A DNA stretch of 64,000 nucleotides from Thermodesulfobacteriota bacterium. GTDB taxonomy: Bacteria > Desulfobacterota > Desulfobacteria > Desulfobacterales > SURF-7. The stretch covers positions 64,001 to 128,000 of the forward strand of contig JBMORA010000012.1 of assembly GCA_049320885.1 (NCBI GenBank), written 5' to 3'. Shown piece by piece: positions 1 through 64,000 of this stretch. Below the pieces are notes generated by a model. It saw nothing but the letters and a program-made list of their open reading frames with translations, had not been told where the DNA came from and ran no database searches. Each line of letters begins with the position of its first letter. The stretch's first letter is position 1. The position numbers and the translations under genes were made by a program.

Positions 1-93
1 GGATGTGCTGCCGGATCAGAAAGTGAATACATACGGCGGTCTTGGTTTATCATACGCATTTTGATTCCGTCGATGGATGCGCTCCGATCCGTG

Positions 94-128
94 AAGCCGG
101 CAACCCGCTGGTTGCCGGCTTTCTTTTT
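94..128. terminator. Rho-independent terminator hairpin (AAGCCGGCAACC-cgct-GGTTGCCGGCTT plus T-tract)
   Basis: 12-bp perfect stem with a 4-nt loop and TCTTTTT on the + strand; lies just past the stop of the minus-strand radical SAM gene, so possibly bidirectional. Confidence 0.75.
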
Positions 129-167
129 CGTTCAGGATTCACTACAGGCCGCTTATTCGGGCATCGG

Positions 168-1916
168 TTACCGATGCAGCAAGGGGCGTTGCGGAATCAG
201 GCCGCCGGGGAGCGTCTGGGCTTTCGGCACCGGACGGGCCTTTTTGGCGGCATCCAGGAACCGGGCGGCGGTGTTTTTCTCATAAAAGCAATCCGGTTCC
301 ATTTGCCAGCCGGCCGCCAGGCGGTTTTCTTCCCTTCGCAGCTTGATATATGCGTAGATTCCAAACAGGGTCGCGGACAAACGGGTTTTCCAGCCGAATT
401 CCCGACCGATGTCCACAAGCAGCCGATCCATGCGCGCATAAAGTGTTTTGTCGCTGCGGTAGTACCGGCGCATGGCCCATACGGCACCAGCGTAGGTTCC
501 GCGGAGGGGCTGCACTTCCCGCCGGTAGCGCTCGCGGATTCGATGATCCGGATGATGTTTGTATGCCTGCCACCCGGTGAGGAGGGTACGGATCAGCCGG
601 CCGAGGCTTGGTCCATTGACGGTGAAATCCCGCTGGAACGCCTCCAGCAGATAGGCCTCTTCCTGTCCATCGCGGATGTGGGCGTGACGATAGCTGAACC
701 GGTATTGGCCATGGGCGTCCGCCGGAGGAAAAACGCTTTCATCCAACAAGTTGCCCTCTTTCTTATGGTGTTCATACAGCGGAGTCCCGGGATTGGGCGT
801 ATACAGCATGAACTGATGAAAATCGGTCCCGTGGTCCACGGCGTCCTCGATGACCTGGTGGATGTTGGCGGGGGTATGATCCTCTAGACCGATGATGGAG
901 GACCCAAGGACCCGGATCCCGTGGGATTGCAGGTCGGCCACCAGGTGGCGGGTGTCGATGTCCCTGAGTTTGCGGTATTGAGTGCTTTTGCCCTCGATGC
1001 CCATCCATACCCATCCGATACCTAATCCCACCAGCTGCTCCATGGTATACGACCGGAGCACCCGGGCGGAGCTGAAGACATTGAGCATCCAGCTTTTCCC
1101 ATGCAGCTCCATGAGTTCCAGCAGGCGGAGAGCCCTTTTGCGGTGGAGCAGGAAATTTTCGTCCAGGACAAAAAAGGATTTTACTCCCAGTTTTTTTTCC
1201 AGGTCGCCCATGACCTGGAAAAGTTCGTCGCCGGTTTCATAAAAATTGATGAATTTCCCTTTCCCGCCGAACAGGGCTGAAGTGGAGCAGAAATTACAAC
1301 CCACCGGACAGCCCACCGAGGGTATCAGAATGGCGGCGATTTCTCCCGGCTTTTCATTCAGGTCGATCCCCAGGATCCGGCTGCCGAAGGCGGAGTAGGC
1401 GATGGGCGGCCGGACCGGCAGATCGGTGCGCTGGCCCGTATACCGCCGGAACCATTTGACCCCGTCGCCTCTGACGATATGATCCGCGCTGATTTCTTCC
1501 GCGAGACCGGCCTTGTTGCTGATATGGCCGCCGATGACGATGACGGCGTCGGGCTGATGCTCGCGAATCAGTGCACACATTTTTTTGACTTTGCCCACAT
1601 TGGGGATGATGGCGCTGATGCCGATGACATCGTAGGAATGTTGTTTGAGTTCCTCCACAAAACGATCGAGGCTGGGAAAATCCAGCAGGGTGCAGGGGGC
1701 GTCCAGATTGGACTGAATCAGCAGCAATCCGAAGGAACGGTGAAACATGCGCAGGGAAAAAGCGCCCTGAACGCGGGTGACCTGATTCTGATACAGTTCC
1801 ATGGGATTGATGGCGCGGCTGCCGTAGGCGTCATCCCGGGCGAACGGCCCGAAGACGCTGGACAAGAGGATTCTGGCTTTTGCTCCCTTGGGATGGATGG
1901 GGTCGGTCTTGTTCAT
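168..1916 (-). CDS. B12-binding domain radical SAM protein
   Basis: CxxxCxxC (GCPVGCNFC); N-terminal cobalamin-binding-like segment (VIGISAI...VIVIGGH); PNPGTPLY motif; start moved to ATG 1916 (MNKTDP), preceded by CAGGAGA RBS. Confidence 0.85.
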   Translation of the reverse strand: MNKTDPIHPKGAKARILLSSVFGPFARDDAYGSRAINPMELYQNQVTRVQGAFSLRMFHRSFGLLLIQSNLDAPCTLLDFPSLDRFVEELKQHSYDVIGISAIIPNVGKVKKMCALIREHQPDAVIVIGGHISNKAGLAEEISADHIVRGDGVKWFRRYTGQRTDLPVRPPIAYSAFGSRILGIDLNEKPGEIAAILIPSVGCPVGCNFCSTSALFGGKGKFINFYETGDELFQVMGDLEKKLGVKSFFVLDENFLLHRKRALRLLELMELHGKSWMLNVFSSARVLRSYTMEQLVGLGIGWVWMGIEGKSTQYRKLRDIDTRHLVADLQSHGIRVLGSSIIGLEDHTPANIHQVIEDAVDHGTDFHQFMLYTPNPGTPLYEHHKKEGNLLDESVFPPADAHGQYRFSYRHAHIRDGQEEAYLLEAFQRDFTVNGPSLGRLIRTLLTGWQAYKHHPDHRIRERYRREVQPLRGTYAGAVWAMRRYYRSDKTLYARMDRLLVDIGREFGWKTRLSATLFGIYAYIKLRREENRLAAGWQMEPDCFYEKNTAARFLDAAKKARPVPKAQTLPGGLIPQRPLLHR

Positions 1917-2024
1917 TTTTTCTCCTGAATATGCATTATTTTTTACTATCGCCTGTACACTGTGAAAACTCATTGAGGCGTATAGTAAAGAAAACGGGGC
2001 ACAAACAACAGAGCCAATTGATTG

Positions 2025-2042
2025 TTTTACAAAAGTTTTACA
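2025..2042 (-). promoter_or_regulatory. 11-bp-period direct repeat TTTTACAAAAGTTTTACA (putative regulator box)
   Basis: Near-identical copy at 16439-16456 upstream of a second B12 radical SAM gene. Confidence 0.55.
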
Positions 2043-2169
2043 GAATGACCGCGCCGGGCGTTTCCGGTCCGCGCCCCGGGACGGACCTTCGGGCTCTTTA
2101 CAATCCCTTGCCATGTTTGCTACAAGAAGATCCGGGATCGAATGACCTTTCGGATAACGGTATGCCACC

Positions 2170-3051
2170 ATGTTGATAATCGACTCACGCCATGCGGGGA
2201 CCAATCTGCGCTTCCACACCTGCGACATCGACTGGCGCAAAACCATGAACTACGCCGCCGCGGTCCAGGATGACAATCCCCGTTATTTCGATGACGAAAG
2301 GCCGGGCGGCGTTATGGCTCCGCCCATGTTCTGCGTGGCCGTCACCTGGCCGATCCTCGGGAATATCACCGATTTCATCGAATCGGCGGAATTTCCCAAG
2401 GAACTGCTCCTGACCCAGGTCCATTATACCGAGCACCTGCGGTTTTACCGGTTGTTGAGGCCCGGAGACCGCGTGACCATCCGTGGGCGCATCGCCGCCA
2501 TTCTGCCCCATCGCGCCGGGACGCATATCGTCATCCGGCTGGATGCTTTCGATGCGTCCGGCGCCGCGGTTTTCACCGAACACACCGGAGCCCTGCTCCG
2601 GGGGGTCACCTGCGGGGATGAGGGCGAAGGGAGAGACCTCCTTCCCGTGACGCCCCGGAAGGAGGTTCCCGAAAAACCGGTCTGGGAAGCGGCGGTCGAT
2701 ATCGATCCGTTCAGGCCTTTTGTGTATGACGGCTGCTCCGATATCGTTTTCCCCATTCATACCTCCCGGAATTTCGCCCGGCGGGTGGGATTGCCCGGTA
2801 TCCTCCTGCAAGGAACCGCCACCATGGCCTATGCGGCCCGTGAAATCGTCGATCGGGAAGCAGCCGGAGATCCGGAGCGGCTGCGGATTCTTGCCGGGAA
2901 ATTCACCGGCATGGTTTCTCCGGGAACCCGAATCCGCATTCAGGTTCTGGAAAGGCGGAGCACGGCAGTGGAAATGGAAGTTTTTTTTCAGGTAATGGGC
3001 GCCGACAACCGGCCGGCGATCAGCCGGGGGTATGCGTTGGTATCGTCGTGA
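2170..3051 (+). CDS. MaoC-family double hot-dog dehydratase/hydratase
   Basis: N-terminal YAAAVQDDNP..APPMF and C-terminal SDIVFPIH...ARRVGLPGILLQG motifs of MaoC/MFE-2 hydratases. Confidence 0.8.
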   Translation: MLIIDSRHAGTNLRFHTCDIDWRKTMNYAAAVQDDNPRYFDDERPGGVMAPPMFCVAVTWPILGNITDFIESAEFPKELLLTQVHYTEHLRFYRLLRPGDRVTIRGRIAAILPHRAGTHIVIRLDAFDASGAAVFTEHTGALLRGVTCGDEGEGRDLLPVTPRKEVPEKPVWEAAVDIDPFRPFVYDGCSDIVFPIHTSRNFARRVGLPGILLQGTATMAYAAREIVDREAAGDPERLRILAGKFTGMVSPGTRIRIQVLERRSTAVEMEVFFQVMGADNRPAISRGYALVSS

Positions 3052-3123
3052 CCGGGGACGGACCGGATGGCGTCATTGTCGGCATTATGATTATCACATT
3101 GAACGGAAAGGAGAGGAAAACCC

Positions 3124-3843
3124 ATGCAATACAACCAGCATCACGAAGATTTTCCCGCCTTGACCCGACGGGGGTTTCTGGCGGTGTCGGCGAGCGCCGC
3201 CGCCATGATGGCCCTGGGGACGTTATCCTGCAAGGCCAATGCTTCCTCGCCGCAGGAATTGGCCTCCCTGCCGTACAAGCAGGATGCCCTTTCGCCCGTC
3301 ATTTCCACTGAAACCATTGGCTTCCATTACGGCAAGCACCACAAGGGTTATGTGGACAACCTCAACAAACTCATCGCCGGCACGGAATATGAAAACCTGC
3401 CGCTGGAAAAAGTCATTGCCGGCACCCACGGCCGGGAGGACCGGACGGCCATCTTCAACAACGCGGCCCAGGCATGGAATCATGCGTTTTACTGGCAAAG
3501 CCTCCATCCCCGGGGCGGGGGGGAGCCGCCGCCTGCGTTGAAACAGAAAATAACGTCGGATTTCGGCAGCATGGACGCCTGCCGGAAGGAGCTGGCCGAG
3601 GCTGCCGTGACCCAGTTCGGCAGCGGCTGGGCCTGGCTGGCGGTGGACTCCGGGAAGCTCAAGGTCATGAAGACCGCCAATGCCGACAATCCGCTGACCC
3701 GGGGCTGGAAACCCCTGTTGACCATCGATGTATGGGAACACGCCTACTATCTGGACTACCAGAACCGGCGTGCGGATTATGTCGCCGCCGTTATCGACAA
3801 GCTGATCAATTGGAATTTCGCGGCGGAAAACCTGGCCCGCTGA
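3124..3843 (+). CDS. sodB: Fe superoxide dismutase with twin-arginine (Tat) signal
   Basis: [23 protein letters not shown] and DVWEHAYY signature; AAQ and NADNP residues are Fe-type; LTRRGFL Tat motif. Confidence 0.92.
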
Positions 3844-3905
3844 GCCCCGATCCGGTACTCGCCGGCCGGAACGCCGGCGCGTGCCGGAAGCAAAAAGAAT
3901 GGTGG

Positions 3906-4514
3906 ATGGTGACCGATAATTACGCAAAAATCACCCGGGAGAATCTTATCCGGTTATATGCGTCCCTGCCCGGTGATTTGGCGGAAAACCTGCCGGCCCG
4001 CAGGGAAGGGGACCGGTTTGTCTTCAACGCCTTCGGACACCCCTGCGCGATCTCGCCGGAAGGCGTCCATTTCGGCGGCGGGGACTTCCCGTCGGTCCTG
4101 GGAATCCTGGTATCCTTGTACGCCTTGAACGCCAGGCCCGACGGCTGTTTGGAACTCCCGTTCCGGGCGTTCAAGGAAATTCCGGACAGCCGGCCCTACG
4201 TGGGCGCCTTCAGCACCCATACGGAACAAGTCCTGGTTCCCCATGTGGCGGCCATCCGGAAAAACAGCGACCGCATCCGGGACGCCCTGAACGGCAGGGA
4301 GGCCGGTCCGGAGGTCGGCGGCGATTTCGCCTTGATCGTTTATCCGCTCCCGAAGATCGCGCTTTGTTATATCTTTTATATGGCGGACGAGGATTTTCCG
4401 GCCGGGGTGACCTGTCTGTATTCCGGCAATGCGCGTCTGTTCCTGCCCGTGGACGCGCTGGCGGATGTGGGGGAGTATACCTCCAAAAGAATGGTGGAAG
4501 TCATTCACTCGTGA
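3906..4514 (+). CDS. DUF3786-family protein
   Basis: PLPKIALCYIFYMADEDFPAGVTCLYSGNA..FLPVDALA pattern typical of DUF3786; start set at ATG 3906. Confidence 0.7.
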   Translation: MVTDNYAKITRENLIRLYASLPGDLAENLPARREGDRFVFNAFGHPCAISPEGVHFGGGDFPSVLGILVSLYALNARPDGCLELPFRAFKEIPDSRPYVGAFSTHTEQVLVPHVAAIRKNSDRIRDALNGREAGPEVGGDFALIVYPLPKIALCYIFYMADEDFPAGVTCLYSGNARLFLPVDALADVGEYTSKRMVEVIHS

Positions 4515-5716
4515 CGGAGCGCTTCGATGGGATCCAGTCGGGCCGCCTGGCGGGCCGGGAAATATCCGAAGACAACCCCCACGGCCGCGGAGAACAGAAA
4601 CGCGATCATGACAACGCCGGTATTCAGCACGAACGGGACATGCAGGGCCTTTGACCCCGCCGCCGCGGCGGCCAGTCCCAGCAGGATTCCCACAAGGCCG
4701 CCGAAACAGGACAGCACCACGGCTTCCACCAAAAATTGCAGGAGCACATCCTTTTCCAGGGCGCCGATGGCCAGCCGGATGCCGATTTCCCGGGTGCGCT
4801 CGGTCACCGACACCAGCATGATGTTCATGATGCCGATGCCCCCCACCAGCAGGCTGACGGCCGCCACCGCGCCTAGCAGGGTGGTCAAGATGCGGGTGGT
4901 GCCGGTCAGGGTGTTCAGGATCTCTTTCATGTCCCGGACGGTAAAGTCATCTTCCTTGCCCTTGATGATGCCGCGGCGTTCCCGCATCAACCGGATGATG
5001 TCCCGTTGCACTTTTTCCGTGGGGTAGCCGTCGACGGCCGAAATCAGGATGGCATTGACATCGGCGTTACCGGCCATGCGGCGGTGAAACATGCGGATGG
5101 GCACAAGAACCAGATCGTCCTGATCCATGCCGAAACTGTTTTCACCCTTGGATTCCAGTTCGCCGATCACCTGACAGGTGATGTTTTTCAAGCGAATGGC
5201 GGAGCCCACCGGATCCTGGGTGCCGAACAGCTTGTTGCGCACCGTGGTCCCGATGAGACAAACGCTTTTACCGGAGCGCAGTTCGCCGTTGGTGAACTGG
5301 CGGCCGGCGGACAACCGCCAGGCCCGGGTGAGCAGATAGTCGTTGGTGGTGCCGGTTACGCTGGTGGACCAGTTCTGACTGCCGTAAATGACTTGGGTCT
5401 GTTGGGCCGACGAAGGGGCCACGGCGGCGACTCCGACGATTTCACCGGCGATGGCCTTTGCGTCCTCCACCACGAATTCCGGGGCTGTGGAACGGACCCC
5501 TCCGGGTCCGTGAAAACCCTGTCCCGGCCTGACCTGCAGGAGGTTGCTGCCCAGCTTGGAAATCTCCGATGCCACCTGGACCGTGGCGCCGTTGCCGAGC
5601 GTCACCAGGGTGATGACGGCCGCCACGCCGATGACGATACCTAGAATGGTGAGGCATGAGCGCAGGACGTTGCGTTTAAGGGCTCGCTGGGCCAGCAGGA
5701 TCGTTTCCCAAAGCAT
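4505..5716 (-). CDS. MacB/FtsX-family ABC transporter permease
   Basis: RSCLTILGIVIGVAAVI, VGGIGIMNIMLVSVTERTREIGIRLAIGA, PARQAARLDPIEALRHE. Confidence 0.92.
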   Translation of the reverse strand: MLWETILLAQRALKRNVLRSCLTILGIVIGVAAVITLVTLGNGATVQVASEISKLGSNLLQVRPGQGFHGPGGVRSTAPEFVVEDAKAIAGEIVGVAAVAPSSAQQTQVIYGSQNWSTSVTGTTNDYLLTRAWRLSAGRQFTNGELRSGKSVCLIGTTVRNKLFGTQDPVGSAIRLKNITCQVIGELESKGENSFGMDQDDLVLVPIRMFHRRMAGNADVNAILISAVDGYPTEKVQRDIIRLMRERRGIIKGKEDDFTVRDMKEILNTLTGTTRILTTLLGAVAAVSLLVGGIGIMNIMLVSVTERTREIGIRLAIGALEKDVLLQFLVEAVVLSCFGGLVGILLGLAAAAAGSKALHVPFVLNTGVVMIAFLFSAAVGVVFGYFPARQAARLDPIEALRHE

Positions 5717-6442
5717 TCAGTTCCCCCTGTCATCCCGTTTGCAGCCGTCGATGAGGCCGTCCTTGAACAGGATTCGCCGTCCGGCGTAGACAGCCATGTC
5801 CGGCTCATGGGTGACCATGACAACGGTCATGTTTCGTTCCCGGTTTAACCGGGTCAGCAGATCCATGACTTCCCGGCTGCGTTCGGAGTCCAGATTGCCG
5901 GTGGGCTCGTCCGCGAGAATCACTTTCGGTTCGGTGACAATGGCCCGGGCGATGGCCACGCGTTGCTGCTGGCCGCCGGAAAGTTCTCCGGGCGTATGGC
6001 TCTCCCAGCCGGTAAGGCCGACGGAGGCCAGGGCCTGCAAGGCTTTTCTATGTCGCTCCGCCCGGGGGGTTTTCCGGTAGATCAGGGGCAGTTCCACGTT
6101 TTCCAGCGCGGAGGTGCGATTCAGCAGGTTGAAACCCTGGAAGACAAAACCGATGTAATGGCGTCGCAGTATGGCCCGCTGGTCCCGGGTCAGGCCGCCG
6201 ACATCAACGCCATCCAGGAAAAAATTCCCGCCGGTGGGCGTATCCAGACAACCGAGGATGTTCATGCAGGTGGATTTCCCGGAACCGCTGGGGCCCATCA
6301 CTGCGACAAACTCGCCCTGGCGGATGCTGAAATCGATTCCCCTTAGGGCATGCATGGCGGCGGAGCCCCTGCCGTATATCTTGGTTACGCCGCGCATGTG
6401 GATGATGGGCGGCGGCTCTGATTTCAGCGGATTCGGCGTCAT
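5717..6442 (-). CDS. MacB/LolD-type ABC ATP-binding protein
   Basis: Walker [18 protein letters not shown] signature, [13 protein letters not shown]. Confidence 0.93.
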
Positions 6443-7728
6443 GATTTCCGGGCTGTCGTGTCGACTACCAGCTGTGTGCCGACCTGTAGTTCTCCGTCCA
6501 ACACTTCCGTCCGGGTTCCGTCCGTCACCCCGACCTTGACCGGAATCGCCTGAAGGCGCCCGTCCCGCAAGGCCCAGACATGCTGTTGCTGTTTGTCCGC
6601 TGTCTTTTCATCCGGTTGTTTGACCTGATTGCCTCCCGGGCGACGGAAAATGGCGCCGACCAGACCTTTGCCGCTGCTTCCGGTTTCTTTCTGTTTTTCC
6701 GGCGGAATGAAACGCAGTGCGGCGTTGGACACCAGCAGGGCGTCTTCGAGCTTTCGAACGATGATGTCCGCGGTGGCGGTCATTCCCGGACGGAGGGAGA
6801 GGTCCGAATTGTCCACGTTCAGCAGGGTCTCATAGGTGACCACCCCGTTCAGGTTTTTGGAGCCGAAACGGACCTGGGTGATGGTGGCGGGAAAGGACCG
6901 GTGGGGATAGGCGTCCACCGTGAAAGTCGCCTCCTGCCCCTCTTTCACCTGGGATACATCCGCCTCATCCACGTCCACATGCAGAACCATCTGGGTCAGA
7001 TCCTCGGCCAGGGTGAAGAGGATGGGCGCTTGGAGCGACGCGGCCACCGTCTGACCCGGTTCCACGGTCCGGGTGAGAACGATGCCGTTGACGGGGGATC
7101 GGATGGCGGCCTTGTAAAGGTCCGTTTCATATGCTTCCAGTGTTGCCTGGGCCTGGTGGACGGCCGCGTCGGCGCCGGCTTTCTCCGCCAGGGAGCGGTC
7201 CAGGGAAGCCTGGGCCGCCTCCAGGTCGTTGATGGAAACGGCCCGGTTGTTGCTGAGGATGCGCGCTTCCCGGAGCCGCGACAGGGCGCTTCTGGTCTCC
7301 CGGATGGTGGCCTCGGCCTGCAGCACCATGGCCTGGGCCGATTCCAGCGCCGCGCCGGCCTGCAGAACCTGGGCCTGGAGTTTGGAGGTGTCCAGGGTGG
7401 CCAGCACCTGCCCGATTTTTACCTGATCATTATAGTCGACTTCGACGGTTTTGATGATTCCGGACAGTTCGCTGCCCACCGTCACCTGGTTGGTTGGCTG
7501 GAGATTGCCGGTGGCGGTCACCGTGATGGTCAGATTGCCGCGTTCCACGGGCTGGGTGCGATAGTTCCACTCTTCCCGCTTTTCACTGCCGATCCATTTC
7601 AACAGCATAGCGGCGACAGCCAGAATCATGAGACTGGAGACAATCCAGCGCACCCGACGGCCTTTTTTTCCGGTAATGGAATGGGAGGCCAGGATGGTCG
7701 CGATTTCGGGATGGGATTCCGTGTTCAT
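6439..7728 (-). CDS. MacA-type efflux periplasmic adaptor subunit
   Basis: N-terminal TM, ATGNLQP..VGSELSG, IRSPVNGIV, VDEADV, LRPGMTA; co-directional with the MacB-type ABC genes. Confidence 0.9.
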   Translation of the reverse strand: MNTESHPEIATILASHSITGKKGRRVRWIVSSLMILAVAAMLLKWIGSEKREEWNYRTQPVERGNLTITVTATGNLQPTNQVTVGSELSGIIKTVEVDYNDQVKIGQVLATLDTSKLQAQVLQAGAALESAQAMVLQAEATIRETRSALSRLREARILSNNRAVSINDLEAAQASLDRSLAEKAGADAAVHQAQATLEAYETDLYKAAIRSPVNGIVLTRTVEPGQTVAASLQAPILFTLAEDLTQMVLHVDVDEADVSQVKEGQEATFTVDAYPHRSFPATITQVRFGSKNLNGVVTYETLLNVDNSDLSLRPGMTATADIIVRKLEDALLVSNAALRFIPPEKQKETGSSGKGLVGAIFRRPGGNQVKQPDEKTADKQQQHVWALRDGRLQAIPVKVGVTDGTRTEVLDGELQVGTQLVVDTTARKS

Positions 7729-8010
7729 GATATTTCACTCGCGGATCAGCCGGGGTTGAATAGAAAAGGATTCCGAATTCATACGGCGACCATATGGCAA
7801 ACTCGCCGGGGTGTCAAGTCGGCGTCCGGTCTCCCTTGTTCCCTCGAAGGAAACCGGTTCCCGCTCTGGCCGGGATGACAAGCGGACGGATATTAAAATG
7901 CGAACGCTCGTTATATTTTGATTGACAAACAACGGCGTTGTGGGCTAATCGAACAGCAGCAGTTCCGCTGTACGTATGCCAATAACCATATGGGGAAGGA
8001 GCAGGTAGGC

Positions 8011-8775
8011 ATGAAGCTCGAATTCGGATTTGACGGAAAAATCGCTCTGGTAACCGGCGCCAGCCGGGGTATCGGCGAATCCATCGCCAGGACCCTGGCC
8101 GGTCACGGCGCCGAGGTGATCCTGAGCAGCCGCAAGGTGGAAGGATTGCGGGAAGTGGAGGAAAAAATCAAGTCGGAAGGCGGCAAGGCGGTTGCCATTG
8201 CCTGCCACAATGGCAAACTGGATGAAATCGAACGCCTGTTTTCGGAGATCCGGTCCCGCTATGGCCGCCTGGACATCCTGGTCAACAACGCCGCGACCAA
8301 TTTTTATTTCGGTGATGTACTCAATGCAACGGAGAGCGCCTGGGACAAAACCCTGGAGGTGAATTTAAAAGGATATTTCTTCATGAGCCAGCATGCGGCG
8401 AAACTGATGATGGAAAAAGGCGGCGGCTGTATCGTGAACGTGGCCTCCATCAACGCCGTCAAGCCGGCTCCCCTGCAGGGAATTTATTCCATCACCAAGG
8501 CCGGGGTGGTGGCCATGACCAAGTCCTTTGCCAAGGAACTGGCGCCGTTTCACATCCGGGTCAATGCCCTGCTGCCAGGCCTTACGGACACCAAGTTTTC
8601 CTCCGTGATGGTGAAAAACGAGGACATCATGGAAAAGGTGATTCTGCCCACCATTCCCATGCACCGGGCGGCCCAACCAGAGGAGATGGCCGGGGCGGTG
8701 CTCTATCTGGCAAGCGACGCGGCTTCCTTTACCACCGGCGCCACCCTGGTGGTGGACGGCGGCGCGCTGGCGTAA
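8011..8775 (+). CDS. Short-chain dehydrogenase/reductase (SDR)
   Basis: TGASRGIG, NNAA, YSITK catalytic motif, VVDGG C-terminus; start at ATG 8011. Confidence 0.92.
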   Translation: MKLEFGFDGKIALVTGASRGIGESIARTLAGHGAEVILSSRKVEGLREVEEKIKSEGGKAVAIACHNGKLDEIERLFSEIRSRYGRLDILVNNAATNFYFGDVLNATESAWDKTLEVNLKGYFFMSQHAAKLMMEKGGGCIVNVASINAVKPAPLQGIYSITKAGVVAMTKSFAKELAPFHIRVNALLPGLTDTKFSSVMVKNEDIMEKVILPTIPMHRAAQPEEMAGAVLYLASDAASFTTGATLVVDGGALA

Positions 8776-8851
8776 CCGAAACAGGCTCGATTCCACGCCG
8801 ATACCGCGACTGGACGGTCACATGTCGCGGGTAAACACTGTTGCCATGGGG

Positions 8852-9022
8852 TTATCCGCAGGTCGGAAAAGACCGCCCGGCGTTTTCGAGACCTTTTTCA
8901 GCCGGTTTGTCTTCGCCGGAAGTATGCTGACGAGTGGGGGTGCCGGTTTCGGGATTCTGGAACCGGGTGCAGATTTCCTTGGCGATGAGCCGCCAGATCG
9001 TGTTGGCTACCTGTTGATTCAT
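8852..9022 (-). CDS. Small hypothetical protein (56 aa)
   Basis: ATG with upstream GGAG RBS and a sigma54-like promoter at 9075-9091; no recognisable family. Confidence 0.4.
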   Translation of the reverse strand: MNQQVANTIWRLIAKEICTRFQNPETGTPTRQHTSGEDKPAEKGLENAGRSFPTCG

Positions 9023-9074
9023 CGGTCGCTCCAATCCAAAAAAGGGTCCTGTCAAATCCTTCCCCCCTGGCTTT

Positions 9075-9091
9075 TGCCAAAGCTGTGCCAA
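9075..9091 (-). promoter_or_regulatory. Sigma54-like promoter (TTGGCACAGCTTTGGCA)
   Basis: TGGCAC -24 element with GG-N10-GC spacing, oriented toward the 8852-9022 ORF. Confidence 0.55.
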
Positions 9092-9201
9092 TCCGGCCGT
9101 ATGGTTTTAACTGTATGATAAGATAGTAATAATCAACGGAAGATGCCGTTCCGGCAACCCCTGGCAAGCGGCACCTTTTTCCCTGACCGGGCAAGATGGT
9201 T

Positions 9202-10038
9202 CTATTCGAAAGGGTTTTTCCCCTGGCGGTGATAGAAGACCCGTTCCAGGGACTGGACAGCGCTGTCGAGCAGGAATCCGAGCAATCCGATGGAAATGAC
9301 CGTGGCCATGAGACGGTCATACTCGAGGGTGTCCCGGGCGTCATTGATGATATAGCCGAGGCCGCTGGTGACTCCCATGTATTCGGCCGGCACGAGGACG
9401 ATCCAGGCAACGCCGATGGAAAGCCGCAGACTGGTGAAAATATGGGGGACGGAGGCCGGCAACAGAATCCGGGTGATGAGCTGGAAGTTGTCGGCGCCCT
9501 GGTTACGGGCCATGTGAATCCATTGGGGATTGACATTCGCGACACCACTGACGGTGTTCAGCAGGATCGGCCAGACCGTCGCCATGGTCACCAGAAAAAT
9601 GATGGCGGAGTCGAACCGGAGGAAGACTAGCAAAGCGATGGGCATCCAGGCAAGGGGGCTGATCATGCGCAGGAACTGGACCGGGACGGCGGTGAGCAGA
9701 CGCAGACGGGAATAGAAACCGATGAGAAGACCGCCGGGAAGCCCGATCAGAAAGGCGTAACCGATGCCGGCTGTCACCCGCGTCAGACTGGCGCCGACGG
9801 AGTTCCAATAGACGGAGCTGAGGACCATTTTGGACAGGGCTTTCAACGTGGGAAGCGGCATGAATCCGTCGAACTGTTCATACTCCGGCATACGGAAGAT
9901 GATTTGGCCCATCAGGGCCCAGATCAGGACCAGGAGCGCCATGCCGGCCAGTTTCAGGGGCAGGCCGGGGAACCGGCGGACTTCCCCCCTGTTTGCTTTC
10001 GTCGGTTCGGTTTTTCCGTCCGTTTCCCGGAAATTCAT
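9202..10038 (-). CDS. NitT/TauT-family ABC transporter permease
   Basis: SLTRV..G, ISPLAWMP, EAA-like MARNQGA..ILLPASVP, AWIVLVPAE..SGLGY. Confidence 0.9.
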   Translation of the reverse strand: MNFRETDGKTEPTKANRGEVRRFPGLPLKLAGMALLVLIWALMGQIIFRMPEYEQFDGFMPLPTLKALSKMVLSSVYWNSVGASLTRVTAGIGYAFLIGLPGGLLIGFYSRLRLLTAVPVQFLRMISPLAWMPIALLVFLRFDSAIIFLVTMATVWPILLNTVSGVANVNPQWIHMARNQGADNFQLITRILLPASVPHIFTSLRLSIGVAWIVLVPAEYMGVTSGLGYIINDARDTLEYDRLMATVISIGLLGFLLDSAVQSLERVFYHRQGKNPFE

Positions 10039-11273
10039 GGGCTGACTATCTCCTCCCGTTCCCAGGGGTTCCGGGGATCGGCCTGACCGAACTTGGCGAG
10101 TCCCCCGGCCTGCAAAACCGCTTTGGTGACATAGCGGAGGTCCGTCAGATCCCGGGCGGCGAAATCAGGATCCAACGACTGCAGAAACGTGGCGTCGCCT
10201 TCCATCAGGGTCTGTTTCATCGCGTTGACGATGAACCGGGTGGCGGACGGATAGGGATAGGGCTGGAAATCGATCCGCCGCATGTTCCATTGCGGGTGGC
10301 GGATGGCCCGGGGAACCGCGTTGCCTCCGTACACGTTGATGTCGTATCCCGTGAAAGCGCGGAGCAGGATGTCCTTGGGCACGGGAAGATAACCACGGCC
10401 TTCCCGGCTGAGGAGTTCCGCCGCCTTCTCCCGGTTGTTCACCATCCAGAGCTGGGCCCTGACAACGGCATTGACGGCTTTCTGGCAGCGGGCTTCCTGG
10501 CGGGGGCCTCTTGCTTCTTTCATCACCACCACGCAGCAGGGATGGTTTTTCCAGATATCGCCGGTGAAGCGCATGATCCTGGCGTCGGTTCGCATTTCGG
10601 CAATGGCATTGAACGGTTCCGCGACGATATAGGCGTCGATTTTTCGTCCCGCCAGGGCGGCCGGCATTTCCGCAGGGGGCAGGATCATCAGGTCCACCCG
10701 GCCGGCCACCGGAGAAGCGGGATTACGGATGACCGGTGTCAGACCGGCCCTCCGGAGGCCCGTCTGCAGAATGATATTGTGCATGGAATACCAGTAGGGC
10801 ACGGCGATGCGCCTGTTCCGGAAGTCGCTGAATTCGCGGATTCCGGAGTCGCGGTGGACGGTGATGGCGCTGCCGTTGGTATGATCCCAGGCCAGCATTT
10901 TGACGGGCATTCGGTTTTTGTAACGCATCCAGACGGGCATGGGCAGGAGCATGTGGGTCAGATCGAACTTGCCGGTCAGGAAGGATTCGGCCAGAGTGGA
11001 CCAGCTGCGCACCTGCAGCGGTTGCGCCACCGTGAGCCCCTCGTCGGCGAAATACCCCCTGGCATGGGCCACGAGCAGCGGGGCGGCGTCCGTGATGGGC
11101 AGGTACCCGATCCGGAGGGAAGTATCTTCCGTTCCGGCCACGGCCGGGGACCGCAGGAAAAGGCTGCTCGCCGCCAGGGAGGCGCCCACCGAGGTTGACA
11201 GGAATTCCCGTCGATTCATGGGGCGTGTCGCCATGGCTGCTGGAGAGGCTGGTTTGGTATTCGTTATATCCAT
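10035..11273 (-). CDS. CmpA/NrtA-like ABC substrate-binding protein, Tat signal
   Basis: NRREFL Tat motif, LRIGYLPITDAAPL, VAEPF, HPCCV; the start may be further downstream. Confidence 0.85.
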   Translation of the reverse strand: MDITNTKPASPAAMATRPMNRREFLSTSVGASLAASSLFLRSPAVAGTEDTSLRIGYLPITDAAPLLVAHARGYFADEGLTVAQPLQVRSWSTLAESFLTGKFDLTHMLLPMPVWMRYKNRMPVKMLAWDHTNGSAITVHRDSGIREFSDFRNRRIAVPYWYSMHNIILQTGLRRAGLTPVIRNPASPVAGRVDLMILPPAEMPAALAGRKIDAYIVAEPFNAIAEMRTDARIMRFTGDIWKNHPCCVVVMKEARGPRQEARCQKAVNAVVRAQLWMVNNREKAAELLSREGRGYLPVPKDILLRAFTGYDINVYGGNAVPRAIRHPQWNMRRIDFQPYPYPSATRFIVNAMKQTLMEGDATFLQSLDPDFAARDLTDLRYVTKAVLQAGGLAKFGQADPRNPWEREEIVSP

Positions 11274-11285
11274 TATGGGCGCGGC

Positions 11286-12041
11286 TTAGGGTGTCGGCAT
11301 CAATAATTTTTTGAATTTGAATAAAATATCCGTCTTTTTATGAAAAAACGTCTCGTCGGTCAATTGGCGGGGATAGGTCATGTCAATGGCAATGATGTCT
11401 TTGATGCGGCTGGGCCGATCCCCCAGCAGCACGACTTTCTGGCCCAGCAGGATGGCTTCGTCGATATCGTGGGTGACGAAGACGGCCGTGAATTTTTCAC
11501 TGAGCCAGATATTGATCAACTCTTCCTGGAGTCTGGTGCGGGTGATGGTGTCCAGGGCGCTGAAGGGTTCGTCGAGGAGGAACACATCCGGATGGCCGAT
11601 GAGGGCCCGGGCCAGGGAAACCCGGTAGGCCATGCCCACGGATAGTTCCAGGGGGCGGTTCTTTTCGAATCCGGACAAGCCGACGATTTCAATGAACTGT
11701 TTGACCCGGTAGTCCAGGTTGTCCAGGTCTTTTCTGAGCTTGCAGCCGAAGGCGATGTTCTCCTCCACGTTCAGCCAGGGCAGCAGACTGGGCTGCTGAA
11801 ACAGAAACGAGACGGCGGGGTCGGGACCGGTCACGGGCCTGCCGTTGACCCGGACCATGCCGGAGGTGGCCGGAATGAACCCGGCGATGATGTTCAGCAG
11901 GGTCGATTTGCCGCAGCCGGACTCCCCGATGATCATGACGAAATCCCCCTGCCGGACGGTGAGGTCGATGTCGCTCAGCACCTGATGGACCTTGCCGTCC
12001 GCCGTGCGATAGGTTTTGTGCAGCCGCTCCACTTGAATCAT
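11286..12041 (-). CDS. NitT/TauT-family ABC ATP-binding protein
   Basis: GESGCGKST, LLPWL, LLDEPFSALD, FVTHDIDEA; variant signature LSVGM. Confidence 0.9.
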   Translation of the reverse strand: MIQVERLHKTYRTADGKVHQVLSDIDLTVRQGDFVMIIGESGCGKSTLLNIIAGFIPATSGMVRVNGRPVTGPDPAVSFLFQQPSLLPWLNVEENIAFGCKLRKDLDNLDYRVKQFIEIVGLSGFEKNRPLELSVGMAYRVSLARALIGHPDVFLLDEPFSALDTITRTRLQEELINIWLSEKFTAVFVTHDIDEAILLGQKVVLLGDRPSRIKDIIAIDMTYPRQLTDETFFHKKTDILFKFKKLLMPTP

Positions 12042-12134
12042 GATCGTGACCGGATGAGGGTTGCCGGGATTTCACCTGCATCTTTTTCGGATTGTTCACC
12101 AAACGGCAGGGCGTAAGAACCAGGTAACAAACAA

Positions 12135-12164
12135 ATTATATCCCAACAGAACCCTCCGCGTCAA
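12135..12164 (-). promoter_or_regulatory. Sigma70-type promoter of the ABC importer operon
   Basis: Minus strand TTGACG-N18-TATAAT about 95 bp upstream of the ATPase start. Confidence 0.6.
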
Positions 12165-12275
12165 ATGTTCCGGGAACCGGGGTGAGCCGGGAAGCTGGTT
12201 GCGGCAGGGAAGAAATGTCGCTTTTTTCAACCGAAGATCCTGGAAGCGTCCTGATGGCGTTTGAAAGACAGACCA

Positions 12276-13520
12276 TCAGGTCCGGCTGAGGAAACGGAGA
12301 GTCCCCTGGGCGGCGGCGAAGGCGCTGGACCAGGCCCATTGCAGGTTATAGCCGCCGATGGGGCCGTCCACGTCCAGCACCTCGCCGGCGAAAAACAGGC
12401 CCGGGACGATCCGGGATTCCAGGGTGTTGGGGGTCACCTCGGCCAGATCCACGCCGCCGGCGGTCACTTCCGCCTTGCCGAAGCCCATGGCGCCGCTGAC
12501 GGGCAGGGGGCATTCGAGCAATTGAAGGATGCAGGCATCGCGCTGATGTTTCGCAAGCTGCCCCAGGACGGGGGAATTTCCCAGGCCGGATTTTTCCAGG
12601 AGAACCTGGGCCAGCCGGCCGGGCAGGCGCTCGGCAAGCCAGGTTTTCAGGGTCTGCCGCGGATGCTCTCGGGCAGTTTGAAGGATGCTTTCTTTTATGG
12701 CGGCGGCGCTTTCCCCGGGCAGGAAATTGACCCGGACCCATCGATTGCGGTTGTGAATCCAATGCCGGCTGATATTCAACGCGCACGGACCGCTATAGCC
12801 CTTGTGGGTGAAAAGCAGCGGGCCTTCGGCCCGCAACTGGCGGCCGGCGTCGTCCTCGAGCCACAGGCGGCAGGGCAGGGTGATACCGGCCAGGCTTTTC
12901 CAGTCCGCATCGTCGGTGAGCAGCGGCGTCAGGGCCGGCGTCGGTGGAACAATGGTATGACCCAGGGCGCCGGCCAGGGCGAATCCGGAGCCGTCGCTCC
13001 CGGTTCGCGGATGGGAAGAGCCGCCCGGACACAACAAAACCGATCTGCCAAAATAGTGGGCCTGATCGCAGACAATTCGGAATATTTTTTTCTCCGCGTG
13101 GATCTCCCTGACTTTGCTGGCGGTCCGCAGGTCGACGTTTTTCGGCAGCTGGCGCAGGAGGCTTTCCAGAACGGTTGCGGCGGACTGGGTGACGGGGAAC
13201 AGGTTGCCGCCTGCGTCGGCCCGGGTGGTCACGCCGATCCGCTGAAAGAAATCCATTGTTTTCGAAGCGGAAAAGGCAGCGAGAATATGTTTCACGGTGC
13301 GCGGGTGACGGCAGTTGAAATCCCGGTAATCGACGGTGGCATGACTGATATTGCATCTCCCGCCGCCGGTGATGAGCAGCTTCCGGCCGGGTTTGTCCTT
13401 GCCTTCCAGCAGCAGGACCGCCGGCGCACCCCGGCCGCAGAAACCCGCCGCCAGCAATCCGGCGGCGCCGGCGCCGATGATGATGACGTCGTATGGTCGT
13501 TTGTGGTCAGTCGCGCGCAA
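12276..13520 (-). CDS. HI0933/BaiN-family flavoprotein oxidoreductase
   Basis: IIGAGAAG, KLLITGGGRCN, LLFTHKGYSGP, AEVTAGGV, GEVLDVDGPIGGYNLQWAWSS. Confidence 0.92.
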   Translation of the reverse strand: MRATDHKRPYDVIIIGAGAAGLLAAGFCGRGAPAVLLLEGKDKPGRKLLITGGGRCNISHATVDYRDFNCRHPRTVKHILAAFSASKTMDFFQRIGVTTRADAGGNLFPVTQSAATVLESLLRQLPKNVDLRTASKVREIHAEKKIFRIVCDQAHYFGRSVLLCPGGSSHPRTGSDGSGFALAGALGHTIVPPTPALTPLLTDDADWKSLAGITLPCRLWLEDDAGRQLRAEGPLLFTHKGYSGPCALNISRHWIHNRNRWVRVNFLPGESAAAIKESILQTAREHPRQTLKTWLAERLPGRLAQVLLEKSGLGNSPVLGQLAKHQRDACILQLLECPLPVSGAMGFGKAEVTAGGVDLAEVTPNTLESRIVPGLFFAGEVLDVDGPIGGYNLQWAWSSAFAAAQGTLRFLSRT

Positions 13521-13693
13521 TTCGATTTTTCCTTGGAACCCGGCTCCGATCCCTCAGGATCCCCAGGATCCCGAAGGTATCCCTATCACAATTTGATGAA
13601 GGGCAAAAGCAGGATTGCATGCGGAATCGGCTTGACGAATCGTGAATTTGTGGCAAAACGAATTTGCACAAGTAACCAAGGGGAGGTCGGACA

Positions 13694-14389
13694 TTGCCCA
13701 AGCCGTTTCAAATCATCGAGAGTATCGCGACAAATGAGGGGTTGCTGGAGCTGCGCGGGCGCGGGGAGAAGGAATTCGTCATCACCGTGGCCGGCCGGGT
13801 GCTCATGAACAGCCGGGCCCACCAGTCCGAGGCGGCTCTTGGCCGCCTGGCCTGCGGGCATCTTGGAAACCGCACCGCACCGCGGGTCCTGGTGGGCGGC
13901 CTGGGCATGGGGTTCACCCTGCGGGCCGTACTGGACCATCTGCCGGCTTCGGCCCGGGTGACAGTGGCGGAGTTGAATCCGGCGGTGCTGGACTGGTGCC
14001 GCGGTCCGCTGGCCGGCCTGACGCATGCCGCCGTGGACGATCCGCGGGTGAACGTGGAAATCGGCGATGTGGCCCTGCTGATCCGCAATGCCGCCCGGGA
14101 TGCCCGGACGCCGAAATACGACGCCATCGTGCTGGATCTGTATAACGGTCCCTATTCCGGGGTTTCCCATCAGGAAGATCCGTTGTTCGGGAAAACCGCC
14201 CTCGACAATGCCAGGGCCGCGCTGGCGCCCGGCGGGATTTTCGCGGTCTGGGGCGAGGATTACGACGCCGGGTTCGAAAAACGGCTGCGGGCCGCCGGCT
14301 TTGCGGTGTCCGTCAGCCGGGAAGGCCGCGGCGGTCCCCGGCATGTGGTTTACCTGGGCCGGATGAGGATGGATTGGAAACGATCATGA
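13694..14389 (+). CDS. Spermidine synthase-like SAM-binding protein
   Basis: VLMNS, RVLVGGLGMGFTL, VAELNP, YDAIVLDLYNGP; TTG start with GGGAGG RBS. Confidence 0.8.
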   Translation: MPKPFQIIESIATNEGLLELRGRGEKEFVITVAGRVLMNSRAHQSEAALGRLACGHLGNRTAPRVLVGGLGMGFTLRAVLDHLPASARVTVAELNPAVLDWCRGPLAGLTHAAVDDPRVNVEIGDVALLIRNAARDARTPKYDAIVLDLYNGPYSGVSHQEDPLFGKTALDNARAALAPGGIFAVWGEDYDAGFEKRLRAAGFAVSVSREGRGGPRHVVYLGRMRMDWKRS

Positions 14390-14426
14390 TGTGTCTCAAC
14401 ATTCGCTGCTGGTTTCCGGAAATCAA

Positions 14427-14819
14427 ATGAAAACGGTATGGTTTTATGCGGCTGCCTGGGTCGGCATGATTCCGCTGGCCATTGTCAACGGGGTGATCCG
14501 GGAGAAGGCTTACGGGAAATTCATGGACGAACTGACGGCCCACCAGGTTTCGACGGTCATCGCCATCGGCCTGTTCGGCATCTATATCTGGGTGCTCACC
14601 GGAATCCGGCGGCTGGAGTCCTCCGGTCAGGCCCTGGCCGTGGGCGGTCTCTGGCTGGTCATGACCATGGCGTTTGAATTCGGTTTCGGGCATTACGTCA
14701 TGGGCCATTCCTGGAGCCGGCTCCTTCACGATTACAACCTGTTCAGGGGCCGGGTCTGGTCCCTGGTGCTGGTCTGGATGACCGTGGCCCCGTATTTGTA
14801 TTACCGGATTCGGGGATAG
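14427..14819 (+). CDS. Hypothetical 4-TM membrane protein
   Basis: Hydrophobic segments; NGVIRE and FEFGFGHY...YNL..GR motifs look like a conserved small membrane family. Confidence 0.7.
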   Translation: MKTVWFYAAAWVGMIPLAIVNGVIREKAYGKFMDELTAHQVSTVIAIGLFGIYIWVLTGIRRLESSGQALAVGGLWLVMTMAFEFGFGHYVMGHSWSRLLHDYNLFRGRVWSLVLVWMTVAPYLYYRIRG

Positions 14820-14832
14820 CCGGACGGAACCA

Positions 14833-16368
14833 TCAGGCGATTCCGCTGCCTCTTTCCGGTTCCAGCATTTCCAGATCCAGCATCCGGGCCGGCAGTTCCG
14901 GTATTCGGCTGAGCGCGCGACGCCGGAAAGGACTATACAGCAGCTTGAAGATGTCGAACAGTTTCATGTAGCGACCAAAGGAACGAATCAGGTTGAATGT
15001 CTGAATCGGACGGCCGAAGATCCGCCTGGCAAACAACAATACGTAGCCCTTCATTCTGGAACGGTTTACCACATCGCTGGGCAGGATGGTGGGATCGATA
15101 TCGCTGCACTTGAACCATTTTTCCCAGTCGCGATCATCATCGATGATTCCGCGGTCGATATATTCCTGCCATAACGGAGTCCCCCGGTACACACATAGGC
15201 GGTTAAACCCGAAGGTGTCGAGCTTCAGGCGGGCCGCGAACCGAAAACTTTCCATGATATCCTGTCTGGTTTCACCGGGAGTCCCGATCAGAAAAAATCC
15301 GTGGGTCCTTTCAATCCCATGACGCTTGGCCTCGCTGACGGCAAATTCGATCTGTTCCAGGGTTTGATGTTTTTTCAACCGGTCCAGGACCTTCTGGGTG
15401 CCGGCTTCGATACCGTAGGCCAGAAACGTGCAGCCGGCCTTGCTCATGATCGGCAGCTGATCGATGCCGACCGAATCGACCCGGCCTTCGCAGCCCCAGT
15501 GAAAATGAAGCCCGCGTTCGATGATGCCGTTGCAGATAGCGCCGATACGGTTGCGCTTCATCAGAAAATGGTCATCGGTGAAATAGATCGAACGGTAACC
15601 GGAATCATCGAGCTGCTGCAATTCGCCCAGGATGTGTTCCGGTGACCGGCTGCGCCACTTGGAATTGGATAGGGAAGGGATATCGCAATAAATGCATTCG
15701 TATGGGCAACCCCGGGAAGTCTGGACCGTGCAGAATTTTTCCAGGGAAAGAACGGCCGGGACATCCAGGGGCAAGGATTCGATGTAATCGATGGGCAGGG
15801 ATGTGCGGTCCGGATAGGGAAACTGATCCAGGTCCCACTCCAGGGGGCGCGGCGGGTTGTGCACAATTTCATCGCCGTTTCGCCAGACCAGTCCGGCCAC
15901 GACGGCGGGGTTATCGATATGGTCCAGGTAATCCGGCAGGAGTTTTTCCCCTTCTCCCACACCGATACAGTCCGCATGGATACAATCCCGCATGATGTGA
16001 TCCGCATTCAGGGAGGCGAAAACGCCCCCGAGAATGATCAGGCTGTCCGGAACCGAATTCTTCAGCTTTTCCGCCAATCGTTTGGTCGCGGGATAGGTGG
16101 TTGTGGAAAGGAACGAGAGGGCGATGACTTCCGGACGATCTTCCCCGGCCGCCTGCGCAATGTGTTCTGCCTTCATGCACGGATGGCAGGTGTCGAACAT
16201 TCTGACCACATGGCCGTGCTGACGCACCACCGGAGCGAGGGTTTCGATGCCGAGGGGCGGGAAGGCCATCACTTTGACGCGTTCTTCCCCCGGCCGGGAT
16301 CCGCCCAATTCCACCGGGAGCAGTTGATAATAATTATCGTCCCGGACGTACACCATGAATATATTCAT
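14833..16368 (-). CDS. B12-binding domain radical SAM protein
   Basis: FPPLGIETL, IILGGVFA, VGEGE, TSRGCPYECIYC, GIEAG, YRGTPL. Confidence 0.9.
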   Translation of the reverse strand: MNIFMVYVRDDNYYQLLPVELGGSRPGEERVKVMAFPPLGIETLAPVVRQHGHVVRMFDTCHPCMKAEHIAQAAGEDRPEVIALSFLSTTTYPATKRLAEKLKNSVPDSLIILGGVFASLNADHIMRDCIHADCIGVGEGEKLLPDYLDHIDNPAVVAGLVWRNGDEIVHNPPRPLEWDLDQFPYPDRTSLPIDYIESLPLDVPAVLSLEKFCTVQTSRGCPYECIYCDIPSLSNSKWRSRSPEHILGELQQLDDSGYRSIYFTDDHFLMKRNRIGAICNGIIERGLHFHWGCEGRVDSVGIDQLPIMSKAGCTFLAYGIEAGTQKVLDRLKKHQTLEQIEFAVSEAKRHGIERTHGFFLIGTPGETRQDIMESFRFAARLKLDTFGFNRLCVYRGTPLWQEYIDRGIIDDDRDWEKWFKCSDIDPTILPSDVVNRSRMKGYVLLFARRIFGRPIQTFNLIRSFGRYMKLFDIFKLLYSPFRRRALSRIPELPARMLDLEMLEPERGSGIA

Positions 16369-16438
16369 TTAGACCTCTCTTTTGATTATTTTTCTGATCC
16401 TAAAACATATCCTGACATTGTGATATAGCTGAATCGGC

Positions 16439-16456
16439 TTTTACAAATGTTTTACA
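16439..16456 (-). promoter_or_regulatory. 11-bp-period direct repeat TTTTACAAATGTTTTACA (putative regulator box)
   Basis: 17/18 identical to the box at 2025-2042, in the same orientation relative to a B12 radical SAM gene. Confidence 0.55.
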
Positions 16457-16649
16457 CATGGCGCTGGTGATTGCCGCGGAAAGAAAAGAATTCGCTTGCT
16501 ATCGATATGAAACGTGATATTGTCGAAAGATCGATCGCGTTTTGCCTTTGTGTGCAGGACGTTTCTATTCTGAAGGAAAACTCATTTGTTTCGTGATGAC
16601 ATCCTCCAGTTTACGATTTTGAGAATTTCACGGAAAGGAGGGTGCTATC

Positions 16650-16850
16650 ATGACAAAAGGAACAGTTAAGTGGTTTAACGGTCAAAAAGGATTCGGGTTC
16701 ATTGAGCAGGAAAACGGTCCGGATGTATTTGTTCATCATTCGGCGATCAATTCCAGCGGTTTTCGAAGCCTCAATGAAGGCGACAGCGTTACCTTTGACA
16801 TCGAGCAGGGCCAAAAAGGTCCTGCCGCAGTCAATGTTACGGTGATGTAA
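16650..16850 (+). CDS. csp: Cold-shock protein (CspA family)
   Basis: GTVKWFN..KGFGFI (RNP1), DVFVHHS (RNP2); AAGGAGG RBS. Confidence 0.97.
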
Positions 16851-16872
16851 CTTCTTGTAACCATGCAAGAGC

Positions 16873-16913
16873 GGGCATTCCTTCGCCAGGGCGACGGAAT
16901 GCCCCTTTTTTTT
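16873..16913 (+). terminator. Rho-independent terminator after csp
   Basis: GGGCATTCC...GGAATGCCC stem followed by a T8 tract. Confidence 0.8.
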
Positions 16914-16955
16914 CCGCCTGGATGGCTGGGGCATTCCAGGGTTTATGGGGGAAAT

Positions 16956-17231
16956 ATGGAACAATCAGAAGGCATTGAATTCGAGGTGGGCCAAAAATAC
17001 ACCAATGAAAAGGGCGTCTTCACGGTGGTTTCCATTGCCGGCGATCAGATCGTGATCGAGTTTGAGGATGGCGAACAGATTTCGAGCGAGATCGCTTTTC
17101 AACGTCGGATTCAGGAACGGCGTCGGTGGGAATCGATACAGCTGGAGAAAAAGAAAACGGCGGCTGCCCCGAAAGTCCGACGCGCGTCTGCAAAAAAAAC
17201 ACCAAAGACTTCTCCGGATCCGACAGCATAA
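16956..17231 (+). CDS. Small hypothetical protein (SH3/Tudor-like N-terminus, basic tail)
   Basis: FEVGQKY..EKGVFTVVSI..DQIVIEFEDG beta-strand pattern; Lys/Arg-rich C-terminus; ATG 16956. Confidence 0.7.
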   Translation: MEQSEGIEFEVGQKYTNEKGVFTVVSIAGDQIVIEFEDGEQISSEIAFQRRIQERRRWESIQLEKKKTAAAPKVRRASAKKTPKTSPDPTA

Positions 17232-17386
17232 ATTCCTGTCGTGCCGATTCAGCGCCGGATCGCACCGCACCTAATCCAGTCCTGTCCAGAACCAATTCCG
17301 CACGCGATAACAGAACTGCGCCTGACCTTCAGCCCGGTCGGTACGCCGGTTGAGAGGCGGCCCGATTTCCTGACTTGATACGGTAA

Positions 17387-17920
17387 TCATATAAAGAGGG
17401 GAATTTTACGGCCGACGCGGCACCTCAGGCGCATGGCCGCCGCCAGGATCACCAGGGGCAGGAAGGTAAAGGTCTCGAGCATCAGAATTCGCTGGATCTG
17501 ATGGTCAAAGGGCGGCGGCACATGGGGCAGGGTTTTTAGCCAGGGGACGGGCAGAGAAACGCCCGCTGCACTCACCGGCCAGAAGATGGCCAAACTCGAG
17601 TCGACATAGAGCGTGTCCAGTAGTAAATGACTCATCCAGGCAGCCAGCACGCCGACCGCCACAGGCCTGCATTTTCCGAACAGCGAACCGGCCAGGATGC
17701 GCCATGTTACCAAAAGGCACAGCATCAACCCTCCGTTGGCAATGATGCTGTGGCTGATATCCAGGCGGAAATGGCCCCAGCCCGGAATCGGCCAATCCGG
17801 CAGGTTTGCCACGGCGATCATCGCCCCCATAAACATCAGCCTTAGGCGAGCCTTTTCCATGACCGGCATGCACAGCAGAGCTATGGATGAGCCGACCAGC
17901 GTGTGTGCCAATGACGTCAT
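17387..17920 (-). CDS. Membrane-bound metal-dependent hydrolase (YdjM/DUF457-like)
   Basis: H near the N-terminus, NLPD, SHS, SHLLLD, FWP motifs. Confidence 0.75.
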   Translation of the reverse strand: MTSLAHTLVGSSIALLCMPVMEKARLRLMFMGAMIAVANLPDWPIPGWGHFRLDISHSIIANGGLMLCLLVTWRILAGSLFGKCRPVAVGVLAAWMSHLLLDTLYVDSSLAIFWPVSAAGVSLPVPWLKTLPHVPPPFDHQIQRILMLETFTFLPLVILAAAMRLRCRVGRKIPLFI

Positions 17921-17969
17921 GCTGCGCTGTCCCGGAGGTTATGGTTGTCAGATAAGTAACGGCAACATC

Positions 17970-18773
17970 TCATATACGATTCGTTTCCCTTGAATCAGGC
18001 AACCCTTCATTGAGTTGGGGGATGACATCCCGCAGGACGAAACCATAATCCGGAATATGGCTCAAGGCCTTGGTGATATATCGTTTTGCTTGAGCCGGCG
18101 CTTCACACAGGATTTCGAGCTGGGCCTGGTGGGCCAAGATTTCCGGCGGCGTGGCCCAGCGAACGATCAGAGGGTCGGTTTCGCGCCATGCTGGTTCCAG
18201 TTCCAGGGCCTTGCTGAGAAACTCCCGCGCCCGCTTTTTACTTCCGCCAAAAATCATCGGCGTCCACATACTTTCGATACCGGCCAGAAGGTAATTTTTA
18301 GGGCTGTGCTCGCTCATCTTAAAGGCATCCATTAAATAAGACTTGGATTTGCTGCCGTAGTAGAGCATTTTTAATGTCTTCAGCGATGCCAGTTTACCAT
18401 ATACATCGGCCAGGACAACGGTATTTTCTGCGATGGGCGACCATTCGTGAGCTGCCTGTAAATGCGCCAACGCCTTCAGGTAATGCCGATGAGCCGCCTC
18501 GATATCATGGGCACGGGCGATATTCCCCAACTGGATGTTGATTAACCCGGCATAGTAGCGCGGGTGCCAGTCGGCGGGGTACTGCTTGATTTGCTCGAGA
18601 GCTTGGTTCAGAAGCGATCGGATCACCTCCTCGTCATAGGAAAAATAATTGGCTTCGATCCGGGTTTTCAGTTCGAAGAAATCAGAATCGGCAATGGATC
18701 GCGCTTCCTGGGCATGGGCTGAAATGCCGATCAGTGGGATCAACAAAACGATGCAGATAAATTTCTGAAACAT
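17970..18773 (-). CDS. Secreted helical (TPR-like) hypothetical protein
   Basis: Sec signal (..SAHA/QE); helical repeats; TPMIFGGSKKRA..LSKAL motif. Confidence 0.7.
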   Translation of the reverse strand: MFQKFICIVLLIPLIGISAHAQEARSIADSDFFELKTRIEANYFSYDEEVIRSLLNQALEQIKQYPADWHPRYYAGLINIQLGNIARAHDIEAAHRHYLKALAHLQAAHEWSPIAENTVVLADVYGKLASLKTLKMLYYGSKSKSYLMDAFKMSEHSPKNYLLAGIESMWTPMIFGGSKKRAREFLSKALELEPAWRETDPLIVRWATPPEILAHQAQLEILCEAPAQAKRYITKALSHIPDYGFVLRDVIPQLNEGLPDSRETNRI

Positions 18774-19019
18774 GGGGGGATGGGGTCCTCACCCTTGGTT
18801 GAAGGTCACTACCCACCGGGATAAGGAATAAGGCCTCGCTTTTTTGATATCGGACTATAGGCGATTGGCGTTTGTGTGTCAATGATAAAGTGAATACAAC
18901 CTGTTGAATCCAGATATGAAATGCACCGGGGAATGTGCTGGGGAATCGGATTCAGGTTATTTTGTTTGAACAATGGCTGCTGGAAAAGTTGTAGGCGGCG
19001 GCTGACTGCCGTCACCGGA

Positions 19020-19646
19020 TCAGTTTCTCTTCTCGAATATTCCGGCCACCAGGCCGGCGAGGCGGATGGTATGCCGGCGGATTTCCTCCTGGCTGCGTCC
19101 GGGATAGCGGGCGTAGCTGATCATGATGCCGTTCAGGGCCGAAAAGAGGCTGTGGGCGATGAGCCTGGGCTGGGGGTGGATACCGGTGGCCCCGATGACG
19201 CCGGCAATGCGGTCCATGAGGGGTTTCATGACGGTGTTGAGTTTTTGCGTGGCCGCGGCGGACATTTCTCCGCCCAGCATGAAGTGGCCCATCATCTGGT
19301 AAAACGTCATGTTGTCGTTGAGGTAGGTGATATAGAGTTCGCACAAGCGGTCCAGGGAAGGGGCTTCCCGGCGGCTTCCGGCGTCCAGGATGCGGGTGAT
19401 TTCCCGGGCGTGGCGCAGAAAAATGTCCAGGAACAGCTCGGTCAGGTTGGGGTAGTGATTGTAGATCGTGCCGATGCTGGTGCCGGCGGCCTTGGCGATT
19501 TCCCGGACGGTTACGCTCCGAAAGTCTTTTTCGGCGAACAGCTGCCCGGCGGCGTCCAGGATGAGTCGCCGCCGGGCTTCGCGTTCCTGCATCTTCAGTT
19601 CGGACAATGTGTTTGTGTCAGCCAAGTATCGTTTTCCGCCTTTCAC
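19020..19646 (-). CDS. TetR/AcrR-family transcriptional regulator
   Basis: ILDAA..LF...FRSVTVREIAKAAGTSIGTIYNHY HTH. Confidence 0.93.
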   Translation of the reverse strand: MKGGKRYLADTNTLSELKMQEREARRRLILDAAGQLFAEKDFRSVTVREIAKAAGTSIGTIYNHYPNLTELFLDIFLRHAREITRILDAGSRREAPSLDRLCELYITYLNDNMTFYQMMGHFMLGGEMSAAATQKLNTVMKPLMDRIAGVIGATGIHPQPRLIAHSLFSALNGIMISYARYPGRSQEEIRRHTIRLAGLVAGIFEKRN

Positions 19647-19722
19647 TTGTTTTTACAATGCGTCAGTTGAATCACTCCCGCAACACCCGTCGGCGGATTT
19701 TGCCCCTGGGGGTTCGGGCTTT

Positions 19723-20991
19723 CTATCTTTCCATATTGAAGACTTTGGCCATATCCTCGTCCGTGAAACAGCGCTCGCTTTGATCCGGATTGGCCGCGTC
19801 GTCCTCCATCTGGCGGCGGTCATAGGCAGGGGCGAGCACCTGGTTGTAATATTCATGCTGGATCATCAGGTTCATGATCTGGGTGGTGCCGGTCCAGATC
19901 ATGCCGAGGCGCGTGTCCCGAAGGGCGCGCTCGATGGGGTAGACATCCGTGTAGCCGATGCCGCCCATGATCTGCATGGAGTTGTTGACGATGTCCCAGG
20001 CGGCTTCCGTGGCGAAGCGTTTGGCCTCGCTGACCAGGCGGCGGACATTGGGATAATTTTCATCCACGGCCCGGGCCGCCATATAGGTCAAGGCCCGGGC
20101 CGCGTCGAGCTGGGTGATGGCGTCCGCCACCTTGAAACTCACCGCCTGGTATTTGCGGATTTCCTTGCCGAAGGTCCGGCGACGGTCGGAATAGCGTACC
20201 GCCAGATCCAGGGCGCCCCAGGTCCCCAGACACCCGGCCGCGGAGGTCAGCCGCTCCGGGATCATCATCTGGTGGAAGCACAGGGCGCCGCCATGGAGTT
20301 CGCCCACGAGATTTTCCCGGGGCACCTTGACGTCACGGAACACCAGCCGGCCGGTTCCGCCGCCGCGGCAACCCATGAGGCCGTACATGTATTCGGTTTC
20401 GACCCCTGGTCCGCGATCGACGATCAAGAGGCTGAGGCGCTGGTATTTATGGGCTTTTTCATCAAAATTGGTGCGGCAGTACACCAGAAAGAAATCCGCG
20501 CCTTCGGCTCCCACCACGAAACGCTTCATGCCGTTGAGCACGAAATGATCGCCGCGCAACTCGGCCCGGGTCATGGCACCGAAGAAATCCGATCCGCCCC
20601 GGGGTTCGGTGAGGGCTTCGGCCGCCACCAGTTTGCCTTCGATGTAGGGTTTCAGGTATTTCTGCTTCTGTGTTTCCGTGCCGAATTTGTTCAGGGCTTC
20701 GCCCACAATGGAGGGCATCACGAAAGCGCAACCGAGGGCCATGCCCAGGCAGCCGATTTCCTCCGTGGCCGCCACTTCCGCCACCCAGCTCATGTTGCGG
20801 CCGCCGTATTGCCGGGGAAAGCGAATTCCCCGGAGGTTACATGCGGCCAGCTTTTCCACGAATTCACGCGGATAAACGATCTCGTCCTTGTCCATTTTCC
20901 GGAGAAAATCGCTGGTGATTTCCTCCCGGACGAATTTGCGGACCTGCTGTTTCAGTTCCCGTTCCTCGGGTGTCAACAAAAAATCGTACAT
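19723..20991 (-). CDS. Acyl-CoA dehydrogenase
   Basis: ALTEPRGGSD, LNGMKRFV, RRTFGKEI..YQAV, QIMGGIGY, IWTGTTQI; start at ATG 20991 (MYDFLL) with GGAGG RBS. Confidence 0.93.
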   Translation of the reverse strand: MYDFLLTPEERELKQQVRKFVREEITSDFLRKMDKDEIVYPREFVEKLAACNLRGIRFPRQYGGRNMSWVAEVAATEEIGCLGMALGCAFVMPSIVGEALNKFGTETQKQKYLKPYIEGKLVAAEALTEPRGGSDFFGAMTRAELRGDHFVLNGMKRFVVGAEGADFFLVYCRTNFDEKAHKYQRLSLLIVDRGPGVETEYMYGLMGCRGGGTGRLVFRDVKVPRENLVGELHGGALCFHQMMIPERLTSAAGCLGTWGALDLAVRYSDRRRTFGKEIRKYQAVSFKVADAITQLDAARALTYMAARAVDENYPNVRRLVSEAKRFATEAAWDIVNNSMQIMGGIGYTDVYPIERALRDTRLGMIWTGTTQIMNLMIQHEYYNQVLAPAYDRRQMEDDAANPDQSERCFTDEDMAKVFNMER

Positions 20992-21034
20992 GGCGGCCTC
21001 CTGGGCGATGGGGTTGGGAATGATGGCGGAAAAG

Positions 21035-21078
21035 TTTTGAACAATGCTCAAAATATTGAACGATGCTCAAAATGTCAA
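21035..21078 (-). promoter_or_regulatory. Sigma70 promoter overlapped by two tandem imperfect palindromes (putative TetR operators)
   Basis: TTTTGAACAATGCTCAAAA (21035-21053) and TATTGAACGATGCTCAAAA (21054-21072); minus strand TTGACA-N17-TATTTT. Confidence 0.7.
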
Positions 21079-22967
21079 GCATTATCCCAGGGCGTCAGGG
21101 ATGCCATGTAATACTGGTCCGCCATGGTCAGGGAAAGCCAGCGTCGTTGAAGGCCATCGTGGGCAAAACAAACGGCGGGCAGATCAGGGGCGGCTTCGGC
21201 CGTACGGTCCTGCCATTGGTGGACCACCGGCTCCGGCAGGGAACAGTCGATCAGGATCCCGTCCAGATGGCCCAGGGATTCGAGCTCCCCGCTTTCCGGC
21301 AGCCGTTCCGCCCGCCACCAGAAGACCTGGCGTTGCATTTCCCCACGGAAAACGGCTGGTTCCAAGGTGGAAACCAGGGTGAAAAGGACGGCGCGGTTTC
21401 CGGGTTCCTGGTGGAGGAAACGCAGATCGTTGTCCAGGTAATGGGGCCGTTTCAGGTGGATGGAAGAAAGGAGTTCCGCCGGATTCATCTGGATGGCGGG
21501 CTCAACGGCGATGATTTCCAGCGGCGTGAAGGGATTGGCGCGGGTAATGACGGCAAGGGACTTGGCGACGGGCCCCCAGTCCCGGATCCGCGGCAGCAGC
21601 AACTGATAGGGGTGGGTGAGTTCACCGGACAGGGTTTCCAGTTCGGCCAGGGCACGTCCGGGATGGAGGACCAGGCGGTGCAGGCTCTTTCCGGCGCCGG
21701 TTTTCACCCACAGATCGAAAAAATCTTCCGGACGGGCGCTGCCGGGCCGCAGGCAGATGTTCAGATGAGGCGCCGGAAACAGGGCCACGTCGAGCTGTTC
21801 CTCGGCCTCCTCGAAAGCCTGGTAAATGTCGTCGGATGAAAAATCAGGCGTGGAGATGACCGTATACGGGGGTTCCGGCTCGAATGCCAGGCCCAGGTCG
21901 GGGCTGTTTCGCCGGAAAACCGTTCCGGGCAGCACGGAAAGCGGAAACACCTGGATATCGTCGTCCAGCCGGTTGTCCTTGACGAACGCCAAAGAGTTCC
22001 GGAAGCCTTGCAGGGTGTCACCGGGCAGTCCCACGATGAGGTCGATGCGGGGCAGGATGCCGCGTTCCTTCAACAGATTCACGCCCTTCAGAAAGCGGTT
22101 CGGGTCCGTGGCCCGCTGCATGACGGCCAGGGCCTTCGGGGTGACGGATTGGAGTCCGATTTCGAATCCGGTGAATCCGGCCGCGGCGAACAGTCCGGCC
22201 AGTTCCGGGCCCACGGCCTCGGCGCGGATTTCGGCGTTCAGGGACAAGCGCTTGTTCCGGTTGAGGCCGGCGATTTTTTTCAAGAGCGACTTCAAACCCG
22301 GCCGGATGTTCAGGGAAGGATCCAGCAGGCAGAGTTCGCTGATGCCCTGATCCAGGGCCCATTGGACGGTTGCCAGCACCAGTTCATCCCGGACGAAAAC
22401 CAGGTTGTCCCTGGATTTGTGGTAATAGCAGAAGGCGCAGCGGTGCGGGCAGCCGCGCTGGCTTTCGAAATACACGAGGTCATCGATATGCGGCTCCAGG
22501 AGACCGCTGATATAGGGGCTGGGGGAAGCGGAGAAAATTTCGTCGGCGCCCCTGTCCGGCTCCCGGAGACCGAGAAGGCCCCGGAACGCGGCCTCGCCCG
22601 GTCCCACCACCAGATGATCCGCGCGGCTGGCGGCCAGGATGGGATTGTCCGGGGTGATTTCCGGTCCACCCAGGACAATGCGGGCCACGCCGGCATCCTT
22701 CAATTTTTCCGCAAGGTACAGGGAGCGGCGGATATTCCAGTTGAATACCGTGAAACCCACCGTATCCGGCCGTTCTGCGAGAATCTCCCGGATCAGGGCC
22801 GCGTCGCCCAGGTAGGCGGAGCGGCTTTCCGGGAAGATAGCGATTCGGTCAGCTTCCGAAAAGCCGCCGGCCAGTTTCAGGCAGGCGGCGGCCAGGGGGA
22901 TGTTGCCGGTCTTCAGACCGTAATTGATCTGGGGAATGGGCAGTTGCAGCAGCAGAACCAGGGGCAT
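21075..22967 (-). CDS. B12-binding domain radical SAM protein with C-terminal extension
   Basis: NIPLAAACLK, VLGGPEIT, ESQRGCPHRCAFC, EIGLQS, DLIVGLPGD, LSVLPGT. Confidence 0.88.
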   Translation of the reverse strand: MPLVLLLQLPIPQINYGLKTGNIPLAAACLKLAGGFSEADRIAIFPESRSAYLGDAALIREILAERPDTVGFTVFNWNIRRSLYLAEKLKDAGVARIVLGGPEITPDNPILAASRADHLVVGPGEAAFRGLLGLREPDRGADEIFSASPSPYISGLLEPHIDDLVYFESQRGCPHRCAFCYYHKSRDNLVFVRDELVLATVQWALDQGISELCLLDPSLNIRPGLKSLLKKIAGLNRNKRLSLNAEIRAEAVGPELAGLFAAAGFTGFEIGLQSVTPKALAVMQRATDPNRFLKGVNLLKERGILPRIDLIVGLPGDTLQGFRNSLAFVKDNRLDDDIQVFPLSVLPGTVFRRNSPDLGLAFEPEPPYTVISTPDFSSDDIYQAFEEAEEQLDVALFPAPHLNICLRPGSARPEDFFDLWVKTGAGKSLHRLVLHPGRALAELETLSGELTHPYQLLLPRIRDWGPVAKSLAVITRANPFTPLEIIAVEPAIQMNPAELLSSIHLKRPHYLDNDLRFLHQEPGNRAVLFTLVSTLEPAVFRGEMQRQVFWWRAERLPESGELESLGHLDGILIDCSLPEPVVHQWQDRTAEAAPDLPAVCFAHDGLQRRWLSLTMADQYYMASLTPWDNA

Positions 22968-23073
22968 GGCCGTTATCTTCGCGAATGTAAGGGCGTTGTC
23001 ATTAAGGCAGGGCAATTTCGAATGATTTTTGGAAAATAGTCAATCCAAAATTGATGTGGAGCGCCCGGCGGTG

Positions 23074-24885
23074 TCAGTCCCGGATTTTGATGATGACCAG
23101 GGTGATGTCGTCTTCTTGCTCACGGGGACAGCGGAAATCGTCGAGTTCCCGGAGAACGGTATGAATGATGTCCTCGGCCGGTTTGGCGGCCACGGAGCGG
23201 ATCACGGATTGAAATGCTTTTTTTCCGAACAGGTCGCCAGCCGCGTTCCGGGTTTCCCAGATACCGTCGGTGCCGATGACCAGGATCTGACCGGCCCGGA
23301 TGTCGCTGATGTTCTGCTCATATCCATTGCTTTCCATCACCCCCAGGGGCAGGCCTTTTCCCGATAGTTCTCGGAACGAATCGTCGCCCGGATCGTAGAC
23401 AAAAGCCGGATCGTGTCCGGCGCGGACATACCGGATTTTTTTTTGCCGAGAATCGATTTCCAGAAACAAAAGCGTCACAAAACGGCCGGAGTCCTCCACG
23501 TCCTTCACCAGCTGGTTGTTGACATCCGAAATGATGCGGCCCGGATCATCCTGTCCGAAGGTATGCTGACGGAGAATGGCGCGAACCGTCGCCATCAACA
23601 GGGCCGCGGGAATTCCATGGCCGGAAACATCGCCCACCGCGACGCTGATGGACGGGCCGTCGGGGTGAAGAAAAAAATCGTAGTAATCCCCGCCGGTCTC
23701 GTCGCAGTAGCGGCTGATCCCGGCGATGTCCAGGCCATGGACCAGCGGATTGGATTTGGGCAGCAGGTTCCGCTGGACATCCATGGCGAGCCCCAGGGCC
23801 TGTTTCATGTGCAGCCGTTCCTCCAATTGAAGCGCCATGGAATTGAAATTCCTTATCAATTCGCCGACTTCATCCCGGGTTTTGGCCTCGAGGGCCGGAA
23901 ATCGTTCTCCGCCGGCCAGCTTGCCGGCGGCCCGGGTGACATTCTTGATGGCCGATACGGTTCGGCCCGTGACCAGTCGGATCAGCAGCAAAATGAAGAA
24001 AATGAACCCGGCGCCGGTGACGATGTAGAACCAGCTGAAATGACGGATGGGGGCCAGAATCTCATCGGCGGGCGCGAACATCACCAGAAACCAGGGGGCT
24101 TCCGTGAGGCGGTGGAACCCGCTGACTTCCACGTCCAGGTACCCCTTGCCGATCACTGTCCCGCTCGGTTTTTCCCGCATGGCCGCAAGGGTCCGGGCTT
24201 CCAAGGCGTTGCCGTTTTCCCCCAGCATTTTTCCGGCATCCGGGCTTGTTCCGGTCAGGATATGGCCGTCATGGTCCACGATAAAGGCTTTATCGCTCTG
24301 CCACCACCCCATGCCGGCCACGGCGGACAGGAGATAATCGAACCGCAGAACCACTTCCAGACGGCCGACGACCCGTTTTTTTTCATCCTTGTACTCCGAT
24401 ACGATGGATACGGTTCGGTTTTCGGTCTGGGAATCGTAATGCGGCGGTGTAATGTCGATGGATTCATTCCGGTGGTTCCCTCCATGGCCGGTTGATCCTT
24501 TACCATGGGTGGAATGCGGTTTCGGAGGCCGGGAAGATCCTTCCGGAATGAGTTGTCGATCAGTCGCAATCCGTCCCGTCAACCGGACGCGGACGACTCC
24601 CTCCATTTTTTCGAGCTGGTGGATGACGGCGCCGCGAAAATGATCCGCGTGGGGAAGATCGGCGCTTTCATGAACCATCCGCATCCAGTCTTTTGGATGA
24701 CCGAGGCGCATATCGATCTGGTGGGCCGCCCGTTCGAGTTTCAGCATGGACGCTTCGCCCCATTGATCCAGAAGACTGTCCCGGGCATAGATAAAGCCCA
24801 CCAACCCCATGCTGAACAAAAGGATCGCCACGGGAAGGAGCATGAAAATCGCAAAGCGCTGCTGGAGTGATTTGGGCTTGATCAT
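23074..24885 (-). CDS. Membrane sensor SpoIIE/PP2C-family protein phosphatase (Cache-HAMP-SpoIIE)
   Basis: Two TMs, HAMP (DEVGEL...FNSM), GGDYYD, GDVSGHG, RAGH, TDG, DDIT. Confidence 0.92.
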   Translation of the reverse strand: MIKPKSLQQRFAIFMLLPVAILLFSMGLVGFIYARDSLLDQWGEASMLKLERAAHQIDMRLGHPKDWMRMVHESADLPHADHFRGAVIHQLEKMEGVVRVRLTGRIATDRQLIPEGSSRPPKPHSTHGKGSTGHGGNHRNESIDITPPHYDSQTENRTVSIVSEYKDEKKRVVGRLEVVLRFDYLLSAVAGMGWWQSDKAFIVDHDGHILTGTSPDAGKMLGENGNALEARTLAAMREKPSGTVIGKGYLDVEVSGFHRLTEAPWFLVMFAPADEILAPIRHFSWFYIVTGAGFIFFILLLIRLVTGRTVSAIKNVTRAAGKLAGGERFPALEAKTRDEVGELIRNFNSMALQLEERLHMKQALGLAMDVQRNLLPKSNPLVHGLDIAGISRYCDETGGDYYDFFLHPDGPSISVAVGDVSGHGIPAALLMATVRAILRQHTFGQDDPGRIISDVNNQLVKDVEDSGRFVTLLFLEIDSRQKKIRYVRAGHDPAFVYDPGDDSFRELSGKGLPLGVMESNGYEQNISDIRAGQILVIGTDGIWETRNAAGDLFGKKAFQSVIRSVAAKPAEDIIHTVLRELDDFRCPREQEDDITLVIIKIRD

Positions 24886-25298
24886 GATCGCATCCTCATT
24901 AAAACCAGCATGACAAACTCAACCATCCACCATTACTGATGGGGATACTGAAAAGATATTATCCATCTAAATTGAGACATTACGGTACCATACGGATGGT
25001 GGAATGACAATGACGATTAATGGTCCATAAATAGCTCTGCCAGAGGACTGGCAGGATAGAGCGCGCTCGCGCATGGAGATAGGACCGGTCAACCGGCATC
25101 GCCGTGTTTGTGAGACACAAGTGTACCGGTCGACCGTATCAATCCATCACGATAAATGAATTTGCATTTTACCAGATAGTATGAGATCATCATACGACAG
25201 ATTCAACAAGCTGAATTGCTAGCGTAAATACGCGTATATCGTTGCATTTTCTCACCAACCGTTACCATATTTGTCCGATTTTAGAAATCCATACTTAT

Positions 25299-25315
25299 TT
25301 GGTATGAATAGTGCT
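25299..25315 (+). promoter_or_regulatory. Sigma54-like promoter of the cus-type operon (TTGGTATGAATAGTGCT)
   Basis: GG-N10-GC spacing, about 74 bp upstream of the first TolC start. Confidence 0.5.
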
Positions 25316-25388
25316 ATACTATCTCACAGCTGTAAGTACAAGACCATTTTCGGGAGAGTCCCGCTATCCGATCACAAGGGGCAGGAAA

Positions 25389-26789
25389 ATGGATGCATCC
25401 ATTCAAATCGACAAACAAAATTGGATATCTCCGGAAAATCCGGGTCCAGGGGGCTGGTTGTTCCCGTGGGTTGCCTTCCTGTGCATCCTGTGGACCGGAT
25501 CGGCTCTTTTTGCTGATGACAATCTGAAAAAAATAGAGGAGCGAATGATCAACGGTCCTGCTCCGGCCGATGTGGTGGAATATGCCTACCGGGCGGGGAC
25601 CCGGATCGCCGCCGCCAGGGCCGGCTGGCGGGAATCCCTGGAGCAGACCCGGGTCACCGGGGTCTATCCGGACCCGCGGCTGAGCGCCACCTACTATCCG
25701 GGGTCGGTCCCCGGAGACCTGTTTGCCAAAAAATACGAACTCATGCTTTCCCAGGAAATCCCGTTTCCGGGAAAGCTCGGCGCAGCCGGGGACGCAGCTA
25801 AAATCGAGGCCCGTTCCGGCCGCATCAACCTGGACCGGGCGGTGCGGGATACGGTGACGGCGGTGCGGGCTTCCTACCATGAGTTGAATTACATCCGCAC
25901 GGCCAGGCGCATCGCGGAGCAGAACCGGAAACTGGTGGACGAATTGAGGGGGCTTTCGGAAACGGCCTATGCCAAAGAACGCGGAACCCTCATCGATGTA
26001 CTGAAAGCCCAGTCCCAGTCCGCCCAGACCGGATACAACGTCCTCCTGCTCGGCGAGCTGGAGGAAACCGAAACCGCGCGCTTGAACGCCCTGCTCGACC
26101 GGGAGCCGGGGGCGGTGATCGGGCCGTTGGCGGATGATCCGCCCCGGCCAGTGGTCTACTCCCTTGGGGAATTATACGCTCTGGCGGAAAAAAACCGGGA
26201 GGAAATCCAACTGGCCAGGGCGGAGAGGGAAAGAGCCAGGGTCGAGGAAACCATCGCCGGGTATGAAACCTATCCGGATTTCATGCTGGGCCTGTCCTAC
26301 GAATCCTTTCAACCGGAGGATCTGTCGGCTTCCCGGGAAGACATGGTGGGGCTGCAGTTCGGTTTTTCCCTGCCGCTGTGGCTGGACAAATCCGCCGGCC
26401 GGAGGGCAGCGGCCCGGTCGGTCTCCCGCAAGGCCGAGGCCATGACCCGCACGGAAATCAATGAAACCCGCGTCCTGGTGCGGGAAACCCTTTTCCAGCT
26501 GCGGAATGCCGAAAGGCTCATGACCCTCTATGGGGATTCATTAATCCCCCAGGCCCATCGCTCCCTGGAAACCGCCGAAACCTGGGCCCGCCAGGGAACC
26601 GGCAGCCTCTCGGATTATCTGGAGATTCAGTCTGTCTGGTATAACTTCCAGCTGGCCATGGCCCGGGCGCGCGCGGATTACGCCGTTTACCTCGCCCGCC
26701 TGGAAGGCCTGTGCGGACAGGACCTGACAAGAAGGGAGGAGGCGAAGGGAGACCTGACGGCTCCCGGATCCGGGGAGGCTGCGCCATGA
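25389..26789 (+). CDS. TolC-family outer membrane efflux protein (1)
   Basis: YPDPRL, SQEIPFPGKL, YPDFMLG, SLPLW, coiled-coil helices; first gene of the HME-RND operon. Confidence 0.85.
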   Translation: MDASIQIDKQNWISPENPGPGGWLFPWVAFLCILWTGSALFADDNLKKIEERMINGPAPADVVEYAYRAGTRIAAARAGWRESLEQTRVTGVYPDPRLSATYYPGSVPGDLFAKKYELMLSQEIPFPGKLGAAGDAAKIEARSGRINLDRAVRDTVTAVRASYHELNYIRTARRIAEQNRKLVDELRGLSETAYAKERGTLIDVLKAQSQSAQTGYNVLLLGELEETETARLNALLDREPGAVIGPLADDPPRPVVYSLGELYALAEKNREEIQLARAERERARVEETIAGYETYPDFMLGLSYESFQPEDLSASREDMVGLQFGFSLPLWLDKSAGRRAAARSVSRKAEAMTRTEINETRVLVRETLFQLRNAERLMTLYGDSLIPQAHRSLETAETWARQGTGSLSDYLEIQSVWYNFQLAMARARADYAVYLARLEGLCGQDLTRREEAKGDLTAPGSGEAAP

Positions 26790-28327
26790 AGAGCCATATG
26801 CTGATGCCGGCAGTTTTCCTGCTTCTCCCGCTAACGGCCTGCTTCAATGAAAAAGCGGTGATGGAGGAGATGGACCGGTATGCCCCTCCGGCGGTATATG
26901 GAGTGGCCCGGGCCGCCGCCACACCCGGGAGACCTTTGCCGGACAACGGTCTTCGCAGGGAGGACGATTTTTCCCGACAGCGGGAAGCGCTTCTTGCAAT
27001 GAAACAGTCGGCGGAAAGCGCTCAGTCGCGACCGGACAGGGAAGGGAGCTTCTATGTTCCGGAGCCCGGTCGCCTGGAAGCCCTGGCGCCTTCCCTGGAT
27101 GATCCGGAAGCTTCGGGAAAGATGCTGGCCGGCGATTTTCCCCTGGCGGATCTCGAGCTCCTGGCCTGGGGCCGGAATCCCATGATCAAAGCAGCGGAAA
27201 ACGGTTTCCGGGCCGCCCTGGAGTCCTACGATCAGGTTGCCGGTCTCGATGAGATCCTGGACCAATACGCCGCCTTCACCGCCGGTTCCATGGTCTTCCC
27301 GAAAACCCGGGAGGAAATGGGCGCCATGGACCGGCAATTTCCCTTTCCCGGCATTACGGCCCTCAAGGGCCGTATCGTCACGGCCGATATCGCCGCGGCC
27401 CGGCAGGACCTGGAAATCGCCCGGCGCAGGGCCATCACCGAAACGCGGAGGCTCTACTGGGATCTGGTTTACAACCGCAAAGCCGTTGAGATCATTTCCC
27501 AGACCCTGGTCCTGCTGGACGGATTCGAGGCTTCCACCCGGAAACGCTATGCCAGCGGCCGGGCTTTTCTGCGGGAGCCTGTCATGCTCCGCATCCGCAA
27601 GGAGAAGTTGAAGGAAAAACAAATCAGCCTGATCGAAAACGGCCGCAGCCTGGAAGCGCGTCTGAAAGCGCTGCTGCTGCTGCCCGGCGAGGCTGTCATC
27701 GGGCAGCCTGCCGGCCGGGAAGGACGCCCGGAATTGCCCTCCCTGAAGGAACTGAACAGGCTGGCGGCGGTTCACCGTCAGGAACTGATCCGGATGCGCA
27801 GCATGATCGCCCGGATGGAATGGATGATCGAGATGGGCGAGACCGACATCTATCCGGGATTTTCACCGGCCGCCTCTTTTTCCGGAATGGACGGGACGGA
27901 GCGCCCGGCGGTAGATCGAATCCAGGCCGCCATGGACATCGGACTGCCGCTGAAGCCGTTCACCGGCCTGTCCGACGCCTATCTGCGGGAGACGCGTCAG
28001 CGGCTCGAAGCCCTGCGCCGGGAACTGGAAGGTCTCACGGCAGATACCGTGGCCGATGTCCGGGAAGGCTGGACCGCGGCGGACCGGGCCAAACGGGAGG
28101 AACAGCTGTACCGGGAGAAGTTGTCCGAACTCTCGCGCCTGAACTACCTTGCTTCCCTGAGGGCCTATGAAAGCGGGGAGCTTTCCTTTGCCGAAACCGT
28201 CGAGGCCTTGCTGCTGGAATTGTCGGTCAGGCTGGCAGGAGAGAAACGCCGGGCGGAATTGCACATAGCCGTGGCGGAACTCAAGGCCGCAGTGGGTTTT
28301 TCCTGGCCGGAAAACCGGAAAAGATAA
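26786..28327 (+). CDS. TolC-family outer membrane efflux protein (2), lipoprotein
   Basis: Lipobox LTAC; RNPMIKAA, FPFPG, AYESG; ATGA overlap with the previous gene. Confidence 0.78.
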   Translation: MKSHMLMPAVFLLLPLTACFNEKAVMEEMDRYAPPAVYGVARAAATPGRPLPDNGLRREDDFSRQREALLAMKQSAESAQSRPDREGSFYVPEPGRLEALAPSLDDPEASGKMLAGDFPLADLELLAWGRNPMIKAAENGFRAALESYDQVAGLDEILDQYAAFTAGSMVFPKTREEMGAMDRQFPFPGITALKGRIVTADIAAARQDLEIARRRAITETRRLYWDLVYNRKAVEIISQTLVLLDGFEASTRKRYASGRAFLREPVMLRIRKEKLKEKQISLIENGRSLEARLKALLLLPGEAVIGQPAGREGRPELPSLKELNRLAAVHRQELIRMRSMIARMEWMIEMGETDIYPGFSPAASFSGMDGTERPAVDRIQAAMDIGLPLKPFTGLSDAYLRETRQRLEALRRELEGLTADTVADVREGWTAADRAKREEQLYREKLSELSRLNYLASLRAYESGELSFAETVEALLLELSVRLAGEKRRAELHIAVAELKAAVGFSWPENRKR

Positions 28328-28337
28328 GGGGGCTGTC

Positions 28338-29705
28338 ATGTTCGATTCTATTTTCCGTGAATCCTCGGGCCGATTATCCCGCCGACAGGTTGTGGCCGCC
28401 CTGGTGGCGCTGGTGGTGCTCGCCGGCGCGATTTATCTTCTGGCGCGGCCGGGGGGAAACGGCGGCGGAACCGGAGGCACCCCCGGACGGAAAACCGGGG
28501 AGCGCACCATCCTTTTCTACCGCAATCCCATGAATCCCGCCATCACCTCGCCCACGCCGGCCAAGGATGAAATGGGTATGGACTATCTTCCGGTATATGA
28601 GGACGAAGGCAATGCGCCGCCGAAAAGCATGGAGCAGGAGGTGGAGGACTTTTTCGCCGAGGAGGATGGTGCCGGGGGCGGAGCGGTGGAGGGACTGGTG
28701 CCCGTGGTGTTGTCGGCCCGGGCCACGGCCATGGCCGGTGTCCGGACGGCGCCGGCCGTATCCGGTCCCATTTATGGAAATATCCGCACCGTGGGGCGGG
28801 TGATGGCCGATGAACGCCTGGTCCGCCAGGTCCAGACCCGGGCCGCCGGCTGGGTGGAACAGCTGGTTGTCCAATCCGCCGGGCAGATGGTGGAAAAGGG
28901 GGCGCCGATTCTCTCCCTCTACTCGCCGGAATTGTTTTCCAGCCAGGAGGAATTTCTCCAGGCCGGGGATACGGCCCGGAAACTGGCGAAATCCCCTGAT
29001 CCGGAAACCCGGAAATTCGGTCGGGGATTGGAGCAGGCCGCCATTCAACGCCTGAAACTGTTCGATGTCCCGGAAGCCTTCATCGCGGAACTGGCCGAAA
29101 AACGGCAACCCGTGCGGGCCGTCACCCTGGTGGCGCCCCTGTCCGGTTTTGTCATGTTGAAGGAGGTGTTCGCGGGGCAGCAGGTTTCGCCCGGGATGCT
29201 GTTGTTCGAGATCACCGATCTTTCCCGCATCTGGGTGGAGGCCGATTTCTACGAATCGGACGGCACGGCCCTGAAATCGGGGCAGGAAGCCGTGATCCGG
29301 TCGCCCTATGATCCGGCCCTGGAGCTGACCGGCCGGGTGGACCTGGTCTATCCGTTCCTGGATCCGGAAAGCCGTACCATCAAGGTCCGGCTGGAATTTC
29401 CCAACGAGTCCCTGGCGCTGAAGCCCGGCATGTACGTGGACGTGGACCTGCGCCTGGACTTCGGCCCCGGCATTTCGATCCCGGAGTCGGCGGTGCTGGA
29501 CTCCGGTACGCGCAAGGTGGTTTTCATCGACAAAGGGAACGGGCGTTTCGAGCCCCGCGAAGTGGTGCCGGGAGCGCGCAGCAACGGCGGCATCCAGATC
29601 CTGAAAGGCGTGGCGCCAGGGGAAAGGGTGGCCGTGACCGCCAATTTCCTGCTGGATTCGGAGTCGCGGCTCCAGGCGGTGATTCAGGAAATGATGAAGA
29701 AATAA
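28338..29705 (+). CDS. cusB: CusB-type heavy-metal efflux periplasmic adaptor
   Basis: N-terminal metal motif YRNPMNP..S..PAKDEMGMDYLPVY, LYSPEL, LKPGMYV, FLLDSESRL. Confidence 0.88.
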   Translation: MFDSIFRESSGRLSRRQVVAALVALVVLAGAIYLLARPGGNGGGTGGTPGRKTGERTILFYRNPMNPAITSPTPAKDEMGMDYLPVYEDEGNAPPKSMEQEVEDFFAEEDGAGGGAVEGLVPVVLSARATAMAGVRTAPAVSGPIYGNIRTVGRVMADERLVRQVQTRAAGWVEQLVVQSAGQMVEKGAPILSLYSPELFSSQEEFLQAGDTARKLAKSPDPETRKFGRGLEQAAIQRLKLFDVPEAFIAELAEKRQPVRAVTLVAPLSGFVMLKEVFAGQQVSPGMLLFEITDLSRIWVEADFYESDGTALKSGQEAVIRSPYDPALELTGRVDLVYPFLDPESRTIKVRLEFPNESLALKPGMYVDVDLRLDFGPGISIPESAVLDSGTRKVVFIDKGNGRFEPREVVPGARSNGGIQILKGVAPGERVAVTANFLLDSESRLQAVIQEMMKK

Positions 29706-29728
29706 GACAATAATTCAGGTATGCCGAT

Positions 29729-32700
29729 ATGATCCAACGAATCATCGATTTCTCAGGACGGAACCGCTTTCTCGTTCTCCTGCTGATGCTGGCGGTGGGG
29801 GGCGTGTCGATCCATATCCTGAACAATATCCGGCTGGACGCCCTGCCCGATCTGTCCGACACCCAGGTGATCATCTTTTCGCGCTGGGACCGTTCCCCGG
29901 ACATCATCGAAGATCAGCTGACCTATCCCATCGTCACGGCGCTCCTCGGCGCCCCCCGTGTCAAGGCCATCCGGGGCTTCTCGGATTTCGGCTATTCCTA
30001 TGTGTATGTGATCTTCGAGGACGGCACGGATATGTACTGGGCCCGTTCGCGGGTGCTGGAATACCTGGCCAAGATTCAGCCGCGGCTGCCCCAGGGGGTT
30101 GCAACCGAGCTGGGGCCGGACGCCAGCGGCGTGGGCTGGGTGTTCCAGTACGCCCTGCGCGATGAATCCGGCGCCCATTCCCTGTACGAACTCCGTTCCC
30201 ATCAGGACTGGACCCTGCGGTACGCCCTGCAGTCCGTGCCGGGGGTGGCGGAGGTGGCCTCCATCGGCGGATATGTAAAGCAGTATCAGATCACGGCGGA
30301 TCCCAACCGTCTTGCGGCCTACGGGCTGTCCCTGGATCAGGTCATGGAGGCCGTCCGGTCATCCAACAACGAGGTGGGCGGCCGCCTGATCGAATGGAGC
30401 GGCCGGGAATACATGGTGCGGGGCCGGGGATACAGCCGGCGGCCGGCGGATTTGGAGGCCGTTGTTCTGAAAACCACTCCCGGCGGGGTGCCGGTTCTGC
30501 TGAAGGACGTGGCCCGGGTGGAATTCGGACCGGAAATCCGGCGGGGGGTCGCCGATTTGGATGGCGAGGGCGACACGGTGGGCGGCATCGTGATCATGCG
30601 TCACGGTGAAAACGCCCTGAACGTCATCAATCGGGTCAAGGAAAAGCTCAAGGAACTGGAGCCTGCCCTGCCGGAAGGGGTCCGGTTCGTCTTCACCTAC
30701 GACCGGTCCGATCTGATCCTCCGGGCCTTGAACACCCTGCGGCACGAACTCGTGCTGGAGATGATCGTGGTTTCCGCAGTCATTCTGATCTTTCTCTGGC
30801 ATATTCCTTCCGCCGTGGTGCCCATCGTCACCATCCCGGTTTCCGTGCTGTTCGCCTTCATCCCCATGTACTATTTCGGGGTGACGGTGAACATCATGTC
30901 CCTGGCCGGCATCGCCATATCCATCGGGGTCCTGGTGGACGGCGCCATCGTCGAGGTGGAGAACGCCTACAACAAGATCTATCACTGGCAGGCCGGGGGC
31001 CGCAAAGGCGATTTTTTCGAGGTGCGTCTTTCGGCCCTCAAGGAAGTGGGGCCGTCGGTGTTTTTCTCCCTGCTGGTGATCGCCGTGGCCTTTCTGCCGG
31101 TGTTCGCCCTGGTGGACCAGGAGGGCCGGCTGTTCAAGCCCCTGGCCTATTCCAAAAACCTGGCCATGGCCATTGCCGCCATCCTGGCCATAACCCTCGA
31201 TCCGGCCATGCGGATGCTCTTCGCCCGCATCGATCCCTACGATTTCCGGCCAGCCTGGCTGTCCCGGCTGGCCACCCACTTCCTGGTGGGGACCTACCAG
31301 CCCGAGGAACGCCATCCGGTGAGCCGGGCCGTGTTCCGGGCCTATGAACCGGTCTGCCGCTGGGTTTTGCGCCGTCCCCGGACGATTGTCGCTGCTTCGG
31401 CATTGCTCGTGGCCGTGAGCATCCCGGTCTATTTTCAACTGGGCTCGGAATTCATGCCGCCCCTGCGGGAAGGGTCGCTGCTGTTCATGCCCACCACCCT
31501 GCCCGGCATTTCCGTCACCGAAAGCCAGCGCATTCTCCACATCCAGGACCGGATCCTGCGGTCCTTTCCGGAGGTGGAACGGGTCTTCGGCAAGGCCGGC
31601 CGGGCCGACACGTCCACGGACCCGGCGCCCTTCTCCATGATGGAAACCACCATCGTGCTGAAGCCGGAAAACGAGTGGCGCACAAAACCCAGGTGGTATA
31701 CGTCCTTTGCCCCGGAATGGCTTCGCTCCCTGCTGGGCGTCTTCTGGCCGGACCGGATCACCTATGAGGAACTCCTGGCGGAAATGGACGAGAAACTCGT
31801 CCTGCCCGGGGTGTCCAGCCGGGGGGCCATGACCATGCCCATCAAGGCCCGCATCGACATGCTCACCACCGGCGTGCGCAGTCCCGTGGGCATCAAGATT
31901 TTCGGCGCCGATCTTACGGAAATCGAACGCATCGGGGAGCGCATCGAGGCGGTCATCAAGGACATCCCCGGCACCACCAGCGTTTTCGCCGAGCGCACCG
32001 CCGGGGGCTATTTCATCGATTTCGAACCCCGGCGGGAACAGCTGGCCAGGTTCGGCCTGACCGTGGGAAACCTGCAAAGCGTCATCATGAGCGCGGTGGG
32101 CGGCGAGAACATCGCCACCAGCATCGAAGGCCGGGAGCGCTATCCCATCAATCTGCGCTATCCCCGGGAACTGCGCGGCGACCTGGAAACCCTCCGGCGG
32201 ATCCTGGTGGCCACGGAAACGGGCCTCCAGGTACCCCTGGGGCAGCTCGCCGATATCCGTCTGGTCCAGGGGCCTTCCATGCTGCGCAACGAGAACGGGT
32301 TCCTGTCCGGTTATGTGTATGTCTACATGGGCGGCCGCGATATCGGCGGCTACGTGGCGGAGGCCAAGGAAAAGGTCCGGGAGGAATTGCGCCTGCCCAC
32401 CGGATACTCGCTCCAATGGAGCGGCCAGTACGAGAACATGATCCGGGTCCGGGAACGCATGAAGGTGATCATCCCCATCACCCTGGTGTTGATCTTCATC
32501 CTACTGTTCGCCAACACCCGCTCCATGGTCCGATCCCTCATCGTGCTGCTGGCCGTGCCGTTTTCCGCCATCGGGGCCATATGGCTGTTTTATATCCTGG
32601 ATTACAACGTGTCCATCGCGGCCTGGGTGGGCATGATCGCCCTGTTGGGGCTGGATGCGGAAACCGGGGTGTTCATGCTCCTGTTCCTGGAGCTTTCCTA

Positions 32701-33013
32701 CGAGGAGGCCAGAAAACAGGGCCGGCTCGGCACCCCCATGGAATTGGATGAGGCCATCGTGCACGGCGCGGTCAAAAGAGCCCGGCCGAAAATGATGACG
32801 GTGTTCGCGGCCTTCATGGGGCTTCTGCCCATCATGTGGTCCGATTCCGCCGGCGCCGATGTGATGAAGCGGATCGCGGCGCCCATGCTCGGCGGCCTGG
32901 CAACCTCGTTCATCCTGGAACTGTTGGTGTATCCGGCGGTTTTTAAATTATGGAAACAACGCGTTTATTGGGAACGGGGTCATGATCCGGCAACCGGCAG
33001 GCCCCCTGCATGA
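29729..33013 (+). CDS. cusA: CusA/CzcA-family heavy-metal RND permease
   Basis: LDALPDLSDTQVI, LGPDASGVGWV, EFMPPL, DPAP..MMET, MPIKARIDML (Met residues as in CusA), RPKMMT. Confidence 0.95.
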   Translation: MIQRIIDFSGRNRFLVLLLMLAVGGVSIHILNNIRLDALPDLSDTQVIIFSRWDRSPDIIEDQLTYPIVTALLGAPRVKAIRGFSDFGYSYVYVIFEDGTDMYWARSRVLEYLAKIQPRLPQGVATELGPDASGVGWVFQYALRDESGAHSLYELRSHQDWTLRYALQSVPGVAEVASIGGYVKQYQITADPNRLAAYGLSLDQVMEAVRSSNNEVGGRLIEWSGREYMVRGRGYSRRPADLEAVVLKTTPGGVPVLLKDVARVEFGPEIRRGVADLDGEGDTVGGIVIMRHGENALNVINRVKEKLKELEPALPEGVRFVFTYDRSDLILRALNTLRHELVLEMIVVSAVILIFLWHIPSAVVPIVTIPVSVLFAFIPMYYFGVTVNIMSLAGIAISIGVLVDGAIVEVENAYNKIYHWQAGGRKGDFFEVRLSALKEVGPSVFFSLLVIAVAFLPVFALVDQEGRLFKPLAYSKNLAMAIAAILAITLDPAMRMLFARIDPYDFRPAWLSRLATHFLVGTYQPEERHPVSRAVFRAYEPVCRWVLRRPRTIVAASALLVAVSIPVYFQLGSEFMPPLREGSLLFMPTTLPGISVTESQRILHIQDRILRSFPEVERVFGKAGRADTSTDPAPFSMMETTIVLKPENEWRTKPRWYTSFAPEWLRSLLGVFWPDRITYEELLAEMDEKLVLPGVSSRGAMTMPIKARIDMLTTGVRSPVGIKIFGADLTEIERIGERIEAVIKDIPGTTSVFAERTAGGYFIDFEPRREQLARFGLTVGNLQSVIMSAVGGENIATSIEGRERYPINLRYPRELRGDLETLRRILVATETGLQVPLGQLADIRLVQGPSMLRNENGFLSGYVYVYMGGRDIGGYVAEAKEKVREELRLPTGYSLQWSGQYENMIRVRERMKVIIPITLVLIFILLFANTRSMVRSLIVLLAVPFSAIGAIWLFYILDYNVSIAAWVGMIALLGLDAETGVFMLLFLELSYEEARKQGRLGTPMELDEAIVHGAVKRARPKMMTVFAAFMGLLPIMWSDSAGADVMKRIAAPMLGGLATSFILELLVYPAVFKLWKQRVYWERGHDPATGRPPA

Positions 33014-33041
33014 ACAACCTGCAAACAAAGGAGACAGCATC

Positions 33042-33578
33042 ATGAAAATCAACCTCGATAAGCTGATAATGGCGTTCATTCTCTGCCTGGTCTTGTCTTC
33101 CGGACCGGTCCGGGCCGAGGACCAGGGAGACCATGCCGGCCATCACGGCCACGGCGGCGGCGCAATGGATATGGGTGGTCATGCGGGGCACGGCGGCAAC
33201 CGGTCGGAAGTCCCGCCCATCGCCGAAAAAACCGTCGACGGCTATACCCTGAGTTTTTACCTGCATGACATGACCGAAAGAAAGCAGATGATGAAGGGCA
33301 TGGAGGGCATGAAAATGCACGGCATGAGCGACAGTCCGGACATCACCCATCACCTGATGGTCTATATCCGGAACCAGGACGGGGAAACGGTCTCCGGCAA
33401 GGTCGGGTTCATCGTCAAGGGGCCGGAAGGCAAGGAAACCAAGACCCTGACCATGGGCATGCACGGCGGGTACGGGGCCGATGTGGGCCTGGGAAAAACC
33501 GGCGAATACCGCATCACCACCAAGGCGGTGATCGACGGCCGGACCATCGTGGCGGAGTTCAGCCATGTCATGAAATGA
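33042..33578 (+). CDS. His/Met-rich periplasmic protein, putative metallochaperone
   Basis: Sec signal (VRA/ED); HAGHHGHGGGAMDMGGHAGH, MMKGMEGMKMHGM, THHLMV, MGMHGGYGAD; last gene of the cus operon. Confidence 0.8.
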   Translation: MKINLDKLIMAFILCLVLSSGPVRAEDQGDHAGHHGHGGGAMDMGGHAGHGGNRSEVPPIAEKTVDGYTLSFYLHDMTERKQMMKGMEGMKMHGMSDSPDITHHLMVYIRNQDGETVSGKVGFIVKGPEGKETKTLTMGMHGGYGADVGLGKTGEYRITTKAVIDGRTIVAEFSHVMK

Positions 33579-33623
33579 GCCGAATAGCCAAAAGTATTAG
33601 GAATATATCAAATCAACGGTTTT

Positions 33624-35399
33624 TCATGGTGATCCGGAGAGGTGCGGCATGACTTCGAACAATCGATAGCACACCAATCCCAATCCATGCTGATTGCGAA
33701 AATCAAAAACCGGTTGCATGGACATCTTACGGCCAGGTGATATATGCTTGTTGAAATAGCTTTCCACCAGCCGGGTCACGGGAGTTTTTGAAGTTTTTTC
33801 AATATATTCGAACCAGATAGCAGCGGGATTGTCGATGCTCCAGCGGAGCAATTCATTACCGTTTTGCAGACCATGATGTCGTAATATCCGCAGATACCCC
33901 TTGGAATGGATCAGCCAACCGGCAGGCAACACCGGAATGGAGGTGAAATCCGCCACCTCCTTCAAGGGATGAACAGCTTCCTGCAATAAATTGCTGTTCG
34001 GGTCCAGGGGTATCAACAGCACGGTATCCAGGTGGGGCCGGTTCATCGCCACCATGCTCAGTTTCCTATCGATCTGTTCTTTTTCCGCTCTGCGGGCGAA
34101 TACATGCTGAAGAAGAGAGGCGGTTTTGGACCAGGTCAAGCCGGCCGCCGTGAGTGTCAGGGCGAGGGCAACGACGAGGAAAATTTCTGTCGGGTTCCGT
34201 TTTGATCCGCCGACAGGGTCTGGTTTTTCCAGACGGTCGAGAATGACAAAGAAGGTGCCCGCGACATAACAATAGAGCGGCATATATACCCGCGGAACGA
34301 AGCGATAATACATCAGGAACAGGGCGCCTGCAACCACGATGCCGATGGCCAGACCCTGGCGGAAAGGCTTCGTGATTGTTTGGCGCCTCAAGGAGGCAAG
34401 ATTTCGTATGAAAACGGCGGACAACGTGCAGAACAGAATGAGGGTGACGGTTTTGCTTCCCTGGAAATGCAGGGACATTCGCTGAGCGACCTGCCGAAAA
34501 AACGGGATTTGACCTGTGGGATTGTTTTCCTTTGTAAACAGGGAGATTGATGATGTATTGGACCGGTTGATGTCATGTAAAAACCAGTAATTTCGGAAAA
34601 GTATAAAATCTTCCATATCCCAGCCGGCTTTTGATATTGCTCGTAGCGTAAGGTCGCCATAGTATTCCCCCCTATCCGTATCATGGAAAATTCCCCGTAT
34701 ATTGCTGTATTGAAAAAAGAAACGGTTATCCTTTGAATATTGATGAAAGAGCAGCCAGAAAGAAAGAAGGAGGAGGAAGAAGAATCCTGCCCAGACGGGC
34801 AGGGTTTTTCGGAAAAAAGAAAGCCTTCCGACAATGACGACGGAGAAAACCAGTATTGATGCGAATTGCACAAGGTTCCAGCGCAGGGAAAAAGACATAA
34901 CCAGGGCGAGGGTCAATAAAAAAAGATACGTGCGTTCTTCGTGTATCGGGCAATTTTCGGTGAGGGCCCATTCCAACAGGCAAAGAAACACCGCGAATAA
35001 CAGCAGCAGGGAAGCGGATGTGAAACTGGCGAAAACAAAACAATGGAAAAAAACAATAAAAATAAACGGAGTGGCCGACAGGAAGGCGAACCGGTCATTG
35101 CTTCTGAGGAAAACGCCCAGAATAAGGGTGTAGCTTAGAAGGATACCGGAGTACAGATAGAAGCCATACCAGGGAAGACCCGGAACCGCGCGGTAGAGAC
35201 GGTGCAGCATGTGGCTGGTCACTGGATTGAGGAAAAAGCAGTCTTTCCCTGGTAAAAACCCGTTCAATTCAAGGACGATGGCGAAATCATCGTTGGATTC
35301 GTACCGGACCGGCAGGAAGCTGCCGATATTGATCATAAAGACGCTGACGCAGAGCAGGGCGATCCACAGGGAATTTCGCTTTATGGAATACGGTTGCAT
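33624..35399 (-). CDS. Polytopic membrane protein, putative GT-C-fold glycosyltransferase
   Basis: About 11 TMs with an acidic motif (YESNDD) in the first periplasmic loop, plus a C-terminal soluble domain. Confidence 0.55.
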   Translation of the reverse strand: MQPYSIKRNSLWIALLCVSVFMINIGSFLPVRYESNDDFAIVLELNGFLPGKDCFFLNPVTSHMLHRLYRAVPGLPWYGFYLYSGILLSYTLILGVFLRSNDRFAFLSATPFIFIVFFHCFVFASFTSASLLLLFAVFLCLLEWALTENCPIHEERTYLFLLTLALVMSFSLRWNLVQFASILVFSVVIVGRLSFFRKTLPVWAGFFFLLLLSFWLLFHQYSKDNRFFFQYSNIRGIFHDTDRGEYYGDLTLRAISKAGWDMEDFILFRNYWFLHDINRSNTSSISLFTKENNPTGQIPFFRQVAQRMSLHFQGSKTVTLILFCTLSAVFIRNLASLRRQTITKPFRQGLAIGIVVAGALFLMYYRFVPRVYMPLYCYVAGTFFVILDRLEKPDPVGGSKRNPTEIFLVVALALTLTAAGLTWSKTASLLQHVFARRAEKEQIDRKLSMVAMNRPHLDTVLLIPLDPNSNLLQEAVHPLKEVADFTSIPVLPAGWLIHSKGYLRILRHHGLQNGNELLRWSIDNPAAIWFEYIEKTSKTPVTRLVESYFNKHISPGRKMSMQPVFDFRNQHGLGLVCYRLFEVMPHLSGSP

Positions 35400-35557
35400 G
35401 GTATGGTTTCCAGGAGCTGAAACTCACTGCATGGTAACGGTTGTATGGGAGAGGTGATCGACAAGGTTCCAACAACAGTAAACTAAAGGTTGACGCAAAA
35501 ACATTGTTTGTAATATGGTTACGCGTTACTTTGCCAGTCTCACATAAGAGAACCGAT

Positions 35558-36511
35558 ATGACAAGAGAAAATATCGAAATATCCGTGGTCGTCCCGGTTT
35601 ACAACAGTTCCGCGACGTTGCGGGAACTGAACCGCCGTTTGATCCACACGTTGATCGAGCTGGTGGCGGATCGGTATGAGATCCTTTACATCAATGACGG
35701 CAGCCGGGATGATTCCTGGAGGATCCTGGGTGAATTGACGATGGAAAACGGGAACCTCACCGCCGTGAACCTGACCCGCAATTTCGGCCAGCATAACGCC
35801 ATCATGTGCGGTTTCAGCGAAGCCGCCGGAAACTATATCATCACCATCGACGACGACCTGCAGCTGCCGCCGGAGGAGATCGCGGCCCTGTACCGGGAAA
35901 TTCAGAACGGTCATGATATCGTCTATGGCCTTTATCGGCAGAAGAAGCATTCCGTATTCCGGAACCTGGGTTCCGAATTCGTCCAGTTCGTGTATATGCG
36001 GACCTTCGATACGGATATCCGGCTGACGTCCTTTCGAATCATCCGGAGGGAAATCATATCCAAGATCCTGTCCTATGAGAAAAGTTTCACGTTCATCGAC
36101 GGTCTGATTTCCTGGTACACGTCCAATATCGGCAAAGTCTATGTGGAACATCATGAACGCAAAATCGGAAAAAGCGGTTATTCCCTGAAGCGCCTGATCG
36201 TCCTGTCCCTGAACATGCTGACGAATTTCAGCATCGTTCCGGTTCAGATCGCCTCGCTCATCGGCATTCTGTTCTCCCTGACGGGTTTTCTGGCCGGATT
36301 TCTTTTTTTCTGCAAAAAGCTTTTTTTCGATGTGCCGGTTTCGGGTTTCACGGCACTGATCGTCACCGTCACCATCTTTTCCGGCGTACAGCTACTCACT
36401 CTGGGCATATTGGGGGAATACATCAGCCGGATTCATATCAACGTCAACAATCGCCCCCAGTACGCGGTGCGGGAAATTGCGGCATTGCATCGTAAACCCG
36501 AAGCCAGATGA
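35558..36511 (+). CDS. GT2 polyprenol-phosphate glycosyltransferase (ArnC/GtrB-like)
   Basis: SVVVPVYN, INDGSRD, RNFGQHNA, IDDDLQLPPE, two C-terminal TMs, GILGEYISRI..RPQY. Confidence 0.92.
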   Translation: MTRENIEISVVVPVYNSSATLRELNRRLIHTLIELVADRYEILYINDGSRDDSWRILGELTMENGNLTAVNLTRNFGQHNAIMCGFSEAAGNYIITIDDDLQLPPEEIAALYREIQNGHDIVYGLYRQKKHSVFRNLGSEFVQFVYMRTFDTDIRLTSFRIIRREIISKILSYEKSFTFIDGLISWYTSNIGKVYVEHHERKIGKSGYSLKRLIVLSLNMLTNFSIVPVQIASLIGILFSLTGFLAGFLFFCKKLFFDVPVSGFTALIVTVTIFSGVQLLTLGILGEYISRIHINVNNRPQYAVREIAALHRKPEAR

Positions 36512-37653
36512 TACCTGATACCCGTTTTGCATATGCCCCCCTCGAAAGTCGTCGATTCCAGCTGAACGCCTATCGCGGTTTTCTCAAGTCCATGGATGCG
36601 GACGCCATCCTGGCGGCGGTGCTGAAACATGAAATCGACCTCCTGATCATCCGTCTGCCGGCGGAAAAGCAATGCGAAATCGCCGTATTGAATGAACTCG
36701 GGATGCCTTTTATCATAGCAGACACCCTTGTCTGGTATCATGCGGATATCTCCGGTATTCAGCCGAAACCTTACCGGAACCCCGATCTGTCGTTTATCGA
36801 GTACACGTCGGATCATTTCGAGCTGTCCGATCGCATGGTGCAGGAAATATTCACCGGATATTGGAACAACTATTCGGCCAACCCGCTGCTGGAAGCGGAT
36901 TTGGTCGAAATCTACAGGGATTGGACCCGCAGTTACGCGACGGACCGGGCCAGGGGCAAGTTTTCGTGGCTGGTGGGAAGAGGCGACGACCTTCTCGGTC
37001 TGATCACCTGCCTGGTGCAGCAGAATGAGCTGGAGGTGGTCCTGAATGGAGTTCTGCCCAGGGAGGCGCGGAAGGGCGTCTATGGCGATATGATCCGCTT
37101 TATTCAAGGGTTTTGTCTGACCCACCGGATCGCCCGCATCCGGATTTCCACCCAGGCGAACAATTACGCGGTTCAGAAAGTGTGGGGACGGGAAGGGTTC
37201 CATCTGAAAAATGCCTTTGTGACGATTCATGTCAACAGCATGATGAAAGCGTCGCGGATACCGGGGAAGAGCTGGCGGGTCCGCATCGCGCCATATGGAA
37301 GTCCGGAATCTTTCGACATGGCGGGCATCGCAACCGCTGAAAAGGGTAAAATGACAATGGGGCGACAGGCCCTCCTGGGCTGGATCACAACCGGAGCGGC
37401 TCCGGTGTTTGTTCCCAGAGAAGGTGCCACGCTTTTGAAAAATGCGGTCCGGTATGTCAAGCCATTGAAGCCGGGAATGGATTACCGGGTTGACATCAAC
37501 CACCCCTATGTGAATCCGGCCGCCGGGGCGTATACGACCGTGTTGAAGGTATATGACGAAACGGGCGATATCTGTCTGTTTGCTTATTATGATTTCAGGG
37601 AACAAACGCAACCCGGAAAAACGGTTTGCGGACCTACGGAACTCTATCCATGA
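36508..37653 (+). CDS. GNAT-family acetyltransferase (WecD-like) with C-terminal extra domain
   Basis: GVLPREARKGVY acetyl-CoA loop, ISTQANNYAVQKVW..GF; C-terminus resembles a hot-dog fold. Confidence 0.65.
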   Translation: MIPDTRFAYAPLESRRFQLNAYRGFLKSMDADAILAAVLKHEIDLLIIRLPAEKQCEIAVLNELGMPFIIADTLVWYHADISGIQPKPYRNPDLSFIEYTSDHFELSDRMVQEIFTGYWNNYSANPLLEADLVEIYRDWTRSYATDRARGKFSWLVGRGDDLLGLITCLVQQNELEVVLNGVLPREARKGVYGDMIRFIQGFCLTHRIARIRISTQANNYAVQKVWGREGFHLKNAFVTIHVNSMMKASRIPGKSWRVRIAPYGSPESFDMAGIATAEKGKMTMGRQALLGWITTGAAPVFVPREGATLLKNAVRYVKPLKPGMDYRVDINHPYVNPAAGAYTTVLKVYDETGDICLFAYYDFREQTQPGKTVCGPTELYP

Positions 37654-38471
37654 CGAAAGCGGAAAAAATCCGGAAGATACTGGATTGGAGCCGGGCGCAT
37701 ACGGTCCAGAACAATGCCTACTGTTTTCTCCCCGGTGCCCATGACCGGCGCCGGACTTCCGGGGACGGGCTTTTGGGCAAGGTGCAAGACATGCTGAAGG
37801 TGAATGGCAGGCTGTATTATACCCTGCTCTCTCTCTTCGGGCCGGTCATGTTGTCGTCCGCGTATCGGGAAACCGCGAGGGCTTGTCTGGAAAAATACGG
37901 CGAAAATCATGTGATCATCAATCTGGGCAGCGGTCCAGCCTATTTTTTTGGGCGCAAGGATATCATCAATATCGATGTCTTCGCTCTGGATGAGGTGGAT
38001 ATTGTCGCCGATGCCGCCAATTTGCCGCTTGCCGATGGGTCCGTGGATTTTATCATCAGCATCGCCATGCTGGAACATGTGGTCAATCCGCGTCAGGTGG
38101 TTCAGGAAATGCATCGGATTCTGAAAAAAGACGGTGAGGTGTTTGCCTATGTTCCCTTTGTGCAACCGTATCATGCAGCACCGTACGATTTTTCCCGCTG
38201 GAATCACCAGGGGATCAAAAAACTTTTCTCCGGTTTCGATGTCAGCCGGATTTTTATCGGCAGCGGTCCCACGTCCGGAATGCTGTATGTGCTGGAGGAA
38301 TGGCTGGCGATCCTACTGTCCTTCGGCAGTAAATTCCTGCACGATATGTGGTTTTTGCTGTTGATGATGTTGTTGTTTCCGGTGAAATTCCTGGATGTGA
38401 TCCTGAACAGGTCCGGGCTGGCTGCCAACGCCGCCAGCGGTTTCGGTATCGTCGCCAGAAAGGGTGGATGA
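37650..38471 (+). CDS. Class I SAM-dependent methyltransferase
   Basis: INLGSG, DAANLP..DGSVD, LEHV, HAAPYDF. Confidence 0.88.
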   Translation: MTKAEKIRKILDWSRAHTVQNNAYCFLPGAHDRRRTSGDGLLGKVQDMLKVNGRLYYTLLSLFGPVMLSSAYRETARACLEKYGENHVIINLGSGPAYFFGRKDIINIDVFALDEVDIVADAANLPLADGSVDFIISIAMLEHVVNPRQVVQEMHRILKKDGEVFAYVPFVQPYHAAPYDFSRWNHQGIKKLFSGFDVSRIFIGSGPTSGMLYVLEEWLAILLSFGSKFLHDMWFLLLMMLLFPVKFLDVILNRSGLAANAASGFGIVARKGG

Positions 38472-38474
38472 CCT

Positions 38475-39923
38475 ATGAATGCGTCTATGAATGGCCCGAT
38501 GCAGCAGTATCAGCAAAGGAGAATCGCGCATTGGAACCGGGTGGTTTCCAAAAAAGAGAAGACCGACCGCTGGAGCTCATGCTACCACGGATTATTGCAT
38601 CATTATTACCGGTTGATGGTGCCTCGCGGCTTGAAAATCCTGGAAATCGGTTGCGGCATGGGGGATCTTCTATCTGCCCTGGAGCCGAGCCATGGAGTGG
38701 GGATCGATTTCGCGGAGGAAATGCTTGTCCGCGCCCGGCAGCGGCATCCACGGCTGACGTTTATCCATGCAGATGCCCATGATCTCCCGTTACGGGAGCT
38801 ATTTGACGTCATTATCCTGTCCGACCTGGTGAACGATCTCTGGGATGTTCAGACTGTTTTGGAGAAAGTCCGCAACCTGTGTCATCCCGGCACCCGCGTT
38901 ATTACAAATTTTTTTAATAACATCTGGAGAATACCTCTTGGAGTCGTGAAACGGCTGGGGCTGGGGGCCGATGTATTGGAACAGAACTGGTTTTCGCCCC
39001 ATGACGTTTCCAATCTCCTGGAGCTGGCAGGTTTTGAGGTCATCGACGTTTCGCCCCGGGTACTCCTGCCGCTGCGCATCCGGTTTCTGGAAACCCTGGC
39101 GAACCGGTATCTGGTCAACCTGATCCCTTTCAACTGGTTCGGTCTGACCAACATCATGATCGCCCGGCCCATTTCCGCCAGAGAGGAAATATTGGCTTGT
39201 CGCGGCAAGACCGTCTCGGTGATTGTTGCGGCCCGGAATGAGGCCGGTAATATCGAGAATATCCTCAAACGCGTGCCGGAACTTGGAGATAAAACCGAAA
39301 TTGTGTTTGTGGAAGGACATTCCAGCGATCAGACCTACGAGACCATTGAGGACGCAATCAAACGCCACCCGGAAAAACACGCTTGTCTGTTCCGCCAGAC
39401 CGGAAAAGGCAAGGGGGACGCCGTGCGGCTCGGTTTTGAGAAAGCCTCGGGGGATATTCTCATGATACTGGATGCGGACTTGACTGTTCCTCCGGAGGAT
39501 TTGCCGCGTTTTGTCCAGGCCATGACATCCGGCAAGGGCGACTTTATCAATGGCGTGCGCCTGGTGTATCCCATGGAAGACAAGGCCATGCGTTTTCTCA
39601 ATATTATTGGAAACAAGTTTTTCAGTCTGGCCTTCACCTGGTTGCTGGGACAGCCCATCAAGGACACGTTGTGCGGCACAAAGGTGTTGTGGAAGAAGGA
39701 TTACGATCTGATTGTTTCCAATCGCAGCTATTTTGGCGAGTTCGATCCATTCGGCGACTTTGACCTGTTGTTCGGCGCGGCCAAATTGAACCTGAAAATT
39801 GCAGAAGTGCCCATCCGCTACCGGGAACGAGTCTACGGCACCACCAACATCAGCCGGTTCTCCCATGGCTGGCTGCTCCTGAAAATGGTGCTGTTCGCCG
39901 CAAAAAGGATCAAATTTATATAA
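38475..39923 (+). CDS. Bifunctional methyltransferase-like / GT2 glycosyltransferase
   Basis: N-terminal LEIGCGMG; C-terminal VIVAARNE, VEGHSSD, GKGDA, LDADL, DTLCGTK, DPFGDFDLL. Confidence 0.88.
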   Translation: MNASMNGPMQQYQQRRIAHWNRVVSKKEKTDRWSSCYHGLLHHYYRLMVPRGLKILEIGCGMGDLLSALEPSHGVGIDFAEEMLVRARQRHPRLTFIHADAHDLPLRELFDVIILSDLVNDLWDVQTVLEKVRNLCHPGTRVITNFFNNIWRIPLGVVKRLGLGADVLEQNWFSPHDVSNLLELAGFEVIDVSPRVLLPLRIRFLETLANRYLVNLIPFNWFGLTNIMIARPISAREEILACRGKTVSVIVAARNEAGNIENILKRVPELGDKTEIVFVEGHSSDQTYETIEDAIKRHPEKHACLFRQTGKGKGDAVRLGFEKASGDILMILDADLTVPPEDLPRFVQAMTSGKGDFINGVRLVYPMEDKAMRFLNIIGNKFFSLAFTWLLGQPIKDTLCGTKVLWKKDYDLIVSNRSYFGEFDPFGDFDLLFGAAKLNLKIAEVPIRYRERVYGTTNISRFSHGWLLLKMVLFAAKRIKFI

Positions 39924-39956
39924 GTAACTGATTTTTTTGAGGGGAACCCCCTTTAT

Positions 39957-41384
39957 ATGTTGTTCAATTCATGGGTTTTTCTTTTGTTTCTCGCTGTTGT
40001 GTTGCCTGTTTATTATTCGCTCAACACACGGTTCCAGAATATTTTCCTGATCGTTGCGAGTTATTTTTTCTACGGGTACTGGGATTACCGGTTCCTGTCG
40101 CTTATCGTCATTTCCACTACCGTCAACTATACCATTGCCCTTGGAATCCAGACAGCTGCCGGAAAGAAGAAGAAAAAGCTGTTGATCATCGGAATCATCC
40201 TCAATCTCGGCTTCCTTGGGTTTTTCAAATATTATCATTTTTTCATCGACAGTCTTTCGGATGTTTTCCAAATCCTGGGTTTTTCTCCGGTGACTTCCAC
40301 TTTGAAGATCATTCTGCCCCTGGGAATCAGCTTCTATACCTTTCAGGCCATGGCCTACATCATCGATGTCTACCTGGGAAGGCAGACCGCCACAAAGGAC
40401 AAGATTTCGTTTGCGTTGTTTATCTGTTACTTCCCGTTGCTCCTCGCGGGTCCCATTGAAAGGGCCGGACATCTTCTCCCCATGCTGCAGTCGAAAAGAG
40501 TCGTCAGGCGGGAGGATGTCACTGCCGGCATTCAGCTGATCCTGATCGGGCTGGTGAAAAAAATCGCCATCGCGGATGCGGTGGCGCCGTTTGTCAACCG
40601 CCTGTACCAGGATTGCAACGGCCACATGAGTCTGGACCTCTTATGCGGCGTTTATCTGTTTGCGATCCAGATTTACGGCGATTTTTCCGGCTATAGCGAT
40701 ATCGCCCGGGGGGTCAGCAAACTGCTGGGCATCGATCTGATCATGAATTTCCGGCAACCGTATTTCTCCAAAAATATAGTGGAATTCTGGCGGCGTTGGC
40801 ATATTTCACTGTCCGGATGGCTCCGCGACTATCTTTATATTCCCATGGGCGGAAACCGAAAAGGGAAATGGAAGACCTACCGGAATCTCATGATTACCAT
40901 GCTCCTGGGGGGCTTGTGGCATGGCGCCTCCTGGGTGTTCGTCATCTGGGGCGGATTGCATGGCGCCTATCTTGCCCTCCATAGGATATTCAAGGAAATA
41001 ACGAAGAAAGAGATTCGGGAAAACAGCCGATCCTGGAAAACAGCCGTAATTACCTGGTTCAGTGTTTTTGTTACCTTTCATCTGACGAGTGTCGCCTGGG
41101 TTTTTTTCCGTTCTCCTGATTTGCGCACCGCCGGTGTTTATCTGTTGAGGCTCGCCAGTCCGGCGAATTGGGGCTATGGCGACGCCTCCCTGGTGCAGGC
41201 GACGGTTTTTTATCTTCTGTTCACCTTTTTGCTTGACCTCCCGCAATATCTGGCGGATCGTGAGTTGCTTTTGACAGCCGGTACTCATTGGATTTGGCGC
41301 GGTCTGACGTATGCGATGCTGATGGTGATGATTTCCTTTATCGGGGAAAGCTATGTCCAGCCGTTCATCTATTTTCAGTTTTGA
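39957..41384 (+). CDS. MBOAT O-acyltransferase (AlgI/PatA-like)
   Basis: LPLGISFYTF, AGPIER, DFSGYSD, FWRRWHISL, GLWHGA, C-terminal FIYFQF. Confidence 0.95.
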   Translation: MLFNSWVFLLFLAVVLPVYYSLNTRFQNIFLIVASYFFYGYWDYRFLSLIVISTTVNYTIALGIQTAAGKKKKKLLIIGIILNLGFLGFFKYYHFFIDSLSDVFQILGFSPVTSTLKIILPLGISFYTFQAMAYIIDVYLGRQTATKDKISFALFICYFPLLLAGPIERAGHLLPMLQSKRVVRREDVTAGIQLILIGLVKKIAIADAVAPFVNRLYQDCNGHMSLDLLCGVYLFAIQIYGDFSGYSDIARGVSKLLGIDLIMNFRQPYFSKNIVEFWRRWHISLSGWLRDYLYIPMGGNRKGKWKTYRNLMITMLLGGLWHGASWVFVIWGGLHGAYLALHRIFKEITKKEIRENSRSWKTAVITWFSVFVTFHLTSVAWVFFRSPDLRTAGVYLLRLASPANWGYGDASLVQATVFYLLFTFLLDLPQYLADRELLLTAGTHWIWRGLTYAMLMVMISFIGESYVQPFIYFQF

Positions 41385-42441
41385 CACCCTTGTGGGATTT
41401 CCCCGGCCGAACCGGGTGTTTTTTCTTGCCTTCGCCCTTTTGGCGGGGATCGGCTTCCTGATCTCATGGAACCGCGTATATCTGGAGTCTATATCCCCCC
41501 GATCCCTGTTGACGCCGATTTCATCCTTTCTTCGCAATCAATACACCGGCCGGGCGAAGATCATTTTTCTGGGAAGTTCCCGGTTCGTGTCCTGCATCAA
41601 GACCGACACCTTTGCGCAGCTTGGAAATATCGATCCTTCCAGTGTTCTCAACCTTTCCATGGATTCCGGCAGTTTCTGGGAGGCGCTGGTTCTCTGCCGG
41701 GAAAATCCCTCCCTGCTGGAATCCGCATCGCTTGCCGTGATCAATATCGAGCCATGGATGTTCAACCGGAATCTGCTCCATCCGGTTTACGCGAAACCGC
41801 ATGAATTTGAACCGCATTTTTATACCTGGGCGGAATTCCGGGAGAAGATGGAGATCCCGGATTGGAAAACCAGGGCGGGTTTGTTGCTGGATCTTCTGTG
41901 GCCGTTGTCGGAAAAACGGAATTTCGTCGACTGGTGCAGGGGAGTGAGCGCGATGGCCCATGCCGCCCCGCCGCCGGCCTATCTGATAACGCCAACCTAC
42001 CATTATAGCGAAACGGCATTACGGGCAAGGCTGAATGACCCAAGATTTCACCCGCAGGTGATCACCGCCTACCATTTGCATGACTACACGTTTTCTGAGC
42101 AAAAGGCGGACTATTTGAGACGGCTCGTGCAGATCTTGCGGGAAAAGGGGATCCGGGTGTTGTTGGTCCAGCCGCCCATGCACAGGGTGTATATGGCGGC
42201 CATTTACCAGCAGCCGGATTATCTGGCGGAGTACCGGAAAATGTTGTCGTATATTCATGCCATGGAGAGCGCCCAGATCCGTTCGATTATCTGGGAGACA
42301 CCGGAGGATTGCGGGCTGGATGAAACGGTATTTATAGACTACGGACATTTCAATTTGGTCGGCGCGCGGTTGTTCACGGAGAAATTATATCTTGAAATGA
42401 AACAATTGGGAGTAACGGGAGCCGATGAAACCAGTCGATAA
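41353..42441 (+). CDS. MBOAT-partner periplasmic SGNH/DltD-like protein
   Basis: N-terminal TM, FLGSSR, C-terminal FIDYGHFN (DxxH); directly follows the MBOAT. Confidence 0.75.
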   Translation: MSSRSSIFSFDTLVGFPRPNRVFFLAFALLAGIGFLISWNRVYLESISPRSLLTPISSFLRNQYTGRAKIIFLGSSRFVSCIKTDTFAQLGNIDPSSVLNLSMDSGSFWEALVLCRENPSLLESASLAVINIEPWMFNRNLLHPVYAKPHEFEPHFYTWAEFREKMEIPDWKTRAGLLLDLLWPLSEKRNFVDWCRGVSAMAHAAPPPAYLITPTYHYSETALRARLNDPRFHPQVITAYHLHDYTFSEQKADYLRRLVQILREKGIRVLLVQPPMHRVYMAAIYQQPDYLAEYRKMLSYIHAMESAQIRSIIWETPEDCGLDETVFIDYGHFNLVGARLFTEKLYLEMKQLGVTGADETSR

Positions 42442-43399
42442 AAAAACCATCATTGTCTGTATCCCCATTTATCGCGATTGGGAATCCGCCGGAAAACTCC
42501 TGTCCGAAATGGATGTGGAATTGAGACGGTTCGGCGATCACTACCGTTTGGAAGTGTTGCTGGTGGATGACGGCGCCGAAGAAAAGGGAAAGCCGGTTTT
42601 TCCTTCGCCGCTGCAGTTTATTGAACGAATCGGCATCCTGCGAATGCGCCGGAATTTAGGGCACCAGCGGGCCATCGCCATCGGTCTGAGTTATATTCAT
42701 GCCCATAAACATGCCGATGCCGTGATGGTCATGGATGGTGACGGCGAAGACACGGTCCGGGGGGTGGCAACGCTGATAACGGAATTTAGCGATAACCAGG
42801 GCCGGGTTGTGGTCTTTGCCCGGCGAGGCCGCCGGACGGAATCAATGCTGTTCCGGATTTTTTATCAGTTGTATAAACTGTTGCATTGGGTTCTGACCGG
42901 CCGTGGGATACAGGTAGGCAATTTCAGCATCTTGCCGTTTCAGCATCTTGAATGCCTGGTGGCAGCCCCGGAGCTCTGGAATCATTATGCCGCCTCGGTT
43001 ATCAAACTGAAGTTGCCCTGCAAACTGGTTCCAATCGATCGCGGCCATCGGATTGCCGGAAAATCGAGCATGAATTTCATCGCCTTTGTGATCCATGGAT
43101 TGAGCGCCATATCCGTATATGCGGAAGAAGTGGGTGTTCGATTAATGGTTTTCTGCGCAATCATGATCGGCGTGTTCGCACTGGGCTTGGCGGGAGTTAT
43201 TTCCATTCGTTTTTTTACGGACTACGCCATCCCCGGCTGGGCGACCAGTGCCTTCGGGTTGACTTTCAGCGTGATCCTGCAATTGCTGGTCATTTCTCTC
43301 ATTGTTGTGGTGATAACCCTGAAAAACCGCTCCGCTGCGGATTTCATGCCCATGCGGGATTTTCAGTATTTCATCAGAGAAAAGGAAGCGAATATCTGA
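42425..43399 (+). CDS. GT2 polyprenol-phosphate glycosyltransferase
   Basis: IPIYRD, VDDG, RNLGHQRAI, MDGDGED, C-terminal TMs with PGWAT. Confidence 0.88.
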   Translation: MKPVDKKTIIVCIPIYRDWESAGKLLSEMDVELRRFGDHYRLEVLLVDDGAEEKGKPVFPSPLQFIERIGILRMRRNLGHQRAIAIGLSYIHAHKHADAVMVMDGDGEDTVRGVATLITEFSDNQGRVVVFARRGRRTESMLFRIFYQLYKLLHWVLTGRGIQVGNFSILPFQHLECLVAAPELWNHYAASVIKLKLPCKLVPIDRGHRIAGKSSMNFIAFVIHGLSAISVYAEEVGVRLMVFCAIMIGVFALGLAGVISIRFFTDYAIPGWATSAFGLTFSVILQLLVISLIVVVITLKNRSAADFMPMRDFQYFIREKEANI

Positions 43400-43433
43400 C
43401 TTCATGGGCTGGCAATCGTATGCGATTGATATC

Positions 43434-44147
43434 ATGAATGAAAAATACCAATATGCCGGCGGGGAATTGGCGCTTTTTGCCAAAGCCATTCATTGGAAAA
43501 AATATGTTTCCAGGGTGATAGGCCCGTATATCGCAGGCGACGTCCTGGAGGTTGGTGCAGGAATAGGAGAAAGCACCAGGCTTTTGCATGCATGGGACCA
43601 TCGCAGCTGGCTCTGCGTTGAGCCGGATTCTGGCCTTTTTCAGGAGTTACGGAAAACCGTTTCCGATTTACCGGATAATCATACGGTTACTTGTATGCAA
43701 GGGTTTCTGGCCGATCTCGGGACCAAGCAACTGTTTGACACCATACTATACATCGATGTGCTAGAGCATATCGAAAAAGATGCTTCGGAAATGGAAGCGG
43801 TATCCAGGTATTTGCGACCCGGTGGGCATGTCATCATTCTTGCGCCTGCGCATCAATGTCTGTTTACTCCATTCGATGCGGCGATAGGGCATTTCCGACG
43901 ATACGGCAAATCCTCATTGCAACGAATCATACCGGAAAACATCCGAATCCTCCGGATGATATATCTGGATAGCGTCGGACTGGCTGCCAGTTTGGCAAAC
44001 AGGTTTCTATTGAAGCAGGCCATGCCGACCTTGGGGCAGATCATGACATGGGACCGGATGCTGGTGCCGGTGTCAAGAATCATCGACCCTTTATTCCGAT
44101 ATAGACTCGGCAAGACGATTGTGGGTGTCGGGAAGAAAACAGTATAA
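43434..44147 (+). CDS. Class I SAM-dependent methyltransferase
   Basis: VLEVGAGIG, IDVLEHI, PAHQ.LF..FD..IGHFRRY. Confidence 0.88.
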   Translation: MNEKYQYAGGELALFAKAIHWKKYVSRVIGPYIAGDVLEVGAGIGESTRLLHAWDHRSWLCVEPDSGLFQELRKTVSDLPDNHTVTCMQGFLADLGTKQLFDTILYIDVLEHIEKDASEMEAVSRYLRPGGHVIILAPAHQCLFTPFDAAIGHFRRYGKSSLQRIIPENIRILRMIYLDSVGLAASLANRFLLKQAMPTLGQIMTWDRMLVPVSRIIDPLFRYRLGKTIVGVGKKTV

Positions 44148-44160
44148 TTCGGATTTTTCT

Positions 44161-46122
44161 TTATGGATTCATCAGTTTCGCAGCCATTTGCCGATAGGCT
44201 GCGGAGTCCGGTGTTTTCCGCGCCATTTGATGCAGCCAGGCAATGGCTTTCTTCCGTTTATTCGCCGGAACCTTATTCGGATTGATAAAAAAGATCATTT
44301 TATATCTCCTGCTGATTCGAATCGTTTCCAGCGGCTCCATATTTTTTGTTATATAATCGATTATATAATCGTTTGAATCATATTGCGGATAGGCAAACAA
44401 CCCCTGAAAGAAGGAATGGCCGGTGCCTGAGAGGGATTGCGCGCTGAAAGCCGGAGTGTTTTCGAACACAAACGCCAAAACCGGCTCTCGCTTGTCGCGG
44501 ATCATTCTTTCAACCCAGGATTGATGAGCCCGGGAAAAAGCCGGGCTTCCAGGATTAAGAAAGGAGTCAACAAGGGCTGGTCTGCGTTTTGCAATCATAT
44601 GAGCCATGGGATTCAGAACAGTTGATATCATAAAATCATCGGGATTAGAAAACTCATTGGTCCTGGATTCCACCCAGCCATATATGCTGGAATAGACGGA
44701 ATTGGTTTTGATTCCGGCGCCGAATCCTTGTTTGATCACTGTATCCATTTTTTCAGGTGAGACGTCGAAATACGTATGCCGCCAGTCCGACCATCCGATT
44801 TCGTAATAAAACGGACCAAAACAAATGATAATGGAGAAAATTTGGATGGCGATGGATTTCGTTTTAAAAAATTGGTGATGGGTCAAGAATAAGGTGACGG
44901 CTGCCATGGCAGGGATGGCGCAATGCATCAGTGTAAGCATTCCAAGGCCTGAAAAAACGACCATGCTGAGAGAAAGCACCATACAGGGCAGCACGATGAG
45001 AACGAATGGGAGTTTTTCAGATGGGAACTTGCCGTGAAATATCCTGATACCCCAACCAAGGCCGACAATGAGATAAAAAGCGGCGAGATATGAGGCGAAC
45101 CAGCCCGGCCGCCTGTAGCTGTCAATCCAGCAGGGACGGAGTATTCCGAAAAAGGAGGTCTCCATTATCAGGTAGGAAAGAATGGAAATGAACACCAGGC
45201 AGGAGAAACCGTAAATCCAGTGGAATCTGTACAGATGCAACGATAGCCGGATCAAAACCAATATCGCTCCGGCAACCAATACATGGGAAACAATGCCCGG
45301 ATTGATTGTAATCAGACCCGAGTCCGAATAAAACGGTATGGATCTGAAAAAAATAACCGTCTTGAACAGCGCCTTGATGTAGGCGACATTAAAATATGAA
45401 AGGAAAACAAGCCAGCAAATACAAAATGGGCTCATGACCAGCAGCACGTCCCGAAATGGAAAAACAAGCTGGTCCGGCTTGATTCGTTTCAAGAGAAAAA
45501 AGAGCAGCAGCGGCGCGACGATTATGACACTTAAATGGAGCAGGCATATGCTGATGCACCATAAACAAAAACCGGAAAGAAGATAAAAGACCTTTTTACT
45601 GACCGGGCTGTTGGCGGTGATCCCAAAAAGGAAAAATGAAATATACAGGATCAAGAAAAAATGCGGGTAGGTATAATAGTTCAGGTTGGATGTCGACCCC
45701 ACTGGATCTAGTCCGGTGAAAGCAAAGATCGAGAATACATAACCGAGGAACCAGGCTTTTTTTTCTACCCTGAAAAGCGCAATGGAAAATACCAGGAGGG
45801 CCGCAATCGTGAAACCGTATTGCAGCCGCCGGAACCCGAGCAGCGTGATATCGGGAAAAAGGCGGAAGATTTGGCTGTTAACCAAGGTGTATAATCGTAA
45901 AAGGCCGATATCCGCGTCTTTGAGGAAATGATCGCCGGCAGCAAGACGCCAGCTTTCGGTCATATGGTAGCCTTCATCGACAAAATTGAAGCCATAGGGA
46001 AGTTTGATCCATCCCCATATCGCCAGCAGTACAAATAGCCCAATCCCCCACAAGAAAACAAAGGATTGATCGCGGCTTGTGATCGATTTGCCCGCCGGCT
46101 TGTTTTTTATCTCGCTTGGCAT
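44161..46122 (-). CDS. Polytopic membrane protein, putative GT-C glycosyltransferase (paralog 1)
   Basis: YGFNFVDEGYHMTESWRLAAGDH after TM1 (DE motif), FTGLDP, YYTYPH, GFGAGIKTN; many TMs. Confidence 0.65.
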   Translation of the reverse strand: MPSEIKNKPAGKSITSRDQSFVFLWGIGLFVLLAIWGWIKLPYGFNFVDEGYHMTESWRLAAGDHFLKDADIGLLRLYTLVNSQIFRLFPDITLLGFRRLQYGFTIAALLVFSIALFRVEKKAWFLGYVFSIFAFTGLDPVGSTSNLNYYTYPHFFLILYISFFLFGITANSPVSKKVFYLLSGFCLWCISICLLHLSVIIVAPLLLFFLLKRIKPDQLVFPFRDVLLVMSPFCICWLVFLSYFNVAYIKALFKTVIFFRSIPFYSDSGLITINPGIVSHVLVAGAILVLIRLSLHLYRFHWIYGFSCLVFISILSYLIMETSFFGILRPCWIDSYRRPGWFASYLAAFYLIVGLGWGIRIFHGKFPSEKLPFVLIVLPCMVLSLSMVVFSGLGMLTLMHCAIPAMAAVTLFLTHHQFFKTKSIAIQIFSIIICFGPFYYEIGWSDWRHTYFDVSPEKMDTVIKQGFGAGIKTNSVYSSIYGWVESRTNEFSNPDDFMISTVLNPMAHMIAKRRPALVDSFLNPGSPAFSRAHQSWVERMIRDKREPVLAFVFENTPAFSAQSLSGTGHSFFQGLFAYPQYDSNDYIIDYITKNMEPLETIRISRRYKMIFFINPNKVPANKRKKAIAWLHQMARKTPDSAAYRQMAAKLMNP

Positions 46123-47249
46123 ACGGTTTTATGTCTTTCTGGTTTGATTTGGAACGTAAAATATTTTTTTGCTTTTAGAAAATGTTGTTCCAGCAGATGA
46201 AAGCTGAGAAAGGAAACGGAAAAAGTGGCGAGCAGCACGGTTATGAACTGAAGCCACGGATTTTCGATATGTAGGGAGAGAACATCGAAACGGATGATGC
46301 TAACGAAAATTATCCAATGATAAATATAAATACCATAACTATATTTCCCCAATAGCCGCAGGATATTGTTACTGAGAAAGCGCTTTACGGGAATGATGCC
46401 ATCGTTAAGTGAAAGGTAAATCAAACAGGAAAAGAACAGGGCGATAATTGGAGTCATAACAACGAGTATTAAGGGGGAAGCGGCATGGATTCCCTTTTCG
46501 ATGATACCGGTGAGCATTAGAATGGAGAAGGACAGGAAAAAGAGAAATCTGGCTTTCTTGGTGATTATGGCCTTATCCCAATATAAATGGGCATAGGCGG
46601 CTAATCCGCCGAAAGCAAAACAATCCATTCTGGCGAACATATTGGTGAACAGAACCGGAGCAGTCATTCCAATGAAAAATAAACAGGTTTTAAAAGAGAT
46701 CGCGGCGGTGATGATGGCGGTCATTACAAACGGTAGCCTCGCGGATTGAAAGGTAAAAATTATTAACGGCCAAAAAAGGTAAAATTGTTCTTCGACACAT
46801 AAACTCCAAAAATGATTTAGATAATCACTGATGGCCCATGAGTTGTTGATCCAGATATAGATATTATAGGCATACAGAAAAAACCACTTCATGGGCGCGC
46901 AGTATTGAATCGTGTAATGGATGTCTGCATTTTTGATTAACAGAAAAAAAACAACCGTAAGCGTGAAATAATACAAAGGAAAAATGCGTAGGGATCTTCT
47001 TCCATAAAAAATCAGGTATTTTTTTTGTGTCTGTTTCAGTCCGATGAGAATCCTTGTGATTAAAAAGCCGGAAAGCACAAAAAAGAGATCAACACCGATC
47101 CAGCAAGAAGCTTTGATTGGCGCGATGAAATCAGACATCGGCAGGCTATTCAGAGGCATGCAATGAAAAATGAGCACAAGCGTTATCGCCATCCCGCGGA
47201 TGCCGTCCAACTCGGGAAAATGGCTGTCAAGACAATGATTCGAATTCAT
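46107..47249 (-). CDS. Acyltransferase-3 (OafA-like)
   Basis: LDGIRG, GVDLFFVLSGFLI, RR..RIFP, HFWSLCVEEQFY, GKYSYGIYIYH. Confidence 0.93.
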   Translation of the reverse strand: MNSNHCLDSHFPELDGIRGMAITLVLIFHCMPLNSLPMSDFIAPIKASCWIGVDLFFVLSGFLITRILIGLKQTQKKYLIFYGRRSLRIFPLYYFTLTVVFFLLIKNADIHYTIQYCAPMKWFFLYAYNIYIWINNSWAISDYLNHFWSLCVEEQFYLFWPLIIFTFQSARLPFVMTAIITAAISFKTCLFFIGMTAPVLFTNMFARMDCFAFGGLAAYAHLYWDKAIITKKARFLFFLSFSILMLTGIIEKGIHAASPLILVVMTPIIALFFSCLIYLSLNDGIIPVKRFLSNNILRLLGKYSYGIYIYHWIIFVSIIRFDVLSLHIENPWLQFITVLLATFSVSFLSFHLLEQHFLKAKKYFTFQIKPERHKTVCQAR

Positions 47250-47277
47250 ATGATGGCAATTTCATGACAGTAAAATA

Positions 47278-48606
47278 TTATTCAGGCTCTTTCATCCAAA
47301 CCAGAGCGGAAGAGATTTTATCAATAATGAACGGCTTTAACAAATTGACGGTGAAGATCAGCAGGATGGTGATGACGATCCAGGTGCTGAAATGCTCAAT
47401 GAGCACGATGGTATACTTGATTTTTGACTCCAAATGAGACCATCCCAGCCTATTGACAAGCGGTTTGACATAATAAAGGGGGAGTTCATTCCAAATCACC
47501 AGAGGCAGCAAAATGAAAAAGAATCTGATCAGCCTGTTTGTTGCGGAGGAATTTTTTTTACTCCGGAGCGTTTCGAAAAGATACGGAAAAGTAAAAATGA
47601 AAAACATGCACCGGTAGTCATAATTGGTGATGGTGAAAAAGCAAAAGAAAAGACATGCGGAACCGGTTAAGAACAAGTTGTCTTTAAAGCCGACGGTTGT
47701 ATTGCCAGAAACAGGGAATTTCGGCGAAATCAAGACGGAAAACAGCAATACAGCGAAAATAGCGATGAAATAGACCGTATTATTGATGGGCCATTGTAAA
47801 AAAAGCCAGCAAAACAGAAGGGCGCCTCCGAATGCCTGGCGTGTATAGGGCCGGATGACGGATTTCTGCAAGATGAGGAAATCGGAATAGGTGGCGATGA
47901 AATACCCTGCCCACAACAACGCCGTACAAATAAAAAACAAATAAAAATTCCGGTTCGTTTTGATATGGCGGACAAATACGGCAAAAACAATGAACGGATA
48001 AAATTTAAGCGCCCCCGCCAGAAAAATCAAGGAGCAGGACACGGCATCAAAAAGAAGCCGTCTGCAGGATAATAGATATATCGCGACCGCCAGGAGGATG
48101 AAAATTACCAGGTCATTGTTTCCCCGTTCGACGCCGAGCAATACTGCGGGAGAAAACAGCACCATCCCACTGACAAAGAATTCGTATTTTGTTTTCGGCT
48201 TCAGGATGATCACGGATGTGAGCAGAAAAAGGAAAACGAGCACGGCGCCCACCGCCGTATTCGCAGCCCTGGATAATCCTGAATAACCGATCATGAGCCA
48301 TAAACGGGAATAGATATGAACCCGTTCCAATACGTCGTATGGATTTTCCTGAAAGACGTTGTATCCATCCCTATGGGCGTCAGAGGCGGACAGGATTGCA
48401 TACATATCCAGAAATATCGGTTTGATATGGAGAATGCCCCAATATTCCCATAAACCGTACCGGAACATGGCGAAATAAAAAATCATCAACAAAAGAACAA
48501 GGCCGATAACCCATTGATGGGTCTGAGCCAAACGGAAAAGACCGGTTGGTTTGTCAAATGACGCATTACGATTGTTTATCCGCATGGAAATGACCGATTT
48601 CTGCAA
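47278..48606 (-). CDS. Polytopic membrane protein, GT87-like (GT-C) candidate
   Basis: FLDM...GYNVF..NP.D, VERGNNDL, LKFYP, NYDYR motifs; about 11 TMs; start uncertain (48585 is an alternative). Confidence 0.6.
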   Translation of the reverse strand: MQKSVISMRINNRNASFDKPTGLFRLAQTHQWVIGLVLLLMIFYFAMFRYGLWEYWGILHIKPIFLDMYAILSASDAHRDGYNVFQENPYDVLERVHIYSRLWLMIGYSGLSRAANTAVGAVLVFLFLLTSVIILKPKTKYEFFVSGMVLFSPAVLLGVERGNNDLVIFILLAVAIYLLSCRRLLFDAVSCSLIFLAGALKFYPFIVFAVFVRHIKTNRNFYLFFICTALLWAGYFIATYSDFLILQKSVIRPYTRQAFGGALLFCWLFLQWPINNTVYFIAIFAVLLFSVLISPKFPVSGNTTVGFKDNLFLTGSACLFFCFFTITNYDYRCMFFIFTFPYLFETLRSKKNSSATNRLIRFFFILLPLVIWNELPLYYVKPLVNRLGWSHLESKIKYTIVLIEHFSTWIVITILLIFTVNLLKPFIIDKISSALVWMKEPE

Positions 48607-48841
48607 CTATTCCCATCTTCGAGGCTCGCGGGTACAAGCAAGCGGCATGATGGCCGATAACTTGCGAAAAATAGTACAATATTTTGCATTTTATCACAAT
48701 GCTTTTTTCGATCTGGCATATCGCCCTGTCTTATGGTATCAAGACAAGATATTGTGATATTAATGGCATATGCCTTCCGTACATCCGTTCCACCATTGCG
48801 GCGCCTTGACCGGCGGTGATCATAAGGAAATGATTGGCACA

Positions 48842-49864
48842 ATGCGGGATAAGAGCCTGGATCTCATGAAAGCCCTGAGCATCGTCGCCGTACTGTATTG
48901 GCATCTCCAGCCTTTTGAATATAAAGTGGACCAGAACAATCTATTCACGCATGCCATCCATTGGATAAAATATTATCTCAATTTTGAGATCACTTCCATG
49001 GCCGTGCCTGTGTTGTTGCTGGTCTCCCTGTATCTGTTTTTTTTGAAAACATTGGATGATCAGCATTATTTCCGAAAGCGAATCAAACGATTGTTCAACA
49101 TATCGGCTTTCTGGATTTCCTTTCAGTTCGTTCTTTTCCTTTGGCTCCAGCCAATCAAAATTCCAGGGGATAAAATCCTGCCGATCATTCTTATGGGCGG
49201 GCCTGATTTGCCGTTGGCCGGCGGTTCGGTCTTCTATTATCTGGTGGTGCTGATGTTGTTGATCAGCTTGCTGCATTTTCTTATCTTGGCGCATATAGAA
49301 CAATTCGGCCCAATGAATGTTTTCTTCATCATCCTGCTGCTGTCCTATTTCGAATATATGAACCTGACCGGCAATAATATACCCTACTGGCGAATCGACA
49401 GTTTTTTAATTTACATACCGACGATTGTGCTGATCCAAAAAAAGCGGAGCGAATGGATCAGGCGGCGATATTTTTTTATCGCCGGATTTCTTCTCTTCAG
49501 TATCCAGGACTTATTCCTTGGAAATTTAGGCGGCAATAATTCTCATTATGCCAGGGCTTCCGTTTATTTTGGCGCGGTGGGTTTTTTTTTATTTTGTATG
49601 CGCTTGAAAACAAGAGAAAACAAGCTTGTCGATTTTTTATCCGCGTATACGTTGGGTATCTTTGCCATGCATAAATACTGGCTGATGTTGCTCTTGATTC
49701 TCTTCAATGAGCTGTATAATCGCTATGAATTCGGATTATATCTGAATTTCATGGGGCTCCGCTGGCATTGGCTCTATTTTTGTATCACCATACTCACAGT
49801 TGTTGTCACGATGCTGGCGGCGGCTGCACTGTCGTTGACCCCCGTAAAACAGTTTGTGAAATGA
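48842..49864 (+). CDS. Acyltransferase-3 family membrane protein
   Basis: LDLMKA..I.AV..WH, AVP...S, KRIKRL, YTLGIFAMH. Confidence 0.78.
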   Translation: MRDKSLDLMKALSIVAVLYWHLQPFEYKVDQNNLFTHAIHWIKYYLNFEITSMAVPVLLLVSLYLFFLKTLDDQHYFRKRIKRLFNISAFWISFQFVLFLWLQPIKIPGDKILPIILMGGPDLPLAGGSVFYYLVVLMLLISLLHFLILAHIEQFGPMNVFFIILLLSYFEYMNLTGNNIPYWRIDSFLIYIPTIVLIQKKRSEWIRRRYFFIAGFLLFSIQDLFLGNLGGNNSHYARASVYFGAVGFFLFCMRLKTRENKLVDFLSAYTLGIFAMHKYWLMLLLILFNELYNRYEFGLYLNFMGLRWHWLYFCITILTVVVTMLAAAALSLTPVKQFVK

Positions 49865-49894
49865 TTGGTAGCAATAACCCGGATTATCAATGGA

Positions 49895-50554
49895 ATGATG
49901 AAGACGAGAATTGATTCGAACGATCAGATCGACAATGGAATCCGTTCCTTATTGAAGCGACCATGCATCTATTTATTTTTCCAGGCGGTAATGAACAGCC
50001 ACGGGAAATATGCGATGTATCTGGAACGCTTTTTACAACCCGTGAATGGAAAACGGATTCTCGATATCGGTTGCGGATGCGCCGACATTCTCAAGCTCTT
50101 GCCCGCGGGTGTGGAATATGTGGGGTATGATTTGAGCCGGGAATATATCGAATATGCCCAAAGGAAATATGGGCATCGTGCCGAATTTCACCTTAAACGG
50201 GTAAAAGATATAACGCTTGATGAAAAAAACCAATTTGATATCGTTCTCGCTGACGGGCTGTTACATCACCTCTCCGATACGGAGGCTGCCGAACTTTTCA
50301 GGGTGGGGCATGACGCCTTGTCCGATCATGGGTTCATGTTTACAGTTGATCCGACGGTCAACAGCAGCCAAAGGCTCATATCAAGATGGATCAGTTTGAT
50401 GGACAGGGGCATGCATGTCCGGACCCCAGAGCAATACCATCGCATCGCCTGCGCGGTTTTTCCTGCGGTTGAAATCACTGTGATCGATAATGTCAGCGGA
50501 AGACCGCAAACCGGCTGTTTTTTGAAATGTTATAAAACCAGTAACCGAAAATAG
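49895..50554 (+). CDS. Class I SAM-dependent methyltransferase
   Basis: ILDIGCG, YVGYDLS, GLLHHLSD, DRG..VR. Confidence 0.88.
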   Translation: MMKTRIDSNDQIDNGIRSLLKRPCIYLFFQAVMNSHGKYAMYLERFLQPVNGKRILDIGCGCADILKLLPAGVEYVGYDLSREYIEYAQRKYGHRAEFHLKRVKDITLDEKNQFDIVLADGLLHHLSDTEAAELFRVGHDALSDHGFMFTVDPTVNSSQRLISRWISLMDRGMHVRTPEQYHRIACAVFPAVEITVIDNVSGRPQTGCFLKCYKTSNRK

Positions 50555-50597
50555 GCGGCCACCTCCTTGTTTGCCCGATTTTGTCCGTCAGCAGGAG

Positions 50598-50624
50598 ACC
50601 GCTTTCAATACTGAAAGCGGTTTA
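50598..50624. terminator. Probable bidirectional terminator between convergent genes
   Basis: ACCGCTTTCA-atac-TGAAAGCGGT 10-bp stem. Confidence 0.65.
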
Positions 50625-52445
50625 TCGGGAGGTCGATAGGTAAGCCCCCTTGTCGCCGTAACATTTCACAATATGGCCTTGAGCGATAACGAATTCCTCC
50701 AGAAAAGTCATATGCTGAACAATGTATTCAGATATCGGTTCATGGGCAGGAAAAGAGAATTGTTTCCCGAACCAGGCGTATTTTTGTTCTTTAAGCGAAA
50801 TCGGCATGATGGCAGGATATGATTCAAAAACATAAGCAATTTTCGGCCTTCGATTATCCGCCACCATTTTACCCACGGCGGATTCAAAATAGGATGCCGG
50901 CACTTCTCCAAAAGAGATGAAGGTATCTTCCAAAGACGGCTTGCGTTTTGCAATCATATGAACCATCGGGGATAGCACGTACGAAAGGACATAATCGTTT
51001 TCCGAAGAGTATTGTTCCGAGGTTCTCTGGATCCACCCATAGAGTTTTTGATAATATGGATTTGTCAGGATACCTTCCCCGAAGCCACTTTCGAGGCGCA
51101 CGACGGTCTGCTCAGGCACCACATCGAAAAATGTAAATTCCCAATCGGAAATGGCTGTTGTTAGATAATAAGGCCAAAAGAAACAAAATAGAAAGGCTGC
51201 CTGAAGAGCGAGCGGCTTTTGACGGATTGTCTTGCCTCCCGAAAGGAACATCGAAGTCGCGGTGACCAGCGGAATGGCGGTGAAAAGAGAAACCAGGCCT
51301 CCCAATGTGGATAAAACCGATCCGGTTACTGTTAAAATGGCGGAGGGGACCATCAATATTCCAGCCATGATGTCCAATCGGGAGCATTGAATGCGTAACA
51401 GCAGTTTTCTGGAGAACGAGATCGAGAACACAATCATGGATGAGATCAGGAGCGACGAAAACCAGAAAGGGCGATCGAACCAGCCGTTGTGGAAAGGCTG
51501 GATGCGGCCCCATAAGGAAGTGGATATGATGAAAAACAGCAGGAAGGACAACAGCAGGGACAACAGAAGCAGAAGGGAATTTGGTAATTTGGGAAGTTGA
51601 AAGAAAAACAGAATATACAGGGTGGTAATGGCCAGGTATTTGAAAATTTCAGGGTTGACCGCAATGAGCGCATGGGCGGAATGGGTTGACGTGGACAGCA
51701 ACAATTGTACGGAAGTGATTACGTTCACCAAATATGGTTTGTTGAAATATGTGAGGAAGAATGCCCAGATGAGACAAAAAGGCAACAGCGTGTAAAAGAG
51801 ATCCGCCCAGTCATAAACGACAGATTCTGATGGCAGTCTTTTGGATATCCACCACAAAATGATGGGAGACAGAATGACGGTGCTCATGTGAAGAAGGCTG
51901 ATGCTGATCAGCCAGATGAAGCAACCGGAAAGGAGCAGGAGCAGCCGCCGGGGCAAGATCCGTTTCTGGGATATACCGAAAAGCAGAAAGGCCAGGTGCA
52001 GGGTGATGAACAAATGGGGATAGGTATGATAGGACAGATTCGATATCATCCCCACCGGATCGAGACCGGTAAACGCAAATACAGAAAAGATGAAGGGGAA
52101 ACACCAGGAAGGCGCACCCATCCTGATTGCTGCTATTCCCAGTAACAAAAGGCAGAACAGGGTCAGGGAAAATTGTATTTTCCGGAAACCGAGCAGGGTT
52201 ATCGTCTTGAACAATGAAAAAATTTGAGCATTGAGTAAAGTGAAATGGCGCAGGGAGCCGGTGATTTTATCTTTTAAAAAATGATCGCCGGCACTCAAAC
52301 GCCAGCTTTCGGTCATATGATACCCTTCATCGATGAAATTGAATCCATATTGCAATTTATTCCAGCCCCAGAATGCGGATATCAGGAACAGAATCGCAAA
52401 AAGCATCCAAACGGCATTTTTCTGAAATGAATTTGGGGCATGCAT
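50622..52445 (-). CDS. Polytopic membrane protein, putative GT-C glycosyltransferase (paralog 2)
   Basis: YGFNFIDEGYHMTESWRLSAGDH, FTGLDP, YHTYPH, SPMVHMIAKRKPSLEDTF; start at ATG 52445. Confidence 0.65.
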   Translation of the reverse strand: MHAPNSFQKNAVWMLFAILFLISAFWGWNKLQYGFNFIDEGYHMTESWRLSAGDHFLKDKITGSLRHFTLLNAQIFSLFKTITLLGFRKIQFSLTLFCLLLLGIAAIRMGAPSWCFPFIFSVFAFTGLDPVGMISNLSYHTYPHLFITLHLAFLLFGISQKRILPRRLLLLLSGCFIWLISISLLHMSTVILSPIILWWISKRLPSESVVYDWADLFYTLLPFCLIWAFFLTYFNKPYLVNVITSVQLLLSTSTHSAHALIAVNPEIFKYLAITTLYILFFFQLPKLPNSLLLLLSLLLSFLLFFIISTSLWGRIQPFHNGWFDRPFWFSSLLISSMIVFSISFSRKLLLRIQCSRLDIMAGILMVPSAILTVTGSVLSTLGGLVSLFTAIPLVTATSMFLSGGKTIRQKPLALQAAFLFCFFWPYYLTTAISDWEFTFFDVVPEQTVVRLESGFGEGILTNPYYQKLYGWIQRTSEQYSSENDYVLSYVLSPMVHMIAKRKPSLEDTFISFGEVPASYFESAVGKMVADNRRPKIAYVFESYPAIMPISLKEQKYAWFGKQFSFPAHEPISEYIVQHMTFLEEFVIAQGHIVKCYGDKGAYLSTSR

Positions 52446-52468
52446 AATATGTTGTCGCTGCGTCTCTT

Positions 52469-54334
52469 TCACTTGCTGGTCCCGGACTGCGAACGGTCCC
52501 GATAGCATCTGATCCGATTTGTATCAGTCAGCGGGAACACGGATATCAATTCCATATGCTGTAAGACATACTGTGAAATCGGATCATTGGAGGGGAACCA
52601 GAGCTGTTTTCCGAACCATTCATACCGGTTGTCCGAAAGGGAGACGGGAACCAGCGCCGGCATCGCCTCGAACATGAACGCCAGTTTGGGAAGACGTCCC
52701 TCCTGTTTCATATGTTCTATAATTTCAGCGTAGTATTTGCCTGGTACCACCGGAAGGGAAACGAACGTGTCTTCCAATGACGGCTTCCGCTTTGCGATCA
52801 TATGAACCATGGGGGATAACACATAAGAAAGAATATAATCGTTTTCATCCGTATGCTGTTGCGACAATTCACCAATCCAGCCGTAGAGATTCTTATAGAC
52901 CGGATTGGTCTTGATTCCTTTCCCGAATCCTTTTTCAATCGTGACGGACATCTGTTCGGGAACCAGGTCAAAATAGGTGAATTTCCAATCAAACAAAGCG
53001 GTGGTGACATAAAACGGCGCGAGGGTCACCAGCAGCAGAACGGCCTGCCATAGGATAGGCGCTGATCGGACCTTTCTGGATTGAAGCAGCCAGATGGCTG
53101 CGGCGATGATAATGGGAATGCAGGCATGTAAAACGGTCAGGGAGCCAAGGGCTGAAAAAAGACTGCTGCTGACGGCCACAAGGGTGCAGGGAGCCATTAT
53201 GACCATCAGGATCGTTTCGTTGAAGGTGATTCCCTTTTTCTGTATCAGACGTCCCCCGATATGGGCCCAGAAAAATGCCATCAGACAGATGATCAGGGCG
53301 GCGAGCCACATGGGGTGGGAAAACCAATTGTATACCGGACGGATCATGCCCCAGCAGGCGGTCTTGATGATCAGGAACATGAGTCCGGCAAGACAGCTGA
53401 TTAGGATCAATTGGAAATATCGGCCGGGGATCTTGAAAAGGATAATGAGGACAGATAGAAGAAAGCCAAATGTGATGCCGATGTATTTCATGGCTTCGGG
53501 ATTGATGGACAGCAAGGCTCCGGTCGAATGATTGGGGGTGGATAGCAGCAGATCCAAGGATTTGTAGACATTCATCAGATAAGGAACACGGAAATAAGCG
53601 ATAAAGAACAGCCAGAACAAAAGAAAGGGTAAAATGATGGATGCAACATCCCTTTTATCGAAATCTGGTGGATTGGAACCCGCCGCCCGAATACCTAACC
53701 AGATGATGCCTGGTGACAGGATGACAATGCTCAAATGGAGGACGGACAGGCTGATGAACCAGAGGGAGACACCACTCAGGACATAAAAAAGTCTTTTGCC
53801 GGCAAGCCGCCGGGCCGCCAATCCCAGCAGGAAAAACGAGACATGGAGAATCAGAAAAAAGTGGGGATAGGTGTAATACGAAAGATTGGAAATGGTGCCG
53901 GCGGGTTCCAGGCCGGTGAAAAGAAAAACCGAAAAAACGAGCGGAAAAAACCAGAAGACACGAAAGGTATTGTACAGCGCCAATCCGAGGATGAATAGGG
54001 ATGCAACTGTTAAGAAAAATTGAATTTTACGGAAATCCAGCAGGGTGATGTCCGGATCCAGGCGAAAAATGACTGCATTGATCAATGTGAAGGCCCGCAG
54101 GGCTCCGGTCATCTTGTCCTTGAATGGATGATCGCCGGCGGCCAACCGCCAGCTTTCCGTCATGTGATATCCTTCATCGATGAAATTGAAGCCGTAGTGG
54201 AGCTTCAGCCAGCCCCAATATGCCAGAACTAGAACAAGGAAGAGGCTGAATGCGAAAAGCACCCGGTCCAATGGGCTTGATGACCGATTTGCTTTTGGTT
54301 CAGCATATGCTGTTATGGTGGAATTATCTTGCAT
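52469..54334 (-). CDS. Polytopic membrane protein, putative GT-C glycosyltransferase (paralog 3)
   Basis: YGFNFIDEGYHMTESWRLAAGDH, FTGLEP, YYTYPH, SPMVHMIAKRKPSLEDTF. Confidence 0.65.
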   Translation of the reverse strand: MQDNSTITAYAEPKANRSSSPLDRVLFAFSLFLVLVLAYWGWLKLHYGFNFIDEGYHMTESWRLAAGDHPFKDKMTGALRAFTLINAVIFRLDPDITLLDFRKIQFFLTVASLFILGLALYNTFRVFWFFPLVFSVFLFTGLEPAGTISNLSYYTYPHFFLILHVSFFLLGLAARRLAGKRLFYVLSGVSLWFISLSVLHLSIVILSPGIIWLGIRAAGSNPPDFDKRDVASIILPFLLFWLFFIAYFRVPYLMNVYKSLDLLLSTPNHSTGALLSINPEAMKYIGITFGFLLSVLIILFKIPGRYFQLILISCLAGLMFLIIKTACWGMIRPVYNWFSHPMWLAALIICLMAFFWAHIGGRLIQKKGITFNETILMVIMAPCTLVAVSSSLFSALGSLTVLHACIPIIIAAAIWLLQSRKVRSAPILWQAVLLLVTLAPFYVTTALFDWKFTYFDLVPEQMSVTIEKGFGKGIKTNPVYKNLYGWIGELSQQHTDENDYILSYVLSPMVHMIAKRKPSLEDTFVSLPVVPGKYYAEIIEHMKQEGRLPKLAFMFEAMPALVPVSLSDNRYEWFGKQLWFPSNDPISQYVLQHMELISVFPLTDTNRIRCYRDRSQSGTSK

Positions 54335-54346
54335 GAATACGGTGAC

Positions 54347-55342
54347 TCAATCCGTGTATATTGTTTTCAGGATGTCGTTTCCCACTTCCGTTGTGTAATG
54401 AATATGTTCATAGTAGTTATGAACAGTCTCCGTGTATTGGTTCGTTCCACTATAATCGAAAACGTTTTTATCGCCAAATATTTCGTTTAACACGGACAGG
54501 TCGTTTTTATTCAGGGCTTTTTGATCATATAAAGGACTGATAACAATTTTGTATTTTGTCTGATGCTTTTTAAAAATTCGATGGATGTCTTTCAGGATAT
54601 GGATTGCTTCCCGATCGATAAGGTTTCCCGCTACAATTTTATCAGAAGTTGTTCTGGGGTAGAAAAATTGTCGTTTTTTCCGGTAGTATTCAGAAGGGTT
54701 GTTTTTTTGCTCGCTTTCTTGCTCGATCAGGTAGAAGTCATTGGTTACGGTGTCAATTTCAATTGGATAATTGATTAAGAGATGACCCATATAGGGTCTA
54801 TATTGTCTATTGATTTTATAGTCAAGGAATCGAAGAAAAAAGAAATTGGTAAAATATGCTTTGACATAGACCAGGTGGAATGAAAGTCGGGACGATTCAG
54901 TTAACCGTGGATGTTTCACGAATAAGTGGCCTGCTGGAAGCGCTGAAAAAGAATAATCCGTGTCCAAAATGAGTAAGACATTTTGAAAGTCATCTTTCAG
55001 TTCATCGATCAATTTTATCTTGGCATGGATACCATCCAAATTTTCGCAGGAAGCGGCAAAAACAAACGGTTTTGCAGTTCTTGGAAGGTATTTTTTCCAT
55101 TCATCGGTGCGGAAGGCTCCCGTGCGGGAGCTTCCAAAAATAAAAGCATTATACTTATGCAATACCCTGTTTTTTAGAAAAATTTCGGTGGAAATATAAT
55201 CGCGGTTCAGCGTTACCGCAGTATTTTTATAGTAGTCGGTGTATGGATAGAGAACCCGGAAAGGATCGAATATTATATAGGTGGCAAATATGGCGGCAAG
55301 CGGTAGAAAGAATAGAATTGTGCGTTTGATGAATCGTTTCAT
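54347..55342 (-). CDS. MBOAT-partner periplasmic SGNH/DltD-like protein
   Basis: N-terminal TM ending DPF, IFGSSR, C-terminal YYEHIHY (ExxH); TAATG coupling with the MBOAT. Confidence 0.72.
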   Translation of the reverse strand: MKRFIKRTILFFLPLAAIFATYIIFDPFRVLYPYTDYYKNTAVTLNRDYISTEIFLKNRVLHKYNAFIFGSSRTGAFRTDEWKKYLPRTAKPFVFAASCENLDGIHAKIKLIDELKDDFQNVLLILDTDYSFSALPAGHLFVKHPRLTESSRLSFHLVYVKAYFTNFFFLRFLDYKINRQYRPYMGHLLINYPIEIDTVTNDFYLIEQESEQKNNPSEYYRKKRQFFYPRTTSDKIVAGNLIDREAIHILKDIHRIFKKHQTKYKIVISPLYDQKALNKNDLSVLNEIFGDKNVFDYSGTNQYTETVHNYYEHIHYTTEVGNDILKTIYTD

Positions 55343-56778
55343 TAAAATTGAAAATAAATAAATGACTGTTGCTTGCCGGAGAATTCCAGCAATATCGTGA
55401 TAGCGCCGTAATACAGCGCCCATCGAAGCGAAGGACTCTTGATATTATCAAAATGGAATAAATGCTCTTTTTCACGCTGGAGCCATTCCAGCAGAACAAA
55501 GGCGGCAAGGAGGATCAGAAAAAATTCCACATATTCTTCCGGAATTGTATAGAAAAGGCTTGGAGAAAGAATGCCTTTGACGTAGGAGACGGCCTGGCCG
55601 ATGTTTTCCGCCCTGAAAAATATCCAGGCCAGGCACGTGATGAAAAATGTCATCCCTACCTGTAACAATTCCTTGAAGGAAGGAAACAGGCATCCGGCGG
55701 CGACTGTGTCCATATTCGCCCGGTTGGTATTTGTGAGCAGCAACGGCAAAAAACAGCAGGCATTGATCAGACCCCACAGGATAAAAGTCCAGTTGGCTCC
55801 ATGCCAGAAGCCGCTTACCAGGAAGATGATAAACACATTCCGGATTTGCAGCCATTGGTTTCCACGGCTGCCGCCCAGGGGAATATAGACATAATCCCGG
55901 AACCAGGAGGTCAGGGAAATATGCCAGCGACGCCAGAATTCCGCCATATCCCTTGAAAAATACGGGAACGCGAAATTTTTCTTGACGTTGAACCCCAGAA
56001 GGCCGGCCGTGCCGATGGAGATGTCCGAATACCCGGAAAAATCGCCGTAAATCTGAAAGGTGAAATATACGGCTCCCAGCAACAGGGTGCTGCCGGAAAG
56101 ATTCTGGTGATGGGTAAAGATATAATCGGCGTAAACAGCGCAGTTGTCGGCAATGACGACTTTCTTCAAAAGACCGCCGAGAATCTGGCGCATACCGTCC
56201 ACTGCCTGGTTATAGTTGAAAACACGCTTGCTTTCAAATTGGCATAGAAAATCACGCGCTTTTTCTATGGGACCGGCGAGAATTTGGGGGAAAAAGGCGA
56301 TGTAGGTGAAATACGCGACGACATCCTTGGTGGGCGATAATTTGCCACGGTAGATGTCGACTGTATAGCTGATGGTTTTAAATGTATAAAAACTGATGCC
56401 AATCGGCAATACGATATTCAATGTCCGGATATCCAGGCGTTTGCCGAATAGTAAAAAGGAGTCGATGAAGCTGATGATGAAAAAATTGCAATATTTGAAA
56501 AAAAACAGGATCCCCAGATTAACGGTGAGACTCGCCAGTAATAATCGCTTCCGTTGCACCGGATCAGTCCGGTTGCCCATGAGCGTGCCGATCCAGAAAT
56601 CCACGCCCGAACTGATGATGATCAGGATCAGAAAACGCCAGTTCCACCATCCATAAAAAAAATAACTCGCTGCCAACAGCAGCGAGTTTTGGAACCGCGG
56701 ATGACGGGCGGCGGTAAGCCAGTACAGAATGAAGACAATCGGCAGAAAGATGGCGAATTCAATTGAATTGAACAGCAT
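55342..56778 (-). CDS. MBOAT O-acyltransferase (AlgI/PatA-like)
   Basis: LPIGISFYTF, AGPIE, DFSGYSD, FWRRWHISL, GFWHGA, C-terminal FIYFQF. Confidence 0.95.
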   Translation of the reverse strand: MLFNSIEFAIFLPIVFILYWLTAARHPRFQNSLLLAASYFFYGWWNWRFLILIIISSGVDFWIGTLMGNRTDPVQRKRLLLASLTVNLGILFFFKYCNFFIISFIDSFLLFGKRLDIRTLNIVLPIGISFYTFKTISYTVDIYRGKLSPTKDVVAYFTYIAFFPQILAGPIEKARDFLCQFESKRVFNYNQAVDGMRQILGGLLKKVVIADNCAVYADYIFTHHQNLSGSTLLLGAVYFTFQIYGDFSGYSDISIGTAGLLGFNVKKNFAFPYFSRDMAEFWRRWHISLTSWFRDYVYIPLGGSRGNQWLQIRNVFIIFLVSGFWHGANWTFILWGLINACCFLPLLLTNTNRANMDTVAAGCLFPSFKELLQVGMTFFITCLAWIFFRAENIGQAVSYVKGILSPSLFYTIPEEYVEFFLILLAAFVLLEWLQREKEHLFHFDNIKSPSLRWALYYGAITILLEFSGKQQSFIYFQF

Positions 56779-56844
56779 GGCGTTGAGACAATCCTTCTGC
56801 CGGGTCGTCGCCGAACAAAATCAGCGGTTATGGAATCCTTTCTA

Positions 56845-58368
56845 TTAGGGAGTGATTTGAACCTCATAGCGATACAGCCAAGGGTCTTTTCCTTTCAGCA
56901 GCATGATCGGCAGATGAAAGGCGGTATCCGATGGAAAATAGACGGCCAGACCAGTTGGCAGTACATAAAATCGTTGGTTCAATTCCTTCCCGTTGATCAC
57001 GATAAACCAGGAACCTTCTTGTTGAGCTGAAAAGGCGAAGTACTTTTCGTTGGGGCTGAAGCCCATGTGCCGAACGCCGTCATAGGGTCCCAAAAGATTA
57101 TCATCGATGGCGACGAATTTTTTATCCCCCTTTTCAACGGTATAGGCGACCCGTTTCCCGGAATTGCTGAAAACCGGTTTCCCGATTCCCTCGAAGGGTT
57201 TTCCCTCCTTACCATCCAGGACAAAAACCCGATTCTCATCCTCCTGTTTCCCGACATAATACAATCGGGAAGTGCCGAGAATAAAATCCGGTCCGATGAT
57301 GTTTACGTATTGCTTTGGATGCGGTTTGCCGTTTTGGACTACAAAACTGTTTCCGCTTTCCACCGCCCGGCAGGCAACATGCGCGGAATCCTGGCTGAAA
57401 ACGATGGTGTCTATGGAATCATATTCGAACAGGGTCTGGCCGTTGGAAATGAGCCGTTCTCTTCCATCGAAACGCGCGCTGTAGGCATAGCTTTTGGAAT
57501 CCGGACTGAAGAGGAATTGAATGGCCAGGGATGCGTCCGGCCCCTTGACCCCGTCAACCACCAGATTCCATTTTTCACCGGAATTGATGCCATAGGCAAA
57601 ACGGGATGAATCATTGCTGAAAGTCGTCATGCCGATGAAATCTCCGGTGATGGGCATTTCCACGCCGTCCATGACCACGAAAACGTTTTTGCCGGTTTTG
57701 GCGACATAAGACACATGGCTGGAATCCGGACTATACAGAATGGAACCGGCCAGGGCGTATTTTTTTTGGGTTTTTAATTTGTTCTCCACGACAAACCAAC
57801 TGTCGTTATCATAAACGCTGTAGGCGAACCGCTTGGAATCCGGGCTGAATACAAGATCTTCGATGTGGTTGTATTTGGGACCGATTTTATGATTGATGAC
57901 AATCACAGCGGCTTTTTGTTGTTTGCCGATGTAGGCGAAATGCTTTCCATCCGGACTGAACATGAATTTCGCTACATTATCGAATGCCGGTCCTTTCTGG
58001 TTATCCACGATTACATACCACTTCTTCCCGTCATAAGCGCTGTAGGCGGCGCGACTCCCAGTTGAATTGAAAACAGGCGTCCCCTTGGCGATTTTAACCC
58101 ATACATCGGTGTCCGGCTTGCCGTTGAAGCAGGCGAACATGCCCTTGTTGTTCTTGGCGACATAGGCGATGTTGCGGCCATCCGGAGTTATGGCCAGTGA
58201 TGCAGGATACACCTGGATTTGTTCATCCTGTTTTCCAAAGAAGACGATTTTTTCAGCGTAATTTTCCGCAACCGCTGGTGGAATCGGGCATACAAAGGAA
58301 GCCGAACATGTCGCGAGCAACAACAAAATCCACAGCCGATGGCGTTCTGCTTTGATTGTCTTTTTCAT
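56845..58368 (-). CDS. Secreted beta-propeller repeat protein (TolB/PD40-like repeats)
   Basis: About 11 repeats of the type VVxDGxxGxxYDxIxxxxFSPDSKxxAY; signal peptide; start at ATG 58368 with GGGAG RBS. Confidence 0.8.
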   Translation of the reverse strand: MKKTIKAERHRLWILLLLATCSASFVCPIPPAVAENYAEKIVFFGKQDEQIQVYPASLAITPDGRNIAYVAKNNKGMFACFNGKPDTDVWVKIAKGTPVFNSTGSRAAYSAYDGKKWYVIVDNQKGPAFDNVAKFMFSPDGKHFAYIGKQQKAAVIVINHKIGPKYNHIEDLVFSPDSKRFAYSVYDNDSWFVVENKLKTQKKYALAGSILYSPDSSHVSYVAKTGKNVFVVMDGVEMPITGDFIGMTTFSNDSSRFAYGINSGEKWNLVVDGVKGPDASLAIQFLFSPDSKSYAYSARFDGRERLISNGQTLFEYDSIDTIVFSQDSAHVACRAVESGNSFVVQNGKPHPKQYVNIIGPDFILGTSRLYYVGKQEDENRVFVLDGKEGKPFEGIGKPVFSNSGKRVAYTVEKGDKKFVAIDDNLLGPYDGVRHMGFSPNEKYFAFSAQQEGSWFIVINGKELNQRFYVLPTGLAVYFPSDTAFHLPIMLLKGKDPWLYRYEVQITP

Positions 58369-58419
58369 CTGAAAACTCCCGATGGATGTTGCTGAATTAA
58401 TAAATAGAAAAACCAATCC

Positions 58420-58461
58420 TGAAAATAGCATTTACATAATGAATCCACGCTCTGATGTCAA
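58420..58461 (-). promoter_or_regulatory. Sigma70 promoter with palindromic box TGAAAATAGCATTTACA over the -10
   Basis: Minus strand TTGACA-N17-TATGTA; box at 58420-58436. Confidence 0.55.
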
Positions 58462-58581
58462 TACCGTCTTCATGGGTTGTTTATTGCCTTGATGGTGCCG
58501 GCTTTCTTGTCACGCCGATGATCATAACGGATGGACTCCGGAAAATCGGATGGATATGAAGAGGGGGGACAAATGGATTGT

Positions 58582-58947
58582 CTACAGTCCGCCAAGCCCG
58601 AATGTGGAACCGGTCGCAACGGTCTGAGCGTCATTGATGGCCTGCTGCACCGCCTGGGGAGGACCAGCGAATTGGGCAATGGTCGCGGCGCCGCCGAGAT
58701 ATAACTGCAAATCGCCGGCTGCCTGCCCGGTTGGTTCGATTGCATTGGTATAGTGGAACATCGTGTCCCCGATGGGGCCGGTTGCTACGCCCGCGTCGGA
58801 TGCATTTTGAGCGTAAATGTTCTCCATCTCCACATCCGACATTTGTTCCAGGGCGAAGGCGGGGGTGGATAGGAACATCAGGCCGCCGCACAATAAAATG
58901 GTCAACAACCTATGGAACTTCCGGCAGTTTTTTATCCATCTGGTCAT
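58582..58947 (-). CDS. Small secreted protein with conserved-looking post-signal motif (ALEQMSDVEMENIYAQ)
   Basis: Sec signal ending PAFA; AAGGA RBS; Gly/Ala/Gln/Thr-rich remainder ending FGLGGL. Confidence 0.7.
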   Translation of the reverse strand: MTRWIKNCRKFHRLLTILLCGGLMFLSTPAFALEQMSDVEMENIYAQNASDAGVATGPIGDTMFHYTNAIEPTGQAAGDLQLYLGGAATIAQFAGPPQAVQQAINDAQTVATGSTFGLGGL

Positions 58948-58979
58948 ATGACGTTTCCTTGCTGTTCCCTGGGCCCAAA

Positions 58980-59064
58980 TGAAAACAACGTTAAGATGGT
59001 TCTGGAGATTAAATACCTCTAACGCTTGTAAACGACGTTTACATAGTCCATGCTTGTTTGTCAA
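58980..59064 (-). promoter_or_regulatory. Sigma70 promoter with palindrome TGTAAACGACGTTTACA over the -10 and a second degenerate box
   Basis: Minus strand TTGACA-N17-TAAACG; boxes at 59027-59043 (perfect 7-3-7) and 58980-58996. Confidence 0.65.
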
Positions 59065-59128
59065 GAAAAAATTTTCTTTACAATCAATTTTTCTCACAGG
59101 GGTGGAACAGCGGGATCAACTGAATTTA

Positions 59129-60889
59129 TCATGGTGCGGATGGGCGGCATTGCTTGCGGACAAGATTCAGGATGGCGTGTGCCTTTTGCGAATCCGGGTC
59201 GATCCGAAGAGCAAACTGAATATTGTCTATGGATTTTCGGCACTGCCGGAGATGAAAATATAAAATTCCCAGATTGGTATACGCGTCCGTATAATCCGGC
59301 CGTATGCGAATGGCCTGGATGTAATGGGCTTCCGCTTCTTCCGTCCGGCCATTATCCGCTAGCACGTTCGCCAGATTGTTGTGTGCGGAAGCCATGGCGG
59401 GTTGCATTTCCAGGGCTGTATGGAAGGAGCGGATGGCGTCGTCCAGTTTGCCGGAACGCGCCAGGGCGATTCCGAGGTTGTTATGCGCTTCGAAGTAATT
59501 CGGCCGGATCCGGATGGACGCCCGGTAATGATCGATTGCGGCGGAAATATCACCCTGTTTTGCCAGATAGGCTCCCAAAAGATTATGAACGAAATAATTG
59601 CCTTCCGTCACGGAAAGAGCGTGCTCGAACAAGGTCCGGCTGTTTTTCCAGTGGGGCACTTGCAGATATGTGATTGCGGCCAGAATGAAGATGCCGGTAG
59701 CCGCCATTGCCGCCTTGATGACCGAATTTTTCAATAAACCGGAAACGCCCCACACAACGGCAATGAACAGACCGATCAGCGGGATATAGGCGAAACGATC
59801 ATTGATGGCCCCCCAAACGCCGGAATAGGTCAGGCCGATGGCCGGCACAAAAGTGCCAAGAAACCATAACCAGCCGACGATCAGGTAGGGCCTTTTCTTT
59901 ATTTGGTGAACCGAAAGCAGGGTCACCAGAAAGATCAGCATAAAGGAACCCAGCAGTTGCCATGGGGGGGGGATCTCCGTTGGATACGGATAGTGGATGG
60001 AAAAATGCCGTGGCCATATGGCCTTGCTTATGTATTTTATATAGGAAACCAGCGCATTCGCCACCCGCAGGGTCAGGGGCGCCTGGTCTCCGGAAACCAG
60101 ATGGCCAAGCCGCTTCAGTGACATGAGGGTGAGCAGAATCGACAGCATGGAGAGAGCGAACAGGGGAATTTTTTCTTTAACAAGGCGAAAAACCGTCGGC
60201 AGGTAAGAGGAAGCAGCTGATTGGTCCAGTTGTATTACAGGGGAGAGAGGGTATGGTTTCAGGCGGCCGAGGGGCCAATAATCCAGCAGCAGCAACAAGA
60301 ACGGAAGCGTAATCAACAAGGGTTTCGCCATGCTGCCACATATAAAACATACCAGAATAACAAGATATCTCTTTTTTGTCGGCGTCCTGACATAGAAGGC
60401 GTAGGATAGCAGGGTCAGCATCCAGAAAAAGGCGCTGAGGACATTTTTTCGCTCGGCAATCCAGGCGACGGAATCGACATTGATGGGATGAACGGAAAAC
60501 AACAAAGCCGCGGCCAGGCTCCTGAAAGGTGAGCCGGTGGTTTCCAGTAGAAAGAAAAACAGCAGGAGACCATTGACGATATGGATGGAAAGGCTGGTGA
60601 GATGGTGCCAACCGGGGTTCAGGCCGAAAAGGCTGCAATCGATCATATGGGAGATCCAGGCCAGCGGAAGCCAGTAATCCGCATTGTTGAAACGGAAGGC
60701 CCAGGAAATGTTTTCAATCGTCACGCCTTGCCGGATACGGGAATTTTCCGTCACATAGGCATTATCGTCCAAATCTATGAATTCGTTTTTGCTTATATGC
60801 CAGTACGTTGTGGCGGGCAGAAACACCAGCAGGCAGATCAACAGAATGGTTCTGCGGATTTGAAATGCGGTTTTCATTGCTTTTGTCAT
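59129..60889 (-). CDS. TMTC-like membrane glycosyltransferase with C-terminal TPRs
   Basis: FIDLDDNAYVTEN (DD motif), Y.LPL..IS, HPINVDSVAWIAERK, DRFAY, HWKNS..LF, followed by about 4-5 TPRs. Confidence 0.82.
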   Translation of the reverse strand: MTKAMKTAFQIRRTILLICLLVFLPATTYWHISKNEFIDLDDNAYVTENSRIRQGVTIENISWAFRFNNADYWLPLAWISHMIDCSLFGLNPGWHHLTSLSIHIVNGLLLFFFLLETTGSPFRSLAAALLFSVHPINVDSVAWIAERKNVLSAFFWMLTLLSYAFYVRTPTKKRYLVILVCFICGSMAKPLLITLPFLLLLLDYWPLGRLKPYPLSPVIQLDQSAASSYLPTVFRLVKEKIPLFALSMLSILLTLMSLKRLGHLVSGDQAPLTLRVANALVSYIKYISKAIWPRHFSIHYPYPTEIPPPWQLLGSFMLIFLVTLLSVHQIKKRPYLIVGWLWFLGTFVPAIGLTYSGVWGAINDRFAYIPLIGLFIAVVWGVSGLLKNSVIKAAMAATGIFILAAITYLQVPHWKNSRTLFEHALSVTEGNYFVHNLLGAYLAKQGDISAAIDHYRASIRIRPNYFEAHNNLGIALARSGKLDDAIRSFHTALEMQPAMASAHNNLANVLADNGRTEEAEAHYIQAIRIRPDYTDAYTNLGILYFHLRQCRKSIDNIQFALRIDPDSQKAHAILNLVRKQCRPSAP

Positions 60890-60908
60890 GTAGATCGGTA
60901 AGAAGTGT

Positions 60909-60946
60909 TTGACAAGCTGTTTTTTTTTATGTAAACAACGTTTATG
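60909..60946 (+). promoter_or_regulatory. Sigma70 promoter with palindromic box TGTAAACAACGTTTATG over the -10
   Basis: TTGACA-N17-TAAACA, the same geometry as the 59027-59064 promoter; lies in the divergent intergenic region. Confidence 0.65.
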
Positions 60947-61008
60947 TTTGGGAATGCTGATATTGTGAGTATGTGCCTTTTTTTTAACCACAGGGAAAGC
61001 ACCTGGTT

Positions 61009-62796
61009 ATGATGGCGTTGATCAGGCGTACGATATATATTGGGGTGGTCATGGGGCTGCTGTTTTTTTCCTGCAGCAGCGACGATTCTCCGGAAACAAG
61101 CCAACCGGCGGATTTCAGCGGCACGGGCCGGATCGCCTTCAGCGGCAGATGGGTTACATCGGGAGTCGACTACAATTTCGTTGATGCCGTGGTCTATGAT
61201 CAGGATAATCATCTGCTCCGCGAAAAGCTCCAGATCATGAAATGGCAGGAATCGGCAATCGATGAGATTCCGGCCGGTAAAAACCGGACCCTGGTTATCT
61301 ATGGCAAGGGCGGCACCGGACAAATCATCTTCCGCAGTGTCCGAAAGGGACTGAGCGTTGCCACCGGCAAGACCACCACCGTGGCCTCCATGGTGGAGAC
61401 CTCTTTCATTCCCAAATCGATTGCTCCGGTCACCGGTACGGAGTTCAATGTCAGGGCCTTTACCCTGGAATGGGAACCGGTGGCGGGAGCCGTCCAATAC
61501 CGGGTAGCGGTGAGCGGGCTCTTCGACACGTACACCGAGGAAACGACATATTCCTACGAAGAAACGGAACCGGCGGCAGCGCCGGTTTCCAATGGAACCA
61601 ACTCGGCGGATATCTATCTCTTCCCTGATACTGGGCAATTGAAGCGATACGACTTACAATCGAAATTCAGTGAAGACAACCCGAATCTCCTATGGTCCGG
61701 CGAGGACAGCTGCTACAACAAGGCGGAACGGCAACAAAGCTATTCCATGCTGGATATCTACGGAAATCCTTGCGGTGGCAGGGCCAGTTACATTTGGAAC
61801 GTGTGGGCCATTGACGAATTCGGCAAGGCGAGTCAGAACACCACGGAAAGTTTCGAGGTGGTGTGCGCCATGTTGAAGGACAATGTCACCGGCCTGGTAT
61901 GGCAGATGAAAACCGATGACGATTCCATACATGACAAACACAATCGCTATACATGGCCCCAAGCCCAGGCTTGTATTGAGCAATTGAACTCCACGAAGTT
62001 CGGCGGCAGCATCCAGCCGCTGGAATGGCGTCTGCCGACCATCAAGGATCTGGCGACGATCGTGAACTGCCATGTTTTCGAACCGCCGACGGTCATCGCC
62101 ACATATTTCCGGAATATGATGTCATATCCGTATTGGTCATCAACCGATTATCAAAGCACTGGCGGAACGGACGCCTGGATATTGGATTTTGAGAGCGGTG
62201 ATACCGGTCACCATGCCAAGGAGGTTCCGATGAGGGAGCCGGAAATCTATCTGATGGCGGTAAGCGGCGCTCCTCAACTCGGAGATCCGTTTGTCAAGAA
62301 TCAGGACGGCACCATCACCGATAAGATCAGCGGCCTGACGTGGATGCAGCCTCCGCTGCCGCAACCCATGGAATGGGCGGCCGCTCTGGCTTTCTGCGAA
62401 TATCTGAAGTTATGGGGCAATGGTGATGGTGACTACTATTGGTCGACGATGATTGGCGGAAAAACCATGATTTTCGCGGAAGGCAAATGGCAGGAGCGCG
62501 ACAAGGAATTTTTTCTGCCAGGGGATTTTTCCGTTGTTAACGATGATTGGCGTCTCCCCGACCGGAATGAATTGATGTCGGTGGTGGATTACAACCGAAC
62601 GGATCCGGCCGTGGATACAAACTATTTCTCCGGCGTGACCGCATCAGACTATTGGAGTTCGACCACCGTTTCCTTTACGGACTATACGTCCAATGCCTGG
62701 GTCGTGGATTTCCGGGACGGCAGGATCACCAGTAGCGATAAGGACGATTCCAACAACCATTGCCTCGTATTGCCGGTGCGGGATACCAAACAGTAA
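61009..62796 (+). CDS. DUF1566 (Lcl C-terminal) double-domain lipoprotein
   Basis: Lipobox FFSC; PDTGQ; two repeats of D..TGL.W / WRLP..EL / YWSST / AW..DF..G. Confidence 0.88.
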   Translation: MMALIRRTIYIGVVMGLLFFSCSSDDSPETSQPADFSGTGRIAFSGRWVTSGVDYNFVDAVVYDQDNHLLREKLQIMKWQESAIDEIPAGKNRTLVIYGKGGTGQIIFRSVRKGLSVATGKTTTVASMVETSFIPKSIAPVTGTEFNVRAFTLEWEPVAGAVQYRVAVSGLFDTYTEETTYSYEETEPAAAPVSNGTNSADIYLFPDTGQLKRYDLQSKFSEDNPNLLWSGEDSCYNKAERQQSYSMLDIYGNPCGGRASYIWNVWAIDEFGKASQNTTESFEVVCAMLKDNVTGLVWQMKTDDDSIHDKHNRYTWPQAQACIEQLNSTKFGGSIQPLEWRLPTIKDLATIVNCHVFEPPTVIATYFRNMMSYPYWSSTDYQSTGGTDAWILDFESGDTGHHAKEVPMREPEIYLMAVSGAPQLGDPFVKNQDGTITDKISGLTWMQPPLPQPMEWAAALAFCEYLKLWGNGDGDYYWSTMIGGKTMIFAEGKWQERDKEFFLPGDFSVVNDDWRLPDRNELMSVVDYNRTDPAVDTNYFSGVTASDYWSSTTVSFTDYTSNAWVVDFRDGRITSSDKDDSNNHCLVLPVRDTKQ

Positions 62797-63023
62797 TAAA
62801 AGTCATTCCACAACCTTCCCTATCATCGGATTTCTTCGCATGCCGCTGCCCGGAAACTGAAGCCGCTCTCCACGCGGTGGTTACTCACCCATCAAGTTTG
62901 AATTGTATTTCAAAAGATGCTTTGGTATGGAAAAGCAAACCGTTTACCGGCGCAGCGGAAGGAATCCATGGCGGATTTACGATGATGAACGCCGGCCTGA
63001 AGAGATAACCTGCGATGGAGGAA

Positions 63024-64000
63024 ATGTACACCGTGGAAGACCTGAAACAGCGTGTGGATGAATACTATCTTCTGGTCAATGCCTTGCGCAATGAAATCGG
63101 TAAAATCATGGTGGGACAGGCGGAGTTGATCGAGGGGCTGTTGATCGGCCTCTTCACCAAGAGTCATATCCTCATCGAGGGGGTTCCCGGCCTGGCAAAA
63201 ACCAGCGCGGTCAAGGCCCTGGCCGAAACGGTGCAGGCCGATTTCAAGCGGATTCAATTCACGCCGGATTTGCTTCCGGCGGATCTCATCGGCACGGAAA
63301 TCTATCGACCCAAAACAGGTGATTTCACCATCAAAAAAGGGCCGGTGTTCAACAACATCATTCTGGCCGACGAAATCAACCGGGCGCCCTCCAAGGTTCA
63401 ATCCGCATTGCTCGAAGCCATGCAGGAAAAACAGGTGACCATCGGCGACGCCACCTTCCCCATGGCGGATCCCTTTCTGGTTCTGGCCACCCAGAATCCC
63501 ATCGAGCAGGAAGGCACCTATCCCCTGCCGGAAGCCCAGATAGACCGGTTCATGCTGAAGCTGCTGATCGATTATCCGGACAAACGCGAGGAAAAGGAAA
63601 TCATGAAGCGCGTCGGCTTCGAACGGCCGGCGGAAATCCGGGCCGTCCTGTCCCCCGAGCAACTGAACGGAATCGCCGGGCTGGTCAAAGACATCTATAT
63701 GGATGAAAAACTCAAGGATTATATCGTCGATATTGTCTTCGCAACCCGCCGGCCCGGCGAATACAAGATCGATATCGCCGAATACATCCAGTTCGGGGCT
63801 TCCCCCAGGGCCAGCATTTTTTTGAGCCTCGCGGCCAGGGCTTATGCGTTTCTTCAGGGCCGGCCTTACGTGACGCCCCAGGATATCAAGACCGTGGCGC
63901 CGAAAATCCTTCGCCACCGGATCATTTTGACCTACGAAGCCGAGGCGGAGGATATCACCACGGATCAACTGATCGCACGGATTTTCGATTCCGTGGAAGT
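63024..64000 (+). CDS. moxR: MoxR-family AAA+ ATPase (3-prime end truncated by the window)
   Basis: Translated by hand: HILIEGVPGLAKT, RIQFTPDLLPAD, LADEINRAPSKVQSALLEAMQE, ATQNPIEQEGTYPLPEAQ.DRF, GASPRA; GGAGG RBS; absent from the ORF track because there is no stop in the window. Confidence 0.93.
   Translation, partial: MYTVEDLKQRVDEYYLLVNALRNEIGKIMVGQAELIEGLLIGLFTKSHILIEGVPGLAKTSAVKALAETVQADFKRIQFTPDLLPADLIGTEIYRPKTGDFTIKKGPVFNNIILADEINRAPSKVQSALLEAMQEKQVTIGDATFPMADPFLVLATQNPIEQEGTYPLPEAQIDRFMLKLLIDYPDKREEKEIMKRVGFERPAEIRAVLSPEQLNGIAGLVKDIYMDEKLKDYIVDIVFATRRPGEYKIDIAEYIQFGASPRASIFLSLAARAYAFLQGRPYVTPQDIKTVAPKILRHRIILTYEAEAEDITTDQLIARIFDSVE

Follow-up and report, generated by a model that had tools for sequence, protein, structure and literature searches.

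The window analysed here, a stretch of 64,000 nucleotides from an uncultured Desulfobacteraceae bacterium, contains a strain-variable gene block of ~29 kb (33624-62796) that is tiled by 22 open reading frames, each of which is intact in the ORF list (Table 1). Gene GC content across the block is 0.38-0.54, as against ~0.6 on the left flank, and the coding strand switches five times. The block encodes six polytopic proteins, three GT2 domains (at 35441, 38475, and 42425, of which two end in hydrophobic helices), four domains of SAM methyltransferases (37626, 38475, 43404, and 49865), two acyltransferase-3 (AT3) proteins, one GNAT protein, and two MBOATs, each adjoining a protein that has one TM and a GSS motif; one TPR membrane protein is found among the 22 ORFs. 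This inventory largely agrees with the original prediction: domain matches and hydropathy confirm the three GT2s (two with C-terminal TMs), domain matches the four methyltransferase domains, the two AT3s, and the GNAT, and 8-12 hydropathy peaks together with alignments the six polytopic proteins with an acidic motif past TM1. Of the two MBOAT+SGNH pairs that it named, both MBOATs stand and the SGNH calls are weak. No Wzx, Wzy, Wzz, Wzm/Wzt, GT4, or GtrA (the flippase of GtrABC-type loci) was recognised among the 22 ORFs, promoter-like sites occur at chance level (21 observed vs 22.7), and no RNA holder is listed for the block. Contigs from sequencing run X1, a possible source of the assembly, span 28000-64000 as overlapping pieces with zero differences, and the MT3/B1 and B1/AT3a joints are bridged by short identical pieces from run X2.

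Table 1. Genes of the block with their coordinates in the window, strands, and distinguishing characters.
Feature	Position	Strand	Remarks
A, predicted family A GT-C-fold transferase	33624..35399	-	591 aa; NDD past TM1; without Pfam/NCBIfam model
GT2a, predicted ArnC/GtrB-like polyprenyl-phosphate sugar synthase	35441..36511	+	start probably 35558, giving 317 aa as in congeners
GNAT acetyltransferase, WecD/RffC-like	36508..37653	+	adjoins WecE in G001 and G002
MT1, class I SAM methyltransferase	37626..38471	+	
MT-GT2, methyltransferase-GT2 fusion	38475..39923	+	GT2 half DPMS/AglJ-like, without C-terminal TMs
MBOAT1, AlgI/DltB-like	39957..41384	+	absent at matching position in G001 and G002
SGNH1, SGNH-like partner 1	41353..42441	+	GSS and DxxH motifs; Pfam SGNH only at E 0.02
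GT2c, distant ArnC/GtrB/PgfS-like GT2	42425..43399	+	two C-terminal TMs
MT3, class I SAM methyltransferase	43404..44147	+	closes conserved donor core
B1, predicted family B GT-C	44161..46122	-	FNFxDEG
AT3a, acyltransferase-3	46107..47249	-	
C, predicted GT87-related GT-C	47278..48606	-	no match itself; 4/18 aligned members match PF09594
AT3b, acyltransferase-3	48770..49864	+	
MT4, class I SAM methyltransferase	49865..50554	+	46-64% orthologs adjoin family B in loci L023 and L026
B2, predicted family B GT-C	50622..52508	-	
B3, predicted family B GT-C	52469..54334	-	AlphaFold pLDDT 92; nearest folds Pmt1/Pmt4/ArnT/AglB
SGNH2, SGNH-like partner 2	54347..55423	-	GSS motif alone; no Pfam family
MBOAT2, AlgI/DltB-like	55342..56778	-	
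Exported beta-propeller	56845..58431	-	PD40 repeats
Small exported protein	58582..59097	-	probably 121 aa from 58947; DUF6160-like N-terminus
T, bacterial TMTC-like GT-C	59129..60991	-	C-terminal TPRs
Lcl_C (DUF1566) lipoprotein	61009..62796	+	conserved between T and MoxR/Bat operon

The six membrane proteins fall into four GT-C families, A, B (three members), C, and T, in all of which the outer loop past TM1 carries a conserved acidic residue (D37 in 109/111 aligned rows of A, D53/E54 in 70/71 of B, D67 in 18/18 of C, and DD in 16/17 of T). No sequence relationship was detected among the four membrane domains, for which domain-only comparisons were no better than reversed controls. A strong profile match between B and T was accordingly discounted as TPR-driven. 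Pfam and NCBIfam yielded zero matches for A, B, and C themselves; relatives of A gave scattered matches only (DUF6056, DUF6057, DUF6541, and TgpA_N; 62 of 150 scanned). The fold was modelled for B3 and A, and B1 and B2 were assigned via 38-48% identity. The best structural match of the B3 model is Pmt1 (Z 15.7, rmsd 5.1 A, 388 aligned), its top 18 VIA rows are all GT-C or PIG-U, and Foldseek returned 17 matches at E<=0.001. The A model is closest to DPY19 (Z 13.6, rmsd 6.1 A, 430 aligned), with 20 top VIA rows that are all GT-C or PIG-U and the next at Z 5.1; Foldseek at E<=0.001 gave it zero matches. ArnT is among the top folds of both, and WaaL, Wzy, and SEDS (GT-CB) chains are absent among the 50 structural matches listed for the two models. 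As modelled, A and B fold like Pmt/ArnT/DPY19 outside the Pfam/NCBIfam models, and they represent two GT-C families that profile libraries miss. Family A is large (3252 representatives at E<=0.001); family B comprises 72 matches of patchy distribution, and 24 of 71 members carry TPRs. In a B tree of 26 rows (the 3 window and 23 locus proteins, other homologues being left out), B1-B3 formed one clade in 0% of 200 bootstrap trees; a recent triplication is thus unsupported.

Family C is GT87-related, to judge from the PF09594 matches of its aligned members (best E 2e-11) and the precomputed PF09594 carried by 6 of 22 homologues; profile searching found no solved structure for it. T, one of ~11 TMTC-like paralogs in the source genome (G000), falls with PMT_2 clusters (0.98) and a TMTC_DUF1736 cluster (0.93), and has the TMTC/GT105 architecture of a GT-C membrane domain followed by TPRs, with the DD motif (M1). 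It lacks SHKSYRP (M2) and KE(T/Q)xxT (M4), reading YWLP and KP instead; KE occurs in 4/12 aligned rows of G000, and PF08409 (DUF1736) has zero matches over cut-off anywhere in that genome. These absences count against a TMTC-type protein-glycan reading of T. Models (A and B3) or family mapping (C and T) thus bear out the earlier assignment of the membrane proteins to GT-Cs of the lipid-phosphate-monosaccharide type, and the comparison of A and B3 with ArnT and PMT that had been proposed alongside it gave GT-C folds and no non-GT-C best match.

In the PDB, all three GT2s match ArnC, GtrB, or DPMS best: GT2a matches ArnC at E 9e-55 and GtrB sll0501 at E 4e-46, and the GT2 of the fusion is closest to DPMS (E 7e-16). 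GT2a scores under the cut-off of the ArnC model (NCBIfam NF007986; 210.5 vs 529 bits), and among NCBIfam models PgfS ranks first or second for GT2c and GT2a, also below cut-off. All three are therefore predicted, from these resemblances, to be polyprenyl-phosphate sugar synthases. The best NCBIfam match of the GNAT is WecD/RffC, far below cut-off (E 1.2e-5), and the protein is likely a nucleotide-sugar enzyme. In congener G002 a WecE above cut-off lies between MT1 and the GNAT, and WecE occupies the matching slot in G001; in G000 it lies outside the block, on contig C1. Since the GNAT is WecD-like and WecE adjoins it in both congeners, a nucleotide-sugar module is likely present, with Fuc4NAc as the likely product. 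The original prediction had recognised no nucleotide-sugar enzyme, a point that these matches do not support.

The gene order of the donor core is kept in 3/3 congeners. After MT3 the congeners encode another membrane protein (525-530 aa) in place of B1, and B1-B3, MBOAT1/SGNH1, AT3b, and MT4 were not found at the corresponding site in G001 or G002. In G002 the same genes lie within an island of ~135 kb, where GtrA is 3 kb and Wzm/Wzt 24 kb from A; this island starts at a TMTC-flanked pilin in a type IV pilus cluster and ends at the DUF6160, FilB-, FilC-, and FilD-like genes of a Fil/DUF6160 fibre cluster. In G001, GtrA is likewise ~3 kb from A, a TMTC array is attached to the donor core, with no Wzm/Wzt-like gene recognised in the 60 kb read, and family C adjoins a cluster of Wzm/Wzt with GT2/GT4, which is attached to the TMTC/DUF6160 cluster in both G001 and G002. 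The block is a mosaic in which this conserved donor core is combined with exchangeable cassettes of transferases and acylases and with a T-small-propeller-Lcl unit that stands apart and is linked to the pilus locus. Elsewhere in G000 there are genes for export, for flippases, and for nucleotide sugars: GtrA on contigs C31 and C62, one Wzm/Wzt pair, and four Wzx and four Wzy_C matches, all of the latter two on contigs other than that of the block. An A paralog follows GT2-GtrA in 3/3 congeners (on C31 in G000). Thus the claim that the block is not a classical Wzx/Wzy or ABC polysaccharide cluster is sustained, and the reported want of export machinery holds for the window; it is not a trait of a self-contained system, the block being a detached part of a larger island.

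Broadly similar loci are common in the lineage, recurring in relatives. Orthologs of MT1 (~50%; directly upstream of family B genes in 4/32 loci), MT4, MT-GT2, and MBOAT1/SGNH1 adjoin family B in other genomes, and family B loci contain a TMTC-like membrane domain in 12/32 cases and a GtrB-like GT2 in 17/32. DUF6160 was found in 20/21 B-carrying genomes tested, as against 12/41 relatives and 20/401 genomes of the phylum, and lies within ~41 kb of B in 7/21 genomes (chance, at most ~1.4), counts that include non-independent kin and many short contigs. As a control, Wzx was within ~41 kb of B in 5/21 genomes (one below cut-off); since it is also enriched near B, such closeness may reflect no more than the presence of a large surface island. 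Of the 29 relatives without a DUF6160 match, 17 have TMTC-like genes.

The exported proteins at the right end had been proposed as possible substrates. The small protein (Ser/Thr ~10%, not Ser/Thr-rich) shares an N-terminal motif similar to that of DUF6160, with an Atlas lead at 0.82 only; it matches neither Pfam PF19657 (DUF6160) nor NCBIfam FilA, and a metagenome scan found no further copies. The beta-propeller has a 28% paralog within the MoxR/vWA/Bat operon on the right side. Because G001 keeps T-small-propeller-Lcl beside the pilus locus without the donor block, the unit is separable, and the view that the whole block naturally acts on the right-end proteins is therefore unsupported. Proteins are plausible acceptors, and pilus and Fil/DUF6160 fibre subunits are better candidates. 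Nothing on point appeared among the literature matches listed for the Fil pilus.

A feasible model is that the block is a strain-variable donor-and-transferase cassette, in which three GT2s load single sugars and four GT-C families pass these on in the periplasm, with exported surface-fibre glycoproteins as the most likely recipients; we hold this reading as a whole to be about as probable as not. The route from lipid-linked monosaccharide to GT-C, which the GT-C folds and families and the ArnC/GtrB/DPMS-like GT2s support as originally proposed, is very probable, whereas exported fibre glycoproteins as the acceptor stand at an even chance. The GT2s would charge polyprenyl phosphate with single, likely methylated or N-acetylated sugars. 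By homology and gene order, WecE and the WecD-like GNAT may make dTDP-Fuc4NAc for GT2a, A would be the likely transferase for that sugar, and the donors used by the MT-GT2 fusion and GT2c may receive methyl groups from the methyltransferases. Flipping of the lipid-linked sugars would fall to a GtrA-type flippase encoded outside the block; T and its TMTC-like paralogs, gripping exported proteins with their TPRs, might then place the first sugar on them, the protein-linked glycan would be extended with further residues by A, B, and C, and AT3 and the MBOAT/SGNH pairs would O-acylate the product. Candidate targets would be the subunits of the type IV pilus and the Fil/DUF6160 fibre that bound the G002 island. 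It is also tempting, if rather doubtful, to speculate that Desulfobacterales and Syntrophales make branched, methylated, and acylated fibre-protein glycans wholly in the periplasm, sugar by sugar, with TMTC-like proteins starting and A and B extending them, and that cassette exchange alters the coat.

Glycolipids and polysaccharides are the substrates of PimE/Aft-type GT87 relatives and of the AT3 and MBOAT/SGNH families, which counts against a protein acceptor. A polysaccharide made elsewhere is a substantial possibility, though short of an even one: A, B, and C would decorate O-antigen or EPS from Wzm/Wzt or Wzx/Wzy genes elsewhere, in the style of GtrABC serotype conversion, and T would belong apart from them to the pilus locus, as an enzyme acting on proteins. 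The four acyltransferase systems, the Wzx, Wzy_C, and Wzm/Wzt matches of G000, the Wzm/Wzt clusters with GT2/GT4 and nucleotide-sugar genes 24 kb from A in G002 and beside C in G001, the resemblance of cassette exchange among congeners to serotype variation, and the role described for three-component systems in PMC11127046 would all suit it. On the other hand, Wzt_C was on the B contig in 0/12 B-carrying genomes with a Wzt_C match, one weak Wzx-like match was found among 117 neighbour proteins scanned at 32 B loci, the donor core of G001 is joined to the TMTC array, MT-GT2 is tied to TMTC-like genes, and a third of B members bear TPRs.

It seems improbable that the transferases act on lipids, either by ArnT-like addition of an amino sugar to lipid A/core or on a PimE-like membrane glycolipid, as the ArnC likeness of GT2a and its pairing with an amino-sugar module, the ArnT-like folds of A and B, and the GT87 kinship of C might suggest; GT2a falls far short of the ArnC cut-off, ArnA/ArnD/ArnEF-like genes are absent among the 22 ORFs, and the fusions to TPRs and the linkage with TMTC-like genes point to macromolecules as acceptors. 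Slighter still is the prospect that the 29 kb accumulated unrelated cassettes, of which some lack partners and lie idle, rather than forming one pathway. The strand changes, the WecE outside the block, the missing local flippase, the cassettes not found at this site in G001 or G002, and B copies that do not form one clade would fit such a history, but all 22 frames are intact, the donor core order is kept, and several cassette genes recur beside family B elsewhere.

The block is a variant of known three-component extracytoplasmic glycosylation. Like GtrA/GtrB/Gtr* and the Citrobacter GT136 systems, which are strain-variable cassettes, it combines polyprenyl-phosphate sugar synthase, flippase, and GT-C; unlike GtrA/GtrB/Gtr*, it has three donor synthases, six GT-Cs of four families, methyl- and acyltransferases, TPR-bearing members, and a flippase that lies outside it. 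Three-component systems are assigned a role in polysaccharide decoration, and more elaborate ones with several GT-Cs are already noted (PMC11127046). Pseudomonas aeruginosa TfpW is, by its published description, a similar periplasmic transferase that uses a lipid-linked monosaccharide to build a type IV pilin glycan and works with a GtrA-like component; it arabinosylates pilin as one enzyme with one sugar, D-Araf from DprE1/E2, whereas the block has several GT-C families and predicted GT2-made donors (bioRxiv 10.1101/2020.04.19.049825). Streptococcal GtrB/PgtC2 and PgfS/PgfM1/PgfM2 also employ a GT2-made Und-P-sugar and GT-Cs that move it to exported proteins, but these are YfhO-family GT-Cs of Gram-positives with Ser/Thr-rich disordered acceptors (PMC12041528); the exported proteins of the window are not Ser/Thr-rich. 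In Haloferax volcanii, AglD/AglR/AglS and AglP similarly add a sugar, flipped on its own carrier, to a protein-linked glycan outside the cell, with a methyltransferase involved; that archaeal N-glycan is begun by AglB from a lipid-linked oligosaccharide, and the block has no AglB/PglB-type sequence match (PMC3871713). T resembles the animal O-mannosyltransferases TMTC1-4 (GT105) in its GT-C and TPR domains, DD motif, and conserved Arg/Lys of M3, M4, and M7, and departs from them in SHKSYRP, KE(T/Q), and PF08409; the study that gives these motifs also names an uncharacterised deltaproteobacterial homologue (PMC7801869).

If the acceptor were only O-antigen, the block would be an enlarged serotype-conversion locus of modest importance. 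The locus also suggests a WecE/WecD/ArnC-like route to lipid-linked Fuc4NAc and offers named candidate targets in pilin and the DUF6160/Fil subunits. Bacterial TMTC-like proteins are abundant (29/41 relatives), and the literature searched assigned them no donor or acceptor. The MT-GT2 fusion is a candidate donor synthase for them: its orthologs often have TMTC-like genes adjacent, within ~1 kb in 6/14 other genomes and within 13 kb in 8/14.

In the window (G000:C12:64001-128000), the block of 22 intact ORFs that tiles positions 33624-62796, with five strand changes and a gene GC of 0.38-0.54 (about 0.6 in the left flank), was originally predicted to be a multi-GT-C extracytoplasmic glycosylation locus without polymer-export machinery. 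Its inventory was recovered: three GT2 domains, four SAM methyltransferase domains, two acyltransferase-3 (AT3) proteins, one GNAT and two MBOAT proteins, although the SGNH-like partners of the latter are weak assignments only. Wzx, Wzy, Wzz, Wzm/Wzt and GT4 genes do not occur among the 22 genes, nor does a flippase gene, and the intergenic gaps are too small for any of these. To the right lie a MoxR/vWA/Bat operon and then a type IV pilus cluster.

The six polytopic membrane proteins carry the acidic motif after TM1 as claimed and belong, by sequence, to four families, A, B (B1-B3, mutually 38-48% identical), C and T, whose membrane-domain profiles matched one another no better than reversed controls. 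The proposal that such proteins are GT-C glycosyltransferases was supported for A and B3 by structure searches with their predicted models (pLDDT 95 and 92), as GT-C folds head both lists. For B3, Foldseek gave 17 matches at E<=0.001, and the 16 listed of these are all GT-C (AglB, STT3, ArnT, AftA); in a wide structure search the best 18 rows are GT-C or PIG-U, led by Pmt1 (Z 15.7, rmsd 5.1 A, 388 residues). Foldseek returned nothing at E<=0.001 for A, yet its best 15 rows are GT-C, and the best 20 rows of the wide search are GT-C or PIG-U, led by DPY19 (Z 13.6, rmsd 6.1 A, 430 aligned residues), with the next unrelated row at Z 5.1. C itself has no family match, and 4/18 aligned C members match GT87. 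T contains TPRs, its Atlas neighbours fall in PMT_2 and TMTC_DUF1736 clusters, and it keeps DD as well as the Arg/Lys residues that mark motifs M3, M4 and M7 of TMTC; it has no SHKSYRP, no Glu of KE(T/Q) and no PF08409 match. Passages of one source assign lipid-monophosphate monosaccharides to the Pmt, ArnT and Emb families and lipid-diphosphate oligosaccharides to STT3/AglB (PMC10920833); since the families heading the fold lists thus differ in donor type, the fold by itself is not diagnostic of the donor.

The GT2 genes resemble polyprenyl-phosphate-sugar synthases. GT2a matches ArnC (E 9e-55) and GtrB (E 4e-46), GT2c is a distant match to both (E about 1e-8), and for the GT2 portion of the gene fused to a methyltransferase (MT-GT2) the best match is DPMS. 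A mechanism that couples lipid-linked monosaccharides to GT-C enzymes is very probable, and the extracytoplasmic reading was correct. The block GNAT is WecD-like, and WecE lies between MT1 and GNAT in both congeners examined, G002 (above cut-off) and G001 (an 85% ortholog); in the source genome, G000, one above cut-off is on contig C1, not at the block. The left end is therefore most probably a route in which dTDP-Fuc4NAc would give Und-P-Fuc4NAc, which would serve transferase A. A paralog of A (A') follows DegT-GT2-GtrA in 3/3 congeners, the arrangement typical of three-component systems.

The block is not self-contained. In G002, the genes of the window open an uninterrupted island some 135 kb long (C30, about 105-240 kb). 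It begins with a TMTC-like gene and a pilin gene, followed by the pilus and Bat operons, Lcl-T-small-propeller, MBOAT2/SGNH2-AT3a-C, a stretch of variable content and MT3-GT2c-MT-GT2-MT1-WecE-GNAT-GT2a-A. Next come a DegT-GT2-GtrA-A'-TMTC array, Wzm/Wzt together with GT2, GT4 and NDP-sugar genes, further TMTC-like genes and, last, four DUF6160 genes accompanied by FilB-, FilC- and FilD-like genes, which score under their NCBIfam cut-offs. The lack of export machinery holds for the window but not for the system. The G000 counterparts are spread over C12, C31, C23 and C57. On contig C85 of G001, the donor core runs into the GtrA/TMTC array; on C78, Wzm/Wzt with family C adjoins a TMTC/DUF6160 cluster; and on C110, T-small-propeller-Lcl remains beside the Bat/pilus locus, neighboured by unrelated genes. 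The block thus comprises three layers: a donor core kept in 3/3 congeners, exchangeable cassettes, and a pilus-linked T unit, also retained in Desulfocicer. Of the cassette genes, B1-B3, MBOAT1/SGNH1, AT3b and MT4 were not found at the matching site in G001 or G002. After A, both congeners have an acetyltransferase and then the DegT-GT2-GtrA block instead of the efflux operon (Table). A propeller paralog inside the MoxR/DUF58/vWA/BatD operon suggests an affiliation of the T-small-propeller unit with this operon.

Family B is patchy (2/41 relatives; 7/401 phylum genomes, 4 strong; 32 loci in the genome collection), 24/71 members carry TPRs, and the three copies in the window do not form one clade. 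Near the 32 loci are GtrB-like GT2s (17/32), related methyltransferases (14/32), TMTC-like membrane domains (12/32) and MT-GT2 fusions (6/32); nucleotide-sugar enzymes are frequent, and the 117 neighbour proteins scanned gave one weak Wzx-like match. LPG_synthase_TM proteins, which may be flippases, adjoin family B in eight loci (L017, L018, L022, L024, L030-L032, L034); one is also encoded in G000, on C1. Transferase A is a member of a large family without a name (3252 representatives) but was found in only 3/201 genomes of the order, all of this genus.

The original prediction placed the acceptor possibly among the secreted proteins at the right end. For most of the block, we consider a glycoprotein acceptor an evenly balanced proposition, and decoration of a polysaccharide somewhat less likely. 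Orthologs of MT-GT2 have a TMTC-like gene within about 1 kb in 6/14 other genomes, a count that rises to 8/14 at a distance of up to 13 kb (2/14 have no TMTC match and 4/14 have it on other contigs), and DUF6160 occurs in 20/21 B-carrying genomes tested (from 21 of the 32 B loci, mostly longer ones), as against 12/41 relatives and 20/401 phylum genomes, counts that include non-independent kin. TMTC-like genes accompany DUF6160 in all 12 relatives that carry it, at up to 15 kb in five (one DUF6160 match below cut-off), and B is on the Wzt_C contig in 0/12 B genomes that have Wzt_C, all of which speaks for a protein. B also lies within about 41 kb of DUF6160 in 7/21 genomes (at most about 1.4 by chance); however, Wzx, a control, is equally near in 5/21 (one below cut-off), so this closeness may mark only large surface islands. 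Also against a protein acceptor are the Wzm/Wzt clusters that share the G002 island and adjoin family C in G001, and the distribution of TMTC-like genes, which occur in 29/41 relatives overall and in 17 of the 29 that lack DUF6160. On the same side, the exported proteins of the window are not Ser/Thr-rich (10-17%), and the small one does not match the DUF6160 model.

The proposed chemistry is shared with three-component systems (PMC11127046; PMC13390465), and the building of protein glycans from lipid-linked monosaccharides, in the periplasm or outside the cell, has been demonstrated for TfpW (bioRxiv 10.1101/2020.04.19.049825), streptococcal Pgf/PgtC2 (PMC12041528) and Haloferax AglS (PMC3871713). 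The locus is not categorically new; it adds two unnamed GT-C families and a proposed donor-TMTC-fibre link, which is testable. A passage of PMC7801869 mentions prokaryotic TMTC homologues as uncharacterised, and our literature searches listed no paper giving them a function.

Table. Locations of individual features in the window and elsewhere
Feature	Location	Content and context
Heavy-metal efflux operon	window:25311-33578	CusCBA-type; two outer-membrane factor genes and one for a small protein rich in His and Met; GC about 0.62; immediately next to gene A, bounding the block on the left
Propeller	window:56845-58431	28% paralog in next line
Propeller paralog	G000:C12:128873-130483	Within MoxR/DUF58/vWA/BatD operon
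Pilin/TMTC pair	G000:C12:150337-152420	TMTC-like gene of the KE-motif subfamily and type IV pilin-like gene, convergent, at contig end; pair also in G002
Fil-type fibre cluster	G000:C57:28283-44667 (L055, L056 in G002)	Four DUF6160-like genes with genes for a 2192-aa exported protein and a C39 peptidase, plus SPOR-FilC-like and FilD-like genes; ahead of them, a 1126-aa MFS/spermidine-synthase/TPR fusion and four TMTC-like genes
Lone DUF6160 gene	G000:C29:43622-44311	Strong resemblance to first gene of C57 cluster
Membrane protein after MT3 (525-530 aa)	L051:13685-15277 (G002); L068:7667-9244 (G001)	No Pfam match; weak Agl23-like NCBIfam match (G002); candidate further unnamed GT-C; B1 there in G000
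PMT_2 locus (L075)	G000:C38:83120-89962	Two PMT_2 matches adjoining DprE1- and DprE2-like genes (below cut-off); likely a separate pentofuranose three-component system
B12-binding radical SAM genes	window:168-2246, 14833-16368, 21075-23015	Three genes, left half, apart from the glycosylation block
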